Part shown: piece after piece, positions 1-64,000 of the stretch
Numbering within the stretch: the first letter of the stretch is position 1
How the letters are laid out: each line of letters starts with the position of its first letter
IMG/VR virus record: IMGVR_UViG_3300050821_009413
Location: 81,490 to 145,489 of that record
DNA length: 64,000 nucleotides
Source of the DNA: a virus
Taxonomy: Duplodnaviria > Heunggongvirae > Uroviricota > Caudoviricetes
Reading direction: 5' to 3' (one strand)
Notes under the pieces: model-generated
What the model saw: the letters and a program-made list of their open reading frames with translations, nothing else
The model's database searches: none
Told to the model about the DNA's origin: nothing
Program-made: the position numbers and the translations under genes

Positions 1-683
1 CTTCGCCTGTTCAAGTAGCTCCTTCACCTGGTGCGGCCACATCCGTGTCACCGCGGCCACTTCCGGCGCGTTATCGCGCTGGGCCAGCACATCAAGTATC
101 AGCTGGGTCCGGGGCATCCCCTTCGCCGGGTTGTAGACAACCAGATCCCGGCGCTCCCGGGGCACCTGAACAACACTAAGATTATCCAGATAGATGTTCG
201 AAAGCCGATCAGATAGCCGATGCGCCGGCCCCAACCCCTCAGCCTCCAGGAACTCGCGCGCATATTCGCTCTGATATAAATGCTTGTCCACGCACCTACG
301 CAGAACATTCAGATCATCCTCGAAATCCGACCCCCGAAGCTCCGCGGCCCGAAAGAAGCCATCAACGCTGAGCCACCAGAAAAAAGTTTCCGTCCCAGGA
401 AACCTGTCAACCGCCTGAACCGCGGCCTCCGGGAAGATCACCACCGAACCAGGTTCCACATCCTCCGCGGTCGCCGACCGGACATGGTATTTCTGGTAAC
501 ACAGCGGCACCTCCCACCGCTGACCAGGCAACCGATCCGGCCACGTGAACGGCAAATACAGCATGAACGCCCGCTCACCCGCCCGGTTCAACACATCACC
601 CAACTGGTGACAAAGCTCCGGGCCGCCGCTAACACAATTAGACGGCGCAACGATGAAGATCTTCCGCACAACGGCCATCCTAG

Positions 684-767
684 TGGTACCCGTGGTGGGA
701 TTCGAACCCACATGGCTGTTGCCGACCGGACTTAAATCGGTTGCGTATGCCGTTCCGCCACACGGGC
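684..767 (-). tRNA. tRNA with long variable arm (anticodon tentatively UAA, Leu-like)
   Basis: Minus-strand reading gives GCCCGTG...GGGTTCGAATCCC...CACGGGT-ACCA. It has a 7-bp acceptor stem, a canonical T-arm, an encoded CCA and an extra arm of about 84 nt. Folded by eye only. Confidence 0.55.
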
Positions 768-782
768 GTATCATGAACTTAG

Positions 783-832
783 GGAACGGCCATTAAGATG
801 GCGACACCCCAGGGCTGGACCGCCGTTCCCGC
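783..832. repeat. GC-hairpin repeat copy (opposite orientation to the others)
   Basis: GGGAACGGC...ATGGCGACACCCCAGGG...GCCGTTCCC is an inverted repeat. On the other strand the loop reads GGGGTGTCGCC. Confidence 0.5.
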
Positions 833-837
833 TAACG

Positions 838-911
838 TACCCGGCGGGAGATTCGAACTCCCAACCACCACCTTTTGAGGATGGTCGCTCTGCCTGTTGG
901 CGCACCCGGGC
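838..911 (-). tRNA. tRNA-like element (imperfect acceptor stem; possibly degenerate)
   Basis: A canonical GGGAG-TTCGAAT-CTCCC T-arm and an anticodon-arm-like hairpin are present. The acceptor stem shows two or more mismatches in my manual fold. Confidence 0.35.
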
Positions 912-912
912 G

Positions 913-986
913 TACTCCGAGCGAGAGTCGAACTCGCAGACACCAGCACCTCGAGCTGACGGCTTTGCCTGTTTGCCTATCGGAGC
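913..986 (-). tRNA. tRNA (isotype uncertain)
   Basis: Acceptor GCTCCGA/TCGGAGT with a G1-U72 wobble, T-arm GCGAG-TTCGACT-CTCGC, about 74 nt with no encoded CCA. The D-arm GGCAAACAGGCAAAGCC is shared with the next tRNA. Confidence 0.5.
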
Positions 987-987
987 G

Positions 988-1063
988 TACCTCGCCCGAG
1001 AGTCGAACTCGGAAACATCAGAATCTGAATCTGACGGCTTTGCCATGGTTTGCCTAGCGAGGC
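988..1063 (-). tRNA. tRNA (anticodon tentatively CAG)
   Basis: Acceptor GCCTCGC/GCGAGGT, anticodon stem TCAGA/TCTGA with loop TTCAGAT, T-arm CCGAG-TTCGACT-CTCGG. Only 1 nt separates it from the previous tRNA. Confidence 0.5.
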
Positions 1064-2038
1064 TTGTTGCGGAAGGTAGAGGTGTCGATCCCCCGGGATG
1101 ATTACCGCTTGGATGCTTTCAAGGCAACCTGGCTGGCCGCAGCCGTACCTTCCATCGCGGAAGGTGGAGGTCTTGATCCCCATCACACTTTCGTGGACGC
1201 TGGCATTAGCAGTACCGCCCGAACACCCGATCGGTTCACCTTCCCTGACTATGTAAGTCGGGAGGTACTCGATCGTAAGAATAGGTGCAATCGTTGGGCG
1301 GTCATGCCTATATGATACGGCAGTGACGTACCCGAACACAACTACTGTCTATCTGTCGTCTTCGTCTACTATCGTGACGGTTCCGTCTGGCATCGGTACG
1401 TTTTACTTGGCTAGCAGCGGGACCGGTGTCGCCATGGTGTATCTGCTGAGTCAGGGGCATTCGGTTATGCCGGGCGGTGTGTTGACAGCTACAGTTACGG
1501 GATTCCAATGAGCGCCCCGGGCGGCGGGTACGCCAAAGTGTCGACTACCTGGGTGGGTGGTGGTGCCTCCGGTGGGGTGGTGTCCATCCAGGTTCCGGCT
1601 GCGCAGCTGGGAAGCGGCCCGGGGAGTTGGTGCCTGAGTCCGGTAACCGTAACCGTTTCAAGGTTGCCGGGAGGCATATTGACGTTGTCGGCGTGCTCCC
1701 GGGAGCCTATATGAAGGCACGGTTGTTCGGCGGGCCGCGTAATGGTAAAGAGATCGATTACGCCGGCGACTCCACTGATTATGCCCACCCAGAGATCCTG
1801 TCGACCGGGGCTGGGTGGGACCAGATATTGAGGTGGCACACCTATGTGCCGATCAATAGGTTGCCGTTGCTGGCGCATGATTGCCGAGGCGGCTGCCCAT
1901 ACCCGGATGTTCCCGGTCACACGTTGGCGGTGGATAACGACTGCGACCCTCCGGTGCACGTGGTTGAGTATGCGTTGCGTAGTTGGGTGCGCAGGACGAT
2001 GGGCGGAGGCTTTATGGCTGCGTATGCGTGGTGCGCGA

Positions 2039-2905
2039 ATGAAGTTGGATAGACCGTTCCGGGTGGTGACGCACCGCAACTGGCTGGCTGAGCACTTCAA
2101 AGAATACGGTGCGGTGCAGGACTTCGGATTCGATATCGATCCTGATACCGCGGAGTCTGCGTATTGGTGGGCACCTGGGGCGTGGGTGGCGTGCGCGTGG
2201 CAGTCGGGTGTGCGGCTGCCGTTGCTACTGTGTGGGCATCGGTGGATGGAAGACCTTCCGTACGAATATAAGGAACGGGATATCGCTGTCCGTAAGATCG
2301 AGGACATTGAGGACGCCCCGGATGCCGGTGAGGAACTTGTGCACGTGAAGTTGCCGGAAGCCAAGCTGGACAGCTTTCCGGCCAGCGTGTTCCACGCCAG
2401 CCATTTGGGTACGTCGTTGAAGCAGTTCTGGGTGCCCAAGGGTACGTTGTTGCAGCTGTCTGAGGTTGTGCATTTCGTTCGGGAGTGCCGGTTCTGGATG
2501 TGTCACGGCGTGGTGACCGCGCATTCCTGGTATTTAGTGGACGGCATGTTGTGGGATCACCCCGACTTTAAGGGCGACGCCCACTACGACAGCAAAGACC
2601 ACACCTATCTGGATATGGCTGACCTGGCCGAGGATGTGGCCGCGAATGTGGCTTGCCCGCCGGGGTTCACCATCGACATGGGACTCACCGACGACGGCAG
2701 GATCCTTGTGGTGGAAACCAACGCGTCCTGGTCGAGTTCACCTTACAACGGCGACCCGGAAGGAATCATCGACAGCATCGCGGCCAGCCACGACTTCGAC
2801 AACGAATATCCGCAGTGGCGGTGGCGACCCAACCCGGTGTACGGGATCGTTCAGCCGCTGAAGTGGGCGGAAGTTATCAACGGAGGCCGGCGCGAATCCA
2901 GTTAA
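2039..2905 (+). CDS. hypothetical protein, possible ATP-grasp-like C-terminal domain
   Basis: Long ORF with a protein-like composition. The start was chosen at ATG 2039 (MKLDRPF), just after the stop of the upstream ORF. The C-terminus ILVVETNASWSS resembles ATP-grasp folds, weakly. Confidence 0.45.
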   Translation: MKLDRPFRVVTHRNWLAEHFKEYGAVQDFGFDIDPDTAESAYWWAPGAWVACAWQSGVRLPLLLCGHRWMEDLPYEYKERDIAVRKIEDIEDAPDAGEELVHVKLPEAKLDSFPASVFHASHLGTSLKQFWVPKGTLLQLSEVVHFVRECRFWMCHGVVTAHSWYLVDGMLWDHPDFKGDAHYDSKDHTYLDMADLAEDVAANVACPPGFTIDMGLTDDGRILVVETNASWSSSPYNGDPEGIIDSIAASHDFDNEYPQWRWRPNPVYGIVQPLKWAEVINGGRRESS

Positions 2906-3278
2906 AGAAACCAGCGGCTGCGGCTTTCTTGTCCATCTCGGATAGCGGCGGAGCGTTTTGGGCCATCTCCGCTAACGCCACCTCGTCGCGCTGCCGGCGC
3001 TGGATGTCCACGACTGCGCTGGCACGCTCAGCCCTTATGCGCAGCACCTCCAAGTGGGCTTCGGCGTCCTTAACTTCACGCGCCAAGTCTTTCCGCTCCC
3101 GCTCCGCTTTAGCTAGCGCGATGTTGGCTTTGTCCAATTCGGTGACTGTTTCGCCGTCGAGTTCCAAGCGTTCAATGCCGAGAAGGGAACCGACGAGCAT
3201 GCGCCCTTCGGCGCGCTGCGGATCTTCCCCCGCCGCGGGTGTCCCGCCTTTAGTTATCACGCTTTCTCCTATCTTCAC
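2877..3278 (-). CDS. hypothetical coiled-coil protein
   Basis: 133-aa ORF rich in charged heptad-like sequence (ERERKDLAREVKDAEAHLEVLRIRAE). Confidence 0.35.
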   Translation of the reverse strand: MKIGESVITKGGTPAAGEDPQRAEGRMLVGSLLGIERLELDGETVTELDKANIALAKAERERKDLAREVKDAEAHLEVLRIRAERASAVVDIQRRQRDEVALAEMAQNAPPLSEMDKKAAAAGFFNWIRAGLR

Positions 3279-3828
3279 TGTGAAACGACGCTATCTTAGC
3301 GGCGGCGGGTTTGCCGTTAACGCCGCGCCGGGCTGTGTACTGCGGGTGTAGACTTCAATCGTGTTAAGGAACTGGTGGCTAGACCACGCCCCCTACCCCT
3401 TCTGGACATCATGCTGCGGGGTGTGGTCGCCGTGGTGCTGGATAGACGACATTGCGCACCTGTGGTTCCCTATAACGTTCGGGTTTCACCGCGACAGTGT
3501 TTCGCATTGGCCGCTTAAGGAGCCGTGGCTATGTCGGAAGCATACCCGTGCAGCGCATCGGTATGCGGAAAGGCGATGATTAAGCCAGCGCGCCGCGGAG
3601 CAGCATCGCCAAAGAGATAATCTGCATCGATGACGCAGCCCACACCAGCACAAAAACCGGCAGCCTCATTTAACAACCAGGCCTGGGCAGTTACCTTTAG
3701 GTAGTCCGTGCCATTCGTTGCCGCACCGGTCGCACACCTGGGTGAACTTCCACGGCGTGTGGGCCTGCGGCAACGTCAGTTCGTAGTCGACCAGCTCATC
3801 TATCTCGTCGGGTTCCTCAGGCATCCGG

Positions 3829-4236
3829 TCACCAGATCTCACTCGGCGTCCCTAGATGCAGCGGCGGGTCGTCGGTGCCCCGGTTCTGATTACAGTCATG
3901 ATGGGAAGCCCCGAAGTTCAGAACATCCAACACCAGGTCTGGGCGTTCTTTCACGGTTTTGATGTGGTCCAGTTCGAACGCTTGTGGATGCCCGTAATCC
4001 AGCCGGTAGTCGATGGCGTCGCCGCACAGGTGGCACGGTTCCCGGTTGCGTGCGCAGTTCGCACGGAATTTGGCTTTCAAATTTTTGAAGACGGGACCGT
4101 CGCGCATCTCGCGGGCCTTGTCCCGATCGGCTTGCGTTTGGGGCCGCCGCCCAATCGTCGCCGACTCGGGTGTGTCGTTCAGTTCGTCTTCGTCCATCAC
4201 AGATACTCGGGTTTCGCCCACCGTGTCCGCACCCAT
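3829..4236 (-). CDS. HNH endonuclease
   Basis: CHLCGDAIDYRLDYGHPQAFELDHIKTV...HHDCNQNRG, a His-Me finger/HNH motif with a Cys pair. Confidence 0.65.
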   Translation of the reverse strand: MGADTVGETRVSVMDEDELNDTPESATIGRRPQTQADRDKAREMRDGPVFKNLKAKFRANCARNREPCHLCGDAIDYRLDYGHPQAFELDHIKTVKERPDLVLDVLNFGASHHDCNQNRGTDDPPLHLGTPSEIW

Positions 4237-4354
4237 GGCCGGTCCTCGGTCATCGGTGGCACCGTCACAGGTTCGCGGCGGCGCAGCGAGTTGATCACCT
4301 CAAGTGCCCGCATGGCGCTGCGGTGTTCGTCTTCGCTGTTGGCGATGAGGATCA

Positions 4355-5296
4355 TCACGCCGACCGGTTCAGGGCGCGTTGCCGCCAGTTACTTCCAACC
4401 AGGCTGAGCGGCATGCTGTCGTCGTTCGGCGGCGTCCACACCACGTCGCTGGGCGACTGGTAGGGCAGCAGGTCCAGGGTGGGGCTGGTGAGGCACACCG
4501 GGGTGGTGTCAGTCGGAGCGGTGAACGCGAACGGTGCCAAATACTGCGACGCCCCGTTGAACGTGACGTTGCTGAAGCTCACATCATAGATGAGTGGGCC
4601 ACCCAGGTTGAGCTGCGCAATGTTGGACGCCAACTGAAAACCTGGGGTGTCTACGTAGTCGATGGTGGACAGGACACCGTTAGCGATACGCGCCGTCAAC
4701 GGTGGCAAAGACACGGCGGCGTTACCGATGATTTCCGGGGAACCCAGCGCGGTAACCGTCACCGTGACCTCGCAGAACCCGGCACCTTCAGGGTTGGTGA
4801 GCAGGCTACCGTCGCCGGTGATCGGCTCAATGAACCGGTAGCCCAGGTTGTTGGTGAACAGCACATCGTAGGCTTGCGGTTCCACATCGGCCACGACAGT
4901 GACGTTGTTGGAACCGATAGACGTCAACGCCACCAGCGCGTCATGCACCTGGGTGGGGGTCGCGTCGAACGCCAGCGCGGTGGTGGTGTAGCCGCCGTAA
5001 GACAACGTGAACGTGCCGCCGTTGGGGTTGCCGATAAGGTTGATCGTCTGCTCAGCGTTGTACGACGGGGTGATCAGGTAGTTACTGATGAACATCTGCT
5101 GCCCGCGCAGCAGCCGCGGCGTGAACGTAACCAAAGCGTTCACCGTCTGCACCACGGGAGAGTTCAAGTTACCCGACACGGACGGGTCAGCGACCGCGTT
5201 GAAATAGCCGGTCACCTCGAAAAACGAAAGCTGCGTAGGAACCGAACCATGTAGTGTTCCTTGGCCGGACAGATGCGCGGCTGCTGGTGTTGGCAT
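4355..5296 (-). CDS. hypothetical Thr/Ser/Asn-rich beta-type protein (tail-fibre-like composition)
   Basis: 313 aa with low charge and rich in T/S/N/G/V, typical of phage fibre or minor tail proteins. The antisense ORF 4379-5254 is Arg-rich and was rejected. Confidence 0.45.
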   Translation of the reverse strand: MPTPAAAHLSGQGTLHGSVPTQLSFFEVTGYFNAVADPSVSGNLNSPVVQTVNALVTFTPRLLRGQQMFISNYLITPSYNAEQTINLIGNPNGGTFTLSYGGYTTTALAFDATPTQVHDALVALTSIGSNNVTVVADVEPQAYDVLFTNNLGYRFIEPITGDGSLLTNPEGAGFCEVTVTVTALGSPEIIGNAAVSLPPLTARIANGVLSTIDYVDTPGFQLASNIAQLNLGGPLIYDVSFSNVTFNGASQYLAPFAFTAPTDTTPVCLTSPTLDLLPYQSPSDVVWTPPNDDSMPLSLVGSNWRQRALNRSA

Positions 5297-5571
5297 TAAG
5301 TCCGCCTCCCCGAATGGACTTGTTGAATGATTTCTTCGCCGTCCCGAATGTCTTCACCCCAACGCTGCGGCGGCGCGGCAGGAGCAGCTGGCGGTGCCGG
5401 CGGGGCCTGCAACGACCCGAGGAATGTAACTTCACCGTCCTCGTCCTGCTCTAACAGAATCCCGTAGCAGAAGTTAGCGAACCGGACGGTGCCGTTGATG
5501 CGGATTTCCACACGCCCACTCGGCCCGTTCATGTTCCGTTTAGGGGCCGGTTTCTTAGCGCGCGTCGCCAT
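5296..5571 (-). CDS. hypothetical protein
   Basis: 91-aa ORF whose start abuts the upstream gene. It is Pro/Ala-rich. Confidence 0.3.
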   Translation of the reverse strand: MATRAKKPAPKRNMNGPSGRVEIRINGTVRFANFCYGILLEQDEDGEVTFLGSLQAPPAPPAAPAAPPQRWGEDIRDGEEIIQQVHSGRRT

Positions 5572-5616
5572 TTGTTACCTCTTCGTGGGGGCGACCTGGG
5601 TGGTGCCGTCGAACTT

Positions 5617-6027
5617 TTATTGTCCCCGGTGAGGTGCCCGCGGCGGCGCAGGCACGCTCGGAACTTGCCGGTTCGGTTGCGCCCGCGCACCGCGCCGACC
5701 GATAGAGCCACGCACCGGCTTATTTTTCTGGGTGCCCGGAATCTTCGTGTAACCGGCAGGTGTCTGACCGGACGGGGTGACTTTCATCAGGCCGCGGGGC
5801 AGCGAACGGTCATCGCCGGCGGCGTTCTTCTCGTTCAAGTCCCTCATCTGCCCGGCCAGGTCGGCGGCAGCTTTCATCGCCTCAATGAAGTGCGGAACGT
5901 CATCGGGATGCACATGGCGGGGCAGCTGAATGACAGCGTCGGGGCCGACGCTGATCTGCCACGCCCCGTGCGTCACCAAATTCCACCCATTGGGGTAGGC
6001 GTGGATCTCGGTTTGGGTTTCGGTCAT
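5617..6027 (-). CDS. hypothetical protein
   Basis: 136-aa ORF with a protein-like N-terminal half. Confidence 0.4.
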   Translation of the reverse strand: MTETQTEIHAYPNGWNLVTHGAWQISVGPDAVIQLPRHVHPDDVPHFIEAMKAAADLAGQMRDLNEKNAAGDDRSLPRGLMKVTPSGQTPAGYTKIPGTQKNKPVRGSIGRRGARAQPNRQVPSVPAPPRAPHRGQ

Positions 6028-6245
6028 GTCGGATCACCTCGCTTGCTGCGTAAACTTTCCGCAGTGAAATCCGGGCGAGACACCAACGGCACATGCTTAC
6101 GGCACACCGCGAAGTTTTTGATGACAGTGAAAGCTGGGGTCCGTTTACCTAGATTGACACACGCCGCGCAATGGATCGTGACGTGCGATACCTGCTCTAG
6201 ACGCTCGAAAATTTCCTCAGCCACGACCTGATTGTCGCAGCACAA
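6024..6245 (-). CDS. hypothetical small Cys-containing protein
   Basis: 73-aa ORF with CAACVNLGK...CRKH, overlapping neighbours by 4 bp. Confidence 0.3.
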   Translation of the reverse strand: MCCDNQVVAEEIFERLEQVSHVTIHCAACVNLGKRTPAFTVIKNFAVCRKHVPLVSRPDFTAESLRSKRGDPT

Positions 6246-6730
6246 TCCAACTTTTCAGGACCGTTGGGTTGCGTGTCGTGTACAGCAGCTCCCCCGCGCG
6301 GTAGAAGCCGGCGTCCCGAATCTTTCCGGTGATCTGGTTGTAGTTGACGATTATCTTGTCGTCACCGCGGACCAGCACCTTGTGGCGACGCCAAAAGAAC
6401 AGGTTCATGGTCGCCGCCTTTCATGCTGCCGGTTCTCCGGGTGTCCCACGATGCCACACAACCTTGCCTATCGGTACGTGGGTGTAAATGAATGTGGACC
6501 CGAGTTGACACAGGTATTCGTAACTCCGCCCGACTTTACAAGGCCTGCTGCGCGGGGTGTGGTCCGGGGTCTCCGACTCGGCGGACCTCGGGGGTTCGGT
6601 GGGCATTGGATGTTCAGAAAACATAGCTGTCACCGGCTTCGTCAGAGCACTTTGATCCAAGGTAGGAGTGGCAGGCGTCACAGACTTGGAGGCGCGCCGG
6701 GCGCGCCTCCAAGAGGTGAAAAATTTAGTC

Positions 6731-6840
6731 CCGGGACGGCGATCGCGGTGTGGGCGGCGCGTCGCTGTTGGCCGCCCCGGAAGTTAGGCCGGGGACGGTG
6801 GCTTCATCTTGGGTATCACGTTAAACCTGGCCGTCCCCGG
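6731..6840. repeat. two tandem GC-hairpin repeat copies (6731-6780 and 6788-6840)
   Basis: CCGGGACGGCG...GGCCGCCCCGG, then GGCCGGGGACGGTG...TGGGTATCACG...GGCCGTCCCCGG. Confidence 0.5.
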
Positions 6841-6847
6841 AGTCTGA

Positions 6848-7189
6848 TTACTTAACTTTCGGTTTACGCTGCGCAGCCCGGAACTGGCGGCGCACATCAT
6901 TGGAGATACGGCCACGCGTAGACACCGTGACGTTGTTGGCTTTGGCCCAGTTGCGGATCGCTGTGTTGCTGGTCGCCGACAACTTGACGCCCCGGCTAGA
7001 CGATGACGCGCGCAGACGCTTCTTCCCCGACGCGTGCGCCGTGTACCGCTCGAACGCACGATCGAACTCGGCGGCGCTCTCCTCGCTCAGGTCGATGCTG
7101 TACTGCACGTTGTTGATGGTGAACTTCCGGGTCGCCTTCGCGGGCTGGCCGGTGATATCGTCAACTATCTCGACGGTTCGTTTCTTCAT
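6848..7189 (-). CDS. lsr2: Lsr2-like nucleoid-associated DNA-binding protein
   Basis: MKKRTVEIVDDITGQ...YSIDLSEESAAEF...IRNWAKANNVTVSTRGRISNDV closely parallels mycobacterial Lsr2, both in the N-terminal dimerisation region and in the C-terminal RGR AT-hook DNA-binding region. Confidence 0.8.
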   Translation of the reverse strand: MKKRTVEIVDDITGQPAKATRKFTINNVQYSIDLSEESAAEFDRAFERYTAHASGKKRLRASSSSRGVKLSATSNTAIRNWAKANNVTVSTRGRISNDVRRQFRAAQRKPKVK

Positions 7190-7208
7190 TGGGATTCCTT
7201 TCGGGTGA

Positions 7209-7255
7209 GCGGGACGGCGGCACTGACTTGGGTCGCGCTGACGGTTGGCCGTCCC
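7209..7255. repeat. GC-hairpin repeat copy
   Basis: GCGGGACGGCGG...TTGGGTCGCGCTG...GGCCGTCCC. Confidence 0.45.
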
Positions 7256-7289
7256 TTAATCCCAGAATACCTAATTGCCGTTACCGACG

Positions 7290-7532
7290 CTAATCCGCGA
7301 TCTCCGATACCCATGTCCGGTAGTCCGTGTAGAGCCAACGTAACCGGTCTGCGATAAGTTCGGCGTGTTCACGCTCAGAGAAGTAGCCCTTCACCACGGG
7401 GCCGGATGGCCCTTCGGCATGCACCATCCATTTACAGCTACTCATATCGCACCCTTCGCGTCGTCTGCCGTCAGGTAATGCGTAATCGTCTCCCACTTGC
7501 TGTCCCCGGCAGCCCGCTGCGCCAAACGCCAC
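7290..7532 (-). CDS. hypothetical protein
   Basis: 80-aa ORF. Confidence 0.35.
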   Translation of the reverse strand: MAFGAAGCRGQQVGDDYALPDGRRREGCDMSSCKWMVHAEGPSGPVVKGYFSEREHAELIADRLRWLYTDYRTWVSEIAD

Positions 7533-7607
7533 AGGTCACCAGTCTGGTGCACCAGGTATTCCCAGTCGTCTTTACGGCAGAACCAGAACGAACCACGCCG
7601 CTCCCAG

Positions 7608-7826
7608 TTACCCATCCTCAGCTTCCTTCCCCTCGACCGCGGCCATCGCATCATCCAGGTAATCAAAAGGACCCAACTCGACGCGTTCAGCTGAGCCGGC
7701 GTCCCCAAGATCCCAGGTCTGCTCGACACCGTAGACCCTCCACCTGCTGCGGCTACCGTTAATGGTCCAGTAGTATTTCTTGCCGGCCTTGGTGTAGGAG
7801 GCCGAATAGCTCCACTCGTCAGTCAC
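7608..7826 (-). CDS. hypothetical protein
   Basis: 72-aa acidic ORF. Confidence 0.35.
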   Translation of the reverse strand: MTDEWSYSASYTKAGKKYYWTINGSRSRWRVYGVEQTWDLGDAGSAERVELGPFDYLDDAMAAVEGKEAEDG

Positions 7827-7846
7827 AGTCTGCGCCTCCTAGTGGT

Positions 7847-7898
7847 TGGGGGACGGCGAACTCCCCATGGGTATCACGTCTGGCTTGGCCGTCCCTGG
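7847..7898. repeat. GC-hairpin repeat copy
   Basis: GGGGGACGGCG...TGGGTATCACG...GGCCGTCCCTGG. Confidence 0.5.
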
Positions 7899-7998
7899 CT
7901 AAATTATACACCACCTGGCTGGCCTTTCAAAACTGTTAACCCGCCACGCCGCACCACCTCCAGTTATTACACGGAAAACCGGTGCGAATCTAATTCGC

Positions 7999-8781
7999 AT
8001 GGCTTACCAACTCGGCTTAAAAGCACCCGTACCCGGCGCGATCCCGTTGCGACTCGCAACCTACCTCGACTTTATGAAACTCCCAACACCACCCGCAGTG
8101 TTCGGTCACTACGACCTGATCGACAACTGGGAAATGCTGGGCAACGACGAATGGGGCGATTGCGCTTTTGCGGGCGCATGTCACCAAGAGATGCTTTGGA
8201 CTAAAGAGGGCGGCCACGAAGCCGACTTCAACTCGCCAGTAGACGGGTTCGACAACGCGGCCCTAGCCAACTACGGCGCGGTCACCGGATTCGACCCCAG
8301 CGACGGCCCGTCCGGGGACAACCCAACCGACCAAGGCACCGCAATCAGCGACCTCGCCGACTACTGGGCGCACAGCGGCCTGGTGGACTCCGACGGCACC
8401 CGCCACAAAGTGGCCGCCATTGTCGACCTAAACCCCGGCGACCTGCGCGAACTGTGGGTAGCCACCTATCTGTTCCAGTCGGTGGGGCTTGGGTTCGCCG
8501 TCCCGCAGTCAGCTATCCAGCAAGCCCAGCAGGGAGAGGTCTGGGATGTTGTCCCGGGCAGCCCGATCGTCGGCGGCCACTACGTCCCAAGCGTGGGCCG
8601 CGTAGACGGCGGCAACGGCATGGTAGTGACCTGGGGGCAGCTCCAAGAATTCACGCCACGGTTCTACCAGAAATACAATAACCAGGGCATTGTTTGCTTG
8701 AGCGAGGAAATGCTCGTCAACATGAAGTCGGTCGACGGCTTCGATGACAAGACCTTGAGGGCCGACCTTAGGGCGCTCTAA
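7999..8781 (+). CDS. putative papain-like (Cys-His) peptidase, possible cell-wall hydrolase accessory
   Basis: 260 aa. The GDCAFAGACHQE Cys motif and a downstream His, together with the position immediately upstream of the lysis genes, suggest a peptidase. The family cannot be assigned by eye. Confidence 0.4.
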   Translation: MAYQLGLKAPVPGAIPLRLATYLDFMKLPTPPAVFGHYDLIDNWEMLGNDEWGDCAFAGACHQEMLWTKEGGHEADFNSPVDGFDNAALANYGAVTGFDPSDGPSGDNPTDQGTAISDLADYWAHSGLVDSDGTRHKVAAIVDLNPGDLRELWVATYLFQSVGLGFAVPQSAIQQAQQGEVWDVVPGSPIVGGHYVPSVGRVDGGNGMVVTWGQLQEFTPRFYQKYNNQGIVCLSEEMLVNMKSVDGFDDKTLRADLRAL

Positions 8782-9260
8782 TGTTCGACGCTCTACACCG
8801 CGCCTACAAAGCATTCACATCAGGTGTCGTTCCAGCACACGACGTGACCGAGTCGCATCGATACACCGTCCATTACCCGGACCACCAGCCGAGACAGTCG
8901 GATCCACACTATAAGGATTTCGAGGCGTACCGGCGACGCACTAAGGCGACCGCAAAATGCTCAGTCGGTGAAGCGCGAGGGGACTTCACCGACTGCCAAC
9001 CCGGCCCCAACTCCTGGCCCACCGGCCTCGAACTACACCATGACCACGTCGAATTCGCCCTAGAAAATGCTGTAGACCTGGCGTTATTAGACAAGGTTTA
9101 CCCCGGTGTGTCGAACCCTGACGAGGTCGGAGCGTGGGTAGAGTCCGCTGACAACCTCGTATGGCTCTGCACGTTCCATCACCGCGGCCACGGCGGCGTA
9201 CATGTAGCAAGCAGCTCTGATTACGAGGCGGAACGCTTCATTAAGGGGCTGATCAGCTGA
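8781..9260 (+). CDS. HNH endonuclease
   Basis: LHHDHVEFALENAVDL...NLVWLCTFHHRGHGGVH is an HNH/His-Me finger. Its start overlaps the upstream stop (ATGA) and its stop overlaps the lysA start. Confidence 0.7.
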   Translation: MFDALHRAYKAFTSGVVPAHDVTESHRYTVHYPDHQPRQSDPHYKDFEAYRRRTKATAKCSVGEARGDFTDCQPGPNSWPTGLELHHDHVEFALENAVDLALLDKVYPGVSNPDEVGAWVESADNLVWLCTFHHRGHGGVHVASSSDYEAERFIKGLIS

Positions 9261-18143: not shown

Positions 18144-18386
18144 GTGAAGATGCCCGGGGCGTGGGGCGGGTATTGGGTTACGCGGGTGTCCTGGCCGCCC
18201 CGGGCACGCCTGGTGCAAGGTGCTGTCACCTGCGGAATCTGGTGGTGCTTACTGATAGATGTGATCGGCAACTGGGCCGGTCAAAGCCACAGCGCGGACT
18301 CATCGTTCGTACCTATCATCGTCGGCACCGCCGTCGTCCTAGTCTTCACACACCCCGTCGCGCTGGCGCGCGTCCTAGACCGGTAA
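18144..18386 (+). CDS. small membrane protein
   Basis: 80 aa with two hydrophobic segments. Confidence 0.3.
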   Translation: MKMPGAWGGYWVTRVSWPPRARLVQGAVTCGIWWCLLIDVIGNWAGQSHSADSSFVPIIVGTAVVLVFTHPVALARVLDR

Positions 18387-18689
18387 ATAAGTGACAGTGC
18401 GCCGATAAAAAGCCTTCCGTTAAGTCGCGGGGTGCTCGGTTCCGAGTACGAAGGTGCCCCGCTTGACGGTGTGGTCAAGTACAACCGCCACGCCATAGAA
18501 GCGCGTCAACTCCCTGCCGAACCACTTCTCGGCGTCGAGTGGGTGCAGGTAGAGATGACTAGGCTCCGGTTGGAACAGGGCGTCCTTATGCCGCTGAACC
18601 GCCTTCAAAATCGAGCCGTGGGCGTATATCGCTTCATCCACAGTTCTCACGGTAGGCGTTCCTCTCTATGCCGATAACCATGCGTTTCG

Positions 18690-19244
18690 TCAACTATGGG
18701 TAGGCGTCTCGGCGTGACGTGTCGCAGCTAGGCATTGAATCAGCATTTCGGCGATCATGTCCGGTGTCAGGTCCACGTTGCAGCTAGGGCCGCGGCGCGC
18801 GTGCTTGTACCAGCAAATCCTGACCTCGCCCCATTCGAAGTTGGGCGGGCAACCGTCTGGATGTGTGTCGCCGTCGCACCAGCAGTAAGGGCGCATGGTG
18901 AAAACGTCAGTGACGAAAGGCTCCCCGCCGTAGTTGTCCGTCAGTGGATAAGTTGGTTCCTGGGTGATGTTCCCGACGACGCGGGCTATCTCATCACCGA
19001 TGGCGCGGAGGGCGGCTACAGCCAGCTCTGAGCATTCGCGCTTCTGCCAGGGGGTATTACTGAACCCGAGTTGCCCCAACTCGGGCATGAAGCCGTCCAC
19101 CGTTGACCTTATTTCTGGTGTGTTCTTGCGCCTTGGGCCAGCAACCCGGGCGCGTGTTCCTTCGCGTGATGCCCACAGAACTGCAGATCCAGACCGCTGG
19201 CCAGCCGAGCGACGCTGGTCGCTGCTGCCCCGCACCGATCGCAA
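18690..19244 (-). CDS. hypothetical protein (Cys/Trp-rich C-terminal region)
   Basis: The real start is probably internal (MPELGQLGF...). It carries CWCDGDTHPDGCPPNFEWGEVRICWYKH. Confidence 0.4.
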   Translation of the reverse strand: MRSVRGSSDQRRSAGQRSGSAVLWASREGTRARVAGPRRKNTPEIRSTVDGFMPELGQLGFSNTPWQKRECSELAVAALRAIGDEIARVVGNITQEPTYPLTDNYGGEPFVTDVFTMRPYCWCDGDTHPDGCPPNFEWGEVRICWYKHARRGPSCNVDLTPDMIAEMLIQCLAATRHAETPTHS

Positions 19245-19315
19245 CGTTCAAGCCGAGACTCGTGCGTATGCTGGGCCAGCAGCTCCGGTGCCTCAGTAAC
19301 AGTTACGTCGGTCAT
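19109..19315 (-). CDS. small zinc-ribbon protein
   Basis: CDRCG...CGHH gives two Cys pairs in 68 aa. Confidence 0.35.
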   Translation of the reverse strand: MTDVTVTEAPELLAQHTHESRLERCDRCGAAATSVARLASGLDLQFCGHHAKEHAPGLLAQGARTHQK

Positions 19316-19569
19316 AACCCCATCCCTTTCGGGTTGATCGGATGGACCATGGTGTCGTCGGTGAGAGCGCCGGTGGAGTCTAGCGTCACCGCCAATATCG
19401 CCGCCGCATGCAGCGCCTCAGCACCGACAACGCCGTCATTCAACGGCACCGACAGCACCGCCCACCTGCCGTCTGCGCGTTCATCGAGCGCGAACTCCCA
19501 GCTGGCTCCGTCATACCGTAGAGCACGCGCCGCGCGTTCCACGAATTCGTCGTCTACAGGTAGAACCAT
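19312..19569 (-). CDS. hypothetical protein
   Basis: 85-aa ORF. Confidence 0.4.
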   Translation of the reverse strand: MVLPVDDEFVERAARALRYDGASWEFALDERADGRWAVLSVPLNDGVVGAEALHAAAILAVTLDSTGALTDDTMVHPINPKGMGL

Positions 19570-20579
19570 CAGTTCTCCTTGGTCCGGGCGGTGCGGGTGG
19601 CCGCGATCCGTTTCGACACCTTCTTCGCTACGGATTCGGTAGCTGCATCATGCTCGCCGGCGGCGGCTTCTTTGTGGAGACGCTCCGCCTCTTTCCACAG
19701 ATCTTTGAGGAACGTTTTAGCGACGATCCGCAGGGCGCGCCGGTTCTTGTGGCCGTCCCGCAGGTCCGACCCGACCGGGGCAGGTTTACCTGGTGTGCCG
19801 CACGGCGGGCACGGATGGGTGTGCACAGCGTCCTCGTATTTAGCGCGGGCCTGGTCGTACACCACCCGGTACGGTGAGCCTTTACGGTTCCGTTCGGGCT
19901 GCGCGACCGCGATCATGCACCGCTCAGCGATAAGGTAGACCCGCATTTTGGCTTCGTCGTTCCAGTTGGCCAGCTCACCGCGGGTGCGTCGCCGCCCGGC
20001 ACCGTCAACGGGTGCGAGGCCGCAGTACGAATACAGTTCGTACAGGCCGCGGGGCCGGTCGTCGCCGTCGTGCCAGTAAGGGTCGCCGAGCGCGCCGAGT
20101 AGGCGGGCGAACTGCTTGGCCCCGACACCGGTGATCGGCTGCGCCCACGTCCACAACGGGTGGCTTCTCATGACCCGTTCGAGGTTCTTTATCGCCATGT
20201 CCAGGGAGTCGTCCAGCGCTTCCACTAGGGCTTCCAGCCTGCGCACGTCGGGGTGGTCGGTCGGCAGCCCGAACCCGCGGTGTTTCCCGTCGCTGTCCGC
20301 TTCGGCCCTGGTCAGCTGTCGCAACCTGTTTTGGTTTGCGTTGCGGACGTTCTCCAGGTCGTCCACAACATCGGCGGACAGCCGCAGGAACGGCGACCGC
20401 AGGAAAGAGCCGGGGACAGCGGCAACGGTCTGGGTATCACGCACGTTCTGGCCGTCCCTGGGGCTTGTGGGTGCAGGCAGTATCTTCAGGCTTGGCCGCC
20501 CCGGCAAGTTGACCTTGGTTGACGTTCGTTGCTTGGCTGGGGCGACGATCTTGGCGGGTTTCTTGGCAGGGTTGGTCAT
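19569..20579 (-). CDS. protein with IS110-family transposase C-terminal (Transposase_20-like) domain; N-terminus not DEDD-like; start probably downstream of annotated ATG
   Basis: AQPITGVGAKQFARLLGALGDPYW...LYELYSYCGLAPV resembles the helix-hairpin-helix C-terminal domain of IS110 transposases. The first ~55 codons overlap a GC-hairpin repeat. Confidence 0.45.
   Translation of the reverse strand: MTNPAKKPAKIVAPAKQRTSTKVNLPGRPSLKILPAPTSPRDGQNVRDTQTVAAVPGSFLRSPFLRLSADVVDDLENVRNANQNRLRQLTRAEADSDGKHRGFGLPTDHPDVRRLEALVEALDDSLDMAIKNLERVMRSHPLWTWAQPITGVGAKQFARLLGALGDPYWHDGDDRPRGLYELYSYCGLAPVDGAGRRRTRGELANWNDEAKMRVYLIAERCMIAVAQPERNRKGSPYRVVYDQARAKYEDAVHTHPCPPCGTPGKPAPVGSDLRDGHKNRRALRIVAKTFLKDLWKEAERLHKEAAAGEHDAATESVAKKVSKRIAATRTARTKEN
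20410..20464. repeat. GC-hairpin repeat copy
   Basis: CCGGGGACAGCGG...TGGGTATCACG...GGCCGTCCCTGGGG. Confidence 0.5.
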
Positions 20580-21079
20580 GGTAGGTCCTCAGGGTCTAGT
20601 TCGCGGGCGGTTTCAACACCGGCTTTACGCATCCGCAGAGCCAGGTCTTCATAAAATTCGGCTTGTGCGACAACCAGCGCCGCGTCTTTGCGTCGCGCTA
20701 CAGCGCAGAAGTCCAGGTCGTCGGCGGTGCAGTCACCCACCAACTTCCACCCGGTTCCGGTGCAGATTTTGGACCGGAAAATGTTCTCCCATTTCACCGA
20801 GCGGATAGCTGCGACGTTCGCTGACACCGACTGACGTGTTGACGGTGGCCGCCGCATCGCGGCGATAGCGGTGTTGCGTTCGAGGCGCAGCAGGTCGGGA
20901 ACCACCATCCGTAGGGCCTGCTCGTAGAACGCGAGGACCATTTCGGGTGGCGTGTTTTTGACGACCGCGGCTGCGATGACGTCGGGTTGGGAGCGTGGCC
21001 GTCTAGCGGCGATGTCCCGGACGAATGAGCGTAGTTGCATTTCCGGGTCTTCCTGGTTTTGTTTGAGTGCTGCTGTCAT
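20576..21079 (-). CDS. hypothetical protein
   Basis: 167-aa ORF overlapping the downstream gene by 4 bp. Confidence 0.45.
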   Translation of the reverse strand: MTAALKQNQEDPEMQLRSFVRDIAARRPRSQPDVIAAAVVKNTPPEMVLAFYEQALRMVVPDLLRLERNTAIAAMRRPPSTRQSVSANVAAIRSVKWENIFRSKICTGTGWKLVGDCTADDLDFCAVARRKDAALVVAQAEFYEDLALRMRKAGVETARELDPEDLP

Positions 21080-21116
21080 ACATAAATTATATCACACCCG
21101 GGTGCTATTTGGAACT

Positions 21117-21317
21117 TTACGTGAACCAGCTATCGCAGCACTGACACTTGAGGCAGTGCGACTCCCGGCTGCATTCGCCACACGGATCGTCAACGTCAAC
21201 TACTCGCGGAATGCCGAGGTAATCAAGCAGGCCTGGTTGCTTCGCGTCGATGAACGCGGCCATCTCGGCGCGCCGCTCAGGTGTCGGACGCATCATGGCC
21301 GTAAAGATCCTTCGCAC
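21117..21317 (-). CDS. small Cys-rich protein
   Basis: CGECSRESHCLKCQCCDSW. Confidence 0.35.
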   Translation of the reverse strand: MRRIFTAMMRPTPERRAEMAAFIDAKQPGLLDYLGIPRVVDVDDPCGECSRESHCLKCQCCDSWFT

Positions 21318-21762
21318 GGGTGATGTTCAAACCGGCACTCACCATGCCAACCATGCCTACACATAACACAAACACACAAACACACACGACCACGACGGAA
21401 CCAGCTAAGCGTCATCATCTGGTGCCTTGTGTCCGCACTTGATGCAGTAGCCGCCGGCGTCGGTGAACAGGCTCGGGTACACCATGTGACAATCGGAGAG
21501 CTGTTCGATGCTCCAACGCCACCAGCGGATATGCTCCTGCATCAGCACGGTACGCGTCCTGCATTTCTTACTCACGATGTCAGGCGCAGTTCAACGCGGT
21601 GGACCCTCGTGGTGGTATGGACATTCGGATCTCCGGTGGTAACTTCCACTCGGTATGCTGTGGGCCGCACATCATCGATACAGTCTGGCGATACTCCCAG
21701 CAACGCGGCCATCGCGTCGTGTAAGCGCGCTTGATCTTTGCTCATGGTTCTCCTCGTTTGGT

Positions 21763-21811
21763 CCGGGGCGGCGTCGGTCGTTGGGAAACATTCCGGCTAT
21801 GGCCGCCCCGG
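21763..21811. repeat. GC-hairpin repeat copy
   Basis: CCGGGGCGGCG...GGCCGCCCCGG. Confidence 0.45.
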
Positions 21812-22061
21812 TAGCTTAACTATGAATAGATGAAGTAGGTAGGTTTAATGTGGACCCGGAGCCGTGCGGACGCCCTGTGGTCCCGTAGGACATGGCCTTT
21901 ATGGCACTGCGCCCCGGGTCCAAGCATCTTAGTCGACGCGGCCTTCGCGTGTCCACGCCTCCGGTTCGCCGACGGTGATCGAGTTGATCTCATCTTTGAG
22001 ACCAGCTGGTACCTCTACAGTGTCGCTGCCCATTTTTCCTCCTCTCGTTATGTTGAAGTGG

Positions 22062-23198
22062 TCAGGAAATCTGTGCGGCGTATTGCTGCAGCGCCTCGAA
22101 TTGTTGTTGCAAGGTAGCTAGCACCTCGGCGGGGGCCGGGGATGTAATGTTTTCGATAGCTTCAGCTAACTCGGTCAACGCTGCTTGCACCTCCGGGATG
22201 CCGAGACCTGCACGTAACGGTCCAGAAGAAACTTGCATAGGAGACTCCGGCGGCGGTGTTTTAGGTACGGTGTTACGAGTCAGCCACCACCATCCGGTGC
22301 CATCACCGAGTGGCCTGTTCTGATGGTCACGCCGCCGGGATTCGCCGAGGATGCTGGGAGCGTGGACCAGCGGTCCTTTCGCTAACAGGATGCCGTCGGG
22401 CAGGACAGCGATGTTATGTGAGGTGTGGGCGGTGCCGTAGATCGGGACCCGCGACGACGGCGGCCAGTGGTGTCCCCTCTCGGCTGGGCCGGTCACCTGG
22501 CCGAAGATCTCACCGCCCAAGGTTTCAATGTCAGCGTCGGTGAGGTTAGATTCGACGGCGAAGATGTCGCCCTGCCGTTCGACCTGTATGCCGCCGGCTT
22601 CGGCGTCCACCACCGATGGTGGTTTCAACGCTTCGCGGGCCTCGGCGATGCCGCTGACCGGGTGGGGTAGGCGGCACAGGAAGTACAGCGGCGGCTCTTC
22701 CTGATCGTCGTACCCGGACAGGTAGTAGCGGTCGCCGATCGTGAACACCGACTCCATCGCTTCGCTGGTTTCGATGACTTTCGGGGCCGGGTCTTTAGGT
22801 GATCGTGCTTGGCGGAACGCTTCCCTGGCGTAGGGGAGCACGGGGGCGTGAGCCTTTTTGGCTTCATGCATGAACCGGTCGCGCCAGTATTGCGCCGGGA
22901 TTGTCGGGTGCGAAGCCATCGGTGTGTCCAGGCTTAGGAGGTAGACGCCGTTGTCGCGTTGCGCTAGCTGCCATCCGCCGGTTCTGCGGTACAGCTGGTG
23001 GTTCACGATGTACAGGTAGTTTCTGTAGTTCGTGACCCAACGTCCGTCGTCTTCTTCTCCGCGCAGGTATGCGCGGAGACATTCGTCGGCTTCTTTGAAG
23101 TAGTCCGGTTCTTCGTCCGGTTGCGCGTCGGGTTCCGGTTCGGGTGACAGCCCAAGAACCCCGCGGATGCGGTCCCGCATGTAATCGTAGAACGGCAT
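22062..23198 (-). CDS. hypothetical protein
   Basis: 378-aa ORF with a globular-like composition and no motif I can recognise. Confidence 0.5.
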   Translation of the reverse strand: MPFYDYMRDRIRGVLGLSPEPEPDAQPDEEPDYFKEADECLRAYLRGEEDDGRWVTNYRNYLYIVNHQLYRRTGGWQLAQRDNGVYLLSLDTPMASHPTIPAQYWRDRFMHEAKKAHAPVLPYAREAFRQARSPKDPAPKVIETSEAMESVFTIGDRYYLSGYDDQEEPPLYFLCRLPHPVSGIAEAREALKPPSVVDAEAGGIQVERQGDIFAVESNLTDADIETLGGEIFGQVTGPAERGHHWPPSSRVPIYGTAHTSHNIAVLPDGILLAKGPLVHAPSILGESRRRDHQNRPLGDGTGWWWLTRNTVPKTPPPESPMQVSSGPLRAGLGIPEVQAALTELAEAIENITSPAPAEVLATLQQQFEALQQYAAQIS

Positions 23199-23260
23199 GC
23201 CACCACCTCCCGTTTAAGCCAGTCCGCTACACTAAATTATACGCTACCCGGCTGGCAGGT

Positions 23261-23485
23261 CTAGCACCAGTCGAAACGATACGAATCAGGAATCTGAAAC
23301 GCCTCCGACTCCTGCCCAGGAAACAAGCCCAGCATCAACATCAACTTGACCGCATCATCAGTGTCGGTCGCGTAGTGAGCTACCGTGCGCCGGGCCGCGG
23401 CGCGCTGCTCCTCACCGATATCCCCAACGATGCCGGGCAGCGGCGGAACAGTGCGACCGATCTGCTCTCCATTAGCGAAGCTCAC
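23261..23485 (-). CDS. hypothetical protein
   Basis: 74 aa. Confidence 0.3.
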   Translation of the reverse strand: MSFANGEQIGRTVPPLPGIVGDIGEEQRAAARRTVAHYATDTDDAVKLMLMLGLFPGQESEAFQIPDSYRFDWC

Positions 23486-23558
23486 GCGGTGTATCCAGAA
23501 GTCATGCTCGGACTGTATACCACCGCACTGGCATCAACCTACCTTATTCAGATAATCC

Positions 23559-23861
23559 TCAGATCAGTTTCAAATGCTCAGGCTTGTACGCTACCTCGCT
23601 GTGGTCGCCGATCTTCTTGGAGTGCACCACCCGCACATACACCCAGTCGGCACCCGCGCCTTTGATGTGCCCGATCTTGCCTTTGTACCCGAACTGGGGG
23701 TGCAGGATCCGGACATGCCGGCCACGTTTCCACGCCTCACCTACGCACCTGCGCCGTTTGCCGGGATCGTAGCGTCGTTCGGCCATGGGTCGTCTCTCCA
23801 ATCTGAGCGCCGCCGCAACAACGGATTCGGGATACGCGCATCGCTCTTCGGGTGATACCAA
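23559..23861 (-). CDS. hypothetical basic protein
   Basis: 100 aa, Lys/Arg-rich C-terminal half. Confidence 0.35.
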   Translation of the reverse strand: MVSPEERCAYPESVVAAALRLERRPMAERRYDPGKRRRCVGEAWKRGRHVRILHPQFGYKGKIGHIKGAGADWVYVRVVHSKKIGDHSEVAYKPEHLKLI

Positions 23862-23919
23862 TATTTAGCTTGCGGATTCTGTTCAAAGAAACGCTTCGCG
23901 ACCGGGTTCATCCCCTCAG

Positions 23920-24384
23920 TTAACTATCCCGGGGTGACCTGGCGGGAAAGCTCATGTTAATGTCTTCGTCTGGTGTCCACGCGCAGTCGGTGTCGTGCCC
24001 GTCCTCGAGCGTGCAGGTATACGGAACACCGTGCTCGTCGGTGCGCGCCTTCCAGCACAGGAACGGCTCCTGAGGCTGCCAGTGGATCCGCGCCGCCACC
24101 AGCTGCGGGCGGTCCGGGCGACCCAACTCCTCGTACCGTTTCAGAAGGAACTTGTACATGCTGCGGGCCGCTTCCTCATCCCGGTACTCGAACACCTTCA
24201 CCGGTGTTCCGGCCTCGCCCCAGCGGACACCCCACTTGATGCCGCCGGCGTACCCGCTCACAGCGTCTCCGGCGTCAGGAGCATGGTGTTCTTTCCGAGG
24301 TTGGTGGCGTCGCAGTCCAAACCCAGGAACCTGGTGCCGCCCATGAACCGCTCGTAGCAGCGGTGATAGTGCCCGTGAGCCCAC
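23920..24384 (-). CDS. hypothetical protein (start probably internal)
   Basis: Overlaps the downstream gene by 126 bp if the longest ORF is used. Confidence 0.35.
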   Translation of the reverse strand: MGSRALSPLLRAVHGRHQVPGFGLRRHQPRKEHHAPDAGDAVSGYAGGIKWGVRWGEAGTPVKVFEYRDEEAARSMYKFLLKRYEELGRPDRPQLVAARIHWQPQEPFLCWKARTDEHGVPYTCTLEDGHDTDCAWTPDEDINMSFPARSPRDS

Positions 24385-25064
24385 AGCTTCGGACAGGTGG
24401 CGTCGTAGACGCGGCGCACTTTGTCGCGGTGCACCGACGCCCCGTACAGCATGTGGTCCGGGAATTCACCGCGCACCTGAGTCTTGAAGTCGGCTCCCAC
24501 GCCAGGAATGTCAACCCCGGTCGGGCAGTCGTGAGCGACCACCACATCAACCGGAACGCCATCATCGCGGGACGCGTACTCGATGTCGTTCAACGACAAC
24601 TCCTCACCGGCCCACCAGCCCACGTTCTCGGTACGCATGTACCTGTCCACCGAGAACGCACCACCCAACGCCATGAACCGTTTACCCCACCACGTCCACC
24701 GGAACCCGCGCGGCAAATGAACCGTCATGGGACGGTCGGGGGAGTTGAACTCGGCGGTACGTGAGTGATCCTCATGGTTCCCGTCCACCCAATAGATCGG
24801 GATCTCCCATTCCTGTGCTTCTTGCTCCACGCCCTGCAAGTACCGGTCGGTCGCCTCGCTGTCAACCCAGAACCCGAAATCCCCCAGGTGCAGGATCGCA
24901 TTCGCACCAGACTTGTACGCATATTGAAATACGGATTTCATCCAGGGCAGGTTTCCGTGGGTATCCCCTACCGCCAAAACAATGTCCGGATGTTGAAGTA
25001 GATCGGGGACGGCGGACGCGGTGTGGGTGCCACGAGGGGCCTGGCCGTCCCCGAAGTCTGTCAT
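24258..25064 (-). CDS. calcineurin-like metallophosphoesterase
   Basis: VGDTHGN...HLGDFGFW...GNHEDH...AHDCP...GHYHR are MPE motifs I-V. The annotated N-terminal 20 codons are a GC-hairpin repeat, so the true start may be downstream. Confidence 0.7.
   Translation of the reverse strand: MTDFGDGQAPRGTHTASAVPDLLQHPDIVLAVGDTHGNLPWMKSVFQYAYKSGANAILHLGDFGFWVDSEATDRYLQGVEQEAQEWEIPIYWVDGNHEDHSRTAEFNSPDRPMTVHLPRGFRWTWWGKRFMALGGAFSVDRYMRTENVGWWAGEELSLNDIEYASRDDGVPVDVVVAHDCPTGVDIPGVGADFKTQVRGEFPDHMLYGASVHRDKVRRVYDATCPKLWAHGHYHRCYERFMGGTRFLGLDCDATNLGKNTMLLTPETL
25004..25053. repeat. GC-hairpin repeat copy
   Basis: GGGGACGGCGG...GGGTGCCACG...GGCCGTCCCC. Confidence 0.5.
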
Positions 25065-25615
25065 GCGCCTAACTTCCTTAACAATTCCTCGGCGGCGATA
25101 ACCTTCGCCTGCTTCTCTAGCTTAAACTGTTCGGCGCGCCAACCGTTCCAAATATAGAGCGGCAGAACGCTGAGTGAGACCGCCGCGGTTATCAAGGCTA
25201 ACGCCCACCAAAGCGAAAAATGGTCGGCTACCCAAAGCGCACCGGGCATGATCGCGAAAGTGCAGGCAATGATGCTCAGCACGGCGGTGACCTCCCAGTG
25301 CCACCGCCAAGTGGCGTAGAAGCACAACAGATACAGGGCAACACCGCCCACAGTCCAACAGGAGGCCCACAGGGGCCACATAAGAGTGTGCGTCATCTCA
25401 AGGTTTCCGCGTTCTGCGCAGCTGGTGCGCCGCGTCAACAACCGCGGCGTGCAGCTCATCAGCGGCGTCGACAGCTTTTGCTGCGGCGAGGACCGCCTTA
25501 AGCGCGACCCACGATAGGGCGTTAACAATTCTGATACCAAGCATTGCTGTTCCTTTGGTTGGCCGGGACGGCAGTCATTTTTTGGGTGCCACGTTCTCCA
25601 TGGCCGTCCCGGCAC
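25061..25615 (-). CDS. membrane protein (likely start near 25395, MTHTLMW...)
   Basis: The C-terminal 110 aa contain four hydrophobic helices. The N-terminal extension is Arg/Pro-rich and probably not translated. Confidence 0.45.
   Translation of the reverse strand: MPGRPWRTWHPKNDCRPGQPKEQQCLVSELLTPYRGSRLRRSSPQQKLSTPLMSCTPRLLTRRTSCAERGNLEMTHTLMWPLWASCWTVGGVALYLLCFYATWRWHWEVTAVLSIIACTFAIMPGALWVADHFSLWWALALITAAVSLSVLPLYIWNGWRAEQFKLEKQAKVIAAEELLRKLGA
25562..25613. repeat. GC-hairpin repeat copy
   Basis: GCCGGGACGGC...TGGGTGCCACG...GGCCGTCCCGGC. Confidence 0.5.
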
Positions 25616-25623
25616 GACTTTCC

Positions 25624-26082
25624 TTATCTACCCATCGTGTAGTGCGGGTCGTCTGGCGGGTAGATATCAACCCGCACACCGTCCAGGTCGGCGAGCGCTT
25701 CGCGGATGAGTGGCTCAACCTCGGCCCACTTCAAACCACCCAGCCCGCAACCCAGCGGGGGGATCGCGACCGATTCCAGCCGCAGATCGTAGAGGACCTG
25801 CCGCAAATCCTGCAGCCCTTCGATGATGTAACTGATCTCCGAAGGATGTCTCCAATCATCCTTGGTGGGGAAGTTGATCAGCCACCGCCCCTCATTTCGG
25901 TCGAACCAAGTCCACATCTTCCCGGTCCGCACCTGCCCGTGCGCGCACGCGCCCTGATAGGCCTCGTTCATCACCGGGTACCGCAGCCGGAACTGCGCCG
26001 CCAACCCGCCGCCCATGTTCCCGACACAGTTGATCGTGTTGATGATCGCGTCGCAGTCGGAATCAAAAATGTTATCCGGCAC
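25624..26082 (-). CDS. macrodomain protein of the TARG1/DarG-like subfamily (ADP-ribose/ADP-ribosyl-DNA hydrolase candidate)
   Basis: AIINTINCVGNMGGGLAAQF...INFPTKDDWRHPS...IPPLGCGLGGLKWAEVE...DIYPP parallels TARG1/DarG macrodomain blocks: a CxxxMGAGIAxxF-like block, a catalytic Lys region and GCGLDRLxWxxV. Confidence 0.7.
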   Translation of the reverse strand: MPDNIFDSDCDAIINTINCVGNMGGGLAAQFRLRYPVMNEAYQGACAHGQVRTGKMWTWFDRNEGRWLINFPTKDDWRHPSEISYIIEGLQDLRQVLYDLRLESVAIPPLGCGLGGLKWAEVEPLIREALADLDGVRVDIYPPDDPHYTMGR

Positions 26083-26202
26083 CGAACACCTCCTTCAAAT
26101 CTTCCTCGGACAGCGACATTGAGATCTCCAATTCGATCTCATCCCGAGTCAGATTAACCCGGGTGCCGCCGAAAAGCACCGAAAAACTTCTAGGATCGCT
26201 GC

Positions 26203-26433
26203 TCATCCCAGGCTCCTTTTTCCTTGTTTGATCAGGCGTATCTGCCGCGAGATGAACATCGCATCACGCGGATGCTTCATCCACATCCACGTCTCGCGCA
26301 TCTGGTAGCCCCAAAATCCTGGTCTCGTCACGGTCCACCAGATTTTCCATCCCGGACCGCAGTACGGCTTCATTCTTCTTCGGGGTCCTGTTGGACTGTG
26401 ATGCCGAAGTGTTGGGCGTTGCGGTATGCCCAC
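26203..26433 (-). CDS. hypothetical small protein
   Basis: 76 aa. Confidence 0.3.
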   Translation of the reverse strand: MGIPQRPTLRHHSPTGPRRRMKPYCGPGWKIWWTVTRPGFWGYQMRETWMWMKHPRDAMFISRQIRLIKQGKRSLG

Positions 26434-26573
26434 TCCGCGGATCCGGTGGCGTTGGTTTCCCAGAATTGGTGCATACCGTGCGGTGTTTGGTGGTAGATCT
26501 GTAACCGGTATCGGTACGCGGCTGCTGTGCAGTCCCAGTACTTGTTGATCCTACGTTCGCCTAGCTCAGGCAT
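26370..26573 (-). CDS. hypothetical small protein
   Basis: 67 aa. Confidence 0.3.
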   Translation of the reverse strand: MPELGERRINKYWDCTAAAYRYRLQIYHQTPHGMHQFWETNATGSAEWAYRNAQHFGITVQQDPEEE

Positions 26574-26885
26574 TTAACTCTCCTTATTTTCGGGATTTGT
26601 AATTCCTCCCCCGGCCCCGCCCAAAACATTTCCGTTACCAGCAGCGTTGGCGGCGGCCTCTTCTTTGGCGTTGAGTCTGGCAATCATTCCGTCGCGGCTG
26701 TATCGCACGCTGACGTAGGCATATTCCGGTACTTCCACGATCTCGATGCCGGGCAGCGACAACAGCACATCGGCAACCCGGTCGACCCAGCGATCCATGA
26801 GATCGTCTTGACTTGCCGTCGTGGGACTGGGGGCCTCTTTTCGCAAAACTTCGGCGAGGCGTGCGCGAAGGTCGGTCATGCCCAT
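26574..26885 (-). CDS. small paralog-family protein (MGMTDLRARLAE start)
   Basis: First of three tandem paralogs. Confidence 0.45.
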   Translation of the reverse strand: MGMTDLRARLAEVLRKEAPSPTTASQDDLMDRWVDRVADVLLSLPGIEIVEVPEYAYVSVRYSRDGMIARLNAKEEAAANAAGNGNVLGGAGGGITNPENKES

Positions 26886-27182
26886 GGCAGTTCGAAGTCC
26901 TTGCTGGTGTCGACGGTGATACGTTCTCGGATGTCGAATTTGGACAGCAGCACACCGGCAACATGCCCAGGCCAGCCGCCATTATCAAAGTCGTAGGCTT
27001 CGGGATCGAATCCGCAGCGACATTTAGGCCAGCAGGGATGGTTGGGGTCAGTGCGTCGTGCGTGTTCCCGTAGTGCGTCGGCGAGGCGTGCGCGAAGGTC
27101 GGTCATGCCCATGGCAGTTCGAAGTCCTTGCTGGTGTCGACGGTGATACGTTCTCGGATGTCGAATTTGGACAACAGCACAT
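26851..27182. repeat. about 105-bp direct repeat, two copies 227 bp apart (26851-26955 and 27078-27182)
   Basis: TCGGCGAGGCGTGCGCGAAGGTCGGTCATGCCCATGGCAGTTCGAAGTCC...GGACA(G/A)CAGCACA is identical apart from 1-2 mismatches. Confidence 0.7.
26876..27112 (-). CDS. small paralog-family protein
   Basis: Starts MGMTDLRARLAD and ends GVLLSKFDIRERITVDTSKDFELPWA. Confidence 0.45.
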   Translation of the reverse strand: MGMTDLRARLADALREHARRTDPNHPCWPKCRCGFDPEAYDFDNGGWPGHVAGVLLSKFDIRERITVDTSKDFELPWA

Positions 27183-27387
27183 CGGCGAGCTGCCCTGCCG
27201 ACATGGACATCACCGCTGCTACACGCTTGGTGAGTTCATCGTCGGTGTCGGCGAAAACGATCCGCGCTGTCTCGGTGAACAGTACGTCTGCGATGCGTTC
27301 GCGAATATCACTCATGAGCGAGCCTGCACGCTTCACAATAACCACGCTCCACCGACACAGCAGCCCACAAAGGCTGCCCACAATCAC
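27103..27387 (-). CDS. small paralog-family protein
   Basis: Ends with the identical 26-aa tail ...LLSKFDIRERITVDTSKDFELPWA. Confidence 0.45.
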   Translation of the reverse strand: MIVGSLCGLLCRWSVVIVKRAGSLMSDIRERIADVLFTETARIVFADTDDELTKRVAAVMSMSAGQLADVLLSKFDIRERITVDTSKDFELPWA

Positions 27388-36646: not shown

Positions 36647-36678
36647 CAGAACTCCTTAAGGTTGATCGTTGATCATTT

Positions 36679-36713
36679 GGGTGGACGGCGGGGACGCGCC
36701 TCGCCGTCCACCC
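36679..36713. repeat. GC-hairpin repeat copy (short loop)
   Basis: GGGTGGACGGCGG-ggacgcgcctcg-CCGTCCACCC. Confidence 0.4.
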
Positions 36714-36722
36714 AAGACCGAC

Positions 36723-37652
36723 TTAGTGCTGCCCGCCCTGGGGGACCACATAGGTTGGCTGATACGGGTTGAGGCCCTGCTTCACCGCCAACGCTTTTAG
36801 ATACGCGTCGATACTGCCGTACCCGTTGATCTCAGCCTGCTGCTGCAACGCTTTCTGCTGCGCCAGCTTCGTTTGAGCTTCAGCAGCGGCAACCTCAGCA
36901 TCCGCCTTCGCCCTGTCGGCGTTAGCTTCAGCGACGCCCTGGGCTTGCAAAGCCTGCGCACGCTGCACAGCAGCCTGCTGCGCCTCGATGGCGTTCTTCA
37001 AGTCGGGATTAACCGGAGTCGGCTTCAGCACAGTCACCTGGAAGTTCGAGAAGTACTCTGTGCCGTTGGTGCGGGCCTTAGACGCCAGCGGCAGCTGCTT
37101 GTCGATCTCCGTACGGAACTCGGTGCGAACCTCCTCGCTGTTCCAGATCTCCTGCCACGGATACTTCTGAGCCACACCGTTGAGCGTGTCCTGGAGAGGC
37201 TGGCCGATGACGTGATTGATGAGCGCTTTCCATCCGTCGCTCTCAGAGCCGTCGTCGTTGAGCGTCCCGTTGTATCCGGCGGCGAACTCTGAATAAAACT
37301 TCTTCAGCTTGTCGCAGTCCTGGGTCAGATCGAACGTCACCGACACTGGAACATCCATCTCCGCCGGGGCTTTAGCTGATGCGACAACCACGTACGGTCC
37401 CCTGTTGGGTTTCGCGTTGGGGTCGTTGCTGGCGTTCCACGCGATCTGGCGTGCGGGGAACTTGAACACCTCGTTGAAAGCTTCGTTCTTCGTCTCCGAA
37501 GGTTTGATGCACTCGGTGAGATTATGGTCGGCACCGGGGAACATCGACCCGTTCTGGACCACGGCCTGCTCAGCTGGACCCATGGCGTGATACGCGCATC
37601 CTGACAGACTGATCGCCGCGGCTGCGGCGATCGTCACTATCTTGGTTTTCAT
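36723..37652 (-). CDS. lipoprotein with Ala/Gln-rich coiled-coil C-terminus
   Basis: LSGC is a lipobox after an N-terminal signal sequence. The C-terminal AIEAQQAAVQRAQALQAQGVAEANADRAKADAEVAAAEAQ is coiled-coil-like (SPFH-like tail). Confidence 0.5.
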   Translation of the reverse strand: MKTKIVTIAAAAAISLSGCAYHAMGPAEQAVVQNGSMFPGADHNLTECIKPSETKNEAFNEVFKFPARQIAWNASNDPNAKPNRGPYVVVASAKAPAEMDVPVSVTFDLTQDCDKLKKFYSEFAAGYNGTLNDDGSESDGWKALINHVIGQPLQDTLNGVAQKYPWQEIWNSEEVRTEFRTEIDKQLPLASKARTNGTEYFSNFQVTVLKPTPVNPDLKNAIEAQQAAVQRAQALQAQGVAEANADRAKADAEVAAAEAQTKLAQQKALQQQAEINGYGSIDAYLKALAVKQGLNPYQPTYVVPQGGQH

Positions 37653-37972
37653 TTACTCTCTTTCGATTGAGGGGTAATCGTCCCCGGGTTGAGGATCGAC
37701 TGGGTGGTTCTCTCGATCAACTTCTCTGTGTATTCGTCGTCTTCGCGACGCAGCAACTTACGGGCGTGAGCGCGACGCTCACTCCTTGATAGCCACAGCT
37801 CCGGCTCATGTAAACCAGCTATACGGCGCTTGAGTCTGAAACGATCCACTGTCGCGTAGATCGTCCAGGAAATCCAGAGCACGACAACGATCATTAGTAC
37901 GAGACGGATCATCAGAACTCCTTGAGGTTGTTGATCATGTAGGTGAACACTGGTTGATGCGCGGTGGCGCAC
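37649..37972 (-). CDS. small membrane protein
   Basis: 107 aa with an N-terminal TM helix and an Arg-rich tail. Confidence 0.35.
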   Translation of the reverse strand: MRHRASTSVHLHDQQPQGVLMIRLVLMIVVVLWISWTIYATVDRFRLKRRIAGLHEPELWLSRSERRAHARKLLRREDDEYTEKLIERTTQSILNPGTITPQSKESK

Positions 37973-38769
37973 CCGACGCGGTTATGTCCAGGGTGTGTAT
38001 CGGTGGTGTAGATGTATCGGTAGTGGTCGCGGAGGTTCGGTGCGTTGCCGGAGAAAATGCCGTGCGTGATCCACAAGCCGAGTTGTTCTTTCGGCAGTCC
38101 GGTGGCTTGGGCGAGTCCCATGAATGTGCCGCCGCCGTCGCAAATGTCGTCCACTACTAGGTATTTTCCGGATTTGGGTAGTTTGTCGACCATTTTGATT
38201 CCGTTGATGCGTCCGGTTTCTTCGTCGCGGTCTTTGTCTGCCCGGTACATGTCGACGCCGAGGGCGGTCGCGGTTGTGGCTGCTCGTTCGACTGCGCCTT
38301 TGTCCGGCGCGATCACGGCGTGGTAGCCGTCGTAGCCGGCGCTGTTTTTTAGCGCTCGCTGCACCAGCGGAACTGGTGACAACTCGGTCAGCTTCCGTAG
38401 GTGGCGGTGAACGATCGGGCTGTGCGCATCAATCCCGATGACTTGTTGCGGGTTCATGGAGTTGATCAGTTGGGAGTAGGTGGCCACCCCGACGGGCTGC
38501 CCGGCCATCGGTCGGTCCGACCTGGCTGCCGGCAGGTACGGCAGGAACAGCATGAACGGTGCCTGCCGTTGGTGTGCCACGTCGGCGAACAACGCTGCCT
38601 GCACCAGGTCGTCGGCGGATCGGAACCGCACATCAGCGATCCACACCGCCGCGGGGTCGCGCACATCAGCCAGGTTGCGTAGGTGCCACTCGCCGCCCGG
38701 ATACTGAAACGGCTCCGCAGCACCATGAATGTAGTCGCCCGGAAGTTTCACCGAAAAATGTGTGGTCAC
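37912..38769 (-). CDS. ribose-phosphate pyrophosphokinase (Prs/PRPP synthetase) family protein; alternatively an Adps-type ADP-ribose pyrophosphate synthetase
   Basis: LPYLPAARSDR parallels Prs IPYFGYARQDR. VIAPDKGAVERA parallels VVSPDIGGVVRA. The PRPP-binding LVVDDICDGGGT parallels VLVDDMIDTGGT. ITHGIFSGNA parallels ATHPIFSGNA. Confidence 0.8.
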   Translation of the reverse strand: MTTHFSVKLPGDYIHGAAEPFQYPGGEWHLRNLADVRDPAAVWIADVRFRSADDLVQAALFADVAHQRQAPFMLFLPYLPAARSDRPMAGQPVGVATYSQLINSMNPQQVIGIDAHSPIVHRHLRKLTELSPVPLVQRALKNSAGYDGYHAVIAPDKGAVERAATTATALGVDMYRADKDRDEETGRINGIKMVDKLPKSGKYLVVDDICDGGGTFMGLAQATGLPKEQLGLWITHGIFSGNAPNLRDHYRYIYTTDTHPGHNRVGCATAHQPVFTYMINNLKEF

Positions 38770-39164
38770 AGCAGCATCAGCTCCCCGGTTATAGGATCGA
38801 GCGCCTCATCTGTATCGGGTCCGATGGCGCAGCACGTGATTGTTGGAACCCCGTTGAATTCGGTGAGTCCGGAGTCGGTGACCAGGAACTCGATCAGGCC
38901 AGCGTCTTTGGCGGCCTGATGAATGGCCAGTAGCTTCTCTTCGCTGTCCGCGCGGACACAGATCTTCTTGAAAGGGCCAGCTAGCCACTCTTCGATCTTG
39001 CGTTCATGGTCGCGGCGAATCTGGTCGTAAGGATCGGAGATCTCGGTGAGATACGGCAGCACCGCACCCAGCGACGCGTGTGCGGCCTGGGCGCACATTT
39101 TTCCTTTACGCATGCCAAGGTCGCTCCGCATCACAATGATTTGCTTAATATCTTCACCCCTCAT
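38766..39164 (-). CDS. peptidyl-tRNA hydrolase, PTH2 family (start uncertain)
   Basis: IVMRSDLGMRKGKMCAQAAHASLGA parallels the PTH2 motif VVRTDLKMGKGKIAAQCSHAALG. The core is about 125 aa. Confidence 0.65.
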   Translation of the reverse strand: MRGEDIKQIIVMRSDLGMRKGKMCAQAAHASLGAVLPYLTEISDPYDQIRRDHERKIEEWLAGPFKKICVRADSEEKLLAIHQAAKDAGLIEFLVTDSGLTEFNGVPTITCCAIGPDTDEALDPITGELMLL

Positions 39165-39360
39165 TCCAAAAGTCTTTACGGTTCGCGAGTCTTCGTGCCC
39201 GTTCTTTGCATGACTCAACCTCGTATGGTTCCATTCCTTCGGCGATCTGTTCGGCCATGTCCGCGGCTTCTGCCGCCGCCTGGTCATCGGGGGCGACGAT
39301 CCCCAAATACAACGCAAGGGTTAGGGCGTCGTGTTGTGCATCGTTGACTGGTTCATTCAT
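39154..39360 (-). CDS. hypothetical acidic small protein
   Basis: 68 aa. Confidence 0.3.
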   Translation of the reverse strand: MNEPVNDAQHDALTLALYLGIVAPDDQAAAEAADMAEQIAEGMEPYEVESCKERARRLANRKDFWNEG

Positions 39361-39379
39361 CTTCTACTCCTCTTTCTGG

Positions 39380-39432
39380 TCCGGGGACGGCGAACACGAG
39401 CTGGGAAACATGGCTTGCCTGGCCGTCCCCGG
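39380..39432. repeat. GC-hairpin repeat copy
   Basis: TCCGGGGACGGCG...GGCCGTCCCCGG. Confidence 0.5.
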
Positions 39433-39436
39433 TGGC

Positions 39437-39889
39437 TCATTTAATGTCCTCCCCGACCGACAGTAGCCGCAGCACCGGCAGGTGCCGCAGATGAGCGGTG
39501 ATGTGCGGGAGGTGGCGCATAAGGTGAGCGAACCTCGCTATCCGCAGGATCCGCAGCGCGGTCAGGTTCTCGCCCAACGGCAGCGCGGCCAGGCCGACGA
39601 TCAGGATGTCGGCGACGAGCCAGAAATCGCTCCACCCGCGCCATCCGCCCCAACCCGTTTTGATTCGGGACCAGATTTTGATGGTAACTTCAGCGACGAA
39701 GAACCACACGATCGTGGTGTCGATCATCTCGAGAATGTCATCATGCTTGAACTCTAGCCATGCTGCGACGAGGAAGTTGATGAGGATAGCGGCGATGACG
39801 ACGCGGTTGAACCAGCTGTGGTGTTTGGTGGTGACAGCTGCGTCGTGGGTGGTCAAGGTTACTCCTGTCTGTTCCAGTGTTTGTGCCAT
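39437..39889 (-). CDS. voltage-sensor domain (S1-S4) only membrane protein, Ion_trans-like without pore domain
   Basis: There are four TM helices. S2 FFVAEVTIKIW matches the F-x-x-E-x-x-x-K motif. S3 carries WSDFWLVADILIV. S4 LRILRIARFAHLMRHL has Arg at every third position. Confidence 0.6.
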   Translation of the reverse strand: MAQTLEQTGVTLTTHDAAVTTKHHSWFNRVVIAAILINFLVAAWLEFKHDDILEMIDTTIVWFFVAEVTIKIWSRIKTGWGGWRGWSDFWLVADILIVGLAALPLGENLTALRILRIARFAHLMRHLPHITAHLRHLPVLRLLSVGEDIK

Positions 39890-40069
39890 CCCATAATTAT
39901 ATCACACCGGGCTGGCACCCTATGGTGGGTGAGGGCAACTCTTTGGCGGAAACCAGGATTGGAAAATCCTCCCCCGACTCCCACCAAAACATTGCCGTTA
40001 CTCAACGTTTACAACCGGAGTGGCGACAAATATTTGGAGATCATTCATGGTCTGGCCGCTCCGGAAGTC

Positions 40070-40327
40070 TCAATGCCCCAACAAATACGCCGCCAAAACG
40101 CCGTCAGTATAAATAAACAGGCCGGCAGTAACCATAAGAAAATATTGCCTAGTCGTGATGTTCCCGTCAGCACCGGGCTGGGTAAGTCCAACGGTTCGCG
40201 CGACCCACACCACACTTCCGATGATGACCAGCGCCGACACCATCAACCAAGCACCGTTCATTCTTCCCACTCGCCTTCGTGTACGGTGCGGCCACCGAGC
40301 GGCAACGACCGCCCGGTGAGTATCCAC
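40070..40327 (-). CDS. small membrane protein
   Basis: 85 aa with two hydrophobic helices. Confidence 0.3.
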   Translation of the reverse strand: MDTHRAVVAARWPHRTRRRVGRMNGAWLMVSALVIIGSVVWVARTVGLTQPGADGNITTRQYFLMVTAGLFIYTDGVLAAYLLGH

Positions 40328-40478
40328 ACAGTGTGTTCCCGCAGATCGCAGCGAACCGCGTTGTCTTCAACGGTGAAGTGTTCGGGCGGGTCAGCCAAGA
40401 ATTCGTCCGAGAAGTAAAGGCGTCGGCATTCAGTGAATGGCCTGCCTTCTTGGTCTTCTGGCCTGTAGATGCCGATGC

Positions 40479-40712
40479 TCACAGTGCCGATTTGTGGTAG
40501 TCGAACATTTGGGACCAGACAGCATATTCTTCGGATACGGCGAGACTCACGGTGCGCAGTGCGCCCAGCAGATCTCGTAGTACTTCGTCGGCGTCCGCGT
40601 CGGCGGCTTCTTTTACCGCGGCTTCGAGGTTGCCTCGGGCCATCTCTAGGTTCCTGTTAGCGTCCAGCAGGTGGCCTCTCATCGCGAGGGCTTGGTTGAT
40701 GTCGTCGCTCAT
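40479..40712 (-). CDS. hypothetical small helical protein
   Basis: 77 aa. Confidence 0.35.
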   Translation of the reverse strand: MSDDINQALAMRGHLLDANRNLEMARGNLEAAVKEAADADADEVLRDLLGALRTVSLAVSEEYAVWSQMFDYHKSAL

Positions 40713-40778
40713 GCTTTTTGTCCTTTCGTTTTCGGTTTTTGGTTTCCTCCCCCGGCCCCACCCAAAACATTACCGTTA

Positions 40779-41018
40779 CTAGATTTCCTGTTCGCGCACG
40801 TAACGGTACATAACCGTAGCTGCACGATCCGATATGTCGACACCTCTGACGAACAGGAAGTCCTCAAGGCTGTCCATATTGACGGCGCGACCCGCTAGGC
40901 CCACGTAATCCAGGTATTCGTCCCACAGGTCATCCAATTGACCCTGCTGGTACTCATGAAAGCTGTCCCCGCCGATCTCGATCATTAGTCGCCCCAGTCG
41001 AAGATGCGGCCAACCCAC
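40779..41018 (-). CDS. hypothetical small protein
   Basis: 79 aa, acidic. Confidence 0.35.
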   Translation of the reverse strand: MGWPHLRLGRLMIEIGGDSFHEYQQGQLDDLWDEYLDYVGLAGRAVNMDSLEDFLFVRGVDISDRAATVMYRYVREQEI

Positions 41019-41230
41019 TTAGAGTCGGCGGCTTCCAGGATCGTGACAGTGTAATAACTGCCCACATCCTTACCGATGCCGTGCCCGTCGCCGGTGAACT
41101 CGTACAGATAGTCACCCATTTCTTCCGCTTCCGCATCATCATCCAAATCAACGAACTCAACGTCCTGAACCACGATCGTTCTCTCGGACTCATGCCCGTC
41201 CGAATAGGCGTTCTCAACCTTAATTTTCAT
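40985..41230 (-). CDS. hypothetical small protein
   Basis: 81 aa, acidic. Confidence 0.35.
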   Translation of the reverse strand: MKIKVENAYSDGHESERTIVVQDVEFVDLDDDAEAEEMGDYLYEFTGDGHGIGKDVGSYYTVTILEAADSKWVGRIFDWGD

Positions 41231-41456
41231 CGTCTATCTCCAATCCGTCGAACCAGTCGGTCCAGCCTTCGCCGTAGTGTCGCCACTCCCACGAATCAAC
41301 AACAGAGTTGTATAGCTGATCGGTTGGTTCCGGTTCGGTGACGCCTTTGAGTGTAAGAACGTCATCGACCGTCACGATGCTCACGCACAGGTCGAACCGC
41401 TCCGCTATCTTGGTGATCTCGTTGATAGCATCGAACTTATCAGCCGGATACTTCAC
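41220..41456 (-). CDS. hypothetical small protein
   Basis: 78 aa. Confidence 0.35.
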   Translation of the reverse strand: MKYPADKFDAINEITKIAERFDLCVSIVTVDDVLTLKGVTEPEPTDQLYNSVVDSWEWRHYGEGWTDWFDGLEIDDEN

Positions 41457-41745
41457 CGTATACCTCCGTTAATTCCCAATCGCCTACGTCGATGATCTCC
41501 CAGCCCTGGGCGTCGTCCACTAGCCTGTCGTTCAGGTCCATCTCTTGAGGCGTCCTGTAATTCCGTGCGATGGCGGCGATCCGCATACCGAGTTCACGGT
41601 CAGACATCACCTCCCGGCCATCTGGACTGTTAGCGCCGCGCACATCTTCATCACCAGCCGCCAGCAACAGTTCGATAGCCTGCTCGCGGGTGTAGGACGC
41701 CCGGTAAACAACCTCACAAACCTGGGTCAGCAGGATGCTTCCCAT
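41440..41745 (-). CDS. hypothetical protein
   Basis: 101 aa. Confidence 0.35.
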   Translation of the reverse strand: MGSILLTQVCEVVYRASYTREQAIELLLAAGDEDVRGANSPDGREVMSDRELGMRIAAIARNYRTPQEMDLNDRLVDDAQGWEIIDVGDWELTEVYGEVSG

Positions 41746-42084
41746 CTATAGTTCTCCTCTCACTTCTGCGATGTGGTGCCTGTTGGCGCGGCGCATCACC
41801 TGGTGCCAGGACACATTGGTTGCGTCGCACAGATGTTTCAAGTCGGTCACCAGATCGCTGATGATGGTTTCCAGCTCGTCTTCCGCGCCCATTCCGGTGG
41901 TGTCGGCGAACAACACCACCGATTTGGCCGCCCAGGAAGCCCGCGCAATGTTGTCGCCCTCCGGGCTGCCGGGTGCCGGCATGATCGGAAACCGGCGCAA
42001 ACCGTCCAAATCTCGAAACGGGGTTCGCGCTCTAAACATTCTCGGCATCAGCAGTTCTCCGGATCGTACGGGTTGGGGGTGCAT
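41746..42084 (-). CDS. hypothetical protein
   Basis: 112 aa. Confidence 0.35.
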   Translation of the reverse strand: MHPQPVRSGELLMPRMFRARTPFRDLDGLRRFPIMPAPGSPEGDNIARASWAAKSVVLFADTTGMGAEDELETIISDLVTDLKHLCDATNVSWHQVMRRANRHHIAEVRGEL

Positions 42085-42452
42085 ACCGGTTCACCGTCAT
42101 ACAAACCCGGTGTCGCTGCTTCCCGCTCTGTTGTGGTCATGCAGTCATCCCAACCGGCCTGATGGCCGCGGCCCCATGCTTCGCTCATCTGCCGCATCGG
42201 GCGATAGTCCGTCTCGGTGAACCCGACGTGGTAGCGGCCTTTCCGTTTCAGGACTTCGAACAGCTCGCTGTCGCTTTCTCCGACCACTTTCACGCCGTCT
42301 TCGTCGGCCCACCGCCGCAGTTCACGGCGGAACGTACTCCGCAAAAACGCCACACCGGACTCGTAAGAGTCGTGCAACGTCACGTTCGGGCTGTACGACG
42401 GGTTATCCGCATACACGACCGTCGTCGCCCACACATTCCCTACCGAAGGCAT
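42048..42452 (-). CDS. hypothetical protein
   Basis: 134 aa. Confidence 0.4.
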   Translation of the reverse strand: MPSVGNVWATTVVYADNPSYSPNVTLHDSYESGVAFLRSTFRRELRRWADEDGVKVVGESDSELFEVLKRKGRYHVGFTETDYRPMRQMSEAWGRGHQAGWDDCMTTTEREAATPGLYDGEPVCTPNPYDPENC

Positions 42453-42653
42453 CTATTGGTCTCCTTTCTTGTAGTCTCGTTCCAGTTCAGGCATCCAAAA
42501 CATGCCGCACAGCGGGCAGTCGATGAACCCGTCGCTGGAACGGATAAACGGAACCATCCTGCCGCAACCAAGTATGGTGTGCAGCCGTCCGGTCGCATCG
42601 AACGGATCATCGGGACACCGAATCATCTCCGGCATCACCACCGCAGGCTTCAT
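42453..42653 (-). CDS. small zinc-ribbon-like protein
   Basis: CPDDPF...CGRMVPFIRSSDGFIDCPLCG. Confidence 0.35.
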   Translation of the reverse strand: MKPAVVMPEMIRCPDDPFDATGRLHTILGCGRMVPFIRSSDGFIDCPLCGMFWMPELERDYKKGDQ

Positions 42654-42885
42654 CTCTTAAGCGCCCCGACCAGACCGTTGTGTTGACGGTAAACGCCTAC
42701 CACAAACCGCTGTTCGCCCTGATTGTCGAGTGCGTAGTGACGCTCAAGCGCGTCCTGCGGACCGGTCGCGTCGTAGATGTAACGCTCGCCGGTCTCATCA
42801 ACCACGATAAAACGCATAAAACGCAACATAGCAGTGTCCTTCTATCACGTGTAAGATCGAAAGTGCCGCGTCCCCGGCTTAAACC

Positions 42886-43953
42886 TCAGTTGGCGAGGAT
42901 CCGCCAAGCGTCGGCCTTTAAGCCGATGCTGGACTGTGCCGCGGTGATGGTTCGGACAGCGCGTGCGCCGGCCTCGTCACCACCAGCGCCACGCACACCC
43001 TGATAATGGTCAACGTATTCTGTGACTGCGTTGTAAAAACCCCAACGGGTGCCGCCGATGCTGCCGGCGATCGTGTCCGAAGTTGTGAACAAGTCGAACA
43101 GCGCGTCCGCGGTGTTGCTGCGCATGGTGTATGCCCGGGTGCCCGGTTCGGCATCGCCGAGCTTCACGAGCTTCTCGGCGGTCGCCATGGCCTCGTTGTT
43201 CGACATTTCCATCGCGTAGAGGCGCTGAACTTCCGCTTCGAAAGCTTCCTCGTACTTGAACGCGAGGCCGATAGCGCGCCGCGCTTCCTGTAAGGCGTCA
43301 GCCCAGTTTGCTGTGTGCCTGATTTTGAATGAGGAGACGGCGCTGGAGATTGCGGCGCTCTGCGTGTTGGCACAAACTATCCGGACAGGTGTGATGAGTC
43401 CGGTGATCGCGGTGGAACCGTCGTGGCTGTTGAGCAGCGCGAAGTAGAACCTTGTCACGTCCACACCGGAGCGCGTCATCAGTTCCATGGTGCTCGGCAG
43501 AAACATGGTAAGAAACACTTGAGTGTATCCACGCAGCGAGCCGGCTGTTTGCCAGTTGGATTGGCCTAGTTCGTCCACCATCGCTTCGCCGAAGACGGCG
43601 AGGGCTTCGTTTTGTGCGTGTTCGTAGCGTTCACCGACGGTTGCGGGCATTGGTTGCACTTTGCCTGTGACCGGGTTGTCGAACACGACGCCGTATCGGC
43701 TTGGCACTTCGGCGGTTCCGAGGCCTTCGCCGAGTTCGGCCCAGAGCGGTACTTTCCGGACGTTCCAGTTTGCTAGGTGTCCGGCTTCGAGTGCTTCTTG
43801 CGCGGTCATGTCGTGGCCGACTGCGGTGCCGCAGCGGTGCCAGGCGTCGACTCTGCCGTCGCGGGCGCGGGAGTCGGCGAAGGAGTAGATGTTGTTTGTT
43901 ACTGATAGTTCTGCGGGCATGGTGTGTTCCCTTTCATGTGGGTGTTGTTGCAT
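42886..43953 (-). CDS. hypothetical protein (phage/plasmid DUF932-like size and composition, tentative)
   Basis: 355 aa, globular, with no catalytic motif I can recognise. Confidence 0.45.
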   Translation of the reverse strand: MQQHPHEREHTMPAELSVTNNIYSFADSRARDGRVDAWHRCGTAVGHDMTAQEALEAGHLANWNVRKVPLWAELGEGLGTAEVPSRYGVVFDNPVTGKVQPMPATVGERYEHAQNEALAVFGEAMVDELGQSNWQTAGSLRGYTQVFLTMFLPSTMELMTRSGVDVTRFYFALLNSHDGSTAITGLITPVRIVCANTQSAAISSAVSSFKIRHTANWADALQEARRAIGLAFKYEEAFEAEVQRLYAMEMSNNEAMATAEKLVKLGDAEPGTRAYTMRSNTADALFDLFTTSDTIAGSIGGTRWGFYNAVTEYVDHYQGVRGAGGDEAGARAVRTITAAQSSIGLKADAWRILAN

Positions 43954-44217
43954 CTTGCAACGCGGCTGGTTTTCTACCGTATACCTCTAATTATACGGCA
44001 ATCTTGGTGTTATGTCAAGTGGACGTATATGCCAACAATAGTAGAATCCTGTAGCTAAGTCCTCTTGAGGCTCGTCACGTAAGCTTCTATTTCACGATTG
44101 GTTCCGTCTAACAGGACATACGCGAGGCGGTCGCCGGCAGTCCACCAGGTGGACTGGACGACACCCGTCTCACCGGTGGTCCCAATCACCACACGGGAAC
44201 CCTTACGAATCGTGAGA

Positions 44218-44439
44218 TTATGCAGAGTCATCGGCGGCCTCCTCGACGCTGTCCACCAGCTCTTCGGCGCAGTCGGCGATATCCTCGCGCCAGTCGGTCA
44301 TTCCGTAGTCGTAGTCGTGGTAGTCGCCCTTTTCTATGTCGGCTTCGCAGGATTTAGCGAAAGCGCGCATGCCGTCTATGCTTTTCTGCAGCGCGTTAAG
44401 GGCACCTTTGCTTAATGTGACAGTGACCCTGTTTTCCAT
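44218..44439 (-). CDS. hypothetical small acidic protein
   Basis: 73 aa. Confidence 0.3.
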   Translation of the reverse strand: MENRVTVTLSKGALNALQKSIDGMRAFAKSCEADIEKGDYHDYDYGMTDWREDIADCAEELVDSVEEAADDSA

Positions 44440-44609
44440 GTGCTCTCCTCTCTAGTTTTCTGGTGTGTCCCATTCGTGTGGATGGAACATTTCCCACTGG
44501 TCACGGCCTCGGGCCGTGGTGAACGCTTTGAGTGAGCAGCATCCGTCGCAGATCCCGAGGAAGTAATCCGGGTCGCCAATCCCGATCGGAGGGTCGGTGA
44601 TCCTGCCGC

Positions 44610-45062
44610 TCATGAGCCGGCCTTTGGTGGCCAGTTGTCGGTGCCGTCCGGTGTCCACACCAAAGATGTGTCTTCGTAGACGTATGTCCGTTTGACGACC
44701 GCCATAGGCGAGCCGGCGAGGAACAGGACGGTGGCGTCTCGTTTCGCTATTTCGAAGTCCTGGTATTCGTAGTCGTTTTCGGTGTCGTCTAGGTCTACGA
44801 GGACGTAGCGATATATGTCGTTCATCGCACGACTCCCGCCAGGCCTAGGACGATCATGGTCGCCATGGCCGCGAACGGCGCGATAGCTAGCGTGACCAGT
44901 AGCCGCCGTTTCCACGCGGGGAGCGAGTAAATGTAGCGAAGATATTCTTCGTCGGTCATCCCGTCGCCGTAGATACTCATTCTTGATGTTCCTTCCAGTA
45001 GTCGTAGTCTCCGGCGCTAGGATCGAGTAGATCGCCCCACCGCCCGGCTTCTTCGTCTTCAA
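44610..45062 (-). CDS. hypothetical protein with N-terminal hydrophobic segment
   Basis: 150 aa. Confidence 0.35.
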   Translation of the reverse strand: MKTKKPGGGAIYSILAPETTTTGRNIKNEYLRRRDDRRRISSLHLLAPRVETAATGHASYRAVRGHGDHDRPRPGGSRAMNDIYRYVLVDLDDTENDYEYQDFEIAKRDATVLFLAGSPMAVVKRTYVYEDTSLVWTPDGTDNWPPKAGS

Positions 45063-45070
45063 AGTCCGGT

Positions 45071-45508
45071 TCAGGTCCAGTAGCCACGGTGTTTCCTCAC
45101 GTATTTCGGGGCCACACTGCGGCGGTGCTTGTTGTGTTTCGCTTTTTTGGAGTAGTGCCTGCCGGTGGTGCTGGTTCCGGCGGTGACTTCATGCGAAAAC
45201 GCGGGCGTCAACGCCGCTTGCGCCTCATCAGCCTCGTCCAGCGCGGCGGCTACCGTCGGGTCGTAGTTCGGGTTCGGCGGGCCGCAAACAAACGAACATT
45301 CCCGCTTATGCGCAGCTTTGTACATGTTCCTGTACTCCTCGTAGGTGCTTGACGGTGTGACCGCGTATCGGCTGTACACGCCTTCGTTATGTTCGTCCCA
45401 GCCGTCGCCGTACCGGTCGTCGTACCAGCGTTGGTCGTGTTCGATGCGTTCCTGGCGGATCGCGGCGAATTCGTCTTCGTAGAATCGGTCATACCAGGGC
45501 AAACCCAT
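45071..45508 (-). CDS. hypothetical protein
   Basis: 145 aa, Tyr/Asp/Arg-rich. Confidence 0.4.
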   Translation of the reverse strand: MGLPWYDRFYEDEFAAIRQERIEHDQRWYDDRYGDGWDEHNEGVYSRYAVTPSSTYEEYRNMYKAAHKRECSFVCGPPNPNYDPTVAAALDEADEAQAALTPAFSHEVTAGTSTTGRHYSKKAKHNKHRRSVAPKYVRKHRGYWT

Positions 45509-45815
45509 GGGCTGCTCCCTTCTGCGCGTGGTGGTGTGTGCAGGATCGTTTCGCGTTGGCCAGGGTGTGTGTCCCGGCGATCCACGGCACCTGATCCAGC
45601 CCGCTCCCGTTTTTGCTGAAAAATTGGAGGGTGTAGCTGTTTGGGGTGCGTTTGATCAGGTAGACGCCGTCGCGGACGTGTGTCAGCAACGCGTGCTCGG
45701 CCCAACGGATGTCCCATTCCCAGTTCATGTCCTCGTCCGTACGATGCCGGCGAGCAGGGCGTCGAGGTAGATCATGACCAGGGCTAGGTTCGCGTAAGCG
45801 GCATCGTCCGCCCAT
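45489..45815 (-). CDS. hypothetical protein
   Basis: 108 aa. Confidence 0.35.
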   Translation of the reverse strand: MGGRCRLREPSPGHDLPRRPARRHRTDEDMNWEWDIRWAEHALLTHVRDGVYLIKRTPNSYTLQFFSKNGSGLDQVPWIAGTHTLANAKRSCTHHHAQKGAAHGFALV

Positions 45816-46111
45816 TCGTCTTCAAACCACCGGCAGTAGCATTCGTAGAGCGACCGCAGCGGTGACACGGAACCAAGCGCAACATCTCTGGGCAGTCGTT
45901 CCGGCTCCGGGGCATATATTTCCCCGGTCTCCGTATTCCTCAAGCCTATGACTAGCTCACGGATCAAGACCATCACTTCGTTCAGGTTTTCAACCGCAGT
46001 TCCCTGCCAGACACCGGTCGACCACAGGATGCGGCATTCGTACAGCGCCCGGATCGGAGAAGCGCCGTAACGCCCTTCTGGCGGCAGCTCTGTTAACGGA
46101 ATGTACGGCAT
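45725..46111 (-). CDS. hypothetical protein
   Basis: 128 aa. Confidence 0.4.
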   Translation of the reverse strand: MPYIPLTELPPEGRYGASPIRALYECRILWSTGVWQGTAVENLNEVMVLIRELVIGLRNTETGEIYAPEPERLPRDVALGSVSPLRSLYECYCRWFEDEWADDAAYANLALVMIYLDALLAGIVRTRT

Positions 46112-46311
46112 CAGCTCCCTCCTTCCGCTAACCAGACCTCGCCGACGGGCTTCCTCGCGCTGTACAGGACGTCGCAGTTCACGGTTTCGATACCGATATC
46201 GTCGTTTCCGATACGGCGGGACAACCCGACCAGGATGTCCGCAACTTCACTATCCACGGAGCGGTCAGCGTGCTCAATCAAATCCAGATCGATCTCGATC
46301 ATCAGTTTCAT
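46111..46311 (-). CDS. hypothetical small acidic protein
   Basis: 66 aa, preceded upstream by a composite palindrome element. Confidence 0.4.
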   Translation of the reverse strand: MKLMIEIDLDLIEHADRSVDSEVADILVGLSRRIGNDDIGIETVNCDVLYSARKPVGEVWLAEGGS

Positions 46312-46345
46312 TTATGCTCCTCCCTTTTTCTGCCTTGTTTACGTT

Positions 46346-46410
46346 GTGCGCTGAGCGCATCAGCCAGTGGGCGTTGCATGATGCAACACCCACTGGGGTT
46401 GTACTCAGAA
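46346..46410. repeat. composite nested-palindrome element, copy A
   Basis: GCGCTGAGCGC-ATCAGCCAGTGGGCGTTGCA-TGA-TGCAACACCCACTGGGGTTGTACTCAG; the outer CTGAGC/GCTCAG arms flank the inner 30-bp palindrome. Confidence 0.55.
46373..46387. promoter_or_regulatory. GTTGCA-N3-TGCAAC palindrome upstream of leftward gene 46111-46311
   Basis: gttgcatgatgcaac. Confidence 0.4.
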
Positions 46411-47328
46411 CTACGCCGATCGGGCGCGGCGACGCGGAACCGCAACAGTAACCGCGGTTTCAGCTGCAGGCTTCCTGCCCTTAGCCGGGTGCTTACGCTT
46501 ACTGGAAGCCTTACCGGCGACCATTTCTGCCGTCTTCTCCAGCTTCGCCAGCAGATCGCCCACCTCTTCGGCGGCTGCGGCTTCCTCACGTGGGGTCATC
46601 GGAACGCCGGTCACTTTCGACTCGATCAGTTCCTCAACCCTCGCCGCGTAGGTGTCGACGTGCGCGTCTTCCTCGAAGGAGGCGGTCATGTCGTCCACGA
46701 TGCCGCCCAGGATCTTCACGTACTGCCTACTTGGTGTGACTTCGCGCCGTAACGACTCGAAATCGGCGTTACGCAGATCTTCTGGCCACATCAAGTTCTG
46801 CACGACCAGCACTTTGTTGCCGCGGACCGTTTCGGGCCGCAAAGCCGCTAAGTGTGTTTTGCTGCGCAGCGTATACTGGATGATCCCGGATTTGCCTTTC
46901 TCTTCCAGCACGGCCAGCAGTGTGGCGTACGCTTCCTCGGTCTGCCGGGGGCTGGGGCTGGACAGGTCAGGCTCGAGAAAGTAGCTCTTCTCTGAGAACA
47001 GAGGGTTGATGAGAGCGGTTTCAACGAAATGCTGCACGTCGAGGGTTCTGCCGCAATCCACCTGAACCTGCTCCAGCTCCTCATCTGTCAGCAGGATCGT
47101 TTCGCCGTCGCGTACCACGCCGCGGGTGGTTTCGCCTCGGCAGCTTGCTCCGCAGTCCTCGCAGATGTACGGGGCTTTGATCCGTGACTGGGTGCCGTCG
47201 TCGTGGACGTGGAAACTGTTGAATTCCACGCCCCGGTCGCCGGATGTTGCGTACATTTTGACTGGGCAGCTGACCAGTCCGAGGCTGATCGCGGTGTTCG
47301 CTATCGAACGTGTTGGTGTTGGTGCCAT
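46411..47328 (-). CDS. ku: Ku-like DNA end-binding protein
   Basis: The N-terminus NTAISLGLVSCPVKMYATSGDRGVEFNSFH is a typical bacterial Ku core, about 300 aa, with a basic Lys/Arg C-terminal tail. Confidence 0.8.
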   Translation of the reverse strand: MAPTPTRSIANTAISLGLVSCPVKMYATSGDRGVEFNSFHVHDDGTQSRIKAPYICEDCGASCRGETTRGVVRDGETILLTDEELEQVQVDCGRTLDVQHFVETALINPLFSEKSYFLEPDLSSPSPRQTEEAYATLLAVLEEKGKSGIIQYTLRSKTHLAALRPETVRGNKVLVVQNLMWPEDLRNADFESLRREVTPSRQYVKILGGIVDDMTASFEEDAHVDTYAARVEELIESKVTGVPMTPREEAAAAEEVGDLLAKLEKTAEMVAGKASSKRKHPAKGRKPAAETAVTVAVPRRRARSA

Positions 47329-47601
47329 GTGTTTTCTCCTTCCATAATACTAATTATACGCCATCTGGCTAGTATAATCAAGTCACAATATCCACGTCTA
47401 TTTCGTGCGATTCGACAGTGGTGGTGCGGCCAGCGCCCGGACTGGTTTGCAGCTGCAAATACCGCGGAAGCGGCGTGCCGCGCTCCCACTCCTCGGCCCA
47501 CTCCCACGCCGCTTCTTCGTCGGTGAACACTTCCGAACCGAACCCGTCAACCACGGGCGGTTTGTCGTCAATAACCCAGGTGACCGTCCAAACGGTGACT
47601 T

Positions 47602-48096
47602 TCATCGCAGTGTGGTCCCCGGCCCAGGCCTGACGCCGCAAGCACGCACCTTGCCGTCCGTCCCCATATGCACATGAGACGCGGACGTTACCGGCGCATG
47701 CTGGTATGTTCCCGCCGGCGCATCGCAGAAAAACACCGAAAACTGCGGCACCTGGTACGGGTTGTACCAGATGAGCGCGTCCAGCCCGGTCGGGTTCGCG
47801 ATCCAATCATGGTCGGGTGCTAGTTCGCCGATGATCCATGCGTGGACGTTTTTGCGCCGTTCACGCAGGACACGTTGCCTGCCGTTCTCGCTCACCACGA
47901 ACCTGGCGTTATACAAGGCGATGCTGTCGGCGTGCGCGATCACCTTACCCGCGTCCGGACCGTACACAGCCGTGATCGACCAACACTCAGGGGAGCTGAT
48001 CTTACGGTGCACTTTCACAAAATCCACCATTGAACGACCGCGGAAAGGCCGCACGTTCAGTGACCGCGACGTATCCACATCAGAGGTATCCATCAT
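47602..48096 (-). CDS. hypothetical protein
   Basis: 164 aa. Confidence 0.4.
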   Translation of the reverse strand: MMDTSDVDTSRSLNVRPFRGRSMVDFVKVHRKISSPECWSITAVYGPDAGKVIAHADSIALYNARFVVSENGRQRVLRERRKNVHAWIIGELAPDHDWIANPTGLDALIWYNPYQVPQFSVFFCDAPAGTYQHAPVTSASHVHMGTDGKVRACGVRPGPGTTLR

Positions 48097-48257
48097 TTCC
48101 GTTCCTTTCGTTATCCCAGCGACGCCTGCAACAGGCCGCCGCGTATTCGCATCCGTTCGAGCAGTAATCCGATCCCGGTAAGCAAACGAATATTTTGCAC
48201 ACTGCGCATTTAGGCGGTCTGGGCGGCGCTATCGGTGCCGGCTTCACGTTGTTCCTC

Positions 48258-48395
48258 TCTCTAGTGTTCCAGGATTATTCGTTGTCGTTTTTTCGGGCAC
48301 CGCTGACACTCGTCGGTGTAGCGGGTGTAGATACCAGGAAAGTCGATTTCGGTCACCCAGTCGTGCCCACGGAACAGGCACAAGAGCCTACGAAT
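48258..48395 (-). CDS. possible small Cys/His protein (45 aa)
   Basis: Hand-translated MIRRLLCLFRGHDWVTEIDFPGIYTRYTDECQRCPKKRQRIILEH, below the ORF-track cutoff and downstream of a palindrome copy. Confidence 0.25.
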
Positions 48396-48414
48396 CATCG
48401 TTATCCTTTCAAGT

Positions 48415-48486
48415 CATGCGTTCAGCTGAGCGCATCAGCCAACAGACGTTGCAAGATGCAACGCCCGCTGGAGTCATACTCAGATG
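48415..48486. repeat. composite nested-palindrome element, copy B
   Basis: CAGCTGAGCGCATCAGCCAACAGACGTTGCAAGATGCAACGCCCGCTGGAGTCATACTCAG. Confidence 0.55.
48448..48462. promoter_or_regulatory. GTTGCA-N3-TGCAAC palindrome
   Basis: gttgcaagatgcaac. Confidence 0.4.
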
Positions 48487-48698
48487 TGTTGGAGGCCCGG
48501 CGCAGGAGTTCGCTACGTTCGCGCTCACATGTCCTACAAGCGCGGTAACGGTCATTGCGCCCTTTGCTTCACTGTGCCCTTGAAAATCACTAGCGCCAGC
48601 AAGGCTGCTCGGTGAAATTTTCGCAGTATCCCCGGGAACAAAAATGAACAAACAAACCAGGGCAGTACGCTTAACGCCAGGCCTCCAAGTTCCCTTTC

Positions 48699-49037
48699 CT
48701 ATTGGTTTACAGCCGGGATGATCTGATATATGCCGCCGGCCTCTTCCCATTCGGCGGTTTCTCGTGCCGTCCGCTGTTTTTCCCGCCGTTCCTGCATGTA
48801 TACGCGTTCGGCTTCCCGGCACACATCACAATCGCACTGATATGTGGTATATCCGGTTAGCCCGTGCTTCTCCGGTGGACACTCTGTGCGTGCCCGCCAT
48901 TCCGCGATCTTAGTGTTGCGGCGTTTCTTCTGGCATTTGGATGAGCAGGTGATTGGTGGTGCGCCGGGTCGGCGTTCCACCGTGAACACGTCGTTGCAGA
49001 CCACGCACACGCGGGTCTTGGGCCACTTCCGCTTACC
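48699..49037 (-). CDS. zinc-finger protein
   Basis: The internal start MGKRKWPKTRVCVVCND...CSSKCQKKRRN...CDCDVC gives several Cys pairs. Confidence 0.4.
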   Translation of the reverse strand, partial: GKRKWPKTRVCVVCNDVFTVERRPGAPPITCSSKCQKKRRNTKIAEWRARTECPPEKHGLTGYTTYQCDCDVCREAERVYMQERREKQRTARETAEWEEAGGIYQIIPAVNQ

Positions 49038-49409
49038 CATCGTAGGCCAGCCGTGTTGCTGCCACGTCGAAAGCGTGTGTCGCCTGCCCCAGCCGGTATT
49101 CCCGGCAGTCATCGCACCAGCAGTCGAGGTCGGCCAGGTAGCCGCGTGCACAGTTAGCGTCAGCGGGCTGCATGTCGGCCAGCGGACGGCCAAAGATCCG
49201 CGCCGCACAACGGCTATCCATCACACCTATTTTCTTCCAACTCGATGAGGTATTCGACAGCGATAGCCAGGTTGGCTACGGCGGCGAAAGGGCTGCCCAG
49301 GTTCTCACGGGCGGTGGTGTGGAACTGGCGTGCCTGATGCACCAGGTACTTGTTGGTCACGCTGTCTCCGTCTTTCTTCATCGCTTCAATCCTATCTCGT
49401 CAAGTCACT

Positions 49410-49727
49410 TCAGTCGAGGCCGAGGATTCTGGCTGTCGCTAGTTTGTCCTCGGCCCGATCCGCCGCCATCAGAGTGTACTGTTCACCGTCGAAAAGCCAC
49501 GGTACGCGGCAGTCGATGCGGCTACGCCGGTCGATGGGCCTGCCGAGCACGGACTCAACCCAGTCCTTGCCGCGGCGTTCGATCACACTCAACGCCGTTT
49601 GCAGCACATAAGGATCAACGAACCGTGCCCTGGATCGGTGGCCGTGCGCCCGCAGCTCCACCAGCGCCCGTTCGGGGAGTCTGGTCCTGCCGGTGTCGGG
49701 TGCCGGTTTTTCATGCCGTCGCGGCAT
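49410..49727 (-). CDS. hypothetical protein
   Basis: 105 aa. Confidence 0.4.
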   Translation of the reverse strand: MPRRHEKPAPDTGRTRLPERALVELRAHGHRSRARFVDPYVLQTALSVIERRGKDWVESVLGRPIDRRSRIDCRVPWLFDGEQYTLMAADRAEDKLATARILGLD

Positions 49728-50142
49728 GTCTTTGTCCTTTCAGCATGAAGCCGACTAATGCTACCGCGTCAGCTTGGGTTTCCATGCGCCCGTAGTCGTC
49801 GCGGTCGTCGCCCCAGGTGGTCTCTTCCACATACCATGGGCGTTCGTCCGCGCCGAGGATGTCGTTGGCGGGGCTGGACGGGAACCGTTCGATGCGGAAC
49901 TTGCGTTGCCGCTGCTCAACCCACACCACGGGCAGTTTCTTCACCCAAACGGCGGGTAGGTTAGCGACCGCTCCTTTCGGTGTGCGCTCCGTGAACGTCG
50001 GTAACGGTAGGTAGTCCCCGAACGGGTCCACAACCTCAATTCCGGTGTCCTTGATCCTGGTCCATGTGGTGTCCAGTTGGCGGCTGCGCCGGAACAGCGC
50101 CCGTCCGGCGGCGTGCATCGGCGGCAAACTCATCAGTCCCAT
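49711..50142 (-). CDS. hypothetical protein
   Basis: The start was chosen at MGLMSLPP after the RBS GAAAGGA. The longer ORF runs into the palindrome element. Confidence 0.4.
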   Translation of the reverse strand: MGLMSLPPMHAAGRALFRRSRQLDTTWTRIKDTGIEVVDPFGDYLPLPTFTERTPKGAVANLPAVWVKKLPVVWVEQRQRKFRIERFPSSPANDILGADERPWYVEETTWGDDRDDYGRMETQADAVALVGFMLKGQRHAATA

Positions 50143-50170
50143 TTGTTGTTCCTTTCTGTTGTGTTGGTTC

Positions 50171-50245
50171 TGCGCGCTGAGCGCATCATCCAGCGGGTGT
50201 TGCAAGATGCAACACCCGCTGGGGTTGTGCTCAGATCATTCAGCG
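50171..50245. repeat. composite nested-palindrome element, copy C
   Basis: GCGCTGAGCGCATCATCCAGCGGGTGTTGCAAGATGCAACACCCGCTGGGGTTGTGCTCAG; the inner 32 bp form a perfect inverted repeat. Confidence 0.55.
50199..50213. promoter_or_regulatory. GTTGCA-N3-TGCAAC palindrome upstream of gene 49711-50142
   Basis: gttgcaagatgcaac. Confidence 0.4.
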
Positions 50246-51354
50246 GGGATGGCTTCGACCGCTAGCTGCGCGGCCCGGATCCGTTCGTCGCTTTCGTGTT
50301 TCAGTTCGGCTAGTTGCCTCGCGAGTTCCTCGACGTCGAGTTCGCCCGAGTTGTGTCGCCACTTCTCGTACTCGGCGGCGTCCTCCCGCGCCCAACGTTC
50401 GGCGTCAGGGTCGGTGGCTTCGGCTTCGAGCCGGCCTTCCCACGCGTCTCGTTCGGCCCGGTCAGGTACCCAGCACTGGCAGGTCTCGACGGTTTCGGTG
50501 CAGTCCATGCACAGTTCGCATCGGTCGCAGAATCCGCGTGAGTCGATCAGTCCCTCTTCGCACCAATCGCAAATGTTCCAGCCGCCTTCTTTCTTGTCGT
50601 CGCCGACCGCCATTTCGTCGTCGTACGGGTCGTTGCCGTCGTCCGCGGTGCCTTTGCCGGTTTTTCTGTTGCCGATAATGATCGGCCAGTCGTCATCGTC
50701 CCAGCCGCTGGCACCGTAACCGTAGCCGTACATGCCGATACCGGAGGATGCGGACCTGGAATAGCGGTAGTAGGCGCGCTTGTAGTCACCGTTTGAATGC
50801 CAAATCCCCGTTTCAGGGTCCCACTGCCCCAGCGGCTCGTTGATGATGTACGCCGAGTACTCATACTGCGGGGCGACGGTGAGGATGACCAGCTTGTTGC
50901 CGGTGCCGCAGAACTGCGTCAACGCTTTCTGCACCCCGGCCTTGTCGAGGTTTTTGAATTGGGTCGGCAGGATTTCGTCGGCGAAAACCCGCGTGTCCGA
51001 GCGATCGTCGGCCTTGGACCACGGCTGCGCGGACGGTTGGGTGAACACCCCGTTGTGCCCGACTACGGTCAGCTCGCAGTCGCCCACCACGAACGGGTGA
51101 ACGTTGTCGAGTTTGATGCTGCCGTGCGTGGCCCACCTCGAGTGGAACAACGCGGGGCCGAGCATGTTCTCTTCCCGCGCGGCCTTGAAATCCCTGATCG
51201 CTGTTTCTATCCACAGCGATTTGCCTGTGATGATTTTTGTTCCGCAGTCAGCGACGATCGCCCAGCCGTGACCGTCTGGGTTGTTTCTACCGCCGTTGGT
51301 GAGGCCTTTTTCGTCCACCGCAGTGTTCGGTGGCAGATAACTTAACATGCACAT
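50236..51354 (-). CDS. Ntn-hydrolase / class-II glutamine amidotransferase-like protein with C-terminal Cys-rich zinc module
   Basis: It starts MCMLSY with a Cys2 nucleophile. The module HGWAI...HSRWATHG...NVHPF is present. The C-terminus carries CDWCEEGLIDSRGFCDRCELCMDCTETVETCQCW. Confidence 0.65.
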   Translation of the reverse strand: MCMLSYLPPNTAVDEKGLTNGGRNNPDGHGWAIVADCGTKIITGKSLWIETAIRDFKAAREENMLGPALFHSRWATHGSIKLDNVHPFVVGDCELTVVGHNGVFTQPSAQPWSKADDRSDTRVFADEILPTQFKNLDKAGVQKALTQFCGTGNKLVILTVAPQYEYSAYIINEPLGQWDPETGIWHSNGDYKRAYYRYSRSASSGIGMYGYGYGASGWDDDDWPIIIGNRKTGKGTADDGNDPYDDEMAVGDDKKEGGWNICDWCEEGLIDSRGFCDRCELCMDCTETVETCQCWVPDRAERDAWEGRLEAEATDPDAERWAREDAAEYEKWRHNSGELDVEELARQLAELKHESDERIRAAQLAVEAIPAE

Positions 51355-51424
51355 ATTTGTGTGCTCCTTCCCGGTACTAGATGTACCGCCGTAAAAAAGA
51401 ATGTTTTGTTGATGTATGCGCCTT

Positions 51425-52825
51425 TTAGCCGAGCGTTACCCAGTTCGTGGCCCCAGCGGCAGTGAGTCGCTCGCGTTCACCGTTGCCGTCCACGATGTAG
51501 TAGTAGTTGCCAGCCAAGTTGAACCGAATCTCGTCCGAACGGCGGCGGCGGGGCCGAGGCTCCGGCGGGGACCACCTGTTCAGCGGCTCCTTCTTACCGG
51601 TCAACAACTGCGGAGGCGCGAGCCGCATAATCTCGGTGTACAAGTGCTTGTAGTTACGCCGTTGCACCCAGTCAGTGAAATGCCGCCACGTCAACGCGTT
51701 GCGGCGCAACACGTCAGCGGTCGTCATGTTCTCGGTGTAGCGCACCGACGCGTCAGCGAACTCCAACGCCGCCATGAACTCCGGGTACTTAAGTGTGGCT
51801 TTGAAGAACCGCAACTCGAACGTCCGTTCGTTGTTGCAGTTCACCGCAACATAACGGGAGTCGTTGTAGCGGTCACCAACATCGGTGGCTTTGCGCTTCA
51901 ACTCACCAGACACCGGTTTGCGGAACGCCGCGTAGCGTTCCGAGGTGCGCCGCGCCAACAGTTCCAACTCCCGGGCGTGCCGGTACATGAACAGCAGCCA
52001 CAGCATTTGATGCGACTTCGACTGCTTCCCGTCGTGGATGAACGCGTTGCGGGAAACGTGGACATGCAAACCGTAATGGTCGTCCACCCGGCAACGGACA
52101 CGGCGCAGCGAGGCCAGCAGTTCCTCGAACGGGTACTGGCGGGCGAACTGCAACGTCATCGGATGCGTCACAATCTCGGCACCGGAGATGGACCCGTCTT
52201 CCTTGAGGTAGAGGTGGGTCTCGTCGGCGTCAACGGTGCGTGTTGTTTCGGCGATGATCTGGCCGCGGCGTCCGCCGACTTCCAGTTCGACGCCGAGCAG
52301 CGCTTCAGCCGGGTAGTTCCCTTTCGGTTTGAAGTGCCGCGGTCGGTAGTTCCATGCGTGGATACCATAGTTGCCTGCCGCGTAGGCGCGGTCACGCCGA
52401 CTTGAACTGTCGGCGCAAGGCCCGCACGTGGCGCAGTTGTAGGTGTCGCATTCCTCGCAGTGAGTGCATTCGTCGCGGTTGTACGCGCCGCCGCAATTGT
52501 GGCAGATCACTTCAGGGCGTCGTGGCACAGTGCGTCTCCTTTCTTCTGTTCGTAAGCGCGTTCCCAGCAGTATTGCTGCCGCGTTGGTGAGACGGTTAGG
52601 GGTACTTATGACCGCCGCAGTTTCATCTGCCAGTGCAGATGTCCAGCACGTGCATTCGATGCTTGCTTCGCCGCAGTCGTTGCAGGTGTTACAGTTGTTG
52701 CAGTAGCCTGCGGGGATAATCTCGCCCATCCCGCAGTACGCGCAGCAATTAGCATCTGCCACCGGCTCCCACGGCCAGCCCCAGATGCTTCTGCTTGAGC
52801 GCGGCGTTATCCCTATCTCTGGCAT
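51425..52825 (-). CDS. amidoligase (glutamine-synthetase/GCS2-like, Amidoligase_2-type) with N-terminal Cys-rich zinc module
   Basis: It shares HLYLKEDGSISGAEIVTHPMTLQFARQYPF...GLHVHVSRNAF...LWLLFMYRH...FELRFFKATL with two paralogs. The start was chosen at 52825 after an AAGGAG RBS. Confidence 0.6.
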   Translation of the reverse strand: MPEIGITPRSSRSIWGWPWEPVADANCCAYCGMGEIIPAGYCNNCNTCNDCGEASIECTCWTSALADETAAVISTPNRLTNAAAILLGTRLRTEERRRTVPRRPEVICHNCGGAYNRDECTHCEECDTYNCATCGPCADSSSRRDRAYAAGNYGIHAWNYRPRHFKPKGNYPAEALLGVELEVGGRRGQIIAETTRTVDADETHLYLKEDGSISGAEIVTHPMTLQFARQYPFEELLASLRRVRCRVDDHYGLHVHVSRNAFIHDGKQSKSHQMLWLLFMYRHARELELLARRTSERYAAFRKPVSGELKRKATDVGDRYNDSRYVAVNCNNERTFELRFFKATLKYPEFMAALEFADASVRYTENMTTADVLRRNALTWRHFTDWVQRRNYKHLYTEIMRLAPPQLLTGKKEPLNRWSPPEPRPRRRRSDEIRFNLAGNYYYIVDGNGERERLTAAGATNWVTLG

Positions 52826-53125
52826 AGCACTTAGTTTCTCCTTTCCCCTGGTCGGTCGGATCAATGTTGAACCGGGAGATTGTTCCTCCTGGAAGCGCCG
52901 GAACGAAGACGGACACAACACGTCGCACCGCTCTGACGCTTTCAGCAGGACCGGGCATTACTGCCCGGCCTCACCGGATCGCTTCAGTTACACAACGATC
53001 AGGAACACAGCTGCAACCATGACGACGACGATCGCCGCCAAGATTGACCAGCCGATAAGTTTCCCGAGTTGATCTATCGGGTTGTCAGTTCCCTGCGCCA
53101 TACCCGTTCTCCTTCCCTGTTGTTG

Positions 53126-54049
53126 TTAGGCGGGGAGTTCCACGCTGTGCGCGGCTTTCATCGCCTCGTAAGCGCGTTCCCAGCAGTCGCAGTCGTCGTT
53201 CTGGAGCTTGCCGCAGTCCTGGCAGGTTTCGCAGAATTTGCAGTAACCCATCTTGTTGACCTCGCCCATCCCGCAGAACGCGCAACGCCAATCCAGTTCA
53301 TCGGCGCTGCTGCCGATGAACACCTCCGCGGATTCCTCCGCCGATTTGGCCACATTGGCACCCATCATGCCGTCTTCCTGCTTGATCCACGTTTTCGTCG
53401 CCGAGTCATAAACATGAACCCCGTTCCTCGCCGAGACCGTCGCCTTAGATTTCGACTGGTTACGCAGCCACCGCGGCAACGCCTCCCGATAATCGGAGTT
53501 CGAATGCCACAAACCGGTTTCTTGGTCCCACTCGCCCAGTGACGCGTTAATAAGGTACGCGCTGGACTGGTAACGCGGGTCGACGGTGAGGATGGCCAGC
53601 TTGTTGCCCAAACCGCACCACTTCGTCAACTCCTTTTGGACACTAATTTTGTCCAGGTTCGCGAACCTGCCGGGCAGCACTTCGTCGGCGAACTTCCTGG
53701 TGTCTGAACGGTCATCACCCTTCAATGGCTGCGCCTCAGGTTTAGTGAGGATACCGTTGTGCGCGACCACCGTTTTGTGGCTCCCGCCGACGATGAACGG
53801 ATGAACGTTGCTGACGCTGACGCTGCCGTGCGTGGCCAGCCGCGAATGGAACAACGCCGCACCATCATATTTTCGGCGGGCTTTGATGAAACTCTCCAAC
53901 GCAACCTCAACTTTGAGGTCGCGGCCCATGATTATCATCTCTTTGTGGGCGATGGCCCAGCCGGACCCGTGTGGATTGGAGATGCCGCCGTTCAGCAGGC
54001 CGTCTTCGTCCACATCGTGGCCCGGCGGAAGGTAACTCAACATACACAT
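53126..54049 (-). CDS. Ntn-hydrolase / class-II glutamine amidotransferase-like protein (paralog) with C-terminal Cys-rich zinc module
   Basis: MCMLSYLPPGHD...HGSGWAIA...HSRLATHG closely parallels 50236-51354. The C-terminus carries CAFCGMGEVNKMGYCKFCETCQDCGKLQNDDCDCW. Confidence 0.65.
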   Translation of the reverse strand: MCMLSYLPPGHDVDEDGLLNGGISNPHGSGWAIAHKEMIIMGRDLKVEVALESFIKARRKYDGAALFHSRLATHGSVSVSNVHPFIVGGSHKTVVAHNGILTKPEAQPLKGDDRSDTRKFADEVLPGRFANLDKISVQKELTKWCGLGNKLAILTVDPRYQSSAYLINASLGEWDQETGLWHSNSDYREALPRWLRNQSKSKATVSARNGVHVYDSATKTWIKQEDGMMGANVAKSAEESAEVFIGSSADELDWRCAFCGMGEVNKMGYCKFCETCQDCGKLQNDDCDCWERAYEAMKAAHSVELPA

Positions 54050-54080
54050 ATAGGTGCCTCCGTTCGTTTTGTTCTAGGTG

Positions 54081-55010
54081 TCAGGATTGTTTGAGGATTT
54101 CGCGGTAAAGGTGCGTGTAGTTGTGCTTGAGCACCCAATCGGTGAACTGGTCCCACCCCAGCGCGCGGCCCTTCAAAACGTCCACAGCTGACAGGTTGCT
54201 GGTGTATTTCACCGACGCGTCGGCGAACTCCAGAGCCGCATAAAATTCCTGCTCATCCAGTGTGGCTTTGAAGAAGCGAAGCTCAAACGTTTCCCGGTTC
54301 TGGCAGTTCACCGCCGTGTATCGGGGCGTGAGGTTCCTGTCGCCTTTCGCTTGTTCCTTCAGCACACCCTTGCGGGGTTTCCGGAACGACGCCCACTCTT
54401 GCGATGACCTGCGGGCCAGCTTTTCGAGTTGTTCACTGTTTCGGTACATGAACAGCAGCCACATCATTTGATGGGCATCGGATTGCTGTTTGTGCGTTCG
54501 GTAAGACTTTTTACGGAACGCGTCACGCGCCACATGAATATGCAGCCCATAGTTGTCGTACACGCTGGACCCTGAAAGTCTCAGGTTTTTCAGCAGTTTC
54601 GAGAACGGGTACTGCCGCGCGTATTCCAGCGTCATCGGGTGCGTAACGATCTCCACACCGCTGATGCTGCCGTCGTGCTTCATGTAGAGATGGTCTTCAT
54701 GGGCGTCCACCAGGTGCACCGCGTCGACTATCTGGTCGGCCAACCCGTAGACTTCCAGCTCCACACCCATCATCGTTTGAGCTGTATCGCCCTTAAATAG
54801 CAGGTGTGGCCGGTAGTCGTAACTGTGGACGGAGCCATGTTCGGCGTCCGAGCAGCAGCAGCAGCTTTCGCAGTGCCCGTTGTCGCACATACCGAAGCCT
54901 TCTACCCAGCCCCTGCAGTCTTCGCAGTGCAGTCTGCCGCAGTCGGCGCAGCGTTGCATGTAATCGCGGGTGTCTTCGTAACCGCAGACCCGGCACTGTA
55001 CCATCGGCAT
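54081..55010 (-). CDS. amidoligase paralog with N-terminal Cys-rich region
   Basis: HLYMKHDGSISGVEIVTHPMTLEYARQYPF...GLHIHVARDAFRK...MWLLFMYRNSEQLEKLARR...FELRFFKATL. Confidence 0.6.
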   Translation of the reverse strand: MPMVQCRVCGYEDTRDYMQRCADCGRLHCEDCRGWVEGFGMCDNGHCESCCCCSDAEHGSVHSYDYRPHLLFKGDTAQTMMGVELEVYGLADQIVDAVHLVDAHEDHLYMKHDGSISGVEIVTHPMTLEYARQYPFSKLLKNLRLSGSSVYDNYGLHIHVARDAFRKKSYRTHKQQSDAHQMMWLLFMYRNSEQLEKLARRSSQEWASFRKPRKGVLKEQAKGDRNLTPRYTAVNCQNRETFELRFFKATLDEQEFYAALEFADASVKYTSNLSAVDVLKGRALGWDQFTDWVLKHNYTHLYREILKQS

Positions 55011-55142
55011 AAGCTGAACCCTCCTTCCTTTTTGTTCACCAATTGCCGCCCAAAAGGGTTTGGGCGGGGCGACGCTCGGGCGACACCATGAGCAGCACCG
55101 ACCCTTTCGGGCCGGTGCTGCCGCGTGCTGGCGCTCAGCATT

Positions 55143-55157
55143 GTTGCAAGATGCAAC
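55143..55157. promoter_or_regulatory. GTTGCA-N3-TGCAAC palindrome upstream of amidoligase 54081-55010
   Basis: gttgcaagatgcaac. Confidence 0.4.
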
Positions 55158-55159
55158 AA

Positions 55160-56271
55160 CTAGTCATCGACGCAGCGTTTCAGGATTTCCGCGTGCAACA
55201 TCGGGTAGTCGTTGTCCGCGGCCCACTGAGTGAACACATCCCACGACAACGCCGCGCCCTTCAACACATCCGCAGACGACAGGTTGCGGGTGTATTTCAC
55301 CGACGCGTCGGCGAACTCCAGCGCCGCATAAAACTGCGACTTCCACAACGTCGACTTGAAGAACCGCAACTCGAACGTGTTCGAGTTCAAGCAGTTAACC
55401 GCAACATACCGTTCGCGGCCACGGTCACCTTTCGCCTTGTTCTTCAACTCGCCCGGCGCTGGTTTGCGGAACGATCCCCAACTGTCCGACACCCGCCGCG
55501 CCAACTTTTCTAGCTGCGTACTGTTTCGGTACATGAACAGCAGCCACAACATTTGATGCACATCGGACTCCTGCTTACGTCCGCGGCGCGCACCATTCTT
55601 GCGGAACGCGTCACGCGCCACATGGATATGCAGCCCATACCCGGACGACACCCGGCACCCGGCGCTACGCAAACCAGCCAGCATCGGCTGGAACGGGTAC
55701 TGCCGCGCGTATTCCAGCGTCATCGGGTGCGTCACAATCTCCACACCAGAAATGGAGCCGTCCTCTTTCATGTAGAGGTGGTCCTCGCTGGGATCGATGC
55801 TGTGAACCACGGGCACGATGCTGCTTTGGTTGCCGCCCACTTCCAGCTCGACGCCCATCATCGTTTGGGACCGGTCGCCTTTGAACACCAGTTCCGGACG
55901 GTAGCTGGCGTAACGGATAGCGCCGCGCTCGTCGTAATAGTCGCTGTCGTCTTCGCAACAATCGCAGCAGTCGCTGCAGTGATACTCGTCGCATCCGCTC
56001 ATCCCACAGCAGTAATACTCGCAGCAGGAGTCGCAGTACGACAGGTCGTCACGCCAGCCGCGGTGCCCACAGTTCTGGCAGTCGGCCCGCTCATCGTCAC
56101 ACGATTCGCAGTACCCGTCGCCGCTGATACCGCAGAGGCTACGGTTGTGGCAGACGCTGTCGCCGCAACTGTGGCAGCTCACCAACTCGTCAGGGTCAAC
56201 ATATTCGAGGCACGTTTGGCAGCGTTCTAGCAGCACTTCTTCTTCGTCGTCCGCCAAAACAATAGGCATAG
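55160..56271 (-). CDS. amidoligase paralog with extremely Cys-rich N-terminal region
   Basis: The same conserved core is present. The N-terminal 120 aa hold about 35 Cys. The start was chosen at 56271 after an AAGGAA RBS. Confidence 0.6.
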
Positions 56272-56303
56272 GGGTTCCTTTCATTTTGTTCCGGAAATAT
56301 GGC

Positions 56304-56318
56304 GTTGCATCTTGCAAC
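56304..56318. promoter_or_regulatory. GTTGCA-N3-TGCAAC palindrome 33 bp upstream of amidoligase 55160-56271
   Basis: gttgcatcttgcaac. Confidence 0.4.
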
Positions 56319-56594
56319 GCGGTGCCGCGTCCCGAGCGACACCACCGGCAGGCACCAGAGAACACCTGATGCCGCCGAGTTGTGCTCGGAAAACGGGGGT
56401 TAGCCGGCGGCCAGCAGGCCGTTATCGGACGCGTCGTCCACCATCACATCGAAGAACAGGTCATCGTCGGGATACGTCATCTCAGCCCAACCGAGGAAGG
56501 GGATGACTTCGAGGTTCTCCCGTTCAACGGCAGCGTTAATACCAACACGTGTGTTCGCCATGTTTTGTTGCCTTTCCAGTGTTTTGTCGATTCT

Positions 56595-56609
56595 GTTGCA
56601 ACATGCAAC
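56595..56609. promoter_or_regulatory. GTTGCA-N3-TGCAAC palindrome
   Basis: gttgcaacatgcaac. Confidence 0.35.
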
Positions 56610-56730
56610 ACCTGTTTCCGTTTCATGTTTGAAACAGGCTTTGTTGAAGTGGGCATATTCCCACTATCTACAATAGTAACATAGTCAAGTCCACTAGTCA
56701 ATGGTCACGATTAAATCAGGTTAAAACACC

Positions 56731-57129
56731 TCACTTTCCCGCCGCGAACTCCGCATTCAACTCAACAACCTTCTCATTAAGACGCCCCTCCATCTCAGCC
56801 AACGTCAACTCCACCCGCTCCGGAACACGATGCGGCCAAATCTCATCACGAAACTCCGCCGCCAACCGCATCCGCAAATTCAACGCATCCAAACCATCCC
56901 CAGCATCCACAGGAACCTCCTCCCACAAAAACTGGACAAGCGCCTCATCCCGGGCACGCACCGCATCCAACCCCAGCCACACCGGATTCACCCGCTCGGC
57001 AGCCCGCTCAATCGGCGACAACTCAGCCATCTCAGTCCTCCTCCCATCCGGGGATACGTTCGATCTCAGGTATGCCCATTTCCTCCCATAACGGCAGGAT
57101 CGAAGGGTTGTCGTCGCAAGCTGCCACAA
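56731..57129 (-). CDS. hypothetical protein
   Basis: 132 aa, helical. Confidence 0.4.
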   Translation of the reverse strand: MWQLATTTLRSCRYGRKWAYLRSNVSPDGRRTEMAELSPIERAAERVNPVWLGLDAVRARDEALVQFLWEEVPVDAGDGLDALNLRMRLAAEFRDEIWPHRVPERVELTLAEMEGRLNEKVVELNAEFAAGK

Positions 57130-57574
57130 TTTCGTAATGCCGCGTCAAATAGCGATATATCCGCCGCTTCACCGACACATCCGAATGAGTCAAACCATCC
57201 GGACGCATAATCGGACCGTCATACCCAACAGGCAAATACAAAGCACGAGGGATGGCCAACAATTCCGGCAACAAGTAATCATCCAACCATCCTGCACTGG
57301 TCTCATAGTGGCGCTCCATTCTAGCGGTGACAACGGCAATTACTTCGCCTGCCGCATAATGCCGACGGCAGAACTCCAACGCCTGTTCATTAGGCGGGCA
57401 ATGCCGCGACGCTGCGTGAAAAGCGTCGAAGTCTTTCACCGGTCCGCTTACGTAATGGCGGATGGACGACACATTCACTAACGACCCGTCCATATCGGCG
57501 ATCACCGCCTTCAATCGGCGCGGTTGCCGGGCCGCCTGGTACAGCTGCCGTACATCATCCAACTCTGCGCTCAT
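57032..57574 (-). CDS. HAD-superfamily hydrolase/phosphatase
   Basis: VIADMDGSL is motif I (DxDGT/S), VVTAR is motif II, and CDDNPS is a motif IV-like DD. Confidence 0.55.
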   Translation of the reverse strand: MSAELDDVRQLYQAARQPRRLKAVIADMDGSLVNVSSIRHYVSGPVKDFDAFHAASRHCPPNEQALEFCRRHYAAGEVIAVVTARMERHYETSAGWLDDYLLPELLAIPRALYLPVGYDGPIMRPDGLTHSDVSVKRRIYRYLTRHYEIVAACDDNPSILPLWEEMGIPEIERIPGWEED

Positions 57575-57680
57575 CGATCCTCCTTTCGTTTGTTCTGGTC
57601 ACCAGGGCCACATCGCCCGATCACGCCCGATCCTCGCCTAGCGTAGTAGCCCTGGTCGTTGCCGCGAGGTCGACCAGCTT

Positions 57681-57695
57681 GTTGCATCTTGCAAC
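57681..57695. promoter_or_regulatory. GTTGCA-N3-TGCAAC palindrome upstream of HAD hydrolase gene
   Basis: gttgcatcttgcaac. Confidence 0.4.
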
Positions 57696-57923
57696 GAATT
57701 CGTTTGAACACGTCAGCCATGGATCGGTGCTCTCACCACCGATCCATGAAGCCGAGTTCACCACTAGTAATTCCACCTTGCCGGTACAGGCCACGACTCT
57801 CCGGTACAGTCCGCCGCGTCTTCTAGACTCGTGTGACCCACTGCAACTCATACGGAGCGTCCGGGTAGAGCTGCTTGATAGGACGATCGCAGTAGTAACA
57901 CCTAGCCAACTGCTGCTGTTCGG

Positions 57924-58418
57924 TCACGCGATCCACCTTTCGATCCTTGTCCACTTCGAGGTGTCCCACGGCCAGTGATACACCCACGCCCGCGTACCGT
58001 TCCCGGTGATAACGATGGACCGCATGTAGGCGTCCGGGTGACCTTCGATCCGGTCAAGGACCGCGAACCCCAAATCCGCCTCACCCTCTTTCATGGTGAC
58101 GGTGTAGCCGGGAACAGTTCCGGGTTCGGTGATCACCGCGGCAGGGAACCCCAGCGTGGTGTCATACAACTGCCCGACAACCGTGTCCAGCGTGACCGCC
58201 GCGGCGAACTGTTCAAGCGAGGGCCATCGGTTCTGGCCGGGGCACAGCGTGCCGTACACAAACACATCCCGGACCTCACCGTCAGCCAGTACACGTTCCA
58301 ACTGGGCAGCGCACTCTTTGTAGACGAGGCCGGAAGGGCTACGCTCAATCAACGGGGACGCCCTTCCGCGCCATTCTGTTATCAGCTGTTCAAGGTGAAC
58401 CGCGCTTATCGCACTCAT
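57924..58418 (-). CDS. gamma-glutamylcyclotransferase-like (AIG2/GGCT family) protein
   Basis: VFVYGTLCPGQNRW matches the GGCT YGTL-x-x-G motif at the N-terminus of a beta-barrel domain of about 150 aa. Confidence 0.55.
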   Translation of the reverse strand: MSAISAVHLEQLITEWRGRASPLIERSPSGLVYKECAAQLERVLADGEVRDVFVYGTLCPGQNRWPSLEQFAAAVTLDTVVGQLYDTTLGFPAAVITEPGTVPGYTVTMKEGEADLGFAVLDRIEGHPDAYMRSIVITGNGTRAWVYHWPWDTSKWTRIERWIA

Positions 58419-58666
58419 GACTTGCGTCCCCTTTCGCCGCTGAACAGTTCCTTCGCCTTGGCGGTGTTCAGCTCTCCCATCTCGGCCATCAGGCGGAACG
58501 CCTCGGCCATCATCGCGCGTCCACGCAACGCTGCCCGAGTCTCCTTCTCGTAGTAGAAGGTGTGATCGGCCTCCAGGTTGAAGTGAAACTCGGCGCGGGC
58601 GAAGATCTCCCTGAGTTCCTCCAACTCGACGCTGGCCGACCGCTTGTCCGACTTGTCACTCATCAT
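58415..58666 (-). CDS. hypothetical protein
   Basis: 83 aa. Confidence 0.35.
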   Translation of the reverse strand: MMSDKSDKRSASVELEELREIFARAEFHFNLEADHTFYYEKETRAALRGRAMMAEAFRLMAEMGELNTAKAKELFSGERGRKS

Positions 58667-58711
58667 CGTTCACGTTCATTCTGTTCCCCTTTTTCATCGC
58701 ATTGTTGGTCT

Positions 58712-58726
58712 GTTGCATCTTGCAAC
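58712..58726. promoter_or_regulatory. GTTGCA-N3-TGCAAC palindrome upstream of 58415-58666
   Basis: gttgcatcttgcaac. Confidence 0.4.
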
Positions 58727-58879
58727 AGGGGTGCTCAAACACGCCACCGACAGCATCAGCGCTCTCACCGCTGATGCTGTCGAGTCGAGTTCAGTACCGC
58801 GGAAACTGCTCCGGCTCAGCTTCGTCCTCGCCGAAGATTTCGTACAGCAACCACTCAGGCGTCCCCTCGTCGTAGGGGT

Positions 58880-59098
58880 TCATCGCGGCTCAACCTGTGC
58901 GTTGCACTTCTGGTACGGGGTGTGCCAGTAATCGCCGCCGACCACGATGCCCCCGTGGCCATGGAAATACTGAGTGCGGTACACGTAGTCGCAGACGATG
59001 CCGTGCGGACAACGCACCTCGTTACTCATGCGGGTTTCCGCATCGTCCCGAACAGCGTCGGAACCGGCACAGTGGTCAGCAACCCTCGGCGCAACCAC
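58880..59098 (-). CDS. hypothetical small protein
   Basis: 72 aa, Cys/His-containing. Confidence 0.3.
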   Translation of the reverse strand: MVAPRVADHCAGSDAVRDDAETRMSNEVRCPHGIVCDYVYRTQYFHGHGGIVVGGDYWHTPYQKCNAQVEPR

Positions 59099-59166
59099 TC
59101 AGCCCGACGCGCCTTCAACTCCTCCAAATTCACGGTATTGAAGTTCATTCTTGTTCCTTCCGTCGT

Positions 59167-59181
59167 GTTGCATCTTGCAAC
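59167..59181. promoter_or_regulatory. GTTGCA-N3-TGCAAC palindrome upstream of 58880-59098
   Basis: gttgcatcttgcaac. Confidence 0.4.
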
Positions 59182-59279
59182 GCCCAAAGATTTTGGGCGC
59201 AGTTGTCCCATTAACTACATACTACCATGTCAAGCCTCACTAATCAAGAGGCCGGACATGAACGTCGTAACCGCAGCGA

Positions 59280-59789
59280 TTAGGGCGCGACGTGGCCCCA
59301 TCGTTTGCCGTTGAGGATGCGCGTAACCGCAGTTCTCCCGACACCGAAGCGGTCGGCAATTTCGTGCTGCAAAAGCCCGGCTCTCCGCAACTGGATCATC
59401 TCCCGCACGTCCGCCTCGGTAATTTTCGCAGCGTGATGCCTCTCTCCTTGACGACCCGGATTTCTGTTTCGCCCGCGCATATACATATCGCGGACATTGT
59501 CCGCCTGGGTCCCCAGTTCTAAATGCGCCGGATTCTGGCAAGGGGGATTATCACAACGGTGCCGAACTTTGTGCTCCCCAGGGTCACTTCCCGTCGCAAA
59601 ACGCCACGCTAACCGGTGGGCCTTTTCGCAAATCGTATTTCCATTAAAATCCTTGCCGATAAACAGCGATCCATGCCCGAAATTTTCGGTTAATCCAGTC
59701 CACGGCCAACACTCGTCTGGACCACGCTTCTCGACCCTGGTCCAGTAGCGGGCCTCAATCGTTGGACTCAAGACGGCAATCTCCCGCAC
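59280..59789 (-). CDS. HNH endonuclease (HNH_3-like) with C-terminal helix-turn-helix
   Basis: ICEKAHRLAW...HKVRHRCDNPPCQNPAHLELGTQADN is the HNH motif. The C-terminus LLQHEIADRFGVGRTAVTRIL is HTH-like. Confidence 0.6.
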   Translation of the reverse strand: MREIAVLSPTIEARYWTRVEKRGPDECWPWTGLTENFGHGSLFIGKDFNGNTICEKAHRLAWRFATGSDPGEHKVRHRCDNPPCQNPAHLELGTQADNVRDMYMRGRNRNPGRQGERHHAAKITEADVREMIQLRRAGLLQHEIADRFGVGRTAVTRILNGKRWGHVAP

Positions 59790-59791
59790 GA

Positions 59792-61000
59792 CTACACACC
59801 TTTCACGTTAAGAACTTGGCGCAGAGTCGTAACCACCGTCACCAAGTCCTTAGCGTCCTCGATAATTTGGTCAATGTCTTTGTAGCAGGCGGGGATTTCG
59901 TCGATCCACTCCGCCCCGTGCCGATACTCAATACCAACCATCGCCGCAGCGAGATCAGCCTCAGTGAACCGCTTCTTAGCCTCGGTCCTGCTGAATCTCC
60001 TCCCAGCACCATGAGGAGCACTGTAAAGGCCATCCGCGTTGCCAGTCCCCGACACCACATAAGAACGGGTCCCCATACTTCCAGGTATAACGCCCTTTTT
60101 GCCTTCGGAGGCATTGATCGCGCCTTTCCTGGTCAGCCATACCCGCTCTCCGTCTATGTGCACAGGTTCCGTATAATTGTGGTGACAGTTTATTCGCTCA
60201 ATTTCCACGCGCTGCGCCTGCACACCCAACCACTGCGCGAACACATGGATGAACCTGTCCATCATTTCATCACGGTTGAGCAACGCGAACGTCTGCGCCC
60301 AATGCAACTCGTTGATGTAGTTGTCGAACTCCGGTGTGCCCTCAACCAGGTAGGCCAGGTCACGGTTCGGCAGCGCCGGCGCTGTTGCATCTTGCAACGT
60401 CGACTGCAACGCGATCTTGATGTGCTTCTGCGCGATCTTATTACCCACACCACGGGAACCCGAATGCAGAAACAACCACACATTACCCTCGGCATCGACA
60501 CACAACTCGATGAAATGGTTACCACCACCCAACGACCCGAGCTGCTCCATCCACTTAGGCGAATGCGACAAATCGACGCCCGTATCCACCGCCAACCTCA
60601 TCAACAACTCATGCCGCTTACGAGTAAACGGAAACCGCTGGTTATCCTTATTGTAATTTCCTGGCGACAACGGGATAGCATCCTCAATAGCCTCACGCAA
60701 CGCGGGCAGAGATAAAGAACGCTCGAAATGGTTATCGGAGTACAAGTCAATTTCGCGAAACCGTGTCTTTACTGCAGACATTCCGCAGCCTATATCGGCT
60801 CCAACCGCGGCGGGTATTACTGCGCCTTTTGTTGGAATAACAGTGCCGACGGTAGAGCCTCGTCCAAAATGAACATCTGGCATTACAGCAATGTGGGGGA
60901 AGACGAATGGTAGCTGAGCTGTTTGCCTAACTTGTTCTACGGCCTCCGGCTCTATCTCTCCGGCAAAATTCTTCACATTCTGCGCTATAAAACGTGGCAT
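59792..61000 (-). CDS. rtcB: RtcB-family RNA ligase
   Basis: MPDVHFGRGSTVG...GADIGCGM...GGGNHFIEL...HSGSRG...PHGAGR are canonical RtcB metal- and GTP-binding motifs, including the His-guanylation site. Confidence 0.85.
   Translation of the reverse strand: MPRFIAQNVKNFAGEIEPEAVEQVRQTAQLPFVFPHIAVMPDVHFGRGSTVGTVIPTKGAVIPAAVGADIGCGMSAVKTRFREIDLYSDNHFERSLSLPALREAIEDAIPLSPGNYNKDNQRFPFTRKRHELLMRLAVDTGVDLSHSPKWMEQLGSLGGGNHFIELCVDAEGNVWLFLHSGSRGVGNKIAQKHIKIALQSTLQDATAPALPNRDLAYLVEGTPEFDNYINELHWAQTFALLNRDEMMDRFIHVFAQWLGVQAQRVEIERINCHHNYTEPVHIDGERVWLTRKGAINASEGKKGVIPGSMGTRSYVVSGTGNADGLYSAPHGAGRRFSRTEAKKRFTEADLAAAMVGIEYRHGAEWIDEIPACYKDIDQIIEDAKDLVTVVTTLRQVLNVKGV
60384..60398. promoter_or_regulatory. GTTGCA-N3-TGCAAC palindrome inside rtcB coding sequence
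   Basis: gttgcatcttgcaac encodes TLQDAT in RtcB. It may be a coincidental or internal site. Confidence 0.25.
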
Positions 61001-61152
61001 TGTTGGACCTCCTGGGTGAGAAGCTCGACGTTATCCACCATCGTTCCGTCGTCGTCCCATTCGGATAGTTGTTCGATCGGATACATTTTGTTCTCCTTGT
61101 TGTTGTCTGTTCGGTTCTGGTTGAGTTGAACCGGACAGTCTAGCGCGGAATC

Positions 61153-61167
61153 GTTGCATGTTGCAAC
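61153..61167. promoter_or_regulatory. GTTGCA-N3-TGCAAC palindrome
   Basis: gttgcatgttgcaac, followed by a covarying hairpin. Confidence 0.4.
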
Positions 61168-61250
61168 GTTGCGTCCTGGCGACGCGCGGCCCAGCACCGG
61201 TCACCCTCCGGGACCGGTGCTGGACTGTAGGTGTCAGGACGAGTCAGAGT
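61168..61250 (-). terminator. hairpin plus CTGTAGGTGTCAGG box at 3-prime end of gene 61244-61573, abutting the palindrome
   Basis: CAGCACCGGTC-ACCCTCCGG-GACCGGTGCTG stem-loop, then GACTGTAGGTGTCAGGAC. A homologous element at 63012-63090 has a different but still self-complementary stem. Confidence 0.4.
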
Positions 61251-61573
61251 ACCCGCAGTAACCCAGTTTCGTCACGAACCGGCTGCGGGCCGTTGTATTT
61301 ACCGTCGTCGTCGGTGTAATCCTCGAGGATCCCAAGTATCCGACTCACGCCGACGCTGGCGGTACCCGGACGGGGCGAAATCAATTTCGACGCGAGTGTG
61401 AGGACACCGCGGATGTAGCCGGCCAGCTCCTCCGTTTCGGGATCATCGGTTTTTTCGGGGCCGATCTTTTCGATGCACGGTTTGAGTAGCGCGCCTACGG
61501 TCTCGGCTAGGGAGATCTCATCGAGTGTCGCCTCGAGGACAACATTGAGAGATGTTACTGGTCGATTCATCAT
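61244..61573 (-). CDS. hypothetical protein
   Basis: 109 aa. Confidence 0.4.
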   Translation of the reverse strand: MMNRPVTSLNVVLEATLDEISLAETVGALLKPCIEKIGPEKTDDPETEELAGYIRGVLTLASKLISPRPGTASVGVSRILGILEDYTDDDGKYNGPQPVRDETGLLRVL

Positions 61574-61789
61574 GACGAGAGTCCTTCTCGGATCAGGTAT
61601 GCGAGCTTCTCAATCTCGCTGAGGATGAGGTCCGCGGCGATCGAGTACGCACACGCCTTTCCGTGATACAGCCCGGCTATGTACTCGTCGTCGGTGGATT
61701 CTTCCTTTTTCTCGCTGGAGGTCGCGAGGCGGCGTAGCGTTGTCTCGCGACGGCGCAGTGACTCCAGGGCGGCGTCGAGTCTGGTGCTC
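61570..61789 (-). CDS. hypothetical protein (short start chosen, MSTRLDAALESL)
   Basis: The longer ORF has an Arg-rich, implausible N-terminus. Confidence 0.3.
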
Positions 61790-61981
61790 ATTCGTCCCCC
61801 CAGTCCAGCGAAGCCCTGTCCACGGTGCGGACGAGTCCGAGGCGTTGCTGCCAGCGCCGTGGTAGGTGGACGCCCGCGATCGTCCACCGGATACTCCACG
61901 GCTCGTAGGTGGTTTCGGCGTCGGTGCCGTCGTCGTTGACCCACTCGCACCGTCCGGTGGCGAGGATGCGTAGTCTTTCAA

Positions 61982-62185
61982 TCAGTTGTCGCATTTTTGT
62001 TCCTCATTCTTGTCCTTCAGCCACGTTTTGATTGCGTCCTGCTGCTGCACTAGGTAGCAGCCTAGGAGCGCGCCGAACCCGAACTCTAGCCACTGGTTCG
62101 TCGTCCAGTACAGAAGACCGTAGCTGACGTAGCTGACTGTGAAGGCGACCGCTCCCAGGATGGAGAATAACCTCAGCTTCCCCAT
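61982..62185 (-). CDS. small membrane protein
   Basis: 67 aa with two TM helices. Confidence 0.35.
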   Translation of the reverse strand: MGKLRLFSILGAVAFTVSYVSYGLLYWTTNQWLEFGFGALLGCYLVQQQDAIKTWLKDKNEEQKCDN

Positions 62186-62377
62186 GTTTTACCTCCTTTA
62201 GCTTGTTGTTGTTTGGTGGGCGATTCCATGCCAGTACATGCCGTACATGGAGTCGTTGTCGGTTAGGAACCCGATGTATATGTGTTCTATCCTGCGCGTG
62301 AAACTCGGATAGAACGGCAGCGGGTGTGTTAGGACCGCTTTGGATAGGTCCGCGGTCACTATCTCGTCTGGATCCAT

Positions 62378-62617
62378 TTATCCGACTTGCTGGTAGTTCG
62401 AGCGGAGTCTGCGCATCTGTTGGGCCATTTTGAGGTCTTCGATCAGCCCGTCGAGATGCTTGTCCGCCACATAGAACTGAACTATGCCGTCTGTGAGCTT
62501 TACGTCCCAGCCGTTCACGCACACGTCTATTGCGCGTCCGGATCGTTGGATGAATGTTGTTGTCTGGCCGCCGGTGTCTACGACGGTGACTTTAATGTCT
62601 TTCATGCTTGGCATTTT
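62378..62617 (-). CDS. hypothetical small protein
   Basis: The start MPSMKD lies about 30 bp downstream of a palindrome copy. Confidence 0.35.
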   Translation of the reverse strand, partial: KMPSMKDIKVTVVDTGGQTTTFIQRSGRAIDVCVNGWDVKLTDGIVQFYVADKHLDGLIEDLKMAQQMRRLRSNYQQVG

Positions 62618-62645
62618 TGTTTCCTTTCTGTTGTTGTTTTGTTTT

Positions 62646-62660
62646 GTTGCATGTTGCAAC
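62646..62660. promoter_or_regulatory. GTTGCA-N3-TGCAAC palindrome about 30 bp upstream of 62378-62617
   Basis: gttgcatgttgcaac with an A/C-rich leader AACAAAACAAAACAACAACAGAAAGGAAACAAAAATG. Confidence 0.4.
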
Positions 62661-62661
62661 G

Positions 62662-62964
62662 TTATGCGGCGACGCCGACCAGCACCGAGTACACGCAATC
62701 CACGTACACGTTGGCCTGTAGCGGTGACAGGTTCCAGACGTTTTCAAGATTCCAGAGCAGCTGATAACGGGGCATTCCTTTGCGTTCGTCGTTTTGGATG
62801 CGCTCAGCTACGTCGAGTGCAACGCTGGAGTCGGTGATCCTGAATCCGTGGTCGATCAGGCAGGACAGGAATGATCCGTTGCCGTCAGCGTGCGCTGTAG
62901 GCACCGCGACCGTGGCGGCGGCTATGAGCGCCGCGGTTCCTGCGAGATATCGTTTCGTCAACAT
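62662..62964 (-). CDS. secreted small protein
   Basis: MLTKRYLAGTAALIAAATVAVPTAHA is a signal peptide with an AHA cleavage site. Two Cys. Confidence 0.4.
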   Translation of the reverse strand: MLTKRYLAGTAALIAAATVAVPTAHADGNGSFLSCLIDHGFRITDSSVALDVAERIQNDERKGMPRYQLLWNLENVWNLSPLQANVYVDCVYSVLVGVAA

Positions 62965-62996
62965 GATTTTGTTTTCCCTTTCGGTTGTTGTTGTTT

Positions 62997-63011
62997 GTTG
63001 CATCTTGCAAC
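62997..63011. promoter_or_regulatory. GTTGCA-N3-TGCAAC palindrome about 33 bp upstream of 62662-62964
   Basis: gttgcatcttgcaac with a leader AACAACAACAACCGAAAGGGAAAACAAAATCATG. Confidence 0.4.
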
Positions 63012-63090
63012 GTTGCGCCTGGCGACGCGCAGCACCTGCACGACCGGACCCATCGGTCGTGCAGGACTGTAGGTGTCAGGCTTGCGGGAA
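63012..63090 (-). terminator. hairpin plus CTGTAGGTGTCAGG box at 3-prime end of gene 63076-63369
   Basis: CACCTGCACGACCGG-ACCCAT-CGGTCGTGCAGG stem-loop, then ACTGTAGGTGTCAGGC. The stem carries compensatory substitutions relative to the 61168-61250 copy. Confidence 0.4.
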
Positions 63091-63369
63091 CTTGCTGGGG
63101 AACTCGTTCAGTTCCTGTTGTTCGCGGCCAATGTATCCTGCGATGCGCTGGCATTCCCGGACGAGTGTCGCGTTGTCGATGCCCATGCGGTCGGCGATCC
63201 GTTTAGCGGTCGCGTTGACTCCCTGCCAGTAGCCGTAGCAGGTGTAATGTTCGCATTGTCCCACTGTGGGGACGCCGCCGCGGGCTACCGGGTCGGCCAG
63301 CAGTTCGTCACAGTGACGTTTGCTGCGCACGATCGTGCGGATAATCTCGTATTCAAGTTCAGTCAACAT
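63076..63369 (-). CDS. hypothetical protein
   Basis: 97 aa. Confidence 0.35.
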   Translation of the reverse strand: MLTELEYEIIRTIVRSKRHCDELLADPVARGGVPTVGQCEHYTCYGYWQGVNATAKRIADRMGIDNATLVRECQRIAGYIGREQQELNEFPSKFPQA

Positions 63370-63676
63370 ATTTGTTCTCCTTTCTTCCGGCGAATTCTGT
63401 TATTGCGCGTTGTCCGGTGGCGAAGCTGCGCACGACTTCATAGGATGGTTGTCCGTTGTTGTCGTGGGAGTAGCGTTCGACGTTCCAGTACGCGAAGTTT
63501 TCGCCTACACGCCGGATCCGCCACGGGGCGCGCGGCCACCGCTCGTTGGTTAAGTAGCCGCCGTCGGGTGTGCCGATCCTCATTTGCGATGCCCGTGTCC
63601 GTGACCGGACACCAGGATGCAGACACGCTGTTTCTCCACAACCTGCGGAGTCCCAACTATCAGCGAGTCGGCCCAC
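63359..63676 (-). CDS. hypothetical protein
   Basis: 105 aa. Confidence 0.35.
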   Translation of the reverse strand: MGRLADSWDSAGCGETACLHPGVRSRTRASQMRIGTPDGGYLTNERWPRAPWRIRRVGENFAYWNVERYSHDNNGQPSYEVVRSFATGQRAITEFAGRKENKYVD

Positions 63677-63737
63677 ACCATCAACGCGACAGCGACGAGG
63701 AAGATGAGCATCGTCCCAACGAACAGTTTAAGACCGC

Positions 63738-63983
63738 TCATCGTTTCACTGCCCGTTTGCGCGCTGGTACGTATGGTGCGCAGAACGCGGCGTACCGGGC
63801 GAACATTTCAGGTTCGGCGTCGGTTGGGTCGTCTTGGACGGCCATCAGGGTTTGGGGGTCGGGCAGCCGGCCTCGGAATATTGTGGTCCTGATGAGTTCG
63901 CATGCGTCGCCGCCGCACGCTGGACGCCAGGCGTCTTCGTAGTCGTCGGTGCGCCGGTCGTAGTCGTAGTCAGTGATTGTCAT
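63738..63983 (-). CDS. hypothetical protein
   Basis: 81 aa. Confidence 0.3.
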   Translation of the reverse strand: MTITDYDYDRRTDDYEDAWRPACGGDACELIRTTIFRGRLPDPQTLMAVQDDPTDAEPEMFARYAAFCAPYVPARKRAVKR

Positions 63984-64000
63984 GCGTCGTACCTTTCCCA

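Follow-up and report, generated by a model that had tools for sequence, protein, structure and literature searches.

Gene content and limits of the block

The leftward genes at 24258-39317 of the window (the whole 64,000-nucleotide stretch of phage DNA analyzed) include enzymes of NAD metabolism, a macrodomain, and Ter-like stress genes, and raise the question of whether they form one counter-defense system or several. The first-pass annotation proposed a single accessory island. We favor, with a probability of roughly 0.7, a mosaic of separately inherited modules: a split NARP1 pathway, an orphan DarG-type macrodomain, an insert that bears Ter genes, and the pair of PTH2 and a metallophosphoesterase (MPE).

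The minus-strand run is continuous over the interval first assigned to it, with all genes on the same strand and short spacers between them; the gene calls are those of an identical ENA contig. Its edges, in contrast, are arbitrary, and the leftward arm extends on both sides. Outside them, an Ion_trans gene (39437-39856) is succeeded by DUF932, Ku, and other genes, and the neighbors of the block include Ku, RtcB, a PPE protein, and an endolysin of cutinase-like LysB type. We read the block as one segment of a long leftward arm of non-structural genes in an uncultured mycobacteriophage.

Profile and structure matches confirmed nearly all of the original family assignments, from MPE through PTH2 (Table 1). 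The call of a wHTH regulator has sub-threshold matches only (HVO_A0261_N at 4e-5, with 23.8 bits versus a cut-off of 35; MarR_2 and HTH_IclR at ~0.04).

Table 1. Features of the leftward block, in window coordinates
Feature	Coordinates	Strand	Supporting match or observation
MPE, backbone gene	24258..25064	-	Metallophos 2e-11
Orphan DarG-type macrodomain	25624..26082	-	Pfam Macro 1.5e-14
Small putative wHTH protein, directly after namat	27459..27719	-	sub-threshold only
namat (putative NAMPT-family nicotinamide ADP-ribose transferase, NARP1 step 2)	27709..29295	-	NAPRTase 2e-32 and NAMPT_N
Ter gene 6, TerD	29378..29983	-	TerD 2e-58
Ter gene 5, protein X (376 aa, unannotated; helical bundle and C-terminal beta domain)	30082..31212	-	
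Ter gene 4, vWA, TerF-like	31257..32006	-	vWA-TerF-like 4e-41
Ter gene 3, TelA	32053..33393	-	TelA 1e-19
Ter gene 2, protein Y (165 aa, unannotated)	33405..33902	-	homologues always upstream of TelA
Ter gene 1, DUF475/TerC-family membrane protein	33899..34987	-	DUF475 9e-93, TerC 1e-13
Rest of insert: 87-aa membrane protein, SPFH/band-7 lipoprotein, four small genes, DEDDh 3'-5' exonuclease	35091..37912	-	
DEDDh-type exonuclease	35091-35615	-	PDB 7t2s 8e-8; PADLOC exonuclease 1.6e-10
SPFH/band-7 lipoprotein	36723-37652	-	lipobox LSGC in translation
adps (putative Prs-like ADP-ribose pyrophosphokinase, NARP1 step 1)	37912..38769	-	phrog_619 6e-73
PTH2 peptidyl-tRNA hydrolase	38766..39113	-	Pfam PTH2 6e-30
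Eight in-block copies of the palindromic element	25006, 25565, 28550, 29318, 30025, 33535, 35039, 39384 (span 25006..39429)	.	

A probable NARP1 pathway, split by an insert

By sequence, the Prs-like and NAMPT-like genes are identified as adps and namat, the two genes that define the anti-defense pathway NARP1 (bioRxiv 10.1101/2024.02.11.579819). The biochemically validated pair of mycobacteriophage DyoEdafos, gp77 and gp79, produced NAD+ from ADPR in vitro (PMC13232231); the Adps and Namat of the window are 51% and 61% identical to these proteins, respectively. Adps is 60-64% identical to homologues that adjoin Namat, and it contains the motifs AARSDR, DAHS, APDKG, ADKDR, and VVDDICDGGGT, which we equated by eye with the catalytic and substrate residues listed for Adps in PMC13586617. 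The best solved structures for Namat are 9w5x and 9w5w (2e-128), the former cited in the paper on the SPbetaL1 Namat structure, versus ~5e-62 for mammalian NAMPT. The motifs ATEHS and RPDSGD are present. At the second aromatic position of the selectivity clamp (Y396 in SPbetaL1) the window protein has Met, as does that of Thibault, whereas those of Syleon and DyoEdafos have His. Via these enzymes, ADP-ribose freed by host NADase defenses would be pyrophosphorylated by Adps to ADPR-PP, which Namat would combine with nicotinamide to regenerate NAD+, defeating NAD+-depleting immunity.

GenBank labels homologues of these proteins as ribose-phosphate pyrophosphokinase and nicotinamide phosphoribosyltransferase, and on that reading the pair would carry out classical salvage, supplying PRPP for the conversion of nicotinamide to NMN. 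The NAMPT-family protein passes the NCBIfam model NF006629, and SPbetaL1 Namat does make NMN from PRPP in vitro if ADPR-PP is absent; offered both substrates, however, it yields NAD+ as the sole product (bioRxiv 10.1101/2024.02.11.579819). The Prs-like protein falls far below every NCBIfam Prs cut-off (e.g., 90 versus 113 bits for TIGR01251) and groups with phage proteins that adjoin Namat, an NMN adenylyltransferase was not detected among the window ORFs scanned (a subset of all ORFs), and the DyoEdafos orthologues turn ADPR into NAD+ (PMC13232231). We consider classical salvage very improbable.

Namat contains a 13-residue insertion, AAPDTHTTYALPG, that coincides with a hairpin at 28550-28595 and lies a few residues ahead of ATEHS, the motif with the NAMPT-family catalytic histidine. 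The Namat proteins of Thibault, Syleon, Myrna, and DyoEdafos lack this insertion. There are three further small insertions, and any of the four could impair the enzyme.

In the window, adps and namat are 13 genes apart, separated by an 8.6-kb, 13-gene insert. Adps adjoins Namat in contigs L032 and L033 and in Thibault, Syleon, and WXIN, and the two flank a single gene in DyoEdafos (RyDEP), contig L034 (a macrodomain), and Myrna (gp262). They adjoin or flank one gene in all of the closest relatives, and these comparisons show the split to be derived. The published operational definition of NARP1 places Adps and Namat within 10 genes of each other and an associated macrodomain within 2 genes; both distances are exceeded here. 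Ter genes were not found within 10 kb on either side of the closest Adps relatives.

Genes flanking and accompanying the pair

The stop codon of PTH2 overlaps the start of adps by 4 nt, and translation of the two is probably coupled. PTH2 is 53-58% identical to mycobacteriophage PTH2 and scores 80.8 against the NCBIfam arch_pth2 cut-off of 82; in WXIN, PTH2 is three genes past Adps-Namat. At the other end of the block, the start of MPE overlaps the stop of the upstream ORF. MPE is 44% identical to Myrna gp255 and 42% identical to an MPE ~3 kb after Namat in L034. We looked for evidence of an NAD or ADP-ribose role for MPE and found none; its homologues in Myrna and L034 are a few kilobases from NARP1. 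The proposed theme of NAD/ADP-ribose counter-defense fits three genes of the block, those for the Prs-like and NAMPT-like proteins and the macrodomain.

Within the insert, the SPFH protein shares 51% identity with a band-7-like lipoprotein found in cluster L mycobacteriophages, DyoEdafos (gp50) among them. The four small genes were assigned to PHROG families, and one encodes a secreted 115-aa protein. The insert thereby includes ordinary mycobacteriophage envelope genes of the cluster L type. The DEDDh exonuclease matches the Pfam Rv2179c-like family at 1.6e-5, under the Pfam cut-off.

A DarG-type macrodomain

The earlier assignment of the macrodomain to the DarG/TARG1 type held. Among solved structures, DarG macrodomains fit it best (5m31 and 5m3i, 1e-38, full length), and it matches the DarG model of PADLOC at 7e-61 and NCBIfam antitoxin_DarG at 6e-59 (profile positions 7-150 of 338; 199.9 versus a cut-off of 250). 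PTK74 and W77 align with K80 and W83 of TaqDarG (alignment to 5m31/5m3i; PMC5179494). The protein is 63.5% identical to the L034 orthologue located between Adps and Namat, and a macrodomain adjoining Adps and Namat is the published NARP1-AP arrangement (10.64898/2026.01.28.702374). It probably comes from the same functional neighborhood as NARP1.

We predict an ADP-ribose glycohydrolase or phosphatase that would liberate ADP-ribose from a conjugate made by an immune system. Its substrate would most likely be the thymidine-linked ADP-ribose that DarT makes on DNA, given that a DarG macrodomain by itself suffices to neutralize DarT (PMC5179494); an alternative would be ADPR-1''-phosphate from RES enzymes. 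With either substrate, damage would be reversed and NARP1 supplied with its substrate. The second option, in which the protein is the NARP1-AP phosphatase Adpp, acting against RES-type NAD+ phosphorolysis and not as an anti-DarT DNA de-ADP-ribosylase, is a real but lesser possibility. It draws on the Adps-Macro-Namat position of the L034 orthologue, on the match to PF01661 (which belongs to a set of three Pfam families that define NARP1-associated macrodomains), and on mycobacterial RES toxins known to produce ADPR-1''P (PMC9503650). However, published Adpp macrodomains are described as Poa1p-like, whereas this one is much closer to DarG, which leaves the substrate uncertain: its match to Poa1p is weak and partial (1.7e-6, residues 12-50), and it retains both the catalytic Lys of DarG and the Trp proposed to stack on thymine.

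The Ter cassette

All six Ter genes are found as a group in Saccharibacteria MAG loci and in related contigs, and the nearest cellular relatives of the cassette are Saccharibacteria-like contigs. A JGI contig of 145 kb encodes an identical TelA; TelA is also 93% identical to its counterpart in contig L008, 86% in L014, and 68-73% in the Saccharibacteria-like L024 and L025. DUF475/TerC is 55% identical to the protein of L025 and 37-42% to those of phages CcrColossus and ME3; the vWA-TerF-like protein is 56-63% identical to Saccharibacteria MAG copies and 29% to CcrColossus gp221; and TerD is 79% identical to the L008 protein, 59% to L010, and 41% to CcrColossus gp219. Proteins X and Y are conserved in the cassette but unannotated. 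Protein Y has no Pfam or PHROG match, and its homologues are directly upstream of TelA in L014, L024, L025, L027, L018, and L010; all of these lack its 16-residue in-frame insertion at hairpin 33535-33580. TerD, TelA, and DUF475 were not found in the cultured Mycobacterium or Gordonia phages searched, and PADLOC models match none of the Ter proteins.

The core genes resemble the TelA-vWA-DUF475-TerD operons of the jumbo phages CcrColossus, RHph_Y65, and ME3. Phage Ter operons with TelA, vWA, TerC, and TerD have been published from Caulobacter and Rhizobium jumbo phages and were read by Iyer et al. as inter-phage conflict tools (PMC7824862). The cassette may form a metal-dependent complex at the infected cell's membrane and, like bacterial ter operons, may protect the cell from superinfecting phages or from stress directed at the envelope; this suggestion draws on phenotypes of enterobacterial ter operons, which are distant relatives. 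Bacterial terC, terD, and terZ are required for phage inhibition and colicin resistance (Whelan 1995, cited in PMC12054061).

Could the cassette instead be a host-fitness moron with no role in conflict between phages or with phage defenses, one that makes a lysogen or a long-lived infected cell resistant to metals, oxyanions, or oxidative stress? The phenotypes that Ter operons confer involve tellurite, zinc, manganese, and oxidative stress, and manganese is handled by TerC proteins (PMC12054061 and references therein); Iyer et al. also propose xenobiotic resistance in pseudolysogeny (PMC7824862). Yet the same bacterial genes confer phage inhibition, the cassette sits in a same-strand run beside counter-defense genes and not in the att-site-adjacent position typical of a moron, and no sign of lysogeny (an integrase or repressor) was detected among the ORFs scanned in the window (64 kb of a ~145-kb genome). 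We regard a purely host-fitness role as unlikely.

Less likely still is one integrated system, in which the cassette, X and Y included, and possibly the exonuclease are functionally wired to NAD/ADP-ribose metabolism. Bacterial Ter loci carry a PRTase (PRTase_3), HAD, and C-C-lyase (one also an ATP-grasp), all missing here, and Adps and Namat could substitute for that half; alternatively, Ter proteins could sense or transport an ADPR-derived molecule. The cassette lies exactly in the adps-namat slot, which elsewhere usually holds ADPR-related cargo (the ADPR-producing RyDEP in DyoEdafos, the macrodomain in L034) and may leave room for a functional link. The common strand and short spacers also fit, and Acinetobacter phage ME3 has macrodomain and NAD synthetase genes just upstream of its Ter operon, whereas no NAD genes are annotated near the Ter operons of CcrColossus and RHph_Y65. 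Against integration, 1,401 phage records contain Adps homologues, while TerD, TelA, and DUF475 were absent from the cultured Mycobacterium and Gordonia phages searched; moreover, the insert also includes the cluster-L-type envelope genes. In the related contigs L008 and L009, which share the cassette, the genes after TerD are Lsr2/PE/PPE or DUF6197 and not Namat, the macrodomain, or MPE. The block is thus not co-inherited as a unit. Together with the Adps relatives that have no Ter genes within 10 kb, this comparison overturns the single-island proposal and bears out its suggestion of mosaicism.

A genome-wide palindromic element

The window contains 17 copies of a 46-nt palindromic element with the consensus GGGACGGC-N10-TGGGTRTCAC-N9-TGGCCGTCCC. 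The outer 11-bp stem is maintained by compensatory changes, whereas no conserved stem exists in the inner part. Most copies follow a stop codon and precede the next ribosome-binding site. Three are translated, in the same frame, and the copies in Namat and protein Y are in-frame insertions. The hairpins had been viewed as subdividing the island. The repeats, including the one inside the NAMPT-family gene, are real, but with copies throughout the window the element is genome-wide rather than island-specific.

Known modules in a new arrangement

The combination had been considered undescribed, but NARP1, NARP1-AP, and phage Ter operons are all published, as are orphan DarG-like antitoxins of phages. 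With the NARP1 pair split by an 8.6-kb insert that carries Ter genes, the locus is a mosaic of phage accessory modules of known kinds and not one new system. New here are the separation of adps and namat, a Ter cassette with proteins X and Y that is absent from the cultured actinophages searched, the Saccharibacteria-like contigs as its nearest cellular relatives, and a genome-wide palindrome inserted in-frame in coding sequence.

Gene content of the block

The leftward gene block is probably not one system. It combines an unusually split version of the NAD+ rebuilding pathway NARP1, an orphan macrodomain of a known type and a new actinophage version of a phage Ter operon, and nothing in it amounts by itself to a new kind of system. 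The first-pass annotation had described a counter-defence and NAD-metabolism island and had not recognised the combination as a described system. That observation is confirmed, and its interpretation is partly supported. Almost all of the gene families read from the raw sequence were borne out by profile searches, and NARP1, orphan DarG-like macrodomains and phage Ter operons are each already known. The secreted and lipoprotein genes encode an SPFH/band-7 protein with a lipobox and a 115-aa protein whose N-terminus is signal-like. The matches supporting the DEDDh exonuclease are weaker, yet consistent. For the proposed wHTH regulator there is a profile match, but it is below threshold. The block is one stretch within a far longer leftward gene run and has no natural ends at the stated coordinates.

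Coordinates of the features discussed, in the window unless another locus is named
Feature	Location	Strand	Remarks
Metallophosphoesterase (MPE)	24258-25064	-	
DarG-type macrodomain	25624-26082	-	
Namat	27709-29295	-	
DEDDh exonuclease	35091-35615	-	PADLOC PDLC00753 ("exonuclease effector") 1.6e-10; PDB 7t2s 8e-8
Adps	37912-38769	-	
PTH2	38766-39113	-	
Ion_trans-matching protein	39437-39856	-	139 aa; first 116 profile positions only, 1.8e-10
PPE-family protein	15966-17186	+	PF00823 3e-42, plus PPE-SVP C-terminal region
adps-namat interval, window	27709-38769		
adps-namat interval, DyoEdafos (L035)	3807-6557		
adps-namat interval, contig L034	10001-12761		
adps-namat interval, Myrna (L004)	6001-9682		
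Tandem paralogous small ORFs	26876-27112; 27103-27387		
118-nt repeat	26851-26968; 27078-27195		96% identical
Repeat of ~54 nt	26588-26641; 39951-40004; 40729-40782		core CCTCCCCCGGCCCCRCCCAAAACATTNCCGTTAC
Palindromic element, 17 copies	span 783-39429		e.g. 6792-6837, 14561-14606, 29318-29363
Palindromic element, contig L008	3335-4225		three copies
PE, PPE and Lsr2 genes, contig L008	4928-6537		directly after TerD
Ter system and NAD/ADPR genes, phage ME3 (L003)	4185-14216		
RNA/translation repair or supply genes	684-1153; 57032-57574; 59792-61000; 38766-39113		
Ku, amidotransferase-like and amidoligase genes	46411-47328; 53126-55010		same leftward arm

A predicted NAD+ rebuilding pathway

In NARP1, described by Osterman et al. 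(bioRxiv 10.1101/2024.02.11.579819), the phage Prs-like enzyme Adps pyrophosphorylates ADP-ribose (ADPR), and the NAMPT-like enzyme Namat couples ADPR-PP with nicotinamide, rebuilding NAD+. The pathway overcomes Thoeris, DSR, SIR2-HerA and similar defences. The Prs-like and NAMPT-family genes named in the first-pass annotation are both intact and, on family, motif and identity evidence for both enzymes, are predicted to be the NARP1 pair.

The Prs-like protein falls under every NCBIfam Prs cut-off (TIGR01251, 90 versus 113 bits; equivalog models, 25-77 versus 296-536 bits) and matches phrog_619 at 6e-73. It is 51% identical to the Adps of phage DyoEdafos, and its nearest homologues (60-64% identity) are on contigs L032, L033 and L034. 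These similarities place it in the phage Adps clade, apart from canonical ribose-phosphate pyrophosphokinase. Substrate and catalytic residues of the solved Adps are Arg87, His121, Asp161, Lys185, Asp212, Asp213 and Asp216 (PMC13586617). We equated with these, by motif and not by structural alignment, the window motifs AARSDR (residue 81), DAHS (114), APDKG (154), ADKDR (177) and VVDDICDGGGT (205), all of which are also kept in the Adps of Thibault, Syleon and Myrna.

The NAMPT-family protein matches solved structures 9w5x and 9w5w at 2e-128 and mammalian NAMPT at ~5e-62; 9W5X is cited in the Namat structure paper, whose subject is SPbetaL1 Namat. With DyoEdafos Namat it shares 61% identity; it contains the ATEHS and RPDSGD motifs, and by sequence it groups with Namat and not with Nampt proteins. 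The DyoEdafos Adps/Namat pair converts ADPR to NAD+ in vitro (PMC13232231). The selectivity clamp of SPbetaL1 Namat is formed by the aromatics F392 and Y396 of the SCH helix; in the window the stretch reads SFTYQM, with the first aromatic retained and Met in place of Tyr396. It reads SYTYQM in Thibault, SYTYQH in Syleon, SFTYQH in DyoEdafos and SYTYQY in Myrna. Because DyoEdafos, Syleon and Thibault differ at Y396, this clamp position is variable even in validated actinophage Namat.

The window pair shares both enzyme families with NARP1 of SPbetaL1, Bas63, Fado and DyoEdafos, and its host group, mycobacteria, with DyoEdafos. Unlike known pairs, which are adjacent or have one gene between them, the window genes are separated by 13 called genes (8.6 kb). 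The window Namat also differs in carrying an insertion derived from a palindromic element, and a PTH2 gene lies upstream of adps and is translationally coupled to it. PTH2 scores 104 bits against a Pfam cut-off of 23 and falls just short of the NCBIfam equivalog (80.8 versus 82); it is predicted to encode an archaeal/eukaryotic-type peptidyl-tRNA hydrolase domain. Immediately upstream of adps, PTH2 and a 68-aa ORF is the gene for the Ion_trans-matching protein, a small membrane protein that may be voltage-sensor-domain-like. A transport protein, gp260, is encoded upstream of Adps in Myrna; we considered the Ion_trans-matching protein as its counterpart and found no match.

The adps-namat junction

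One strand of a single genome encodes both Adps and Namat, at a distance greater than the operational limit of Osterman et al. (Namat no more than 10 genes from Adps). Every relative compared has them next to each other or one gene apart: the genes adjoin in Thibault, Syleon, WXIN, L032 and L033, and are separated by a single gene in DyoEdafos (RyDEP), L034 (a macrodomain) and Myrna (gp262). Since the closest Adps relatives have the two genes adjacent or one apart, the window arrangement would be an insertion into an ancestral adps-namat junction, and the simplest reading of these comparisons is that the split is a derived state. The Myrna slot holds a 406-aa protein annotated as an ATPase, and that of L034 a DarG-like macrodomain; the junction looks like a cargo hot spot.

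Apart from the Ter cassette, the insert consists of ordinary genes. Its SPFH lipoprotein is 51% identical to a gene of cluster L phages, DyoEdafos gp50 among them. The exonuclease might be a phage copy of a defence-associated enzyme, degrading nucleotide signals or nucleic acids.

An orphan DarG-type macrodomain

The DarG/TARG1 affinity proposed for the macrodomain is upheld. Its best-matching solved structures are DarG macrodomains from Thermus aquaticus and from M. tuberculosis (1e-38, over the full length), versus 1.7e-6 over residues 12-50 only for Poa1p (6lfu). In the alignment to 5m31, window N18, PTK74 and W77 correspond to TaqDarG N22, K80 and W83, of which K80 is the catalytic Lys and W83 is proposed to stack on the modified thymine (PMC5179494). 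The protein has 152 aa and covers only positions 7-150 of the 338 in the antitoxin_DarG profile (199.9 versus a cut-off of 250); by this NCBIfam coverage, the C-terminal DarT-binding domain of DarG is absent. There is no adjacent darT, and the ORFs beside the gene are without any Pfam match. Lacking both, the protein is no DarTG system but an orphan, antitoxin-like enzyme. Orphan DarG-like antitoxins of phages have been described as counter-defences against DarTG. Like them, the window protein stands alone with the catalytic Lys and Trp and has neither a DarT partner nor the C-terminal domain; it differs in being apparently tied, via its orthologue on L034, to an NAD+ reconstitution operon.

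That orthologue, 63.5% identical, lies between Adps and Namat, and an MPE 42% identical to the window MPE is encoded ~3 kb further on. L034 and the window together indicate that Adps, macrodomain, Namat and MPE recur as neighbours in this group of phages; MPE and NARP1 are similarly loosely linked in Myrna. The Adps-Macro-Namat layout is that of NARP1-AP, in which the macrodomain protein Adpp, described as Poa1p-like, dephosphorylates the ADPR-1''P made by RES defence proteins (10.64898/2026.01.28.702374). Its criterion is a PF01661, PF14519 or PF20016 macrodomain no more than two genes from NARP1. The L034 orthologue lies within that distance. The window macrodomain matches PF01661 (1.5e-14) and lies outside it, several small ORFs beyond namat. 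As in NARP1-AP of Vibrio phage Gary, a macrodomain accompanies Adps and Namat, but in the window its gene is downstream of namat. The window sequence is of the DarG/TARG1 type where that of Adpp is Poa1p-like, and ADP-ribosylated DNA may for this reason be the substrate in place of ADPR-1''P.

Two substrates can be considered. Hydrolysis of ADPR-1''P is a live alternative, given the NARP1-AP layout around the L034 orthologue. We favour reversal of DarT-type DNA ADP-ribosylation, based on the closeness to DarG, the retained catalytic Lys and Trp, and the known phage orphan DarG-like antitoxins. With either substrate, the reaction would release free ADP-ribose, the substrate of NARP1. Calcineurin-like cleavage of NAD+ occurs in the Metis defence, and we considered a role of the MPE in NAD metabolism on that account; nothing was found past the loose proximity of the MPE and NARP1 genes in Myrna and L034.

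The tandem paralogous small genes have the 118-nt repeat in common. A 28-kb ENA metagenome contig (ERZ27253637:k141_4970684), identical to part of the window, ends near this repeat, which probably broke that assembly. The second repeat family, of ~54 nt, has three copies and may be a regulatory site of the leftward arm.

The Ter cassette

The TerD, TerC-family (DUF475), TelA and vWA (TerF/TerY-type) genes all pass Pfam gathering scores and occupy 5.6 kb of a single strand. Four-gene TelA-vWA-DUF475-TerD operons of Caulobacter and Rhizobium jumbo phages and of Acinetobacter phage ME3 have been read as tools of inter-phage competition (PMC7824862). Like the operons of CcrColossus, RHph_Y65 and ME3, the window cassette clusters these four Pfam families on one strand, without TerB, TerZ or TerA. 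It differs in its order, DUF475-Y-TelA-vWA-X-TerD, where X (376 aa) and Y (165 aa) are additional conserved genes; in its actinobacterial host; in sequence, with similarity of just 17-42%; and in having its nearest cellular relatives in Saccharibacteria-like contigs. TelA, DUF475 and TerD were not found in cultured Mycobacterium or Gordonia phages, and IMG/VR scans with TelA and with X returned no relatives. The ME3 Ter system is complete, PRTases and HAD included, and is a second, independent phage case of Ter genes beside NAD/ADPR genes.

Compared with bacterial Ter clusters (Anantharaman, Iyer, Aravind 2012; plasmid R478), the window keeps the membrane-associated half (TerC family, TerD, TelA, vWA) and lacks the biosynthetic half (two PRTase_3, HAD, C-C-bond lyase, ATP-grasp): PRTase_3, HAD, ATP-grasp_Ter and C-C_Bond_Lyase were not detected among the block's ORFs. 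Related bacterial Ter loci (L010, L025 and L026) encode HAD, the C-C-bond lyase and two copies of PRTase_3, with an ATP-grasp gene in addition in L010.

A word-indexed search of 5.8 billion proteins recovered 11 homologues of X, and ~45 full-length clusters were found among 1.84 billion representatives. X is next to TelA, vWA and TerD in every locus recovered, and Y is immediately upstream of TelA in recovered loci. In a pattern-limited scan of GTDB, with one genome per species, X was confined to four MAGs, three of Candidatus Saccharibacteria and one unclassified. X has no match in Pfam, PHROGs or PADLOC, and ten distant proteins with its C-terminal domain belong to no Pfam family. An origin of X as a TelA paralogue was rejected (hhalign probability 0.85%), and no informative solved structure for TelA was found. 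BLASTP detected no homologues of X or Y among the genes flanking the CcrColossus and ME3 Ter operons, or in Myrna gp262.

All six Ter genes cluster in both of the Saccharibacteria loci whose length suffices to show clustering. The closest cellular TelA proteins (68-73% identical) are on unlabelled contigs, and DUF475 (55%) and vWA (63%) have Saccharibacteria-like relatives; L018, L019 and L020 are labelled MAGs, and the assignment of the unlabelled L024-L026 to Saccharibacteria comes from shared genes only. Pth, DprA and TopA of one unlabelled TelA contig are 49-69% identical to those at a labelled Saccharibacteria MAG locus. As Saccharibacteria live as epibionts on Actinobacteria, genes may have passed between them and phages that infect Actinobacteria.

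In enterobacteria, terC, terD and terZ are required for phage inhibition and colicin resistance, and TerC-family proteins handle metals (PMC12054061). By analogy, we propose that the cassette may form a complex at the membrane and shield the infected cell against superinfection or stress to the envelope.

One system or several

Could the Ter cassette be functionally linked to NARP1 in one integrated system? We consider this improbable. In its favour, the adps-namat slot of other phages holds accessories that produce ADPR, and in ME3 genes for an NAD synthetase and an Appr-1-p-processing macrodomain are directly upstream of the Ter system. Related contigs argue otherwise. L008, with a TelA 93% identical to that of the window, continues after TerD with Lsr2, PE and PPE genes. 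In L009, with an X 65% identical, TerD is followed by DUF6197, three small genes and a homologue of the window gene at 22062-23198, a stretch without Namat, macrodomain or MPE. The first-pass annotation had looked to co-inheritance of the block's genes in related phages, and this did not hold: these cassettes are without NARP1-block genes after TerD, and the remainder of the insert is ordinary. No NAD genes were found near the Ter operons of CcrColossus and RHph_Y65, and no Ter genes near the closest Adps relatives (L032-L034).

A wider form of the same idea, in which the slot recruits modules acting on products of NAD+ immunity, and Ter with X, Y and perhaps the exonuclease is coupled to NARP1, is a long shot. 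Such a cassette might act at the membrane as a sensor, exporter or sink for a molecule that is nucleoside-like or derived from ADPR. If true, the coupling would make the block a new composite counter-defence operon and give biochemistry its first access to the Ter ligand.

A palindromic element throughout the genome

The hairpins that had been read as dividers of the island are copies of a 46-nt repeat, GGGACGGC-N10-TGGGTRTCAC-N9-TGGCCGTCCC, which is a genome-wide feature and not a property of the block. One genomic orientation is common to 16 of the 17 copies, irrespective of the direction of the neighbouring gene, and L008 has further copies. The 11-bp outer stem is GC-rich and retained with compensatory changes. 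The interior contains the conserved 10-nt motif TGGGTRTCAC and no conserved stem, an inner stem being without covariation support. Between leftward genes, the element lies 3' of the stop codon and ahead of the next ribosome-binding site.

Three copies lie within genes. The copy in Namat is a 13-residue in-frame insertion missing in Thibault, Syleon, Myrna and DyoEdafos, that in Y a 16-residue in-frame insertion missing in all homologues compared, and a third supplies the MPE with its N-terminal extension. One common frame is used by all three, and it is open in nine of the ten leftward copies. Rfam detected only tRNAs in the window and did not match the element, and an IMG/VR scan for the hairpin motif gave two matches without any shared genes. 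We take the element to recall Rickettsia palindromic elements (RPE) and REP or MITE-like repeats, and by analogy it appears to behave like such a mobile repeat in a phage.

Phage source and setting

Against 50,697 phage records, megablast with the block as query found no nucleotide-level relative, and in a sensitive blastn search Namat was the only region matched among the matches listed. A JGI contig of 145,489 bp encodes TelA and Adps proteins that are 100% identical to those of the window.

The remainder of the window points to a mycobacteriophage. Most of its proteins that have phage homologues are closest to those of cluster J (Omegavirus), L or C2 mycobacteriophages. Genes there encode an Rv2525c-like endolysin, a cutinase-like (LysB-type) endolysin, glycosyltransferases and the PPE-family protein. 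PE and PPE proteins are characteristic of mycobacteria; their genes would be unusual cargo for a phage and would indicate the host.

Also encoded are an L5 gp82-like protein, DUF932, a Ku homologue (1e-32), a class-II glutamine amidotransferase-like protein and an amidoligase. Five tRNAs (four tRNA-Leu, one tRNA-Ser), a PNKP-type phosphatase, RtcB and PTH2 make up a set for RNA and translation repair or supply, which suggests a response to defences that target tRNA.

Implications

NARP1 can be split well beyond the neighbourhood windows of existing catalogues. Surveys requiring Namat no more than 10 genes away would score the window Adps as lacking a linked Namat, and those demanding a macrodomain no more than two genes from NARP1 would overlook the window macrodomain. 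The cassette extends phage-borne Ter systems to a mycobacteriophage, with Mycobacterium smegmatis as a workable host, and X and Y add two conserved unannotated proteins to the Ter repertoire. The tie of a DarG-type macrodomain to NARP1 suggests that reversal of DarT damage and recycling of ADP-ribose could be coupled.

Follow-up and report, generated by a model that had tools for sequence, protein, structure and literature searches.

DarG is the antitoxin of the DarTG2 systems. In Thermus aquaticus (Taq; PDB 5M31 and 5M3E) and Mycobacterium tuberculosis (Mtb; Rv0060, 5M3I) it has an ADP-ribose (ADPR) pocket with a catalytic lysine, and its macrodomain alone suffices to neutralise the toxin DarT (PMC5179494). 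Residues of Taq DarG were tested by mutagenesis by Jankevicius et al.: the K29E variant was strongly impaired, the tryptophan W83 was proposed to stack on thymine, and the presumed DNA-binding face of the protein is positively charged (PMC5179494). DarTG systems were reported to be enriched in Actinobacteria (PMC10482375). Phages can also encode proteins of this kind. AdfM (gp104 of phiKZ) is a DarG2-like macrodomain that strips the ADP-ribose added by DarT2 from DNA and rescues DarT2 toxicity (PMC13309987); it is needed for the growth of phiKZ on DarTG2 hosts (PMC13309987; Cell Rep 2026). AdfN, a NADAR protein, counters DarTG1 (PMC11825919). With AdfM and AdfN, the concept of a phage orphan antitoxin directed against DarT is already published.

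Phage macrodomains are also found with the enzymes of NARP1, which are Adps and Namat (Osterman et al.). In the NARP1-AP system of Vibrio phage Gary, the macrodomain phosphatase Adpp is encoded between Adps and Namat and converts ADPR-1''-phosphate, the product of NAD+ phosphorolysis by RES-domain proteins, to ADPR, so that NARP1 can work (bioRxiv 10.64898/2026.01.28.702374). Pseudomonas phage PaP1 appears in a table of the same preprint (bioRxiv 10.64898/2026.01.28.702374), and we independently found the Adps-macrodomain-Namat arrangement in this phage too. Human TARG1/OARD1 (4J5Q and 4J5S), another macrodomain with a catalytic lysine, has OAADPr and Glu/Asp-linked protein ADP-ribose as substrates.

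The macrodomain gene and its start

We analysed a stretch of 64,000 nucleotides of viral DNA, referred to as the window. The initial annotation placed in it a free-standing macrodomain of the TARG1/DarG subfamily and proposed that this protein acts against DarT. The gene and its immediate upstream region contain the following features.

25624..26082, minus strand: DarG2-type stand-alone macrodomain gene, 152 aa, GTG start.
26089..26096 (plus-strand coordinates), minus strand: Shine-Dalgarno sequence GAAGGAGG, 6 nt 5' of the GTG, read from the sequence.
26072..26206, minus strand: 44-aa upstream ORF, also called on contig L178.

The 152-aa ORF reported with its motifs is a real gene, as its translation (including NTINCVGNMGGG, INFPTKDDW and PPLGCGLGGLKWAEV), gene call, Pfam match (Macro, 1.5e-14) and PHROG match (PHROG 335, 1.4e-39) agree. 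The same 152-aa gene was predicted by an independent gene caller on L178, a metagenomic contig of 100% identity. The Shine-Dalgarno sequence was graded strong, and the GC3 of the gene (0.79) is like that of its neighbours. The upstream 44-aa ORF, which has no family match in Pfam or PHROG, has a stop codon that overlaps the macrodomain start by 11 nt, which suggests translational coupling of the two genes. Scanning positions 22-30 kb for promoters and terminators gave the counts expected from shuffled sequences and was uninformative on operon structure.

The protein is a DarG-type macrodomain with intact catalytic residues

An exhaustive HMMER search retrieved 9229 homologues of the macrodomain at E<1e-3, among which it was interleaved with proteins of 320-390 aa that carry an N-terminal macrodomain (45-53% identity). 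For three of the latter, the match to the PADLOC DarG model covers its full length (about 1e-115). The window protein itself matched this model at 7.4e-61 over profile positions 7-147 of 329, corresponding to the macro half only. AdfM gave a weaker match (4.4e-39; 133 bits, versus 204 bits for the window protein), so that AdfM is the more distant of the two from bacterial DarG. When the sequences of the PDB were searched, the best matches were the DarG proteins of T. aquaticus (1.3e-38) and M. tuberculosis (6.9e-38), followed at lower ranks by Thermosipho DarTG, Poa1p (1.7e-6) and TARG1 (4.5e-5). The identity to the Taq and Mtb DarG macrodomains is 47-48% in the alignment.

The fold agrees with this assignment. 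Comparison of a structural model with the Mtb and Thermus proteins had been suggested as a check, and an AlphaFold2 model (47 homologues used; pLDDT 96) superposed in Foldseek on DarG structures 5M3E, 5M3I and 5M31 with TM scores of 0.89-0.91, an rmsd of 1.0-1.6 Å and 45-46% identity. On TARG1, the TM score was 0.78 at 21% identity. TARG1 belongs to the same branch of macrodomains, has its catalytic lysine in a TK motif and has a similar pocket. It nevertheless differs from the window protein by its low overall identity (20-21%) and by an alanine in place of the thymine-stacking tryptophan. The TARG1/DarG subfamily proposed initially is therefore the right one, and the assignment within it can be sharpened to DarG (E values of 1e-38, TM scores of 0.9), the TARG1 type being much more distant.

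Residues found by mutagenesis to be important in Taq DarG are kept. The lysine in INFPTKDDW that had been proposed as catalytic is K74, aligned with Taq DarG K80, and N22 corresponds to N18. Other residues kept are T79 (T73), Q34 (Q30) and W83 (W77), together with the loop glycines G117, G119 and G121 (G111, G113 and G115), in keeping with the TK-G-G signature of the TARG1/ALC1-like branch of macrodomains. Among the 31 members of the clade described below, K74, N18, W77 and T73 are present in 30 or 31. Clustering with MacroD/OARD enzymes devoid of the lysine, which the initial annotation had named as evidence against its proposal, was not observed, and K74 is kept.

A clade of stand-alone macrodomains

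We built a DarT HMM from 53 ORFs located upstream of DarG genes, one of them verified as Pfam DarT (2e-54). Applied to all six reading frames of the window, this HMM gave no hit (best E value of 3.8). In addition, the protein lacks the C-terminal DarT-binding domain (152 aa, versus about 340-390 aa for DarG). Since both the toxin and this domain are missing, the phage gene corresponds to a toxin-less antitoxin fragment, in line with the free-standing macrodomain initially described. It differs from DarG also in being encoded by a phage, while DarG is chromosomal.

In species-representative bacterial genomes, the best matches to the macrodomain reached at most 53% identity, and about 85% of them were DarG proteins of 340-390 aa preceded by a DarT gene, an ORF of about 210-230 aa. 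For instance, the ORF upstream of DarG in Mycobacterium sp. ST-F2 fits Pfam DarT at 2e-54. A neighbor-joining (NJ) tree of 212 sequences with 100 bootstraps placed the window protein in a clade of 31 proteins (bootstrap of 64), all of them stand-alone and all on phage-like or metagenomic contigs. The deeper nodes of this tree and the donor lineage of the phage gene were not recovered. Relatives at 61-77% identity are found on large actinophage-like contigs with WhiB, DnaE, RecA, a portal gene and PE-PPE.

Full-length DarG is present in about 60% of the related IMG/VR loci, and phage-borne DarTG modules do exist: in Thermus phage phiMa, gp38 fits the DarT HMM at 9e-74 and gp39 is a DarG of 357 aa. 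That the macrodomain is the antitoxin of such a module, used in defence or addiction, is effectively refuted for this window by the missing DarT, the missing C-terminal domain and the stand-alone state of all 31 clade members.

AdfM is also encoded by a phage without a DarT partner, as a stand-alone DarG2-type macrodomain of about 150-160 aa. It shares with the window protein the catalytic asparagine (N23 in phiKZ, N18 here) and the lysine and tryptophan of the PTK..W motif. The expected activity is also shared, namely the removal from ssDNA thymidine of the ADP-ribose added by DarT2, which for the window protein is a prediction. The two proteins are only 36% identical, and they did not group in the NJ tree of 212 sequences, in which deep nodes were poorly supported; this suggests that the two genes may be separate acquisitions. 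AdfM acts within the phage nucleus of a chimallivirus, and nothing of that kind is suggested here.

The phage and its putative host

The window has the content of a phage genome, with numerous small ORFs, an array of five tRNAs and lysis genes resembling LysA and LysB. Several features are informative on the host: a PPE protein (Pfam PPE, 3e-42, plus PPE-SVP), the LysB, which is cutinase/PE-PPE-like, Ku, and a protein similar to L5 gp82. The NARP1 genes of the window (see below) are closest to those of mycobacteriophages. Megablast of positions 22-30 kb against 50,697 phage records gave no match, indicating that there is no close cultured relative. From these sequence features, the source is probably an uncultured actinophage and its host probably a Mycobacterium. 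The statement that DarTG is present in mycobacteria holds, as exemplified by the DarTG2 system of 5M3I and by the locus L102.

Linkage of the macrodomain to NARP1

The window encodes both NARP1 enzymes, upstream of the macrodomain gene and on the same strand.

27709..29295, minus strand: nicotinamide ADP-ribose transferase of the Namat type, resembling Nampt and acting second in NARP1, identified by PDB matches.
37912..38769, minus strand: Prs-like enzyme of the Adps type, acting first in NARP1, PHROG 619 (6e-73).

The Namat-type protein matched the Namat structures of SpbetaL1 (9W5X and 9W5W) at 2e-128, versus 5e-62 for true Nampt in the PDB. It keeps the equivalents of R40, R306 and F392, Y396 being changed to methionine, and it is 62% identical to mycobacteriophage homologues. 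The Adps-type protein matched cellular Prs at only 8.5e-14, and is 56% and 50% identical to the Prs-like proteins of phages Rumpelstiltskin and Bromden, respectively, which have a Namat neighbour according to Table S1 of Osterman et al. An assignment of the neighbouring "NAMPT" to NARP2 (Nampt and Nmnat) was considered and rejected in favour of NARP1 on two grounds, namely the Namat structures, which fit twice as well, and the presence of the Prs-like Adps.

In the window, Adps is followed by a Ter cluster and then by Namat, and six small ORFs lie between Namat and the macrodomain. Adps and Namat are 8.6 kb apart with the Ter cluster in between, which is atypical. The canonical Adps-Namat pair was seen in 26 IMG/VR loci that encode relatives of this Namat (32-54% identity). 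The distance from Namat to the macrodomain gene downstream of it is 1.6 kb. The linkage is closer in three other loci of the clade. In L173, Adps (9154-10008), the macrodomain (10001-10450) and Namat (10451-11914) overlap or abut. In L004 the order is identical except for an additional 44-aa ORF in the series, and in L174 the Namat-like gene immediately follows the macrodomain gene, Adps being at a distance of 2 kb. The macrodomain is thus within two genes of Adps and Namat in L173 and L004, nearly so in L174, and separated by 1.6 kb and about six small ORFs in the window. These four phages have little else in common, suggesting that the linkage between the macrodomain and NARP1 has been maintained across diverged genomes. 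The macrodomain is recurrently linked to NARP1.

NARP1 was not seen within the flanks of 8-10 kb in five of the nine clade contexts, and the macrodomain gene can therefore also stand alone. Adjacency of the macrodomain to NARP1 was also absent from the rV5-like phage AlexBoehm and from Vi01. When the association was examined in reverse in the 26 loci with Namat relatives, three had an Adpp-type macrodomain and none a DarG-type one, a result of little weight in a collection from which close relatives of the query are evidently absent. The initial annotation does not mention NARP1.

Comparison with Adpp

Adpp of phage Gary (gp137) is, like the window protein, a macrodomain of similar size encoded in or beside a phage NARP1 operon, and the order Adps-macrodomain-Namat is shared with L173 and L004. 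Free ADPR, the substrate of NARP1, is the product of the Adpp reaction and would also be that of the reaction predicted for the window protein. The two sequences are nevertheless only 24% identical and of different types. Adpp is Poa1p-like, with HQxNC and YGQY motifs, while the window protein is DarG-like, with NTxNC and FPTK..W. In the published NARP1-associated macrodomains, FPTK is found in 0 of 129 and YGQY in 103 of 129. Subfamily HMMs separated them clearly: the window protein scored 198 bits with TA-linked DarG and 54 bits with Adpp, and Gary Adpp scored 51 and 215 bits, respectively. The DarG score exceeded the Adpp score in each of the 31 proteins of the clade, also when the gene is part of a NARP1 operon. 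Moreover, Asn15 of the window protein aligns with His23 of Poa1p. We found no second macrodomain of the Adpp type at the window, L173, L004 and L174 loci. Taken with the DarG-type scores, this indicates that a DarG-type enzyme occupies the position of Adpp.

Acidic surface and pocket rim

The clade differs from DarG in charge. Over the macrodomain columns, the median net charge is -4.6 in the clade (-8.7 in the window protein) and +1.3 in full-length DarG (Mann-Whitney test; P = 1e-11, for sequences that are not independent). AdfM is neutral (+0.2), whereas the clade is acidic and NARP1-linked. The rim of the pocket has also changed relative to Taq DarG: K29 is replaced by glycine (G25) and H82 by aspartate (D76) in 31 of 31 proteins, and N120 by leucine (L114) in 30 of 31. 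Most TA-linked DarG have lysine, histidine and asparagine at these positions; each of the three variants also occurs in some full-length DarG. AdfM shares a non-lysine residue at the K29 position, where it has an alanine.

The metallophosphoesterase neighbour

A metallophosphoesterase (MPE), described initially as adjacent to the macrodomain and as a possible processor of the released ADP-ribose, lies two to three genes downstream.

24258..25064, minus strand: calcineurin-like MPE, Pfam Metallophos (2e-11), PHROG 1649.

The two genes are separated by a small membrane-protein ORF (25061-25396/25615) and a 48-aa ORF. Homologues of the MPE were found in 146 Mycobacterium phage records (40-47% identity) and are widespread in actinophages. 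The closest listed MPE-carrying mycobacteriophages, of the types of clusters L and J, are absent from the macrodomain matches. With the window MPE as the query, tblastn detected no MPE close to the macrodomain in 88 related loci, and an MPE within 5 kb of the macrodomain was present in only two of the nine clade contexts, the window and L173 (4.4 kb). Other roles are documented for mycobacteriophage MPEs (PMC12287305). Given the absence of synteny in relatives, the breadth of the family and these other roles, we rejected the MPE as a partner of the macrodomain, and its proposed action on released ADP-ribose is not supported.

Putative function of the macrodomain

The explanation that we favour, to which we assign a probability of roughly 0.5, is that the protein would reverse the thymidine ADP-ribosylation caused by DarT2, in the manner of AdfM, and that the ADPR thus released would be available to NARP1. 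By analogy, a host DarT2 would use NAD+ to ADP-ribosylate thymidines in phage ssDNA during infection. The phage enzyme would then cleave the thymidine-ribose bond via Lys74, while Asn18 and Trp77 would hold the modified base in position. This cleavage would restore replicable DNA and release free ADP-ribose, and the latter, together with the nicotinamide released by DarT, might further be converted to NAD+ by the phage Adps and Namat. Support comes from the DarG-type family, fold and catalytic residues, from the orphan status and the probable Mycobacterium host, from the reported enrichment of DarTG in Actinobacteria, from the sufficiency of the DarG macrodomain against DarT, from the precedent of AdfM and from the occurrence of the gene without NARP1 nearby; the substrate itself is inferred.

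Several observations fit this explanation less well. The clade is acidic, contrary to the positively charged face with which DarG presumably binds DNA, and it has three fixed pocket-rim positions unlike those of most TA-linked DarG. The packing of the gene between Adps and Namat in L173, and its location beside them in L004 and L174, suggest a role in the pathway rather than in DNA repair. Furthermore, the literature searched does not show restriction of mycobacteriophages by DarTG.

Some of these observations underlie a different explanation, a serious rival to which we give lower odds, in which the protein has an Adpp-like role. Its substrate would be a soluble derivative of ADPR that is unusable for NARP1; the ADPR formed from it would then be turned into NAD+ by Adps and Namat, and the DarG-type macrodomain would have replaced the Poa1p-type Adpp in actinophages. 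The most obvious substrate would be ADPR-1''-phosphate made by RES-domain NAD+ phosphorylases (such as aRES or mycobacterial MbcT-like toxins), and Table S2 of the NARP1-AP preprint (bioRxiv 10.64898/2026.01.28.702374) includes aRES homologues from Mycobacterium genomes. Gene order argues for it: the position between Adps and Namat in L173 and L004 and directly upstream of the Namat-like gene in L174, and the location 1.6 kb downstream of Namat in the window, recall the architecture of the Gary NARP1-AP. The persistence of the linkage in four otherwise diverged phages, the lack of a second, Adpp-type macrodomain at their loci and an acidic surface that speaks against DNA binding also point in this direction. 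TARG1-like macrodomains are reported to cleave phosphate-linked ADP-ribose at the ends of nucleic acids (PMC8120803), which makes cleavage of a C1''-O-P bond chemically plausible for this class. On the other hand, neither the window protein nor any of the other clade members is Adpp-like in sequence (198 versus 54 bits for the former). The asparagine at the position of the Poa1p histidine and FPTKDDW in place of YGQY, FPTK being absent from all 129 published NARP1-associated macrodomains, also count against this role. So do the five of nine clade contexts without NARP1 nearby, in which an Adpp alone would be of little use. Action of a DarG-type macrodomain on ADPR-1''-phosphate is not shown in the literature examined.

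It is improbable, in our view, that the protein is a broader eraser, acting on ADP-ribosylated RNA (e.g., uracil-linked) or on proteins modified by other host ADP-ribosyltransferase defences or toxins. Its catalytic machinery resembles that of TARG1 and DarG, and more than one substrate is known for TARG1-like enzymes (PMC8120803). DarG is mentioned in a 2026 paper on RNA in which uracil is reversibly ADP-ribosylated, and the acidic surface and altered pocket rim could mean another macromolecular substrate. However, in both sequence and structure the protein resembles the thymidine-specific DarG far more than any protein-acting macrodomain, Trp77, with its proposed role in thymine stacking, does not vary in the clade, and the genomic context implicates no particular other transferase.

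Returning to the reversal of DarT2 modification, we tentatively propose, as a possibility with the odds against it, an evolutionary scenario that bears on both this explanation and the Adpp-like role. A lineage of actinophages may have built a DarG-type macrodomain derived from DarTG2 into the NARP1 operon, in place of the Poa1p-type Adpp, which would yield an extended pathway not described so far. One outcome would be a three-enzyme loop for DarT2 reversal, in which the macrodomain would release ADP-ribose from the DNA of the phage and NAD+ would be rebuilt from it and nicotinamide by Adps and Namat; this would also prevent the NAD+ drain of a futile DarT/hydrolase cycle. The other would be a re-specialised enzyme, with its acidic surface and fixed G25, D76 and L114, that would dephosphorylate ADPR-1''-phosphate from mycobacterial RES/MbcT-type NAD+ phosphorylases; this would amount to a non-orthologous replacement within NARP1-AP.

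Implications

The window protein is probably a new, independently placed member of the AdfM-like proteins that was acquired separately, as judged from its sequence. The presence of a DarG-type macrodomain in a NARP1 operon is the part that specialists might find surprising. It poses the questions of whether phages couple the reversal of ADP-ribosylation to NAD+ regeneration, and whether a DarG-type active site can serve as the ADPR-1''-phosphate phosphatase of NARP1-AP. For the classification of the family, the label "phosphatase" of the single family PHROG 335 and the generic annotations "Appr-1-p processing" and "ADP-ribosyltransferase" mask at least two functionally distinct subfamilies of phage macrodomains, which can be told apart by their motifs (FPTK..W versus YGQY/TQFYPG).

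If the protein does act against DarT2, it would be, in the literature searched, the first candidate for an AdfM-like counter-defence in phages of Mycobacterium-type hosts, and studies of DarT would gain a DarG-like hydrolase of compact size. DarTG2 is conserved in M. tuberculosis, where the antitoxin is essential, and the therapeutic use of mycobacteriophages is under active study; as a host-range determinant, the gene would thus be worth knowing.

Macrodomain subfamilies in other phages

Judged by sequence, at least two macrodomain subfamilies are merged under the PHROG 335 label "phosphatase." The two are separated by one HMM for DarG and another for Adpp, the Poa1p-like macrodomain phosphatase of NARP1-AP.

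Macrodomain and DarTG loci in compared phages
L009 5980-6435: PHROG 335 macrodomain, Rhodococcus phage Weasels2
L175 6968-7426: PHROG 335 macrodomain, phage AlexBoehm
L177 6938-7543: PHROG 335 macrodomain, phage Vi01
L179 2977-3432: stand-alone DarG-like macrodomain of 151 aa with an ATKRHW motif, Streptomyces phage JustBecause gp266
L180 2297-4053: complete DarT-DarG pair, gp38-gp39 of the cultured Thermus phage phiMa

The proteins of Weasels2, AlexBoehm, and Vi01 carry TQFYPG where DarG has FPTK..W, and they lack the catalytic lysine. The macrodomains of AlexBoehm and Vi01 scored higher with the Adpp HMM than with the DarG HMM, and no NARP1 genes were found next to the macrodomain gene in either phage; that of Weasels2 scored 120 bits with the DarG HMM versus 68 bits with the Adpp HMM. 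For gp266 of JustBecause the corresponding scores were 135 and 30 bits, and stand-alone DarG-like macrodomains of this kind are also present in about 7 related Streptomyces jumbo phages. In GenBank, gp266 is named "ADP-ribosyltransferase," a label for the opposite activity. The phiMa pair consists of gp38, which matches the DarT HMM (9e-74) but is labelled just "hypothetical," and gp39, a DarG of 357 aa whose sole annotation is "ADP-ribose 1-phosphate phosphatase related."

Gene content of the window

Upstream of the macrodomain gene, three successive small open reading frames (ORFs) share sequence blocks (26574-27387, minus strand). The ORFs at 26574-26885 and 26876-27112 have an identical start (MGMTDLRARLA), while those at 26876-27112 and 27103-27387 have the same C-terminal tail of 26 aa, DVLLSKFDIRERITVDTSKDFELPWA. 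From their sequences, it looks as if one small gene has recently been duplicated in tandem or has recombined; a family search gave no match for any of the three.

The window also encodes both enzymes of the NAD+ reconstitution pathway NARP1, Namat and Adps. These are usually arranged as a two-gene operon, but here they are separated by 8.6 kb, in which lies a tellurite-resistance-type cluster (29378-34987, minus strand) followed by an SPFH/Band_7 gene. The Namat protein has a methionine at the clamp residue Y396. Genes of the amidoligase type are clustered at 50236-58418 (minus strand), forming what may be a module that modifies a peptide or metabolite.

Selected genes of the window
684-1153 (-): tight array of five tRNAs, Leu(taa), Leu(caa), Leu(gag), Leu(cag), and Ser(tga)
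27709-29295 (-): Namat
29378-30013 (-): TerD
31257-32006 (-): vWA-TerF-like
32053-33393 (-): TelA
33899-34987 (-): TerC/DUF475
36723-37652: SPFH/Band_7
37912-38769 (-): Adps
38766-39317 (-): PTH2-type peptidyl-tRNA hydrolase (6e-30)
46411-47328 (-): Ku (Pfam Ku, 1.3e-32)
51425-52921 and 54081-55010 (-): two Amidoligase_2 genes
53126-54049 (-): class-II glutamine amidotransferase-like
55160-56365 (-): Amidoligase_2 paralogue
57924-58418 (-): gamma-glutamyl cyclotransferase-like

Host marker and a NADAR gene in a relative

PPE proteins are a mycobacterial hallmark. The window encodes a PPE-family protein (15966-17186, plus strand; Pfam PPE, 3e-42) with a PPE-SVP C-terminal region, which is unusual as phage cargo and a useful host marker. 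In L174, a relative whose macrodomain belongs to the same 31-member clade as that of the window, a PE-PPE-domain gene adjoins the macrodomain gene, and Band_7 is again found near the latter. We found no NADAR gene in the window. L174 encodes one (17641-18093, minus strand), with some 7 kb between it and the gene for the DarG-type macrodomain. Since the anti-DarT1 factor AdfN has the NADAR fold (PMC11825919), this phage may, by analogy, carry erasers of both DarT1 and DarT2 marks.

Follow-up and report, generated by a model that had tools for sequence, protein, structure and literature searches.

The window, a stretch of viral DNA 64,000 nt long that was analysed as a whole, carries on its minus strand an ATG-to-stop open reading frame (ORF) for a protein of 150 aa, in which a voltage-sensor domain (VSD) of four helices is followed by a short cytoplasmic tail. 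Its features are listed in Table 1. A family HMM matched the window in a single copy, at this ORF (E 2e-40). The start codon was supported by a 96%-identical homolog (P0001), since the N-termini of both proteins are the same. The His/Arg-rich tail is made up of R135, H136 and the C-terminal helix. The composition of the gene was that of the phage carrying it.

The gene start is probably of the leaderless type: no Shine-Dalgarno sequence was recognised, and the only candidate promoter is the putative -10 element. A scan with the two-hexamer sigma-70 consensus upstream of the gene gave no promoter. The 36-nt intergenic repeat farther upstream forms a direct repeat with positions 40745-40780 (86% identical) and has a third copy at 26621-26639, which makes three matches versus 0.05 expected. 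It probably marks the boundary of a transcription unit.

Table 1. Features of the VSD gene, its product and its surroundings in the window.
Feature	Position	Strand	Basis or remarks
VSD-only protein gene	39437..39889	-	S1-S4 plus short His/Arg-rich cytoplasmic tail; Ion_trans, family HMM
S1 helix, aa 22-45	39755..39826	-	AF2 helix; conserved N38 (1.51), aligned to Hv1 D112
S2 helix, aa 50-78	39656..39742	-	AF2 helix; E54/D57
S2 charge-transfer-centre residues F64 (2.50), E67 (2.53), K71	39656..39742	-	Alignments to Hv1 and NavMs
S3 helix, aa 85-102	39584..39637	-	AF2 helix; W90, D94 (3.50)
S4 and continuation, aa 109-134	39488..39565	-	AF2 helix; site table by length class
S4 ladder: R113/R116/R119 (R1-R3), H122 (position 4), R125, then H126, H129, H133			
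H122 codon, CAC	39524..39526	-	Read from sequence; family-diagnostic His at fourth gating-charge position
C-terminal amphipathic helix, aa 138-148	39446..39478	-	AF2 helix
Putative extended -10 element, TGaTATAAT	39896..39904	-	Read by eye; ends 6 nt 5' of ATG
36-nt conserved intergenic repeat	39967..40002	-	Between upstream small-ORF pair and VSD promoter region
Lysin A	9260-10636	+	
Lysin B-like, cutinase-like	11549-12595	+	

The virus is mycobacteriophage-like. The window contains lysin A, a cutinase-like lysin B, Ku, an L5 gp82-like gene, RtcB, NAMPT, an array of five tRNAs and several phage-only PHROG families; structural genes were not found within these 64 kb. This gene content bears out the initial annotation, in which the protein had been placed in a phage. 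The VSD gene heads a co-directional array with SPFH, TerC/DUF475, TelA and TerD downstream.

Identity of the domain was examined with profile, sequence and structure comparisons. The Pfam profile PF00520 (Ion_trans) matched with E 1.8e-10 and 40.9 bits (gathering cutoff 25), and aa 24-131 were aligned to profile positions 1-116 of 241, i.e. to the VSD half only. The initial annotation had described a four-helix S1-S4 sensor by one motif each in S2, S3 and S4. All three were present in the ORF (FFVAEVTIKI, aa 63-72; WSDFWLVAD, aa 86-94; LRILRIARFAHLMRHL, aa 112-127), and their occurrence together with the Ion_trans match is far beyond chance. Basic residues occupy each third position of S4, and the charge-transfer centre F2.50/E2.53/D3.50 is in place. 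Domains other than Ion_trans were not detected in the 150-aa protein, hence there is no PTEN-like phosphatase as in voltage-sensing phosphatases (VSP). Searching the PDB with phmmer retrieved the voltage sensors of NavMs, NavAb, NavRh and NaChBac, and with the family profile (NavMs, 5e-22) the closest solved relatives were likewise bacterial sodium-channel voltage sensors.

An AF2 model calculated from a 36-sequence alignment contained four long helices and a short C-terminal helix. Its confidence was moderate (pLDDT 68.5, pTM 0.43); the best fold matches in the PDB were VSD-bearing channels. The charges fit an N-in/C-in topology according to the positive-inside rule, with three K/R and no D/E in the S2-S3 loop and with acidic outer loops. 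The outcome that would have contradicted the initial annotation, a non-membrane protein with no Ion_trans similarity, did not occur: the similarity is significant and the protein is membrane-embedded.

The ORF stops 24 residues past S4. A channel HMM of 279 positions, built from full-length single-domain channels, matched no other ORF in the window and covered this one at HMM positions 19-127 only; aa 133-146 matched the S4 part again in a second stretch (HMM positions 111-124). With the same HMM, no pore half was detected among the remaining ORFs of 40 aa or more in the 64-kb window, and no pore remnant in any frame. The S5-P loop-S6 segment that belongs to the same polypeptide in six-TM channels of the bacterial sodium channel (BacNaV) type is absent. 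Termination shortly after S4 and the restriction of the HMM match to the sensor half confirm that a pore domain is lacking, as had been claimed. A split or separate pore gene was rejected, as the channel HMM found no pore half in the window. The small 2-TM ORF directly upstream (40070-40260) was rejected as a pore as well; it has no selectivity-filter-like loop, no family match and no counterpart elsewhere. The 150-aa protein is therefore a standalone S1-S4 domain derived from the sensor of a bacterial NaV-type channel, without a pore module. Every residue needed for voltage sensing is kept: R1-R3, the hydrophobic gasket F2.50 and the internal acidic cluster E2.53/D3.50. With the Ion_trans match, the missing pore and the phage genes of the window, the earlier description as a VSD-only membrane protein encoded by a phage was substantiated, and it is nearly certain that the protein represents a family of VSD-only phage proteins.

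An exhaustive phmmer search yielded 235 matches. After the 96%-identical homolog, the best were proteins of 99-184 aa, and the short VSD-only proteins that are complete made up about 88 clusters. The representatives of these clusters share 30-48% identity, the length class, a stop just past S4, and both the sensor residues and the family-specific residues. Mutual nearest neighbours made up 82 of the 91 short sequences; the short matches also include a few true fragments of ordinary channels. All labelled members came from prophage-like islands of Mycobacterium and other Actinomycetota, from actinophage-like metagenome contigs, and from two large viral contigs of IMG/VR (101 and 196 kb). Member genes are internal to their contigs and flanked by unrelated genes. 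At the Mycolicibacterium rhodesiae locus, a capsid gene and an integrase were found beside argS; elsewhere WhiB, Ku, L5 gp82, GP88, DUF732 and Lsr2 occurred among small co-directional ORFs. A small secreted His/Gly-rich peptide is encoded near the VSD gene in four loci. No neighbour gene was conserved across 11 loci, and an obligate partner gene was rejected for this reason. Most members have no C-terminal extension; variant C-termini consist of Cys-rich CxxC...CC tails (P0013, P0038) or of an extra TM helix with HHNG repeats (P0113).

Further searches returned little. Three family queries (the 150-aa protein, P0153 and P0005) found no tblastn match among 50,697 phage records, a result to be read with the low-complexity filter of BLAST in mind. 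Megablast with 4 kb around the gene against the same records found neither a match nor a close genome. The BFVD library of viral structures yielded nothing, and a search of IMG/VR with the single 150-aa protein detected no relatives. The PADLOC and NCBIfam libraries gave no meaningful match for the protein. Its sole PHROG match was phrog_7872, a function-unassigned family (E 0.01); lysis families were not matched. The degenerate DNA pattern for GRHLPHLRH hit IMG/VR twice, both times spuriously, and two of three IMG/VR matches to a pattern for S4 plus the His ladder were genuine. The latter pattern gave at least 120 matches in GTDB genomes, nearly all by chance, and these numbers are no census; among the matches listed, L041 (the contig of L009) and L101 were kept by an HMM filter. 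According to a 2023 review, prokaryotic VSDs always accompany pores (PMC10377628), and a pore-less family is therefore new. The family of VSD-only proteins from phages and prophages is previously undescribed. The phage records, BFVD and the review agree with the initial annotation, which knew of no characterised phage VSD.

Residue conservation was evaluated in a site table by length class and in the 36-sequence alignment. Position 122 is His in 85 of 90 members of the short family, versus Arg or Lys in 180 of 184 domains of full-length channels (73 of 77 single-domain, 107 of 107 multi-domain). Family-wide histidine at the fourth gating charge is the most informative feature of the protein and had been overlooked at first reading. 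H126 (82 members) and H129 (69 members) are family-specific as well. The segment after S4 (R125, H126, H129, 'HLR') is the most family-specific conserved region, positions 125/126/129 being R/H/H in the short family versus S/V/Q in BacNaV channels. On a helical wheel, the histidines 122, 126, 129, 133 and 136 lie on one face within an 80-degree arc. N38 is conserved in 75 of 83 ungapped short-family domains. In the 36-sequence alignment, F64, W90 and D94 are invariant and E67 is conserved to at least 90%; F64 and E67 are each found in 88 of 90 ungapped short-family domains.

The Hv1 sequence employed for hhalign was checked to be identical to PDB 5OQK. N38 was aligned with D112, F64/E67/K71 with F150/E153/K157, and D94 with D174. 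R113/116/119 corresponded to R205/208/211 of Hv1 (hhalign) and to R1-R3 of NavMs (phmmer). H122 fell on N214, with the reservation that the S4 register may slip by one turn across families. The family S4 reads R-I-L-R-I-A-R and places L115 opposite W207 of Hv1. In generic numbering, the H122 position is 4.56, equal to Shaker R371, and in Hv1 an Arg or Lys at 4.56 blocks the proton pathway (PMC5065317). In Shaker, R371H creates a proton pore activated by depolarisation, and R365H and R368H act as proton carriers (PMC2233663).

By analogy with these mutants, a voltage-dependent proton shuttle or pore through H122, by which the phage or prophage would sense or collapse the membrane potential of its host, is tentatively preferred at somewhat less than an even chance. 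Histidine in place of the fourth gating charge, together with the His stripe (i, i+4, i+7...) at the cytoplasmic end of S4, would give the sensor a proton route that depends on voltage. While the host rests at its strongly negative potential, S4 would be 'down' with H122 directed toward the cytoplasm. Partial depolarisation would move S4 outward and carry H122 into the gasket, where it would link the inner water crevice to the outer one and let protons pass inward down the proton-motive force (PMF), as in Shaker R371H. Such a protein might act as a regenerative amplifier, because proton influx would depolarise the membrane further. It could commit the cell to PMF collapse, in superinfection exclusion or abortive infection exerted from prophages, or alternatively sharpen late membrane events of infection. 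The more specific proposal of a natural 'histidine-tagged voltage sensor', in which the H122 sensor is a depolarisation-activated proton pore and a regenerative switch that collapses the host PMF, is rather doubtful; the trigger would be a small voltage drop upon DNA entry of a superinfecting phage or upon early holin action. Asn occupies the site of Hv1 D112, and therefore protons are not expected to move along an aqueous wire as in Hv1, and a His shuttle alone is plausible. Proton conduction by H122 and the biological role are put forward as hypotheses. R371H was measured in a K+ channel that forms tetramers, and an isolated sensor of the BacNaV type may behave differently. Metal binding, pH sensing or lipid binding would be equally conceivable functions of the family histidines.

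A non-conducting sensor could instead act through a partner, the helix after S4 relaying VSD movement in trans to a membrane protein of phage or host, such as a host pore-only channel, a transporter or SPFH/TerC, comparable to the VSD of voltage-sensing phosphatases or to TMEM266. The post-S4 segment, most specific to the family, is the equivalent of the S4-S5 linker that couples channel sensors to their pores; the C-terminal additions of P0013, P0038 and P0113 resemble a sensor module with variable outputs; and the gene leads the SPFH, TerC/DUF475, TelA and TerD array. According to a 2026 preprint, a VSP sensor and the pore-only channel Kir2.1 co-assemble functionally (bioRxiv 10.64898/2026.08.07.743441). 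Relay to a partner is nevertheless unlikely, though a serious candidate: among the 11 loci no neighbour is conserved and Ter/SPFH genes are confined to the window, the extension is absent from most members, and the His at the fourth gating charge in about 94% of members is left unexplained. Another proposal is that the His stripe binds Zn2+, Ni2+ or Cu or titrates with cytoplasmic pH, and that the protein would report or buffer metal or pH stress or be gated by it, with no proton transfer through H122. HxxxHxxH along one face of a helix is a classic arrangement for binding metals, the secreted His/Gly-rich peptide of four loci and the HHNG repeats of one member point the same way, and the Ter cluster downstream in the window is linked to metal and tellurite stress. 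Hv1 is regulated by Zn2+ via histidines. TMEM266 is a Zn2+-regulated voltage sensor according to work cited in PMC13095418. Yet H122 is located at a gating-charge position within the membrane field and not in a soluble loop, the complete sensing apparatus (R1-R3, F2.50, E2.53, D3.50) would be needless for a simple metal binder, and most loci lack both the His-rich peptide and the Ter genes, which makes a metal or pH handler improbable.

A role in lysis timing, as suggested by the initial annotation, would make the protein a holin-, antiholin- or pinholin-like factor whose VSD triggers once the membrane potential reaches a set value. In favour, this phage protein is small and has several TM helices, and holins trigger on depolarisation. 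The gene, however, is separated by about 27 kb from the lysis cassette (lysin A and the cutinase-like lysin B), which is on the other strand, homologs occupy early or accessory regions and prophage remnants that have no lysis genes, and the protein matches no PHROG lysis family; this role is very unlikely. Decay of a captured sodium-channel gene, or truncation in annotation or assembly, is effectively refuted. Automatic pipelines do call relatives 'voltage-gated sodium channel', and the few channel fragments among the short matches are real. Against this, the common length class, stop position and conserved residues of the diverged representatives, the internal position of the genes in long contigs with unrelated genes following, the phage-like composition and the absence of a pore remnant from every frame all speak for an intact family.

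Pore-less sensors (Hv1, VSP, TMEM266) are seen in the literature as eukaryotic inventions; the family of about 88 clusters provides a case from the bacterial virosphere, where the sensor module was freed from the pore too. It bears by nature the S4 4.56 His substitution that was engineered in Shaker to obtain a voltage-gated proton pore. Those who engineered it reportedly speculated that such proteins might exist in nature. A bacterial-type protein of 110-150 residues would offer a tractable minimal system for proton permeation through sensors and for omega or gating-pore currents. The family points to a dedicated voltage sensor for direct sensing or manipulation of the host membrane potential by phages. 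For phages of mycobacteria and related bacteria, this would be a new kind of tool in superinfection exclusion, abortive infection or infection timing. Phage-host membrane energetics in these bacteria also bears on phage therapy. If the proposed H122 switch is real, it would be the first voltage-gated proton conductance of prokaryotes or their viruses, evolved independently of Hv1. In that case it would also parallel abortive infection of the RexAB type, but with a single protein that is triggered by membrane voltage.

Among solved proteins, the sensors of BacNaV channels (NavMs, NavAb, NavRh, NaChBac; PF00520) show the closest sequence relationship. The order of S1-S4, N1.51, F2.50, E2.53, the K/R at the end of S2, the S3 Trp with D3.50, and R1-R3 of S4 are shared. 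The phage family differs in having neither the S4-S5 linker connection to a pore nor the S5-P-S6 pore itself, in carrying His and not Arg as fourth gating charge, and in being encoded by phages or prophages, whereas BacNaV proteins are cellular channels.

The similarity to Hv1-type proton channels that had been noted initially holds for the architecture but not for family membership. Eukaryotic Hv1 (HVCN1) is likewise a pore-less S1-S4 protein with three S4 Arg, and equivalents of F150/E153/K157/D174 are present in the 150-aa protein. Position 4.56 carries no Arg/Lys in either protein, but its residue is His (H122) in the phage protein and Asn (N214) in human Hv1, and the two may differ in function. 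The D112 selectivity filter is replaced by Asn (75 of 83 ungapped family domains), and W207 of the RxWRxxR S4 signature is missing. In the place of the C-terminal coiled coil by which Hv1 dimerises, the phage protein has a His/Arg tail of 24 residues with a predicted 11-residue helix. The hhalign probability was only 88.8%, with the alignment ending at N214, and Hv1 was not among the top 60 PDB profile matches of the family. Reviews report no Hv channels in prokaryotes, and the S4 Trp of Hv1 is absent from prokaryotic S1-S4 segments (PMC10377628). Membership in the Hv1 family was rejected on the basis of the Asn at D112, the missing S4 Trp and the BacNaV sensors as nearest relatives.

Shaker R371H (Starace & Bezanilla 2001) shares the His at S4 4.56 with R1-R3 retained, but was engineered by point mutation of a 6-TM channel that forms tetramers, whereas the phage protein is natural, pore-less and equipped with additional conserved histidines. 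TMEM266/HVRP1 and Ci-VSP are eukaryotic, and His is not found at R4 in either; the phosphatase effector of VSP is missing from the phage protein, and TMEM266 is described as non-conducting and Zn2+-regulated in work cited in PMC13095418. Lambda RexB, Sbash gp31 and CarolAnn gp43 set a precedent for depolarising phage proteins with four TM helices (PMC6426596, PMC6426606). As four-TM membrane proteins of phages and prophages, with a proposed collapse of the potential in actinobacterial abortive infection (PMC6426596, PMC6426606), the RexB-like proteins resemble the VSD family. They have no S4 charge ladder, however, and require a RexA-like DUF4747 partner, none of which was adjacent in the VSD gene neighbourhoods examined; a sequence relation to RexB or gp31 was not detected with PADLOC or with tblastn against the phage collection. 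Like the phage protein, Kcv-type K+ channels are encoded by viruses and represent a minimal module of the voltage-gated channel superfamily (PMC12332018). Kcv proteins consist of the pore only and belong to viruses of eukaryotic algae, whereas the protein described here consists of the sensor only and belongs to a bacteriophage.

The voltage-sensor domain (VSD) gene proposed in the initial annotation was confirmed as a real ORF, and the strings quoted for S2, S3 and S4 were located at residues 63-72, 86-94 and 112-127 of its product. Similarity to Ion_trans, on which that reading had been staked, was detected with Pfam model PF00520 (E 1.8e-10; 40.9 bits at a curated cutoff of 25 bits); residues 24-131 were aligned only to positions 1-116 of the 241 model positions, corresponding to the S1-S4 half. 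In a single-sequence search against the PDB, the protein matched voltage sensors from bacterial sodium channels, namely NavMs, NavAb, NavRh and NaChBac. The predicted structure was of moderate confidence only, and BFVD held no structural counterpart.

For the pore search, a channel HMM of 279 positions was built from 61 full-length single-domain channels. Its sole match in the window was the VSD ORF (HMM positions 19-127 only); the pore half was matched neither by a window ORF of 40 aa or more, whatever its frame, nor in ten homolog-bearing loci, in agreement with the pore-less protein described initially. A word-indexed search with the VSD protein returned a single match, a metagenomic protein of 96% identity, and an exhaustive phmmer search of 1.84 billion representatives returned 235 matches. 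The best scores after the 96% identical protein belonged to non-channel proteins of 99-184 aa, aligned end to end at 40-48% identity, and full-length channels ranked only below these. Automatic names were the only ones on the relatives ('hypothetical protein', 'voltage-gated sodium channel', 'ion transport protein', 'ion transporter').

Genomic look-ups placed the short VSD genes inside long contigs, followed by unrelated genes; they are therefore not truncation artefacts. The gene is present once in the window, with GC and GC3 like those of its neighbours, and a decaying channel fragment is effectively excluded. The contexts were characteristically actinophage or prophage, the taxonomic distribution being a sample among the matches listed and no census, and the genome-wide pattern scan noisy. 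Two Mycolicibacterium rhodesiae assemblies carried the locus with capsid and integrase genes that abut argS, an Actinomycetota MAG carried it on an island beside GmrSD/HEPN and a type I CRISPR-Cas locus, and further members were found in a Mycobacterium MAG (L101) and in two viral contigs from IMG/VR (101 and 196 kb). The protein is a standalone, intact voltage sensor conserved across actinophages and prophages, and its membership in a phage VSD-only family is close to certain.

All collected sequences were aligned to the family HMM and split by length (<=200, 201-330 and >330 aa; short, single-domain and multi-domain). Common to all classes were N38 (1.51), F64 (2.50), E67 (2.53), K/R71, W90 and D94 (3.50) in S1-S3, and R113, R116 and R119 in S4. 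At position 122, His occupied 85 of the 90 ungapped short sequences, and Arg or Lys 73 of 77 single-domain and 107 of 107 multi-domain sequences. Short proteins also carried His at positions 126 (82 sequences; Val/Ala in single-domain, varied in multi-domain channels) and 129 (69 sequences; Gln/Ser and varied, respectively), and Arg or Lys at position 125 (88 sequences; Ser in single-domain channels, Arg/Lys in most multi-domain ones). Histidine at the fourth gating position is specific to the short family. The eight short sequences lacking H122 end before or at this position or are incomplete or divergent, and P0122, P0149, P0117 and P0140 among them resemble, by eye, fragments of ordinary channels; in the three longer sequences that carry H122, a VSD core is followed by an unrelated C-terminal extension. 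Plotted on an alpha-helical wheel, H122, H126, H129, H133 and H136 fall inside an 80-degree arc and form a stripe of histidines that runs from the fourth gating charge to the cytoplasmic end. C-terminal modules beyond the core differ among some members: P0013 and P0038 carry Cys-rich CxxC...CC tails, P0113 an extra TM helix and HHNG(D/G)PVV repeats, P0154 an extra TM helix and a Cys-rich segment, and P0057 differs likewise; in P0009 the S4/His motif is duplicated.

The phage origin stated initially was borne out by lysin A, a cutinase/PE-PPE-like lysin B, Ku, L5 gp82-like, RtcB, NAMPT, PTH2 and DUF932 genes, tRNAs and several phage-only PHROG families. Window proteins are distant kin of mycobacteriophage proteins; a collection of 50,697 phage records held no close genome. 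Coordinates are compiled in the following table.

Features of the window and of four homolog-bearing contig loci
Feature	Coordinates	Strand	Remarks
tRNA array	684-1153	minus	tight cluster of five: four tRNA-Leu (taa, caa, gag, cag), one tRNA-Ser (tga)
Ter-type stress cluster (complete) with NAD-salvage genes	27709-38769	minus	downstream of VSD gene
NAMPT	27709-29295	minus	
TerD	29378-30013	minus	
vWA-TerF-like	31257-32006	minus	
TelA	32053-33393	minus	
DUF475/TerC	33899-34987	minus	
Rv2179c-like exoribonuclease	35091-35630	minus	
SPFH/Band 7	36723-37652	minus	
PRTase-like	37912-38769	minus	
PTH2 (peptidyl-tRNA hydrolase)	38766-39317	minus	
Acidic 68-aa ORF, plausible	39154-39360	minus	
VSD gene	39437-39889	minus	ATG to stop, 150 aa
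Conserved element, ~36 nt	39967-40002, 40745-40780, 26621-26656	minus (sense)	intergenic
Small ORF pair	40070-40260, 40258-40482	minus	directly upstream of putative VSD promoter region
Ku	46411-47328	minus	
L5 gp82-like	47602-48096	minus	
PHROG 22302 paralogs (three)	51425-52921, 54081-55010, 55160-56365	minus	
His/Gly-rich-tailed small peptide	L007 8624-8800; L009 ~8950-9188; L133 8011-8193; L134 5594-5794		

Deposited cluster-mates of PHROG 22302 from mycobacteriophage Marvin and its relatives (~49% identity) are labelled 'glutamine amidotransferase domain protein'. Read from its first TTG, the PTH2 ORF has a 56-residue N-terminal extension; since this overlaps the acidic ORF, the true start is probably an internal Met near 39164. 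Immediately 5' of the VSD ATG stands gTGaTATAATtatgggATG, with a putative extended -10 box whose end lies 6 nt before the start codon and with no Shine-Dalgarno sequence; this arrangement suggests that the mRNA is leaderless and of mycobacterial type. The gene is separated from those upstream by an intergenic stretch of about 180 nt, which includes the conserved element (GTAACGGnAATGTTTTGG..GGGGGAGGA). Each copy of the element precedes a minus-strand gene (three genes; three matches in the window vs 0.05 expected by chance), and it may act as a promoter, operator or terminator specific to the phage. The small ORF pair is translationally coupled (overlapping ATGA) and encodes a 74-aa soluble product and a two-TM protein of 63 aa (MNGAWLMVSALVIIGSVVWVAR...YFLMVTAGLFIYTDGVLAAYLLGH), both without a family match.

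Among the VSD loci, arrays of small co-directional ORFs included WhiB, DUF732, Ku, Lsr2, SprT, L5 gp82, GP88, PE and DUF2510, and no neighbour was universal. In six loci, window included, Ku is found no more than about 7 kb from the VSD gene, and in three a gp82-like gene is equally near; this proximity is accessory-region synteny among related Ku-encoding phages. Ku and gp82-like genes also flank homologs in several unrelated contigs (L007, L009, L132, L133, L134), directly in the case of Ku in L009, which points to an accessory region conserved among Ku-encoding actinophages. A signal-anchored small peptide (tail ..GHAHA.TQAAS..RGGGHGGH) is encoded 0-1.8 kb upstream of four VSD genes; no homolog was found in the window. 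The Ter module and the adjoining sensor may constitute one membrane or ion-stress unit; Ter genes are missing from the other VSD loci.

At the host resting potential, S4 would be down with H122 toward the cytoplasm. Partial depolarisation would move S4 outward and carry H122 into the gasket at F64, and H122 would there shuttle or conduct protons inward. The device would be regenerative, because inward proton flow would depolarise the membrane further. A switch of this kind could act in prophage-mediated exclusion, in abortive infection or, alternatively, in infection timing. Proton conduction through H122 is itself a tentative proposal, somewhat less probable than its opposite. One rival reading is a non-conducting sensor whose conserved post-S4 helix signals to a partner, which is supported by the varying C-terminal add-ons and by the SPFH/TerC gene context in the window; in another, the histidine stripe would serve metal or pH sensing. 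A lysis function is disfavoured, as the location of the gene speaks against it. RexB, Sbash gp31 and CarolAnn gp43, four-TM proteins proposed to depolarise once activated by a RexA-like partner (PMC6426596, PMC6426606), are a precedent for a membrane-depolarising role, yet are unrelated to the VSD protein.

The best single-domain PDB matches of the family profile were NavMs (5e-22), NavRh (9e-18) and NaChBac (2e-14); Hv1 and Ci-VSP were absent from the top 60. Profile alignment with human Hv1 (sequence identical to PDB 5OQK; probability 88.8%, E 2.5e-6) equated N38 with D112, F64/E67/K71 with F150/E153/K157 and D94 with D174, and in S4, where the register between families could be one turn off, R113/R116/R119 with R205/R208/R211, L115 with W207 and H122 with N214. 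Two features that define Hv1, its selectivity-filter Asp and its Trp in S4, are both absent, and the protein is therefore not an Hv1 family member; of the Hv1-type likeness suggested initially, only the missing pore stood. In generic numbering, 4.47 is Hv1 R205 and Shaker R362 (PMC5065317), so that 4.56 is N214 and Shaker R371; Arg or Lys in place of N214 blocks the proton pathway (PMC5065317). Hv channels are reported to be absent from bacteria and archaea (PMC10377628). In keeping with the initial annotation, no characterised phage example emerged: literature searches brought up no pore-less VSD from a phage or a prokaryote, and tblastn with three diverse members gave no match in the deposited phage collection. 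The voltage-sensor domain itself and pore-less sensors in eukaryotes are already known, as is the complementary pore-only module Kcv as a virus-encoded protein (PMC12332018); new is an undescribed phage-borne, VSD-only family derived from bacterial sodium channels (BacNaV), for which the R4-to-His change is diagnostic.

Follow-up and report, generated by a model that had tools for sequence, protein, structure and literature searches.

A dyad-symmetric site, GTTGCA-N3-TGCAAC, is repeated in at least 23 exact copies at the gene boundaries of a leftward-transcribed block in an uncultured siphovirus-like phage that probably infects Mycobacterium. We tentatively regard it as a candidate docking site of a dimeric sequence-specific DNA-binding protein, a reading to which we give somewhat less than an even chance. 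The window, the whole stretch of 64,000 nucleotides analysed here, holds 14 exact occurrences (starts at 43947, 46373, 48448, 50199, 55143, 56304, 56595, 57681, 58712, 59167, 60384, 61153, 62646 and 62997) where 0.00 are expected. The stricter 17-bp pattern YGTTGCAWSWTGCAACR matches 14/14 of them, again with 0.00 expected (100 dinucleotide-preserving shuffles). It is the sole multi-copy 6-N-6 palindrome of the window; no exact copy occurs in window positions 1-43.9 kb, and isolated half-sites show no clear enrichment. Contig L125, 99.99% identical to window 55350-64000, reaches 7.1 kb further and carries 9 more exact and 3 one-mismatch copies in that extension, so that the array spans from 43.9 kb to at least 7 kb beyond the window end. 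The original prediction of 13 palindromes at 46-63 kb is borne out by 13 exact sites inside that span, but its count was low, as it overlooked the copy at 43947 and nine more lie past the window end. Of its interpretation, a highly non-random, multi-copy, dyad-symmetric site at leftward cistron boundaries is supported.

All 23 copies fit the 17-bp consensus Y-GTTGCA-WSW-TGCAAC-R. The 12 arm positions are invariant, the centre is W-S-W in every copy, and position -1 is always Y and +1 always R, with no base-pair correlation between the two flanks (c..g 7, t..a 7, c..a 7, t..g 2). The window copies and nearby promoter-like sequences are listed below, class I denoting a bare palindrome and class II a palindrome that caps a hairpin with a 15-bp stem.

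43946..43962, unstranded: class I palindrome, sense centre AGA; 26 nt separate its end from the DUF932 gene start (43920), and it occupies about +23 to +37 relative to a SigA-like promoter
43990..44018, minus strand: perfect sigma-70-type promoter TTGACA-17-TATAAT, with site 43947 downstream of it
46349..46411, minus strand: class II element, palindrome 46372-46388, sense TCA; 15-bp stem plus 6-bp basal stem; MFE -36.3 kcal/mol, z -6.4; repeat family D5; begins shortly past the Ku stop codon, next start 61 nt beyond its end
48424..48486, minus strand: class II element, palindrome 48447-48463, sense TCT; MFE -30.8 kcal/mol, z -4.2; stem fully paired only as sense-strand RNA (three G.U pairs)
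50175..50237, minus strand: class II element, palindrome 50198-50214, sense TCT; perfect 15-bp stem; MFE -40.7 kcal/mol, z -8.1; 22 nt past the stop of a 372-aa gene
55142..55158, unstranded: 17-bp palindrome, sense TCT; 2 nt past the stop of a 369-aa amidoligase gene, 132 nt before the next amidoligase start
56303..56319, unstranded: class I palindrome, sense AGA; the 369-aa amidoligase gene starts 34 nt downstream
56594..56610, unstranded: class I palindrome, sense TGT; followed at 33 nt by a 53-aa gene; on its upstream side adjoins a separate hairpin
56701-56673: promoter-like site near palindrome 56594..56610
57680..57696, unstranded: 17-bp palindrome, sense AGA; followed at 106 nt by the HAD/PNKP-phosphatase gene; shares sequence with a doubtful 76-aa ORF call
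58711..58727, unstranded: class I palindrome, sense AGA; followed at 45 nt by an 83-aa gene
59166..59182, unstranded: class I palindrome, sense AGA; a 40-aa gene starts only 18 nt downstream; a GCCCAAA/TTTGGGC hairpin adjoins upstream
60383..60399, unstranded: intragenic palindrome in rtcB, translated T-L-Q-D-A-T
61152..61168, unstranded: class I palindrome, sense ACA; within a 94-nt module (61150-61243) with a 98.9% identical second copy beyond the window end
62645..62661, unstranded: class I palindrome, sense ACA; 1 nt past a stop codon, 31 nt upstream of a 78-aa gene
62996..63012, unstranded: class I palindrome, sense AGA; followed at 32 nt by a gene for a 100-aa product with a signal-peptide-like N-terminus

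Intergenic DNA makes up 15% of the array span. The 27-kb leftward gene block has 16 intergenic gaps of 100 bp or more, and sites are present in 13 of them (17 of 26 when gaps down to 40 bp are counted). From site end to the next start codon we measured 18-132 nt, mostly 18-39 nt, where 30-130 bp had been claimed. The A/C-rich leaders of the same account are A-rich over the 30 nt after the site (A 37%, T 13%, against a background of 22% and 19%), but they are not conserved position by position. As predicted, a single window copy (60384) lies within rtcB, in a variable loop that a 2-aa insertion makes longer than in phage RtcB homologues, and on our gene map the remaining window copies are intergenic. 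Metagenome gene calls overlap those at 57681 and 61153; the 70-aa call over the latter has a better start, a strong Shine-Dalgarno sequence with ATG, downstream of the site. All intragenic copies (3 exact and 2 one-mismatch) are in the only reading frame free of cysteine codons, and since only about 0.001 exact intragenic copies are expected by chance, they are taken to be kept or tolerated for the DNA or RNA motif. At bare sites AGA/ACA and TCT/TGT sense centres are similarly frequent and equally distant from start codons; centre types are grouped by region, and site orientation is independent of transcription direction.

A distant relative, IMGVR_UViG_3300025435_000050 (54% G+C), carries at least 5 copies of the identical palindrome, again with 12 invariant arm positions, and its homology to the window is at the protein level only (HAD/PNKP 64%, amidoligase 50%, a 99-aa protein 37%). 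An identical core in two phages without nucleotide similarity indicates long-term selection on the sequence. The closer relative L132 (DUF932 70% identical) has zero copies in the 21 kb covered, and its equivalent of 43990..44018 is promoter-like sequence from which the palindrome is absent. This absence counts against an operator.

The dyad symmetry of the site points to a dimeric sequence-specific DNA reader, and flanks that are fixed yet uncorrelated are as predicted by independent reading of two DNA half-sites. Folding energy shows no strand bias (11/23 copies favour the sense strand). We infer that a protein, probably phage-encoded, reads the sites as DNA and that its effect is repressive. 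The sites lie within transcription units: they fall between cistrons, follow the few SigA-like promoters and closely precede ribosome-binding sites. From there a bound protein would not initiate transcription and would act, roadblock-like, on elongating RNA polymerase or on expression nearby. Binding would tune or shut down the whole block jointly, like Cluster A stoperators or RK2 KorB operators, and we consider a stoperator-type block to elongation the most likely mechanism. The accessory genes of the block may plausibly form the regulon originally proposed. No binder emerged from Pfam and PHROGs searches of about 135 window and flank ORFs, which returned only Lsr2, a protein of the HNH-HTH homing-endonuclease type and a weak winged-helix protein. 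The two binders put forward earlier gained no support: the protein at 59280-59789 combines HNH_3 with a C-terminal HTH and is of the free-standing homing-endonuclease type, and all winged-helix and regulator matches of 27459-27770 are sub-threshold.

Three of the copies in the window cap RNA-type hairpins of 15 bp that covary and directly follow stop codons, which makes a role at the RNA level possible. Class II numbers 7 copies altogether, from two phages and four independent lineages, and the stem is exactly 15 bp long in each. Covariation extends to all 9 outer pairs, with 99% of cells paired and 0/500 shuffles reaching this, a score that is partly by construction since the set was chosen for pairing. 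The sense-strand centre is T-C-W in 7/7, all four one-sided changes yield G.U on the sense strand only, and MFE lies between -31 and -41 kcal/mol, with z between -4 and -8. A plain operator does not predict the covariation, the fixed stem length, the fixed sense orientation or the sense-only G.U pairs. This minority probably represents mRNA-level 3'-end, termination or processing structures.

It is possible, though doubtful, that the array as a whole is an RNA signal, either a hairpin in the polycistronic mRNA that a sequence-specific endoribonuclease or RNA-binding protein would recognise, or an element immediately 5' of the ribosome-binding site that would affect stability or translation, with class II as reinforced copies marking mRNA 3' ends. 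The class II features argue for it, as does the location of sites in transcribed intercistronic RNA; site 43947 is itself transcribed, given the perfect promoter upstream. An RNA-end-healing phosphatase is common to both palindrome-bearing phages, and the present phage also has RtcB. Against this, the stem is invariant where compensatory drift would be expected while the loop varies, with AGA and UCU alike at bare sites; the Y/R flanks are constrained without pairing; and the bare core hairpin, at -6.3 kcal/mol, is no better than shuffles. Copies within genes would expose coding RNA to cleavage or folding, and a search of Rfam matched no family.

An unlikely alternative is a selfish or recombination repeat without regulatory role, spreading by duplication or insertion (REP, MITE or Rickettsia RPE-like) or serving as a short-homology cassette boundary. 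Many copies do sit in longer duplicated modules (the 94-nt module, the 83-nt class II family, common upstream blocks) in a paralogue-rich gene block; regional clustering of centre types, the insertion at the RtcB copy and the lack of the repeat in L132 fit as well, and two metagenome contigs identical to L012 stop about 110-130 bp short of the L012 palindrome cluster. The exact core shared by two dissimilar phages argues otherwise, and near-exclusive placement at gene boundaries together with the one frame of intragenic copies indicates purifying selection on placement. No RAYT- or IS200-type transposase was seen in the window, and its one IS110-like gene (19569-20579) is 24 kb away from the array. 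At 15-17 bp the site is also far below the length of any mobile repeat known.

Very unlikely is a centromere-like or condensation array, on which a ParB/KorB-type protein would load for partition or compaction and not for gene control. The canonical parS half-site TGTTTCAC contains GTTTCA, one base off the half-site YGTTGCA; the Cluster O repeat likewise starts with TGTT, Corndog has an annotated ParB-like nuclease-domain protein, and the sites are dense, symmetric and in part intragenic. However, ParA, ParB and KorB families were unmatched in every window ORF scanned, the array is limited to one transcriptional block, and coding sequence is avoided much more strongly than by Streptomyces chromosomal parS sites.

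The promoter reading, with TTGCAA/TTGCAT as the -35 hexamer originally suggested or the palindrome as a phage-specific promoter of, for example, the N4 virion RNA polymerase DNA-hairpin type, is highly improbable and largely refuted in silico: the sites stand before genes, often behind hairpins that are possibly terminators, and resemble the hairpins of N4 early promoters (6-bp stem, 3-nt loop, G or C centre), but neither a -10 or -35 nor any other conserved position lies at a fixed offset outside the 17-mer on either side, the 18-39 nt to the ATG are too few for a -10, a start site and the evident Shine-Dalgarno sequence and would, with a -35 within the site, put the transcription start at or past the latter, orientation is uncoupled from transcription, and a perfect SigA-type promoter precedes site 43947. 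The window showed neither an RNA polymerase gene nor a sigma gene, and a sigma-70-type scan of 20 kb turned up just three promoter-like sites in leftward orientation, not above shuffles.

Similar repeats are already known, without explanation, from other actinobacteriophages, which upholds the likeness first proposed; the closest are the 17-bp repeat of Cluster O and the 18-bp repeat of Cluster EG. Described analogues with matching layout count for the operator reading. In RK2 (KorB/KorA operators) and phiC31 (conserved inverted repeats bound by its repressor), multi-copy palindromes in a mobile genome let one dimeric regulator coordinate many operons. The dimeric regulator is here putative; the operators of RK2 and phiC31 are located at defined promoters or close to them, whereas most of our sites have no accompanying promoter. 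The stoperators of Cluster A mycobacteriophages and Cluster CA Rhodococcus phages are 13-14 bp repressor sites in about 25-35 copies, spread across transcription units in intergenic regions and gene termini, through which a single phage protein silences the genome by blocking elongation (PMC13313380, PMC4351075). They are asymmetric and oriented with transcription (PMC13313380, PMC4351075), whereas the present site is symmetric and without orientation. They also occur genome-wide in temperate phages with an identified immunity repressor; the present sites keep to one block, and the window showed neither a repressor nor an integrase.

Cluster EG Microbacterium phages (Hyperion) carry the inverted repeat 5'-GATCAACCNNGGTTGATC in short intergenic regions 14-22 bp upstream of leftward start codons at the right genome end, and it is kept across genomes that have diverged there (PMC7302621). 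Like ours it is a short perfect inverted repeat just upstream of leftward genes; it differs in copy number (8-10 against at least 23), its 2-bp spacer, sequence and host, and no hairpin-capped subclass is described for it (PMC7302621). The Cluster O repeat of Corndog and its relatives, 5'-TGTTCGGNNNCCGAACA, exceeds 30 copies in each genome. Its density is highest in the right arm, which is transcribed leftward, and it lies mainly in short intergenic gaps, with a minority within genes and no clear orientation rule according to its authors (PMC4351075). The function of neither array has been shown experimentally (PMC4351075, PMC7302621), a point against the operator reading. Except for the half-site start YGTT, the Cluster O sequence is unrelated to ours, and Corndog is related to the present phage only through Ku and two small proteins. 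About one third of its copies are intragenic, against 3-5 of 23 here; its start-proximal sense centre is mostly AAA where ours is mixed; and within 30-69.8 kb of Corndog no site caps a longer stem (maximum extension 3 bp), as three do in our window. Yet both repeats have 17 bp, perfect invariant arms and a 3-bp variable centre, both phages encode Ku, and in our re-analysis 10/11 intergenic sites of the Corndog leftward arm lie 22-32 nt upstream of annotated starts, close to the 18-39 nt of the present phage.

The palindrome GTTGCA-N3-TGCAAC is present in 14 exact copies in the window. The 13 copies of the original prediction, from 46373 to 63011, were all recovered, a fourteenth was found at 43947, and positions 1 to 43.9 kb contain none. 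Every copy has a pyrimidine on its 5' side, a purine on its 3' side and a W-S-W centre, so the true consensus is the 17-mer Y-GTTGCA-WSW-TGCAAC-R. This pattern matches the window 14 times (versus 0.00 in 100 dinucleotide-preserving shuffles), and it is the only palindrome of the form 6-N(0-7)-6 with at least three copies there. The ENA soil-metagenome contig L125 matches window 55350-64000 at 99.99% identity and runs on for another 7.1 kb, in which there are 9 further exact copies and 3 one-mismatch copies. In this phage, 27.3 kb of leftward genes thus carry at least 23 exact copies. Most are the bare 17-mer. The centre comes in six variants and its orientation on the sense strand is mixed (8 AGA, 9 TCT). 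A 94-nt intergenic module, made up in order of a hairpin, GCGTCGCCAGGACGCAAC and the palindrome, occurs at window 61150-61243 and again about 3.3 kb away at L125 6575-6668; the two are 98.9% identical, indicating that whole intergenic modules have recently been duplicated or gene-converted.

For mapping, the L125 extension was joined to the reverse-complemented window, the leftward genes then reading forward, and the calls returned with L125 and L001 were combined with our own. Intergenic DNA makes up 15% of the 28-kb span, yet it carries 18 to 20 of the 23 sites. A site is found in 17 of 26 gaps of at least 40 bp and in 13 of 16 gaps of at least 100 bp, and one additional large gap holds a one-mismatch copy. 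Leaving out three firmly intragenic copies, the site ends 18-39 nt before the next start codon in 12 of 20 cases. The remaining sites lie 45-132 nt before the next start, except for one whose next called gene is 408 nt off; there, an uncalled Shine-Dalgarno sequence and ATG lie 25 nt downstream. The DNA following the sites is rich in A, poor in T and leads into a GAAAGGA-type Shine-Dalgarno sequence. Of the conserved A/C-rich leaders proposed at the outset, the A-richness therefore holds, while column-by-column conservation does not.

Of the three firmly intragenic exact copies, one is the already recognised copy in rtcB and two are in genes of the extension past the window. Together with two intragenic one-mismatch copies they share a single reading frame (TTG CAA GAT GCA AC), the only one without a cysteine codon, and encode L-Q-D-A-T, L-M-Q-D-A-T or L-H-L-A-T. 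The copy in rtcB falls in a variable loop, which an insertion makes two residues longer than in the RtcB proteins of phages Chris and ClubL. With about 0.001 exact intragenic copies expected by chance, these copies support selection on the nucleotide motif. Within window 59280-61000 (minus strand), rtcB is directly followed by a free-standing HNH_3 + HTH gene of the homing-endonuclease type.

The best explanation of the array, which we hold tentatively, is that the palindromes are binding sites of a dimeric DNA-binding protein that would act inside transcription units. A symmetric dimer that reads duplex DNA is favoured on several grounds. None of the twelve arm positions varies in any of the 23 copies; a site kept for pairing only should drift by compensatory change, so the invariance favours recognition as DNA. 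The variable part is the three central bases, the loop of a would-be hairpin, and among bare sites AGA/ACA and TCT/TGT are about equally frequent on the sense strand at the same distances from start codons. The flanking bases at -1 and +1 are always a pyrimidine and a purine (23 of 23), in the combinations c..g (7 copies), t..a (7), c..a (7) and t..g (2). They are uncorrelated as a pair, 8.5 c..a combinations being expected under independence, which is just what two independently read half-sites would give. These flank and centre rules argue for the reading of DNA half-sites. As RNA, the bare core would form a weak hairpin (-6.3 kcal/mol, not above shuffles), and there is no sense versus antisense bias in folding energy around the 23 sites. 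Isolated half-sites are not clearly enriched, so the unit is the complete dyad.

That the palindromes act instead as RNA-level signals seems to us rather unlikely for the array, but a subclass of the copies, at least, behaves as RNA structure. Complementarity beyond the core is bimodal: most sites extend by 0-3 bp, as by chance, whereas those at 50199, 48448 and 46373 extend by exactly 9 bp to form a 15-bp stem with a 3-nt loop. These three class II sites, in which the palindrome caps a hairpin, are members of an 83-nt repeat family, with another stem of 6 bp at the base. Their RNAs have minimum free energies of -31 to -41 kcal/mol (z-scores -4 to -8). A one-mismatch copy past the window end and three sites of a second palindrome-bearing phage, IMGVR_UViG_3300025435_000050, have this 6+9 architecture too. 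Across these seven hairpins all nine outer pairs have changed on both sides, 99% of cells are paired and 0 of 500 shuffles match, a score that is partly built in, as the set was picked for pairing and represents four independent lineages only. The centre reads T-C-W on the sense strand in 7 of 7 hairpins, and all four one-sided changes give G.U on the sense strand only, the strand evidence coming from two hairpins. At sites 50199 and 46373 the stem starts about 13-14 nt past the upstream stop codon; for site 48448 the distance to the called upstream stop is 236 nt. At least some copies thus also matter as RNA. The only Rfam 15 covariance-model matches at the gathering threshold were four tRNAs (687-1063).

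The class II hairpins are strong, yet the sense strand has no T-run after them, so they are not canonical intrinsic (Rho-independent) terminators; after bare sites the sequence is A-rich. They are more likely 3'-end stabilisers or processing sites. An operator model alone does not account for both architectures, and nor does a hairpin model alone. A more speculative proposal, to which we give a low probability, is that the palindrome is RNA punctuation: a phage-specific factor would bind or cleave the GUUGCA/UGCAAC stem and so govern the processing, stability or translation of every cistron in long early transcripts, with class II as the measured 3'-end or processing module. Such a system might be tied to the RtcB and PNKP-type RNA-repair enzymes of the same block and, if it were real, the repeats of Cluster O and Cluster EG actinobacteriophages could be an RNA code of the same kind.

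A selfish or recombination-related repeat is improbable. REP and MITE palindromes are imperfect, several times longer than 17 bp and accompanied by a cognate transposase; here the copies are mostly the bare 17-mer, and neither a RAYT nor an IS200-type gene was found in the ORFs scanned. The core does not match GTTRRRY / RYYYAAC, the consensus of integron attC sites, and no integrase turned up. Restriction sites are avoided by phages, whereas this site is enriched. A centromere-like array of the ParB type is very improbable, with no match to ParB, ParA or KorB in the ORFs scanned and a 17-bp site that differs from the 16-bp parS in its half-site.

The promoter reading, prompted by a resemblance of the half-site to a -35 hexamer, is hardly tenable and was refuted in silico, there being no -10 or -35 at a fixed offset and too little room before the ATG. 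A sigma-70/SigA-type promoter requires hexamers 16-18 bp apart and a transcript start upstream of the ribosome-binding site. When 20 non-coding copies were aligned with 45 nt on either side, no position outside -1 to +1 was conserved and no -10 or -35 was shared. A sigma-70-type scan of 20 kb returned 7 promoter-like sites, compared with 7.1 in shuffles, and none uses the palindrome as its -35. The leftward strand has five of the seven, but three of the five overlap one another immediately before the Ku gene, which leaves three distinct leftward sites. One of these, a perfect TTGACA-17-TATAAT at 44018-43990, precedes site 43947, placing the latter at about +23 to +37 of the DUF932 leader. At site 59167 only 18 nt separate the palindrome from the ATG, seven of them Shine-Dalgarno, and a -35 inside the site would put the transcript start past the ribosome-binding site. 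Site 62646 starts 1 nt after the upstream stop codon and hence lies within read-through intercistronic RNA. The operator/promoter regulon first envisaged is accordingly plausible in its operator part and fails in its promoter part.

The Pfam and PHROGs scans covered approximately 135 ORFs in the window and flank, and no convincing binder was found among them. Only three DNA-binding proteins were detected:

DNA-binding proteins detected in the scans (window coordinates)
6848-7189, minus strand, Lsr2 homologue with both dimerisation and DNA-binding domains
27459-27770, weak winged-helix candidate
59280-59789, HNH_3 + HTH protein of the homing-endonuclease type, adjoining rtcB

Lsr2 binds AT-rich DNA without a specific site. 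The other two had been named as candidate binders, a suggestion that found no support: one is a weak winged-helix match and the other of homing-endonuclease type. PDB sequence searches for DNA-binding folds were negative, and neither a cognate immunity repressor nor an integrase was found among the roughly 135 ORFs scanned. The Zn-ribbon protein at 48699-49040 was rejected as a binder because it also occurs in Corndog and in a closer relative, L132 (IMGVR_UViG_3300047160_006104), both of which are without the palindrome. Both palindrome-bearing phages encode a PNKP-type phosphatase, amidoligases, a 99-aa protein of acidic character and a small membrane protein; nothing in this shared set looks like a DNA binder.

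Among the matches listed in an IMG/VR scan with the 15-mer, one other true array was found, that of the second phage (33.8 kb, 54% G+C; loci L012 and L180; array in L012). Among its at least 5 exact copies are a bare site that precedes a start codon by 25 nt and three hairpin-capped sites, two of which differ by compensatory change (aggttgcc/ggcaacct versus aggtggcc/ggccacct). The second phage has no nucleotide similarity to the window but encodes homologous proteins (PNKP-type phosphatase 64% identity, amidoligase 50%, 99-aa protein 37%). L132 encodes a DUF932 protein 70% identical to that of the window phage, Ku and amidoligases, and has zero copies within one mismatch in the 21 kb available; its DUF932 leader has promoter-like sequence and no palindrome. 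Being common to very divergent phages and absent from L132, the site is old yet losable. Its positions are not tied to orthologous genes, as tends to be the way regulators and their sites evolve. An identical site in two DNA-dissimilar phages, missing from a closer relative, provides a phyletic pattern by which complete genomes would allow the cognate protein to be traced. L132 repeats a different 14-mer, GATTGGAACAGACA, near start codons at 3611, 7139, 7321, 8472 and 15047. Two copies abut or lie within 2 nt of an ATG, a strong SigA-like promoter precedes two copies, and the 14-mer looks like a start-associated sequence.

The palindrome is absent from the further relatives found through DUF932 (L133-L136), and the search through Ku yielded no viral locus. 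Database relatives of the 369-aa amidoligase are either identical or at most 60% identical. Contigs reached through P0015 and P0018 proved to be unrelated elements with no repeated palindrome. Scanning viral contigs with the 17-mer brought up L180 and, for the most part, a single conserved coding sequence found in 45% G+C phages. The scan of 185,579 reference genomes gave 35 single, chance-like matches in scattered taxa, which leaves a host regulon unsupported, and the scan of the metagenome collection gave 73 single matches and no array. In an uncultured Mycobacteriaceae MAG (CAIYOH010000195.1; L159, 4049-4103), an exact palindrome whose stem is extended by 5 bp has a copy with one mismatch about 40 bp upstream of it. 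The DNA around them appears to be non-coding and contains many other palindromes; the pair may be a remnant of a related mobile element. Two unrelated viral contigs of 47% and 63% G+C, with no evident relation to the window, have dense GTTGC/GCAAC-type repeats around one exact palindrome (L054 ~2480-2660 and L176 ~3630-3730), and these local arrays resemble iterons or operators.

Except for a short piece of rtcB, the window has no DNA-level relative among 50,697 GenBank phage records. For this phage the protein database lists a contig of 145 kb. The window encodes lysin A, a LysB-like cutinase, Ku (nearest relatives in Cluster J mycobacteriophages, 34% identity), DUF932, L5 gp82-like and gp74-like proteins, Lsr2, a PPE-family protein and a tRNA cluster. 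This gene content points to an uncultured phage with a Mycobacterium-type host. Identical proteins are found in several soil metagenomes. The PPE-family protein (15966-17186, plus strand; PPE domain E = 3e-42, PPE-SVP C-terminal region) adjoins genes for lysis and the cell wall; mycobacteria typically encode such proteins, so this unusual phage cargo points to the host. The tRNA cluster (684-1153, minus strand) consists of five genes, Leu-taa, Leu-caa, Leu-gag, Leu-cag and Ser-tga. A 336-aa protein at 19569-20579 (minus strand) resembles the C-terminal domain of IS110-family transposases (PDB 9mty, E = 4.7e-8) and has no Pfam match at E <= 0.01. Three amidoligase paralogues (51425-52825, 54081-55010 and 55160-56269) share blocks of 150-180 nt at 61-80% identity. 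They are accompanied on the same minus strand by two related genes, 50236-51354 and the GATase-like 53126-54049. A GGACT cyclotransferase is encoded at 57924-58418. A large stress and metabolism block occupies 24258-39856, with the palindrome in none of its intergenic gaps:

Genes of the stress and metabolism block (window coordinates)
24258-25064, minus strand, metallophosphatase
25624-26082, minus strand, Macro domain protein
27709-29295, minus strand, NAMPT
29378-29983, minus strand, TerD
31257-31961, minus strand, vWA-TerF
32053-33393, minus strand, TelA
33899-34987, minus strand, TerC/DUF475
36723-37652, minus strand, SPFH protein
37912-38769, minus strand, phosphoribosyltransferase
38766-39113, minus strand, PTH2
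39437-39856, minus strand, ion-channel fragment

Stoperators are the best-understood working analogue of such an array. In Clusters A and CA they are asymmetric and oriented (PMC13313380). The site described here is a perfect palindrome with mixed centre orientation, not an asymmetric 13-14 bp sequence in one orientation, and the array thus falls outside the stoperator family. The closest likeness is to the short repeats in the right arms of Cluster O and Cluster EG actinobacteriophages. The Cluster O repeat is 17 bp long, with invariant 7-bp arms and a 3-bp centre. Corndog has 34 copies, which are most crowded in the leftward right arm and of which about one third lie inside genes; the study that described the repeat predicted a dimeric DNA-binding protein (PMC4351075). 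In Cluster EG Microbacterium phages, 8-10 copies of an 18-bp repeat lie 14-22 bp upstream of leftward right-end gene starts (PMC7302621). In our re-analysis of Corndog (AY129335, 30000-69777), 10 of 11 intergenic leftward-arm sites precede an annotated start by 22-32 nt, a layout shared with the bare sites of the window phage. On the sense strand, AAA occurs in 8 of 10 start-proximal intergenic 17-mers of Corndog, mostly with CACCC next, and TTT in none. The original Cluster O paper saw little evidence of orientation (PMC4351075); our counts suggest that the start-proximal subset follows an orientation rule.

The array of the window phage shares with both clusters perfect 6-8-bp arms around a variable 2-3-bp centre, 8 to more than 30 copies in a leftward non-structural gene block, and a preference for short intergenic gaps shortly before start codons, at roughly 14-32 nt in the described repeats and mostly 18-39 nt here. 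It differs in sequence from the described repeats, and beyond the short piece of rtcB the window resembles no GenBank phage at the DNA level, so the phage is not a Cluster O or EG phage; the Corndog right arm shares only Ku and two small proteins with it. Together with a future binder, the 17-mer could become a compact orthogonal operator-repressor pair for mycobacterial genetics. The palindrome is a new sequence within an already described, mechanistically unexplained kind. Dense, start-proximal, short perfect palindromes are now seen in three unrelated actinobacteriophage lineages (Cluster O, Cluster EG and the window phage), and this recurrent layout suggests what may be a general way to control small accessory-gene blocks without per-gene promoters.

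Follow-up and report, generated by a model that had tools for sequence, protein, structure and literature searches.

Tandem amidoligase–amidotransferase-like gene pairs with Cys-rich modules in a large mycobacteria-type phage

Pairs of an amidoligase (AL) and a class-II glutamine amidotransferase (GATase) are already known from phages and, of the early-gene modules whose function is only predicted, rank among the most widespread in phages. A large, mycobacteria-type phage raises the question of what several such enzymes do in one genome: the window (the whole stretch of 64,000 nucleotides analysed) contains three diverged amidoligases and two diverged GATase-like genes (GAT), and an earlier note had read these, with a gamma-glutamylcyclotransferase (GGCT)-like gene and a HAD hydrolase nearby, as an expanded array for gamma-glutamyl-type tags or small amide metabolites, a function that is a prediction. 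We asked which genes belong together, whether the copies differ in kind and what reaction the enzymes may carry out.

Array layout and enzyme families

ORF mapping bore out the proposed leftward order of two amidoligases, a GATase, a mini membrane ORF, an amidoligase and a GATase (AL1, AL2, GAT1, mini-ORF, AL3, GAT2; Table 1), and every array gene is preceded by a strong ribosome-binding site (RBS). AL1 starts at 56269 and not at 56365, its length agreeing with JGI gene call P0002, and has no GATase of its own. The start of AL3 is most likely at 52825, with the RBS GGAAAGGAG 9 nt upstream; the public gene call places it at 52528. Homologues of the mini-ORF were found only in copies of the same phage and none elsewhere. 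The acidic ORF 5' of AL1 has a weakly similar counterpart (pairwise BLASTP E 2e-4), an ORF of 35 aa that occupies the same place in the locus of a related phage, L005, and no ORF of this type was found 5' of the amidoligases in other loci.

Table 1. Features of the array and its surroundings, with positions counted from the first nucleotide of the window.
Feature	Position	Strand	Details
GGACT/AIG2-like gamma-glutamylamine cyclotransferase	57924–58418	-	Pfam PF06094, 54.9 bits (cut-off 22.8); YGTL motif
HAD phosphatase, polynucleotide-kinase (PNKP) type	57032–57574	-	Pfam PF25109 HAD_PNKP; PHROG 415 "polynucleotide kinase", E 4e-36
Sigma-70-like promoter candidate	56673–56701	-	TTGACT-17-TACTAT with TG; in AT-rich gap 5' of array
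Palindrome copy	56595–56609	.	5' of small acidic ORF
Small acidic ORF	56400–56561	-	53 aa; directly 5' of AL1
Palindrome copy	56304–56318	.	35 nt before AL1 start codon
AL1	55160–56269	-	369 aa; Pfam PF12224, 24.7 bits; PHROG 22302, E 4e-89; RBS GAAAGGAA
Palindrome copy	55143–55157		just past AL1 stop, 133 nt before AL2
AL1–AL2 intergenic region	55020–55157	-	highly structured; palindrome and three GC-rich hairpins; dG -72.5 kcal/mol, z -5.2
AL2	54081–55010	-	amidoligase, 309 aa; PF12224, 31.9 bits; one AL-type Cys-rich module, then catalytic domain
GAT1	53126–54049	-	307 aa; stand-alone class-II (Ntn) glutamine-amidotransferase-like; C-terminal 8-Cys module
Mini-ORF	52988–53101	-	37 aa; hydrophobic C-terminal helix (MAQGTDNPIDQLGKLIGWSILAAIVVVMVAAVFLIVV); RBS GGGAAGGAG
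AL3	51425–52825	-	466 aa; PF12224, 32.6 bits; groups with L005_ALb
GAT2	50236–51354	-	372 aa; PHROG 25883, E 8e-69; family HMM, E 8e-113; RBS GGAAGGAG
Long hairpin	50172–50240	-	right after GAT2 stop; 15-bp perfect arms flank palindrome; dG -41.2 kcal/mol, z -7.2
Palindrome copy	50199–50213		past GAT2 stop, closes array

All three ligases exceed the gathering cut-off of Pfam Amidoligase_2 (22 bits), the family that the earlier note had named. The model of AL2 has a glutamine-synthetase (GS)/GCS2-type catalytic fold, the closest folds being those of the small-molecule ligases YbdK, GCL, GS and GmaS. Residues E84, E86, E120, H124, H157, H159, R162, R201, R230, N235, E243 and R245 are invariant in 54 sequences, including the three ALs, and comprise an E-x-E strand, an H-x-H, an E-x-R and several Arg, with the acidic, His and Arg residues for binding metal and ATP kept; judged by motif shape and not by superposition, they may be equated with particular GS residues. 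Membership of the GATs in the class-II (Ntn) family also held: GAT1 barely reaches Pfam GATase_4 (23.5 bits, threshold 23), and GAT2, which had no Pfam match at E 0.01, joins through PHROG 25883, as does GAT1, and the family HMM. Both proteins begin with MCMLSY, and C2, right after the initiator Met, is invariant in 54 sequences. The other invariant residues are the glutamine-site R70 (HSRxATHG) and D116 (SDT) and the oxyanion-hole N98-G99 (HNG); motif by motif, they align with R73, D123 and N98-G99 of GlmS, to residues 29–108 of which the family profile was aligned. The GATs have the four-layer Ntn fold, and the pocket appears to be built for L-glutamine or a gamma-glutamyl head group.

Both enzymes bear family-specific Cys-rich modules, AL-type at the N terminus of the ligases and GAT-type, with eight Cys, at the C terminus of the GATs, where GAT2 continues into an acidic helical tail. 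Neither Pfam nor PDB gave a significant match for the modules; their Cys ligands are intact across all copies and presumably bind zinc. In the module alignment, AL1 carries two AL-type modules in tandem before its catalytic domain, while AL3 consists of a GAT-type module (residues 21–68), a linker, an AL-type module, the catalytic domain and a C-terminal tail. The N terminus of AL3 matches positions 223–269 of the GATase-family HMM (E 4e-8), so AL3 appears to have gained a GAT-type module, and the modules look interchangeable between the two families. A GAT-type module on a ligase fits the targeting of a common substrate better than the docking of GAT to AL.

The palindrome GTTGCA-N3-TGCAAC is real, its 14 exact copies being far above the 0.25 expected by chance, but it does not precede each unit as had been claimed: copies within the array start only at 56304, 55143 and 50199, and none was found before GAT1, the mini-ORF, AL3 or GAT2 even allowing two mismatches. 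The structured region between AL1 and AL2 may be a partial terminator or a processing site. The long hairpin after GAT2 has sister copies at 46346–46414 and 48421–48489, with a compensatory change, and is probably a terminator lacking a U-tract or an RNA-stabilising element that ends the array. The promoter candidate is the only such match between 49.5 and 59.5 kb, a number not above chance, and its placement is therefore suggestive only.

The conserved unit, its copies and its neighbours

Exactly one AL-then-GAT pair was present in 76 of 80 IMG/VR viral loci, and the partner genes often overlap. The same order was seen in mycobacterial plasmids, prophages and Nocardia, and also in Firmicutes but there with a different class-II GATase subtype; AL then GAT is the universal unit, and actinobacterial phages, plasmids and integrated elements carry it as cargo. 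Of 80 loci from bacterial species, 36 have two pairs, most of them in Nocardia, and so does the related phage L005; three pairs were counted in one locus. Tandem arrays are not peculiar to this phage and are common in Nocardia and actinobacterial mobile elements. No AL–GAT fusion occurred among the 240 homologues listed, the gene order being the reverse of that required for a fusion with an N-terminal GATase.

The copies are not recent. Identities are 60% for AL1/AL2, 49% for AL1/AL3, 50% for AL2/AL3 and 48% for GAT1/GAT2, and every family-invariant residue is kept. Because the ORFs belong to the families that had been named and paralog identity is only 48–60%, we encountered neither the unrelated family nor the near-identical duplicates that the earlier note had listed as evidence against its reading. 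In neighbour-joining trees without bootstrap, AL1 and AL2 group with L005_ALa, AL3 with L005_ALb and GAT1 with L005_GATa, and GAT2 lies, loosely, near L005_GATb. The L005 proteins are only 45–63% identical to those of the array, and both phages show the split into two pair lineages, which suggests two old pair lineages and a later AL duplication; AL and GAT partners appear to co-diverge. Diversification of substrates is plausible, given the intact catalytic residues, the split common to L005 and a Cys-module architecture that varies by copy. That the extra copies are instead redundant or decaying duplicates, kept for dosage or as evolutionary leftovers, is very improbable: AL1 and AL2 are mutual closest relatives and AL1 is partnerless, but all copies retain their catalytic residues, Cys ligands and strong RBSs, the lineage split is preserved in a phage so diverged, and diverged tandem pairs (~47–50% identical) recur in the 36 bacterial loci.

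The two flanking genes are of the families claimed, PF25109 and PF06094, but neither proved to be part of the system. In ~160 loci, taken from viral contigs and from bacterial genomes, a GGACT relative within 10 kb of AL/GAT was found only in the window and in locus L019, by a single-sequence phmmer query that may miss distant AIG2 proteins; its chemistry is related but the partnership is not conserved, and GGACT is a mere neighbour. The HAD phosphatase travels with RtcB, the order RtcB, HAD_PNKP, AL being retained in L005 and L006, and is more likely a member of the RtcB RNA-repair set than of the array. An R2K ATP-grasp protein is encoded at 1844–2905, ~50 kb away, and no PF14395 COOH-NH2 ligase was found among the window ORFs scanned, a part of the total. 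The genes surrounding the array and its relatives include DNA methylases, SNF2-methylase, DprA, FtsK, DUF4192, ParB-like and Ku genes. tRNA and RNA-repair genes are also present in the neighbourhood of the array.

Possible chemistry of the pairs

As a variant on the known pair, the array type adds constraints: the unit is AL then GAT, with no GGCT as a third member, AL and GAT seem to have diverged together, each enzyme has Cys-rich modules of its own that seem swappable, and elements often keep two to three diverged pairs. Together, pairing, co-divergence, modules and multiple pairs suggest a number of specific targets that are probably macromolecules. The explanation that we favour, tentatively and at somewhat below even chances, is that the ALs, as ATP-dependent carboxylate–amine ligases of the GS/GCS2 fold, and the GATs, as hydrolases, work one after the other on gamma-glutamyl-type amides, both brought to one substrate by their Cys modules. 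Each ligase would activate a carboxylate by phosphorylation (in the simplest case, the gamma-carboxylate of glutamate) and join it to an amine of the substrate; which carboxylate and which amine the AL family uses we purely infer. The paired GATase-like enzyme would then cleave the gamma-glutamyl amide on the same substrate, with precedents in EgtA/EgtC and PuuA/PuuD. The modules would steer both enzymes to the common substrate, probably a macromolecule, and the diverged copies would confer two to three specificities. Being cargo of actinobacterial mobile elements, the pair would therefore act on a component of host or element during establishment or takeover. We found no experimental work on the biochemical function of the array enzymes in the searchable literature. 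Against action in turn, making a writer and an eraser at once looks futile unless the two work at different steps or times, and AL1 is an orphan.

The pocket residues of the GATs suit free glutamine equally well and are thus compatible with a role as ammonia donor. The pair could then be a two-subunit glutamine-dependent amidotransferase, GAT freeing ammonia from glutamine and AL turning an ATP-activated carboxylate into a carboxamide, with chemistry resembling that of GS, GatCAB, MurT/GatD and AsnB and with peptidoglycan precursors, a nucleotide-like metabolite or Glu/Asp-tRNA as substrate. This is possible but doubtful. The strict 1:1 adjacency of the often overlapping genes, the co-divergence of the partners, the complete glutaminase site and the tRNA and RNA-repair genes nearby agree with it, as does the natural use of ammonia by GS-fold enzymes. 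Known class-II glutaminases are, however, N-terminal fusions (GlmS, PurF, AsnB and GltB among the characterised class-II amidotransferases), whereas here AL always precedes GAT and the homologues listed include no fusion; EgtC, an example of a stand-alone member, is a hydrolase, as are others of that kind. AL1 without a GAT also speaks against an ammonia donor, the GAT-type module of AL3 is poorly explained as a docking device, and no link to tRNA appears in the contexts on plasmids and in Nocardia.

Alternatively, the pairs might synthesise or recycle short peptides or gamma-glutamyl amines (polyamine, thiol or glutathione-like compounds) as auxiliary metabolism, GGACT and the distant ATP-grasp supplying further steps as in LUZ24-type clusters. 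The nearest folds are small-molecule ligases, EgtC is a small-molecule hydrolase, both additional genes are encoded in the window, and LUZ24-like phages group Amidoligase_2, GATase, ATP-grasp and AIG2 genes (PMC3890496). We regard this pathway as unlikely: in the subfamily GGACT is not a conserved neighbour and the ATP-grasp gene lies 50 kb off, conserved multi-Cys modules on both enzymes, with up to four to five repeats in Nocardia ALs, would be unusual for small-molecule enzymes, and the two to three diverged pairs that an element carries point to several distinct targets.

A more specific form of the favoured sequential action is decidedly improbable as a whole. Here GS-fold ligases would put a gamma-glutamyl-type amide on macromolecules of host or element and matched Ntn hydrolases would remove it, an element-encoded, Cys-module-addressed counterpart of pupylation and depupylation in which each of the co-evolving pairs of an array has its own target, such as defence or takeover factors. 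If the targets were host defence or takeover factors, the pairs would form a new covalent-modification class of mycobacterial and Nocardia mobile elements.

Relation to known systems

PafA and Dop are likewise actinobacterial GS-fold enzymes, making and cleaving a gamma-glutamyl isopeptide on protein lysines, but the eraser of Pup is a GS-fold paralogue, whereas that of the array would be an Ntn hydrolase. A pupylation system as such was rejected: no Pfam Pup_ligase match was obtained, and fold scores were below those for YbdK, GCL and GS. The small neighbouring ORFs included no Pup-like gene in which a C-terminal Gln/Glu is conserved, the small upstream ORFs ending in G and I.

In mycobacterial ergothioneine synthesis (EgtA/EgtC) and putrescine catabolism (PuuA/PuuD), a gamma-glutamyl group is added by a ligase and later removed. 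The array would resemble both in combining a GS/GCS2-fold ligase with a separate amidohydrolase. The GATs are, however, only 17% identical to EgtC, with no membership at the sequence level, the ALs are nearer to YbdK than to any characterised GCL, and no EgtB, EgtD or EgtE genes accompany the array; PuuD is a class-I enzyme and the GATs are class-II.

The early cluster of LUZ24/PaP3/tf-type Pseudomonas phages was reportedly analysed computationally by Iyer et al. in 2009. As in the array, Amidoligase_2 is followed by a class-II GATase and the genome has a GGCT-family gene; the copies are single, the GATase is much longer (486 aa) and ATP-grasp and AIG2 are tightly clustered. In the array, GGACT is set off by unrelated genes, unlike AIG2/GGCT in the cluster of COOH-NH2_lig, Amidoligase_2, GATase, ATP-grasp and AIG2/GGCT; neither a PF14395 nor an ATP-grasp gene is adjacent, the latter lying 50 kb off, and both enzymes bear Cys-rich modules. 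Papers on the cluster still rest its function on the 2009 prediction (PMC3890496, PMC10580990).

The AL-GAT-AL-GAT modules of Nocardia share with the array the tandem diverged pairs, the mobile-element setting and the same Cys modules. They form a separate clade, ~35% identical to the phage proteins, with four to five module repeats in their ALs and a GAT for every AL, unlike the orphan AL1.

Closest is the cluster S mycobacteriophage Marvin, whose gp105 and gp106 (PHROGs 22302 and 25883) belong to the same subfamily, with 50–52% identity to the array ALs and 44–45% to the GATs. The annotation of gp105 reads "glutamine amidotransferase domain protein" although gp105 is the ligase. Marvin has the same gene order and the same N-terminal AL-type and C-terminal GAT-type modules, but a single pair at the genome end, where the array has three ALs and two GATs with the mini-ORF between them and, in addition, the GAT-type module on AL3. 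Gp105 and gp106 in M. smegmatis offer a tractable relative of the array pairs.

Array genes and their cysteine-rich modules

The six ORFs of the array span 56.3 to 50.2 kb, all on the minus strand and in the order proposed in the earlier note, and public gene calls for the metagenomic contigs that carry them concur, with the exception of the AL3 start. The longest contig with exactly these proteins is a JGI one of 145,489 bp. The enzyme families named there were recovered by profile searches. Each of the three amidoligases (AL1 to AL3) scored above the Pfam Amidoligase_2 threshold and matched PHROG 22302, the family of gp105 of mycobacteriophage Marvin, with E values of ~1e-86 to 1e-90. An alignment of 54 sequences, AL1–AL3 included, gave as invariants an E-x-E strand, H-x-H, E-x-R and several arginines, and as these are kept in every copy, all three look catalytically competent. 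Among the class II Ntn glutamine amidotransferase-like proteins, GAT1 only just exceeded the GATase_4 threshold and GAT2 had no Pfam match; both matched PHROG 25883 (Marvin gp106) and the family HMM very strongly. The motifs of the family invariants (Cys2, R70, N98-G99 and D116) align with the glutamine site of GlmS, so that the pocket is built to take a head group of glutamine or gamma-glutamyl type whose alpha-amino and alpha-carboxylate groups are free.

Coordinates of the array and other features (positions in the window; Nocardia examples by locus)
Feature	Position	Strand	Remark
AL1	55160-56269	minus	amidoligase ORF, strong Shine-Dalgarno
AL2	54081-55010	minus	amidoligase ORF, strong Shine-Dalgarno
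GAT1	53126-54049	minus	class II GATase-like ORF, strong Shine-Dalgarno
Mini-ORF, 37 aa	52988-53101	minus	hydrophobic helix at C terminus, strong Shine-Dalgarno
AL3	51425-52825	minus	amidoligase ORF, strong Shine-Dalgarno
GAT2	50236-51354	minus	class II GATase-like ORF, strong Shine-Dalgarno
Sigma-70-like promoter candidate	56701-56673		upstream of array
Long-hairpin element, ~60-69 nt	46346-46414		directly 3' of stop codon
Long-hairpin element, ~60-69 nt	48421-48489		directly 3' of stop codon
Long-hairpin element, ~60-69 nt	50172-50240		directly 3' of stop codon
Nocardia module	L099 7567-11655		among L095-L160, Nocardia and relatives
Nocardia module	L149 2181-9413		among L095-L160, Nocardia and relatives
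RNA repair/turnover set	59280-61000, 38766-39317, 35091-35630		RtcB with adjacent HNH endonuclease-HTH gene, PTH2 peptidyl-tRNA hydrolase, Rv2179c-like 3'-5' exoribonuclease
R2K-clade ATP-grasp protein	1844-2905		amidoligase-type enzyme, 50 kb from array
tRNA cluster	684-1153		four tRNA-Leu and one tRNA-Ser; adjoins R2K ATP-grasp gene
Tellurite-resistance-type cluster	29378-34987		TerD (29378-30013), vWA-TerF-like (31257-32006), TelA (32053-33393), TerC/DUF475 (33899-34987)
Nicotinamide-related genes	27709-29295, 37912-38769		NAMPT-like nicotinamide phosphoribosyltransferase, separate phosphoribosyltransferase-domain protein
PPE-family protein and nearby genes	15966-17186, 11549-12595, 9260-10636		PPE-family protein, cutinase/PE-PPE-type (LysB-like) gene, Rv2525c-like glycoside hydrolase
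Glycosyltransferase-like protein	12838-14469		543 aa
Further cargo	39437-39889, 36723-37652, 42886-43953, 46411-47328, 47602-48096		ion-transport-domain protein, SPFH/Band-7 protein, DUF932, Ku, L5 gp82-like protein

The paralogs, taken to be divergent in the earlier note, are indeed 48–60% identical (AL1/AL2 60%, AL1/AL3 49%, AL2/AL3 50%, GAT1/GAT2 48%), about as distant from one another as each is from its Marvin counterpart. A metagenome-assembled contig of a related phage (L005) shows the same synteny: RtcB, HAD_PNKP, AL, GAT, three small genes, AL, GAT, L5-gp82-like and Ku. In neighbor-joining trees, AL1 and AL2 clustered with L005_ALa and AL3 with L005_ALb, while GAT1 grouped with L005_GATa and GAT2 lay close to L005_GATb. 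As these trees carry no support values, we only provisionally read them as two old, codiverging pair lineages, with AL1 derived from a later ligase-only duplication. None of 50,697 phage records was near-identical in DNA to the array or to 24 kb of the window; sequenced close relatives of the phage are lacking, and its relatives are found at the protein level only.

Both families carry cysteine-rich modules. The AL type (C-x2-C-x11-C-x2-C ... C-x2-C) is N-terminal, nearly invariant and present in every AL of the subfamily, twice in AL1, and the GAT type is C-terminal and present in every GAT, with eight invariant cysteines (C-x2-C-x10-C-x2-C-x2-C-x2-C-x7-C-x-C-W). The two are unrelated by hhalign (probability 4.6%). 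In AL3, a GAT-type module (HMM E 4e-8) precedes the AL-type module; the L005 ortholog lacks it. We found no Pfam family for the modules and only insignificant PDB matches to RING, B-box and zinc-ribbon folds (E 0.03–0.9); on their cysteine patterns, we assume that they bind zinc. A search of the GAT-type profile against 1.84 billion representatives returned members of the same GATase family and one unrelated Cys repeat, with no informative fusions, and the module is thus limited to its own family. Since it can sit on either enzyme, a role in addressing both enzymes to a common substrate would fit better than docking of GAT onto AL.

Palindromes and hairpins

The palindrome GTTGCA-N3-TGCAAC has 14 exact sites in the window, all at 43947-63011 in a leftward-transcribed region of ~20 kb, and 17 sites in L005. 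It had been placed before each unit of the array, which did not hold: the array copies lie only at 56304 before AL1, at 55143 after the AL1 stop and at 50199 after the GAT2 stop, with none between 55142 and 50214. They therefore bracket two blocks, AL1 alone and AL2-GAT1-miniORF-AL3-GAT2. Read on the minus strand, most copies with central AGA (or ACA/TGT) sit ~20–35 nt ahead of a ribosome-binding site and start codon, and those with central TCT or TCA lie directly 3' of stop codons; one copy falls within the RtcB ORF (60384). The palindrome may act as an operator or a processing site, or may form an RNA hairpin; no Rfam family matched its region.

Three long hairpins are built on the palindrome (dG −32 to −41 kcal/mol, z −4.4 to −7.2), and the copy at 50199 forms the core of the most stable one, 69 nt long (dG −41 kcal/mol, z −7.2). 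A compensatory C–G to U–A change separates copies. They look like terminators without a U-tract or RNA-stabilizing elements; the AL1-AL2 spacer is likewise highly structured.

Neighboring genes and distribution of the pairs

The earlier note joined a GGCT-like gene and a HAD hydrolase to the AL/GAT set, a grouping that the surveyed loci do not support. The former is a genuine GGACT by Pfam, with a related chemistry in the cleavage of gamma-glutamyl amines; of the surveyed loci, only the window and one other had a GGACT relative less than 10 kb from an AL. The HAD gene (57032-57574) is a PNKP-type phosphatase that accompanies RtcB in relatives and so probably belongs with the window's RNA repair set. 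Clustering of flanking ORFs gave no third universally conserved gene, only lineage-specific neighbors such as a 124-aa ORF in 53 loci, WhiB-like by eye. Directly upstream of AL1 lies a 53-aa acidic ORF (56400-56561), and L005 has a weakly similar one in the corresponding place (6261-6368; BLASTP E 2e-4, common motif GIN...E.IP.LG); none was found upstream of the amidoligases in all other loci examined, and the ORF appears limited to this phage lineage.

The universal unit across the surveyed loci is AL followed by GAT: 76 of the 80 IMG/VR loci have exactly one AL and immediately one GAT. In the bacterial set of 80 loci, each from a different species, 36 showed AL-GAT-AL-GAT, mostly in Nocardia, one (Nocardia vaccinii) three pairs and one three ALs with two GATs. 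Rather than being peculiar to this phage, tandem diverged pairs recur across the family. Nocardia paralogs are ~47–50% identical mutually and ~35% to the phage proteins, and the expansions are therefore independent or very old; the Nocardia ligases have four to five Cys-module repeats each. Ten Firmicutes loci have a different, GATase_6-type class II enzyme directly downstream of the AL. An apparent AL-GAT fusion in locus L023 is missing the first 14 residues of the GATase, Cys1 among them; it most likely represents two overlapping genes or a frameshift and was not counted. The genomic contexts are mobile elements, with DNA methylases, SNF2-methylase and FtsK beside the pair in mycobacterial plasmids and prophages and DprA, DUF4192 and a ParB-like gene in Nocardia islands, the latter two adjoining the AL-GAT-AL-GAT module.

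The window's other cargo includes NAMPT-like and phosphoribosyltransferase genes that may form a pathway for NAD+ salvage or reconstitution in the phage. Its PPE-family protein comprises PPE plus a PPE-SVP C-terminal region, an unusual gene for a phage to bear, and together with the LysB-like and Rv2525c-like genes points to a Mycobacterium-like host. The best phage match of the glycosyltransferase-like protein was a "galactosyl transferase" of Tunturi_5, a 309-kb phage of Tunturiibacter (Acidobacteria; 37% identity over 93% of length), and a Microbacterium phage record was also among its matches.

Putative chemistry and comparison with known systems

We tentatively favor a sequential action: the AL would make an amide of the gamma-glutamyl type, which the stand-alone Ntn hydrolase would cleave afterwards, as in EgtA/EgtC or PuuA/PuuD. 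The pair could instead be a glutamine-dependent amidotransferase passing ammonia from GAT to AL, which we consider possible but doubtful. Characterized class II amidotransferases are N-terminal fusions and stand-alone members are hydrolases, whereas GAT stands alone, the AL-then-GAT order is always the reverse of that required by such a fusion, and AL-GAT fusions are absent among the homologs listed; furthermore, AL1 has no GAT and a ligase, AL3, carries the GAT-type module. These observations favor sequential ligation and cleavage. A small-molecule role for the pairs seems unlikely, and simple redundancy of the extra copies very unlikely indeed.

A role in thymidine hypermodification was set aside, as no hydroxymethylase or DNA-base kinase match appeared among the window ORFs scanned; elsewhere, the pairing has been noted beside thymidine-hypermodification genes, with no function assigned to the pairing (PMC8989533). 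The pairing has been annotated in LUZ24-like phages, the OM43 phages MEP401 and MEP402, phiEco32 and Marvin, and where these reports discuss its function, they do so solely through a 2009 computational prediction (PMC3890496, PMC10580990, PMC10945688). We found no experimental characterization of the pair in the searchable literature. The pairing itself is thus already known, with a function that is predicted only; new here are the array of three amidoligases and two GATs and the module swap.
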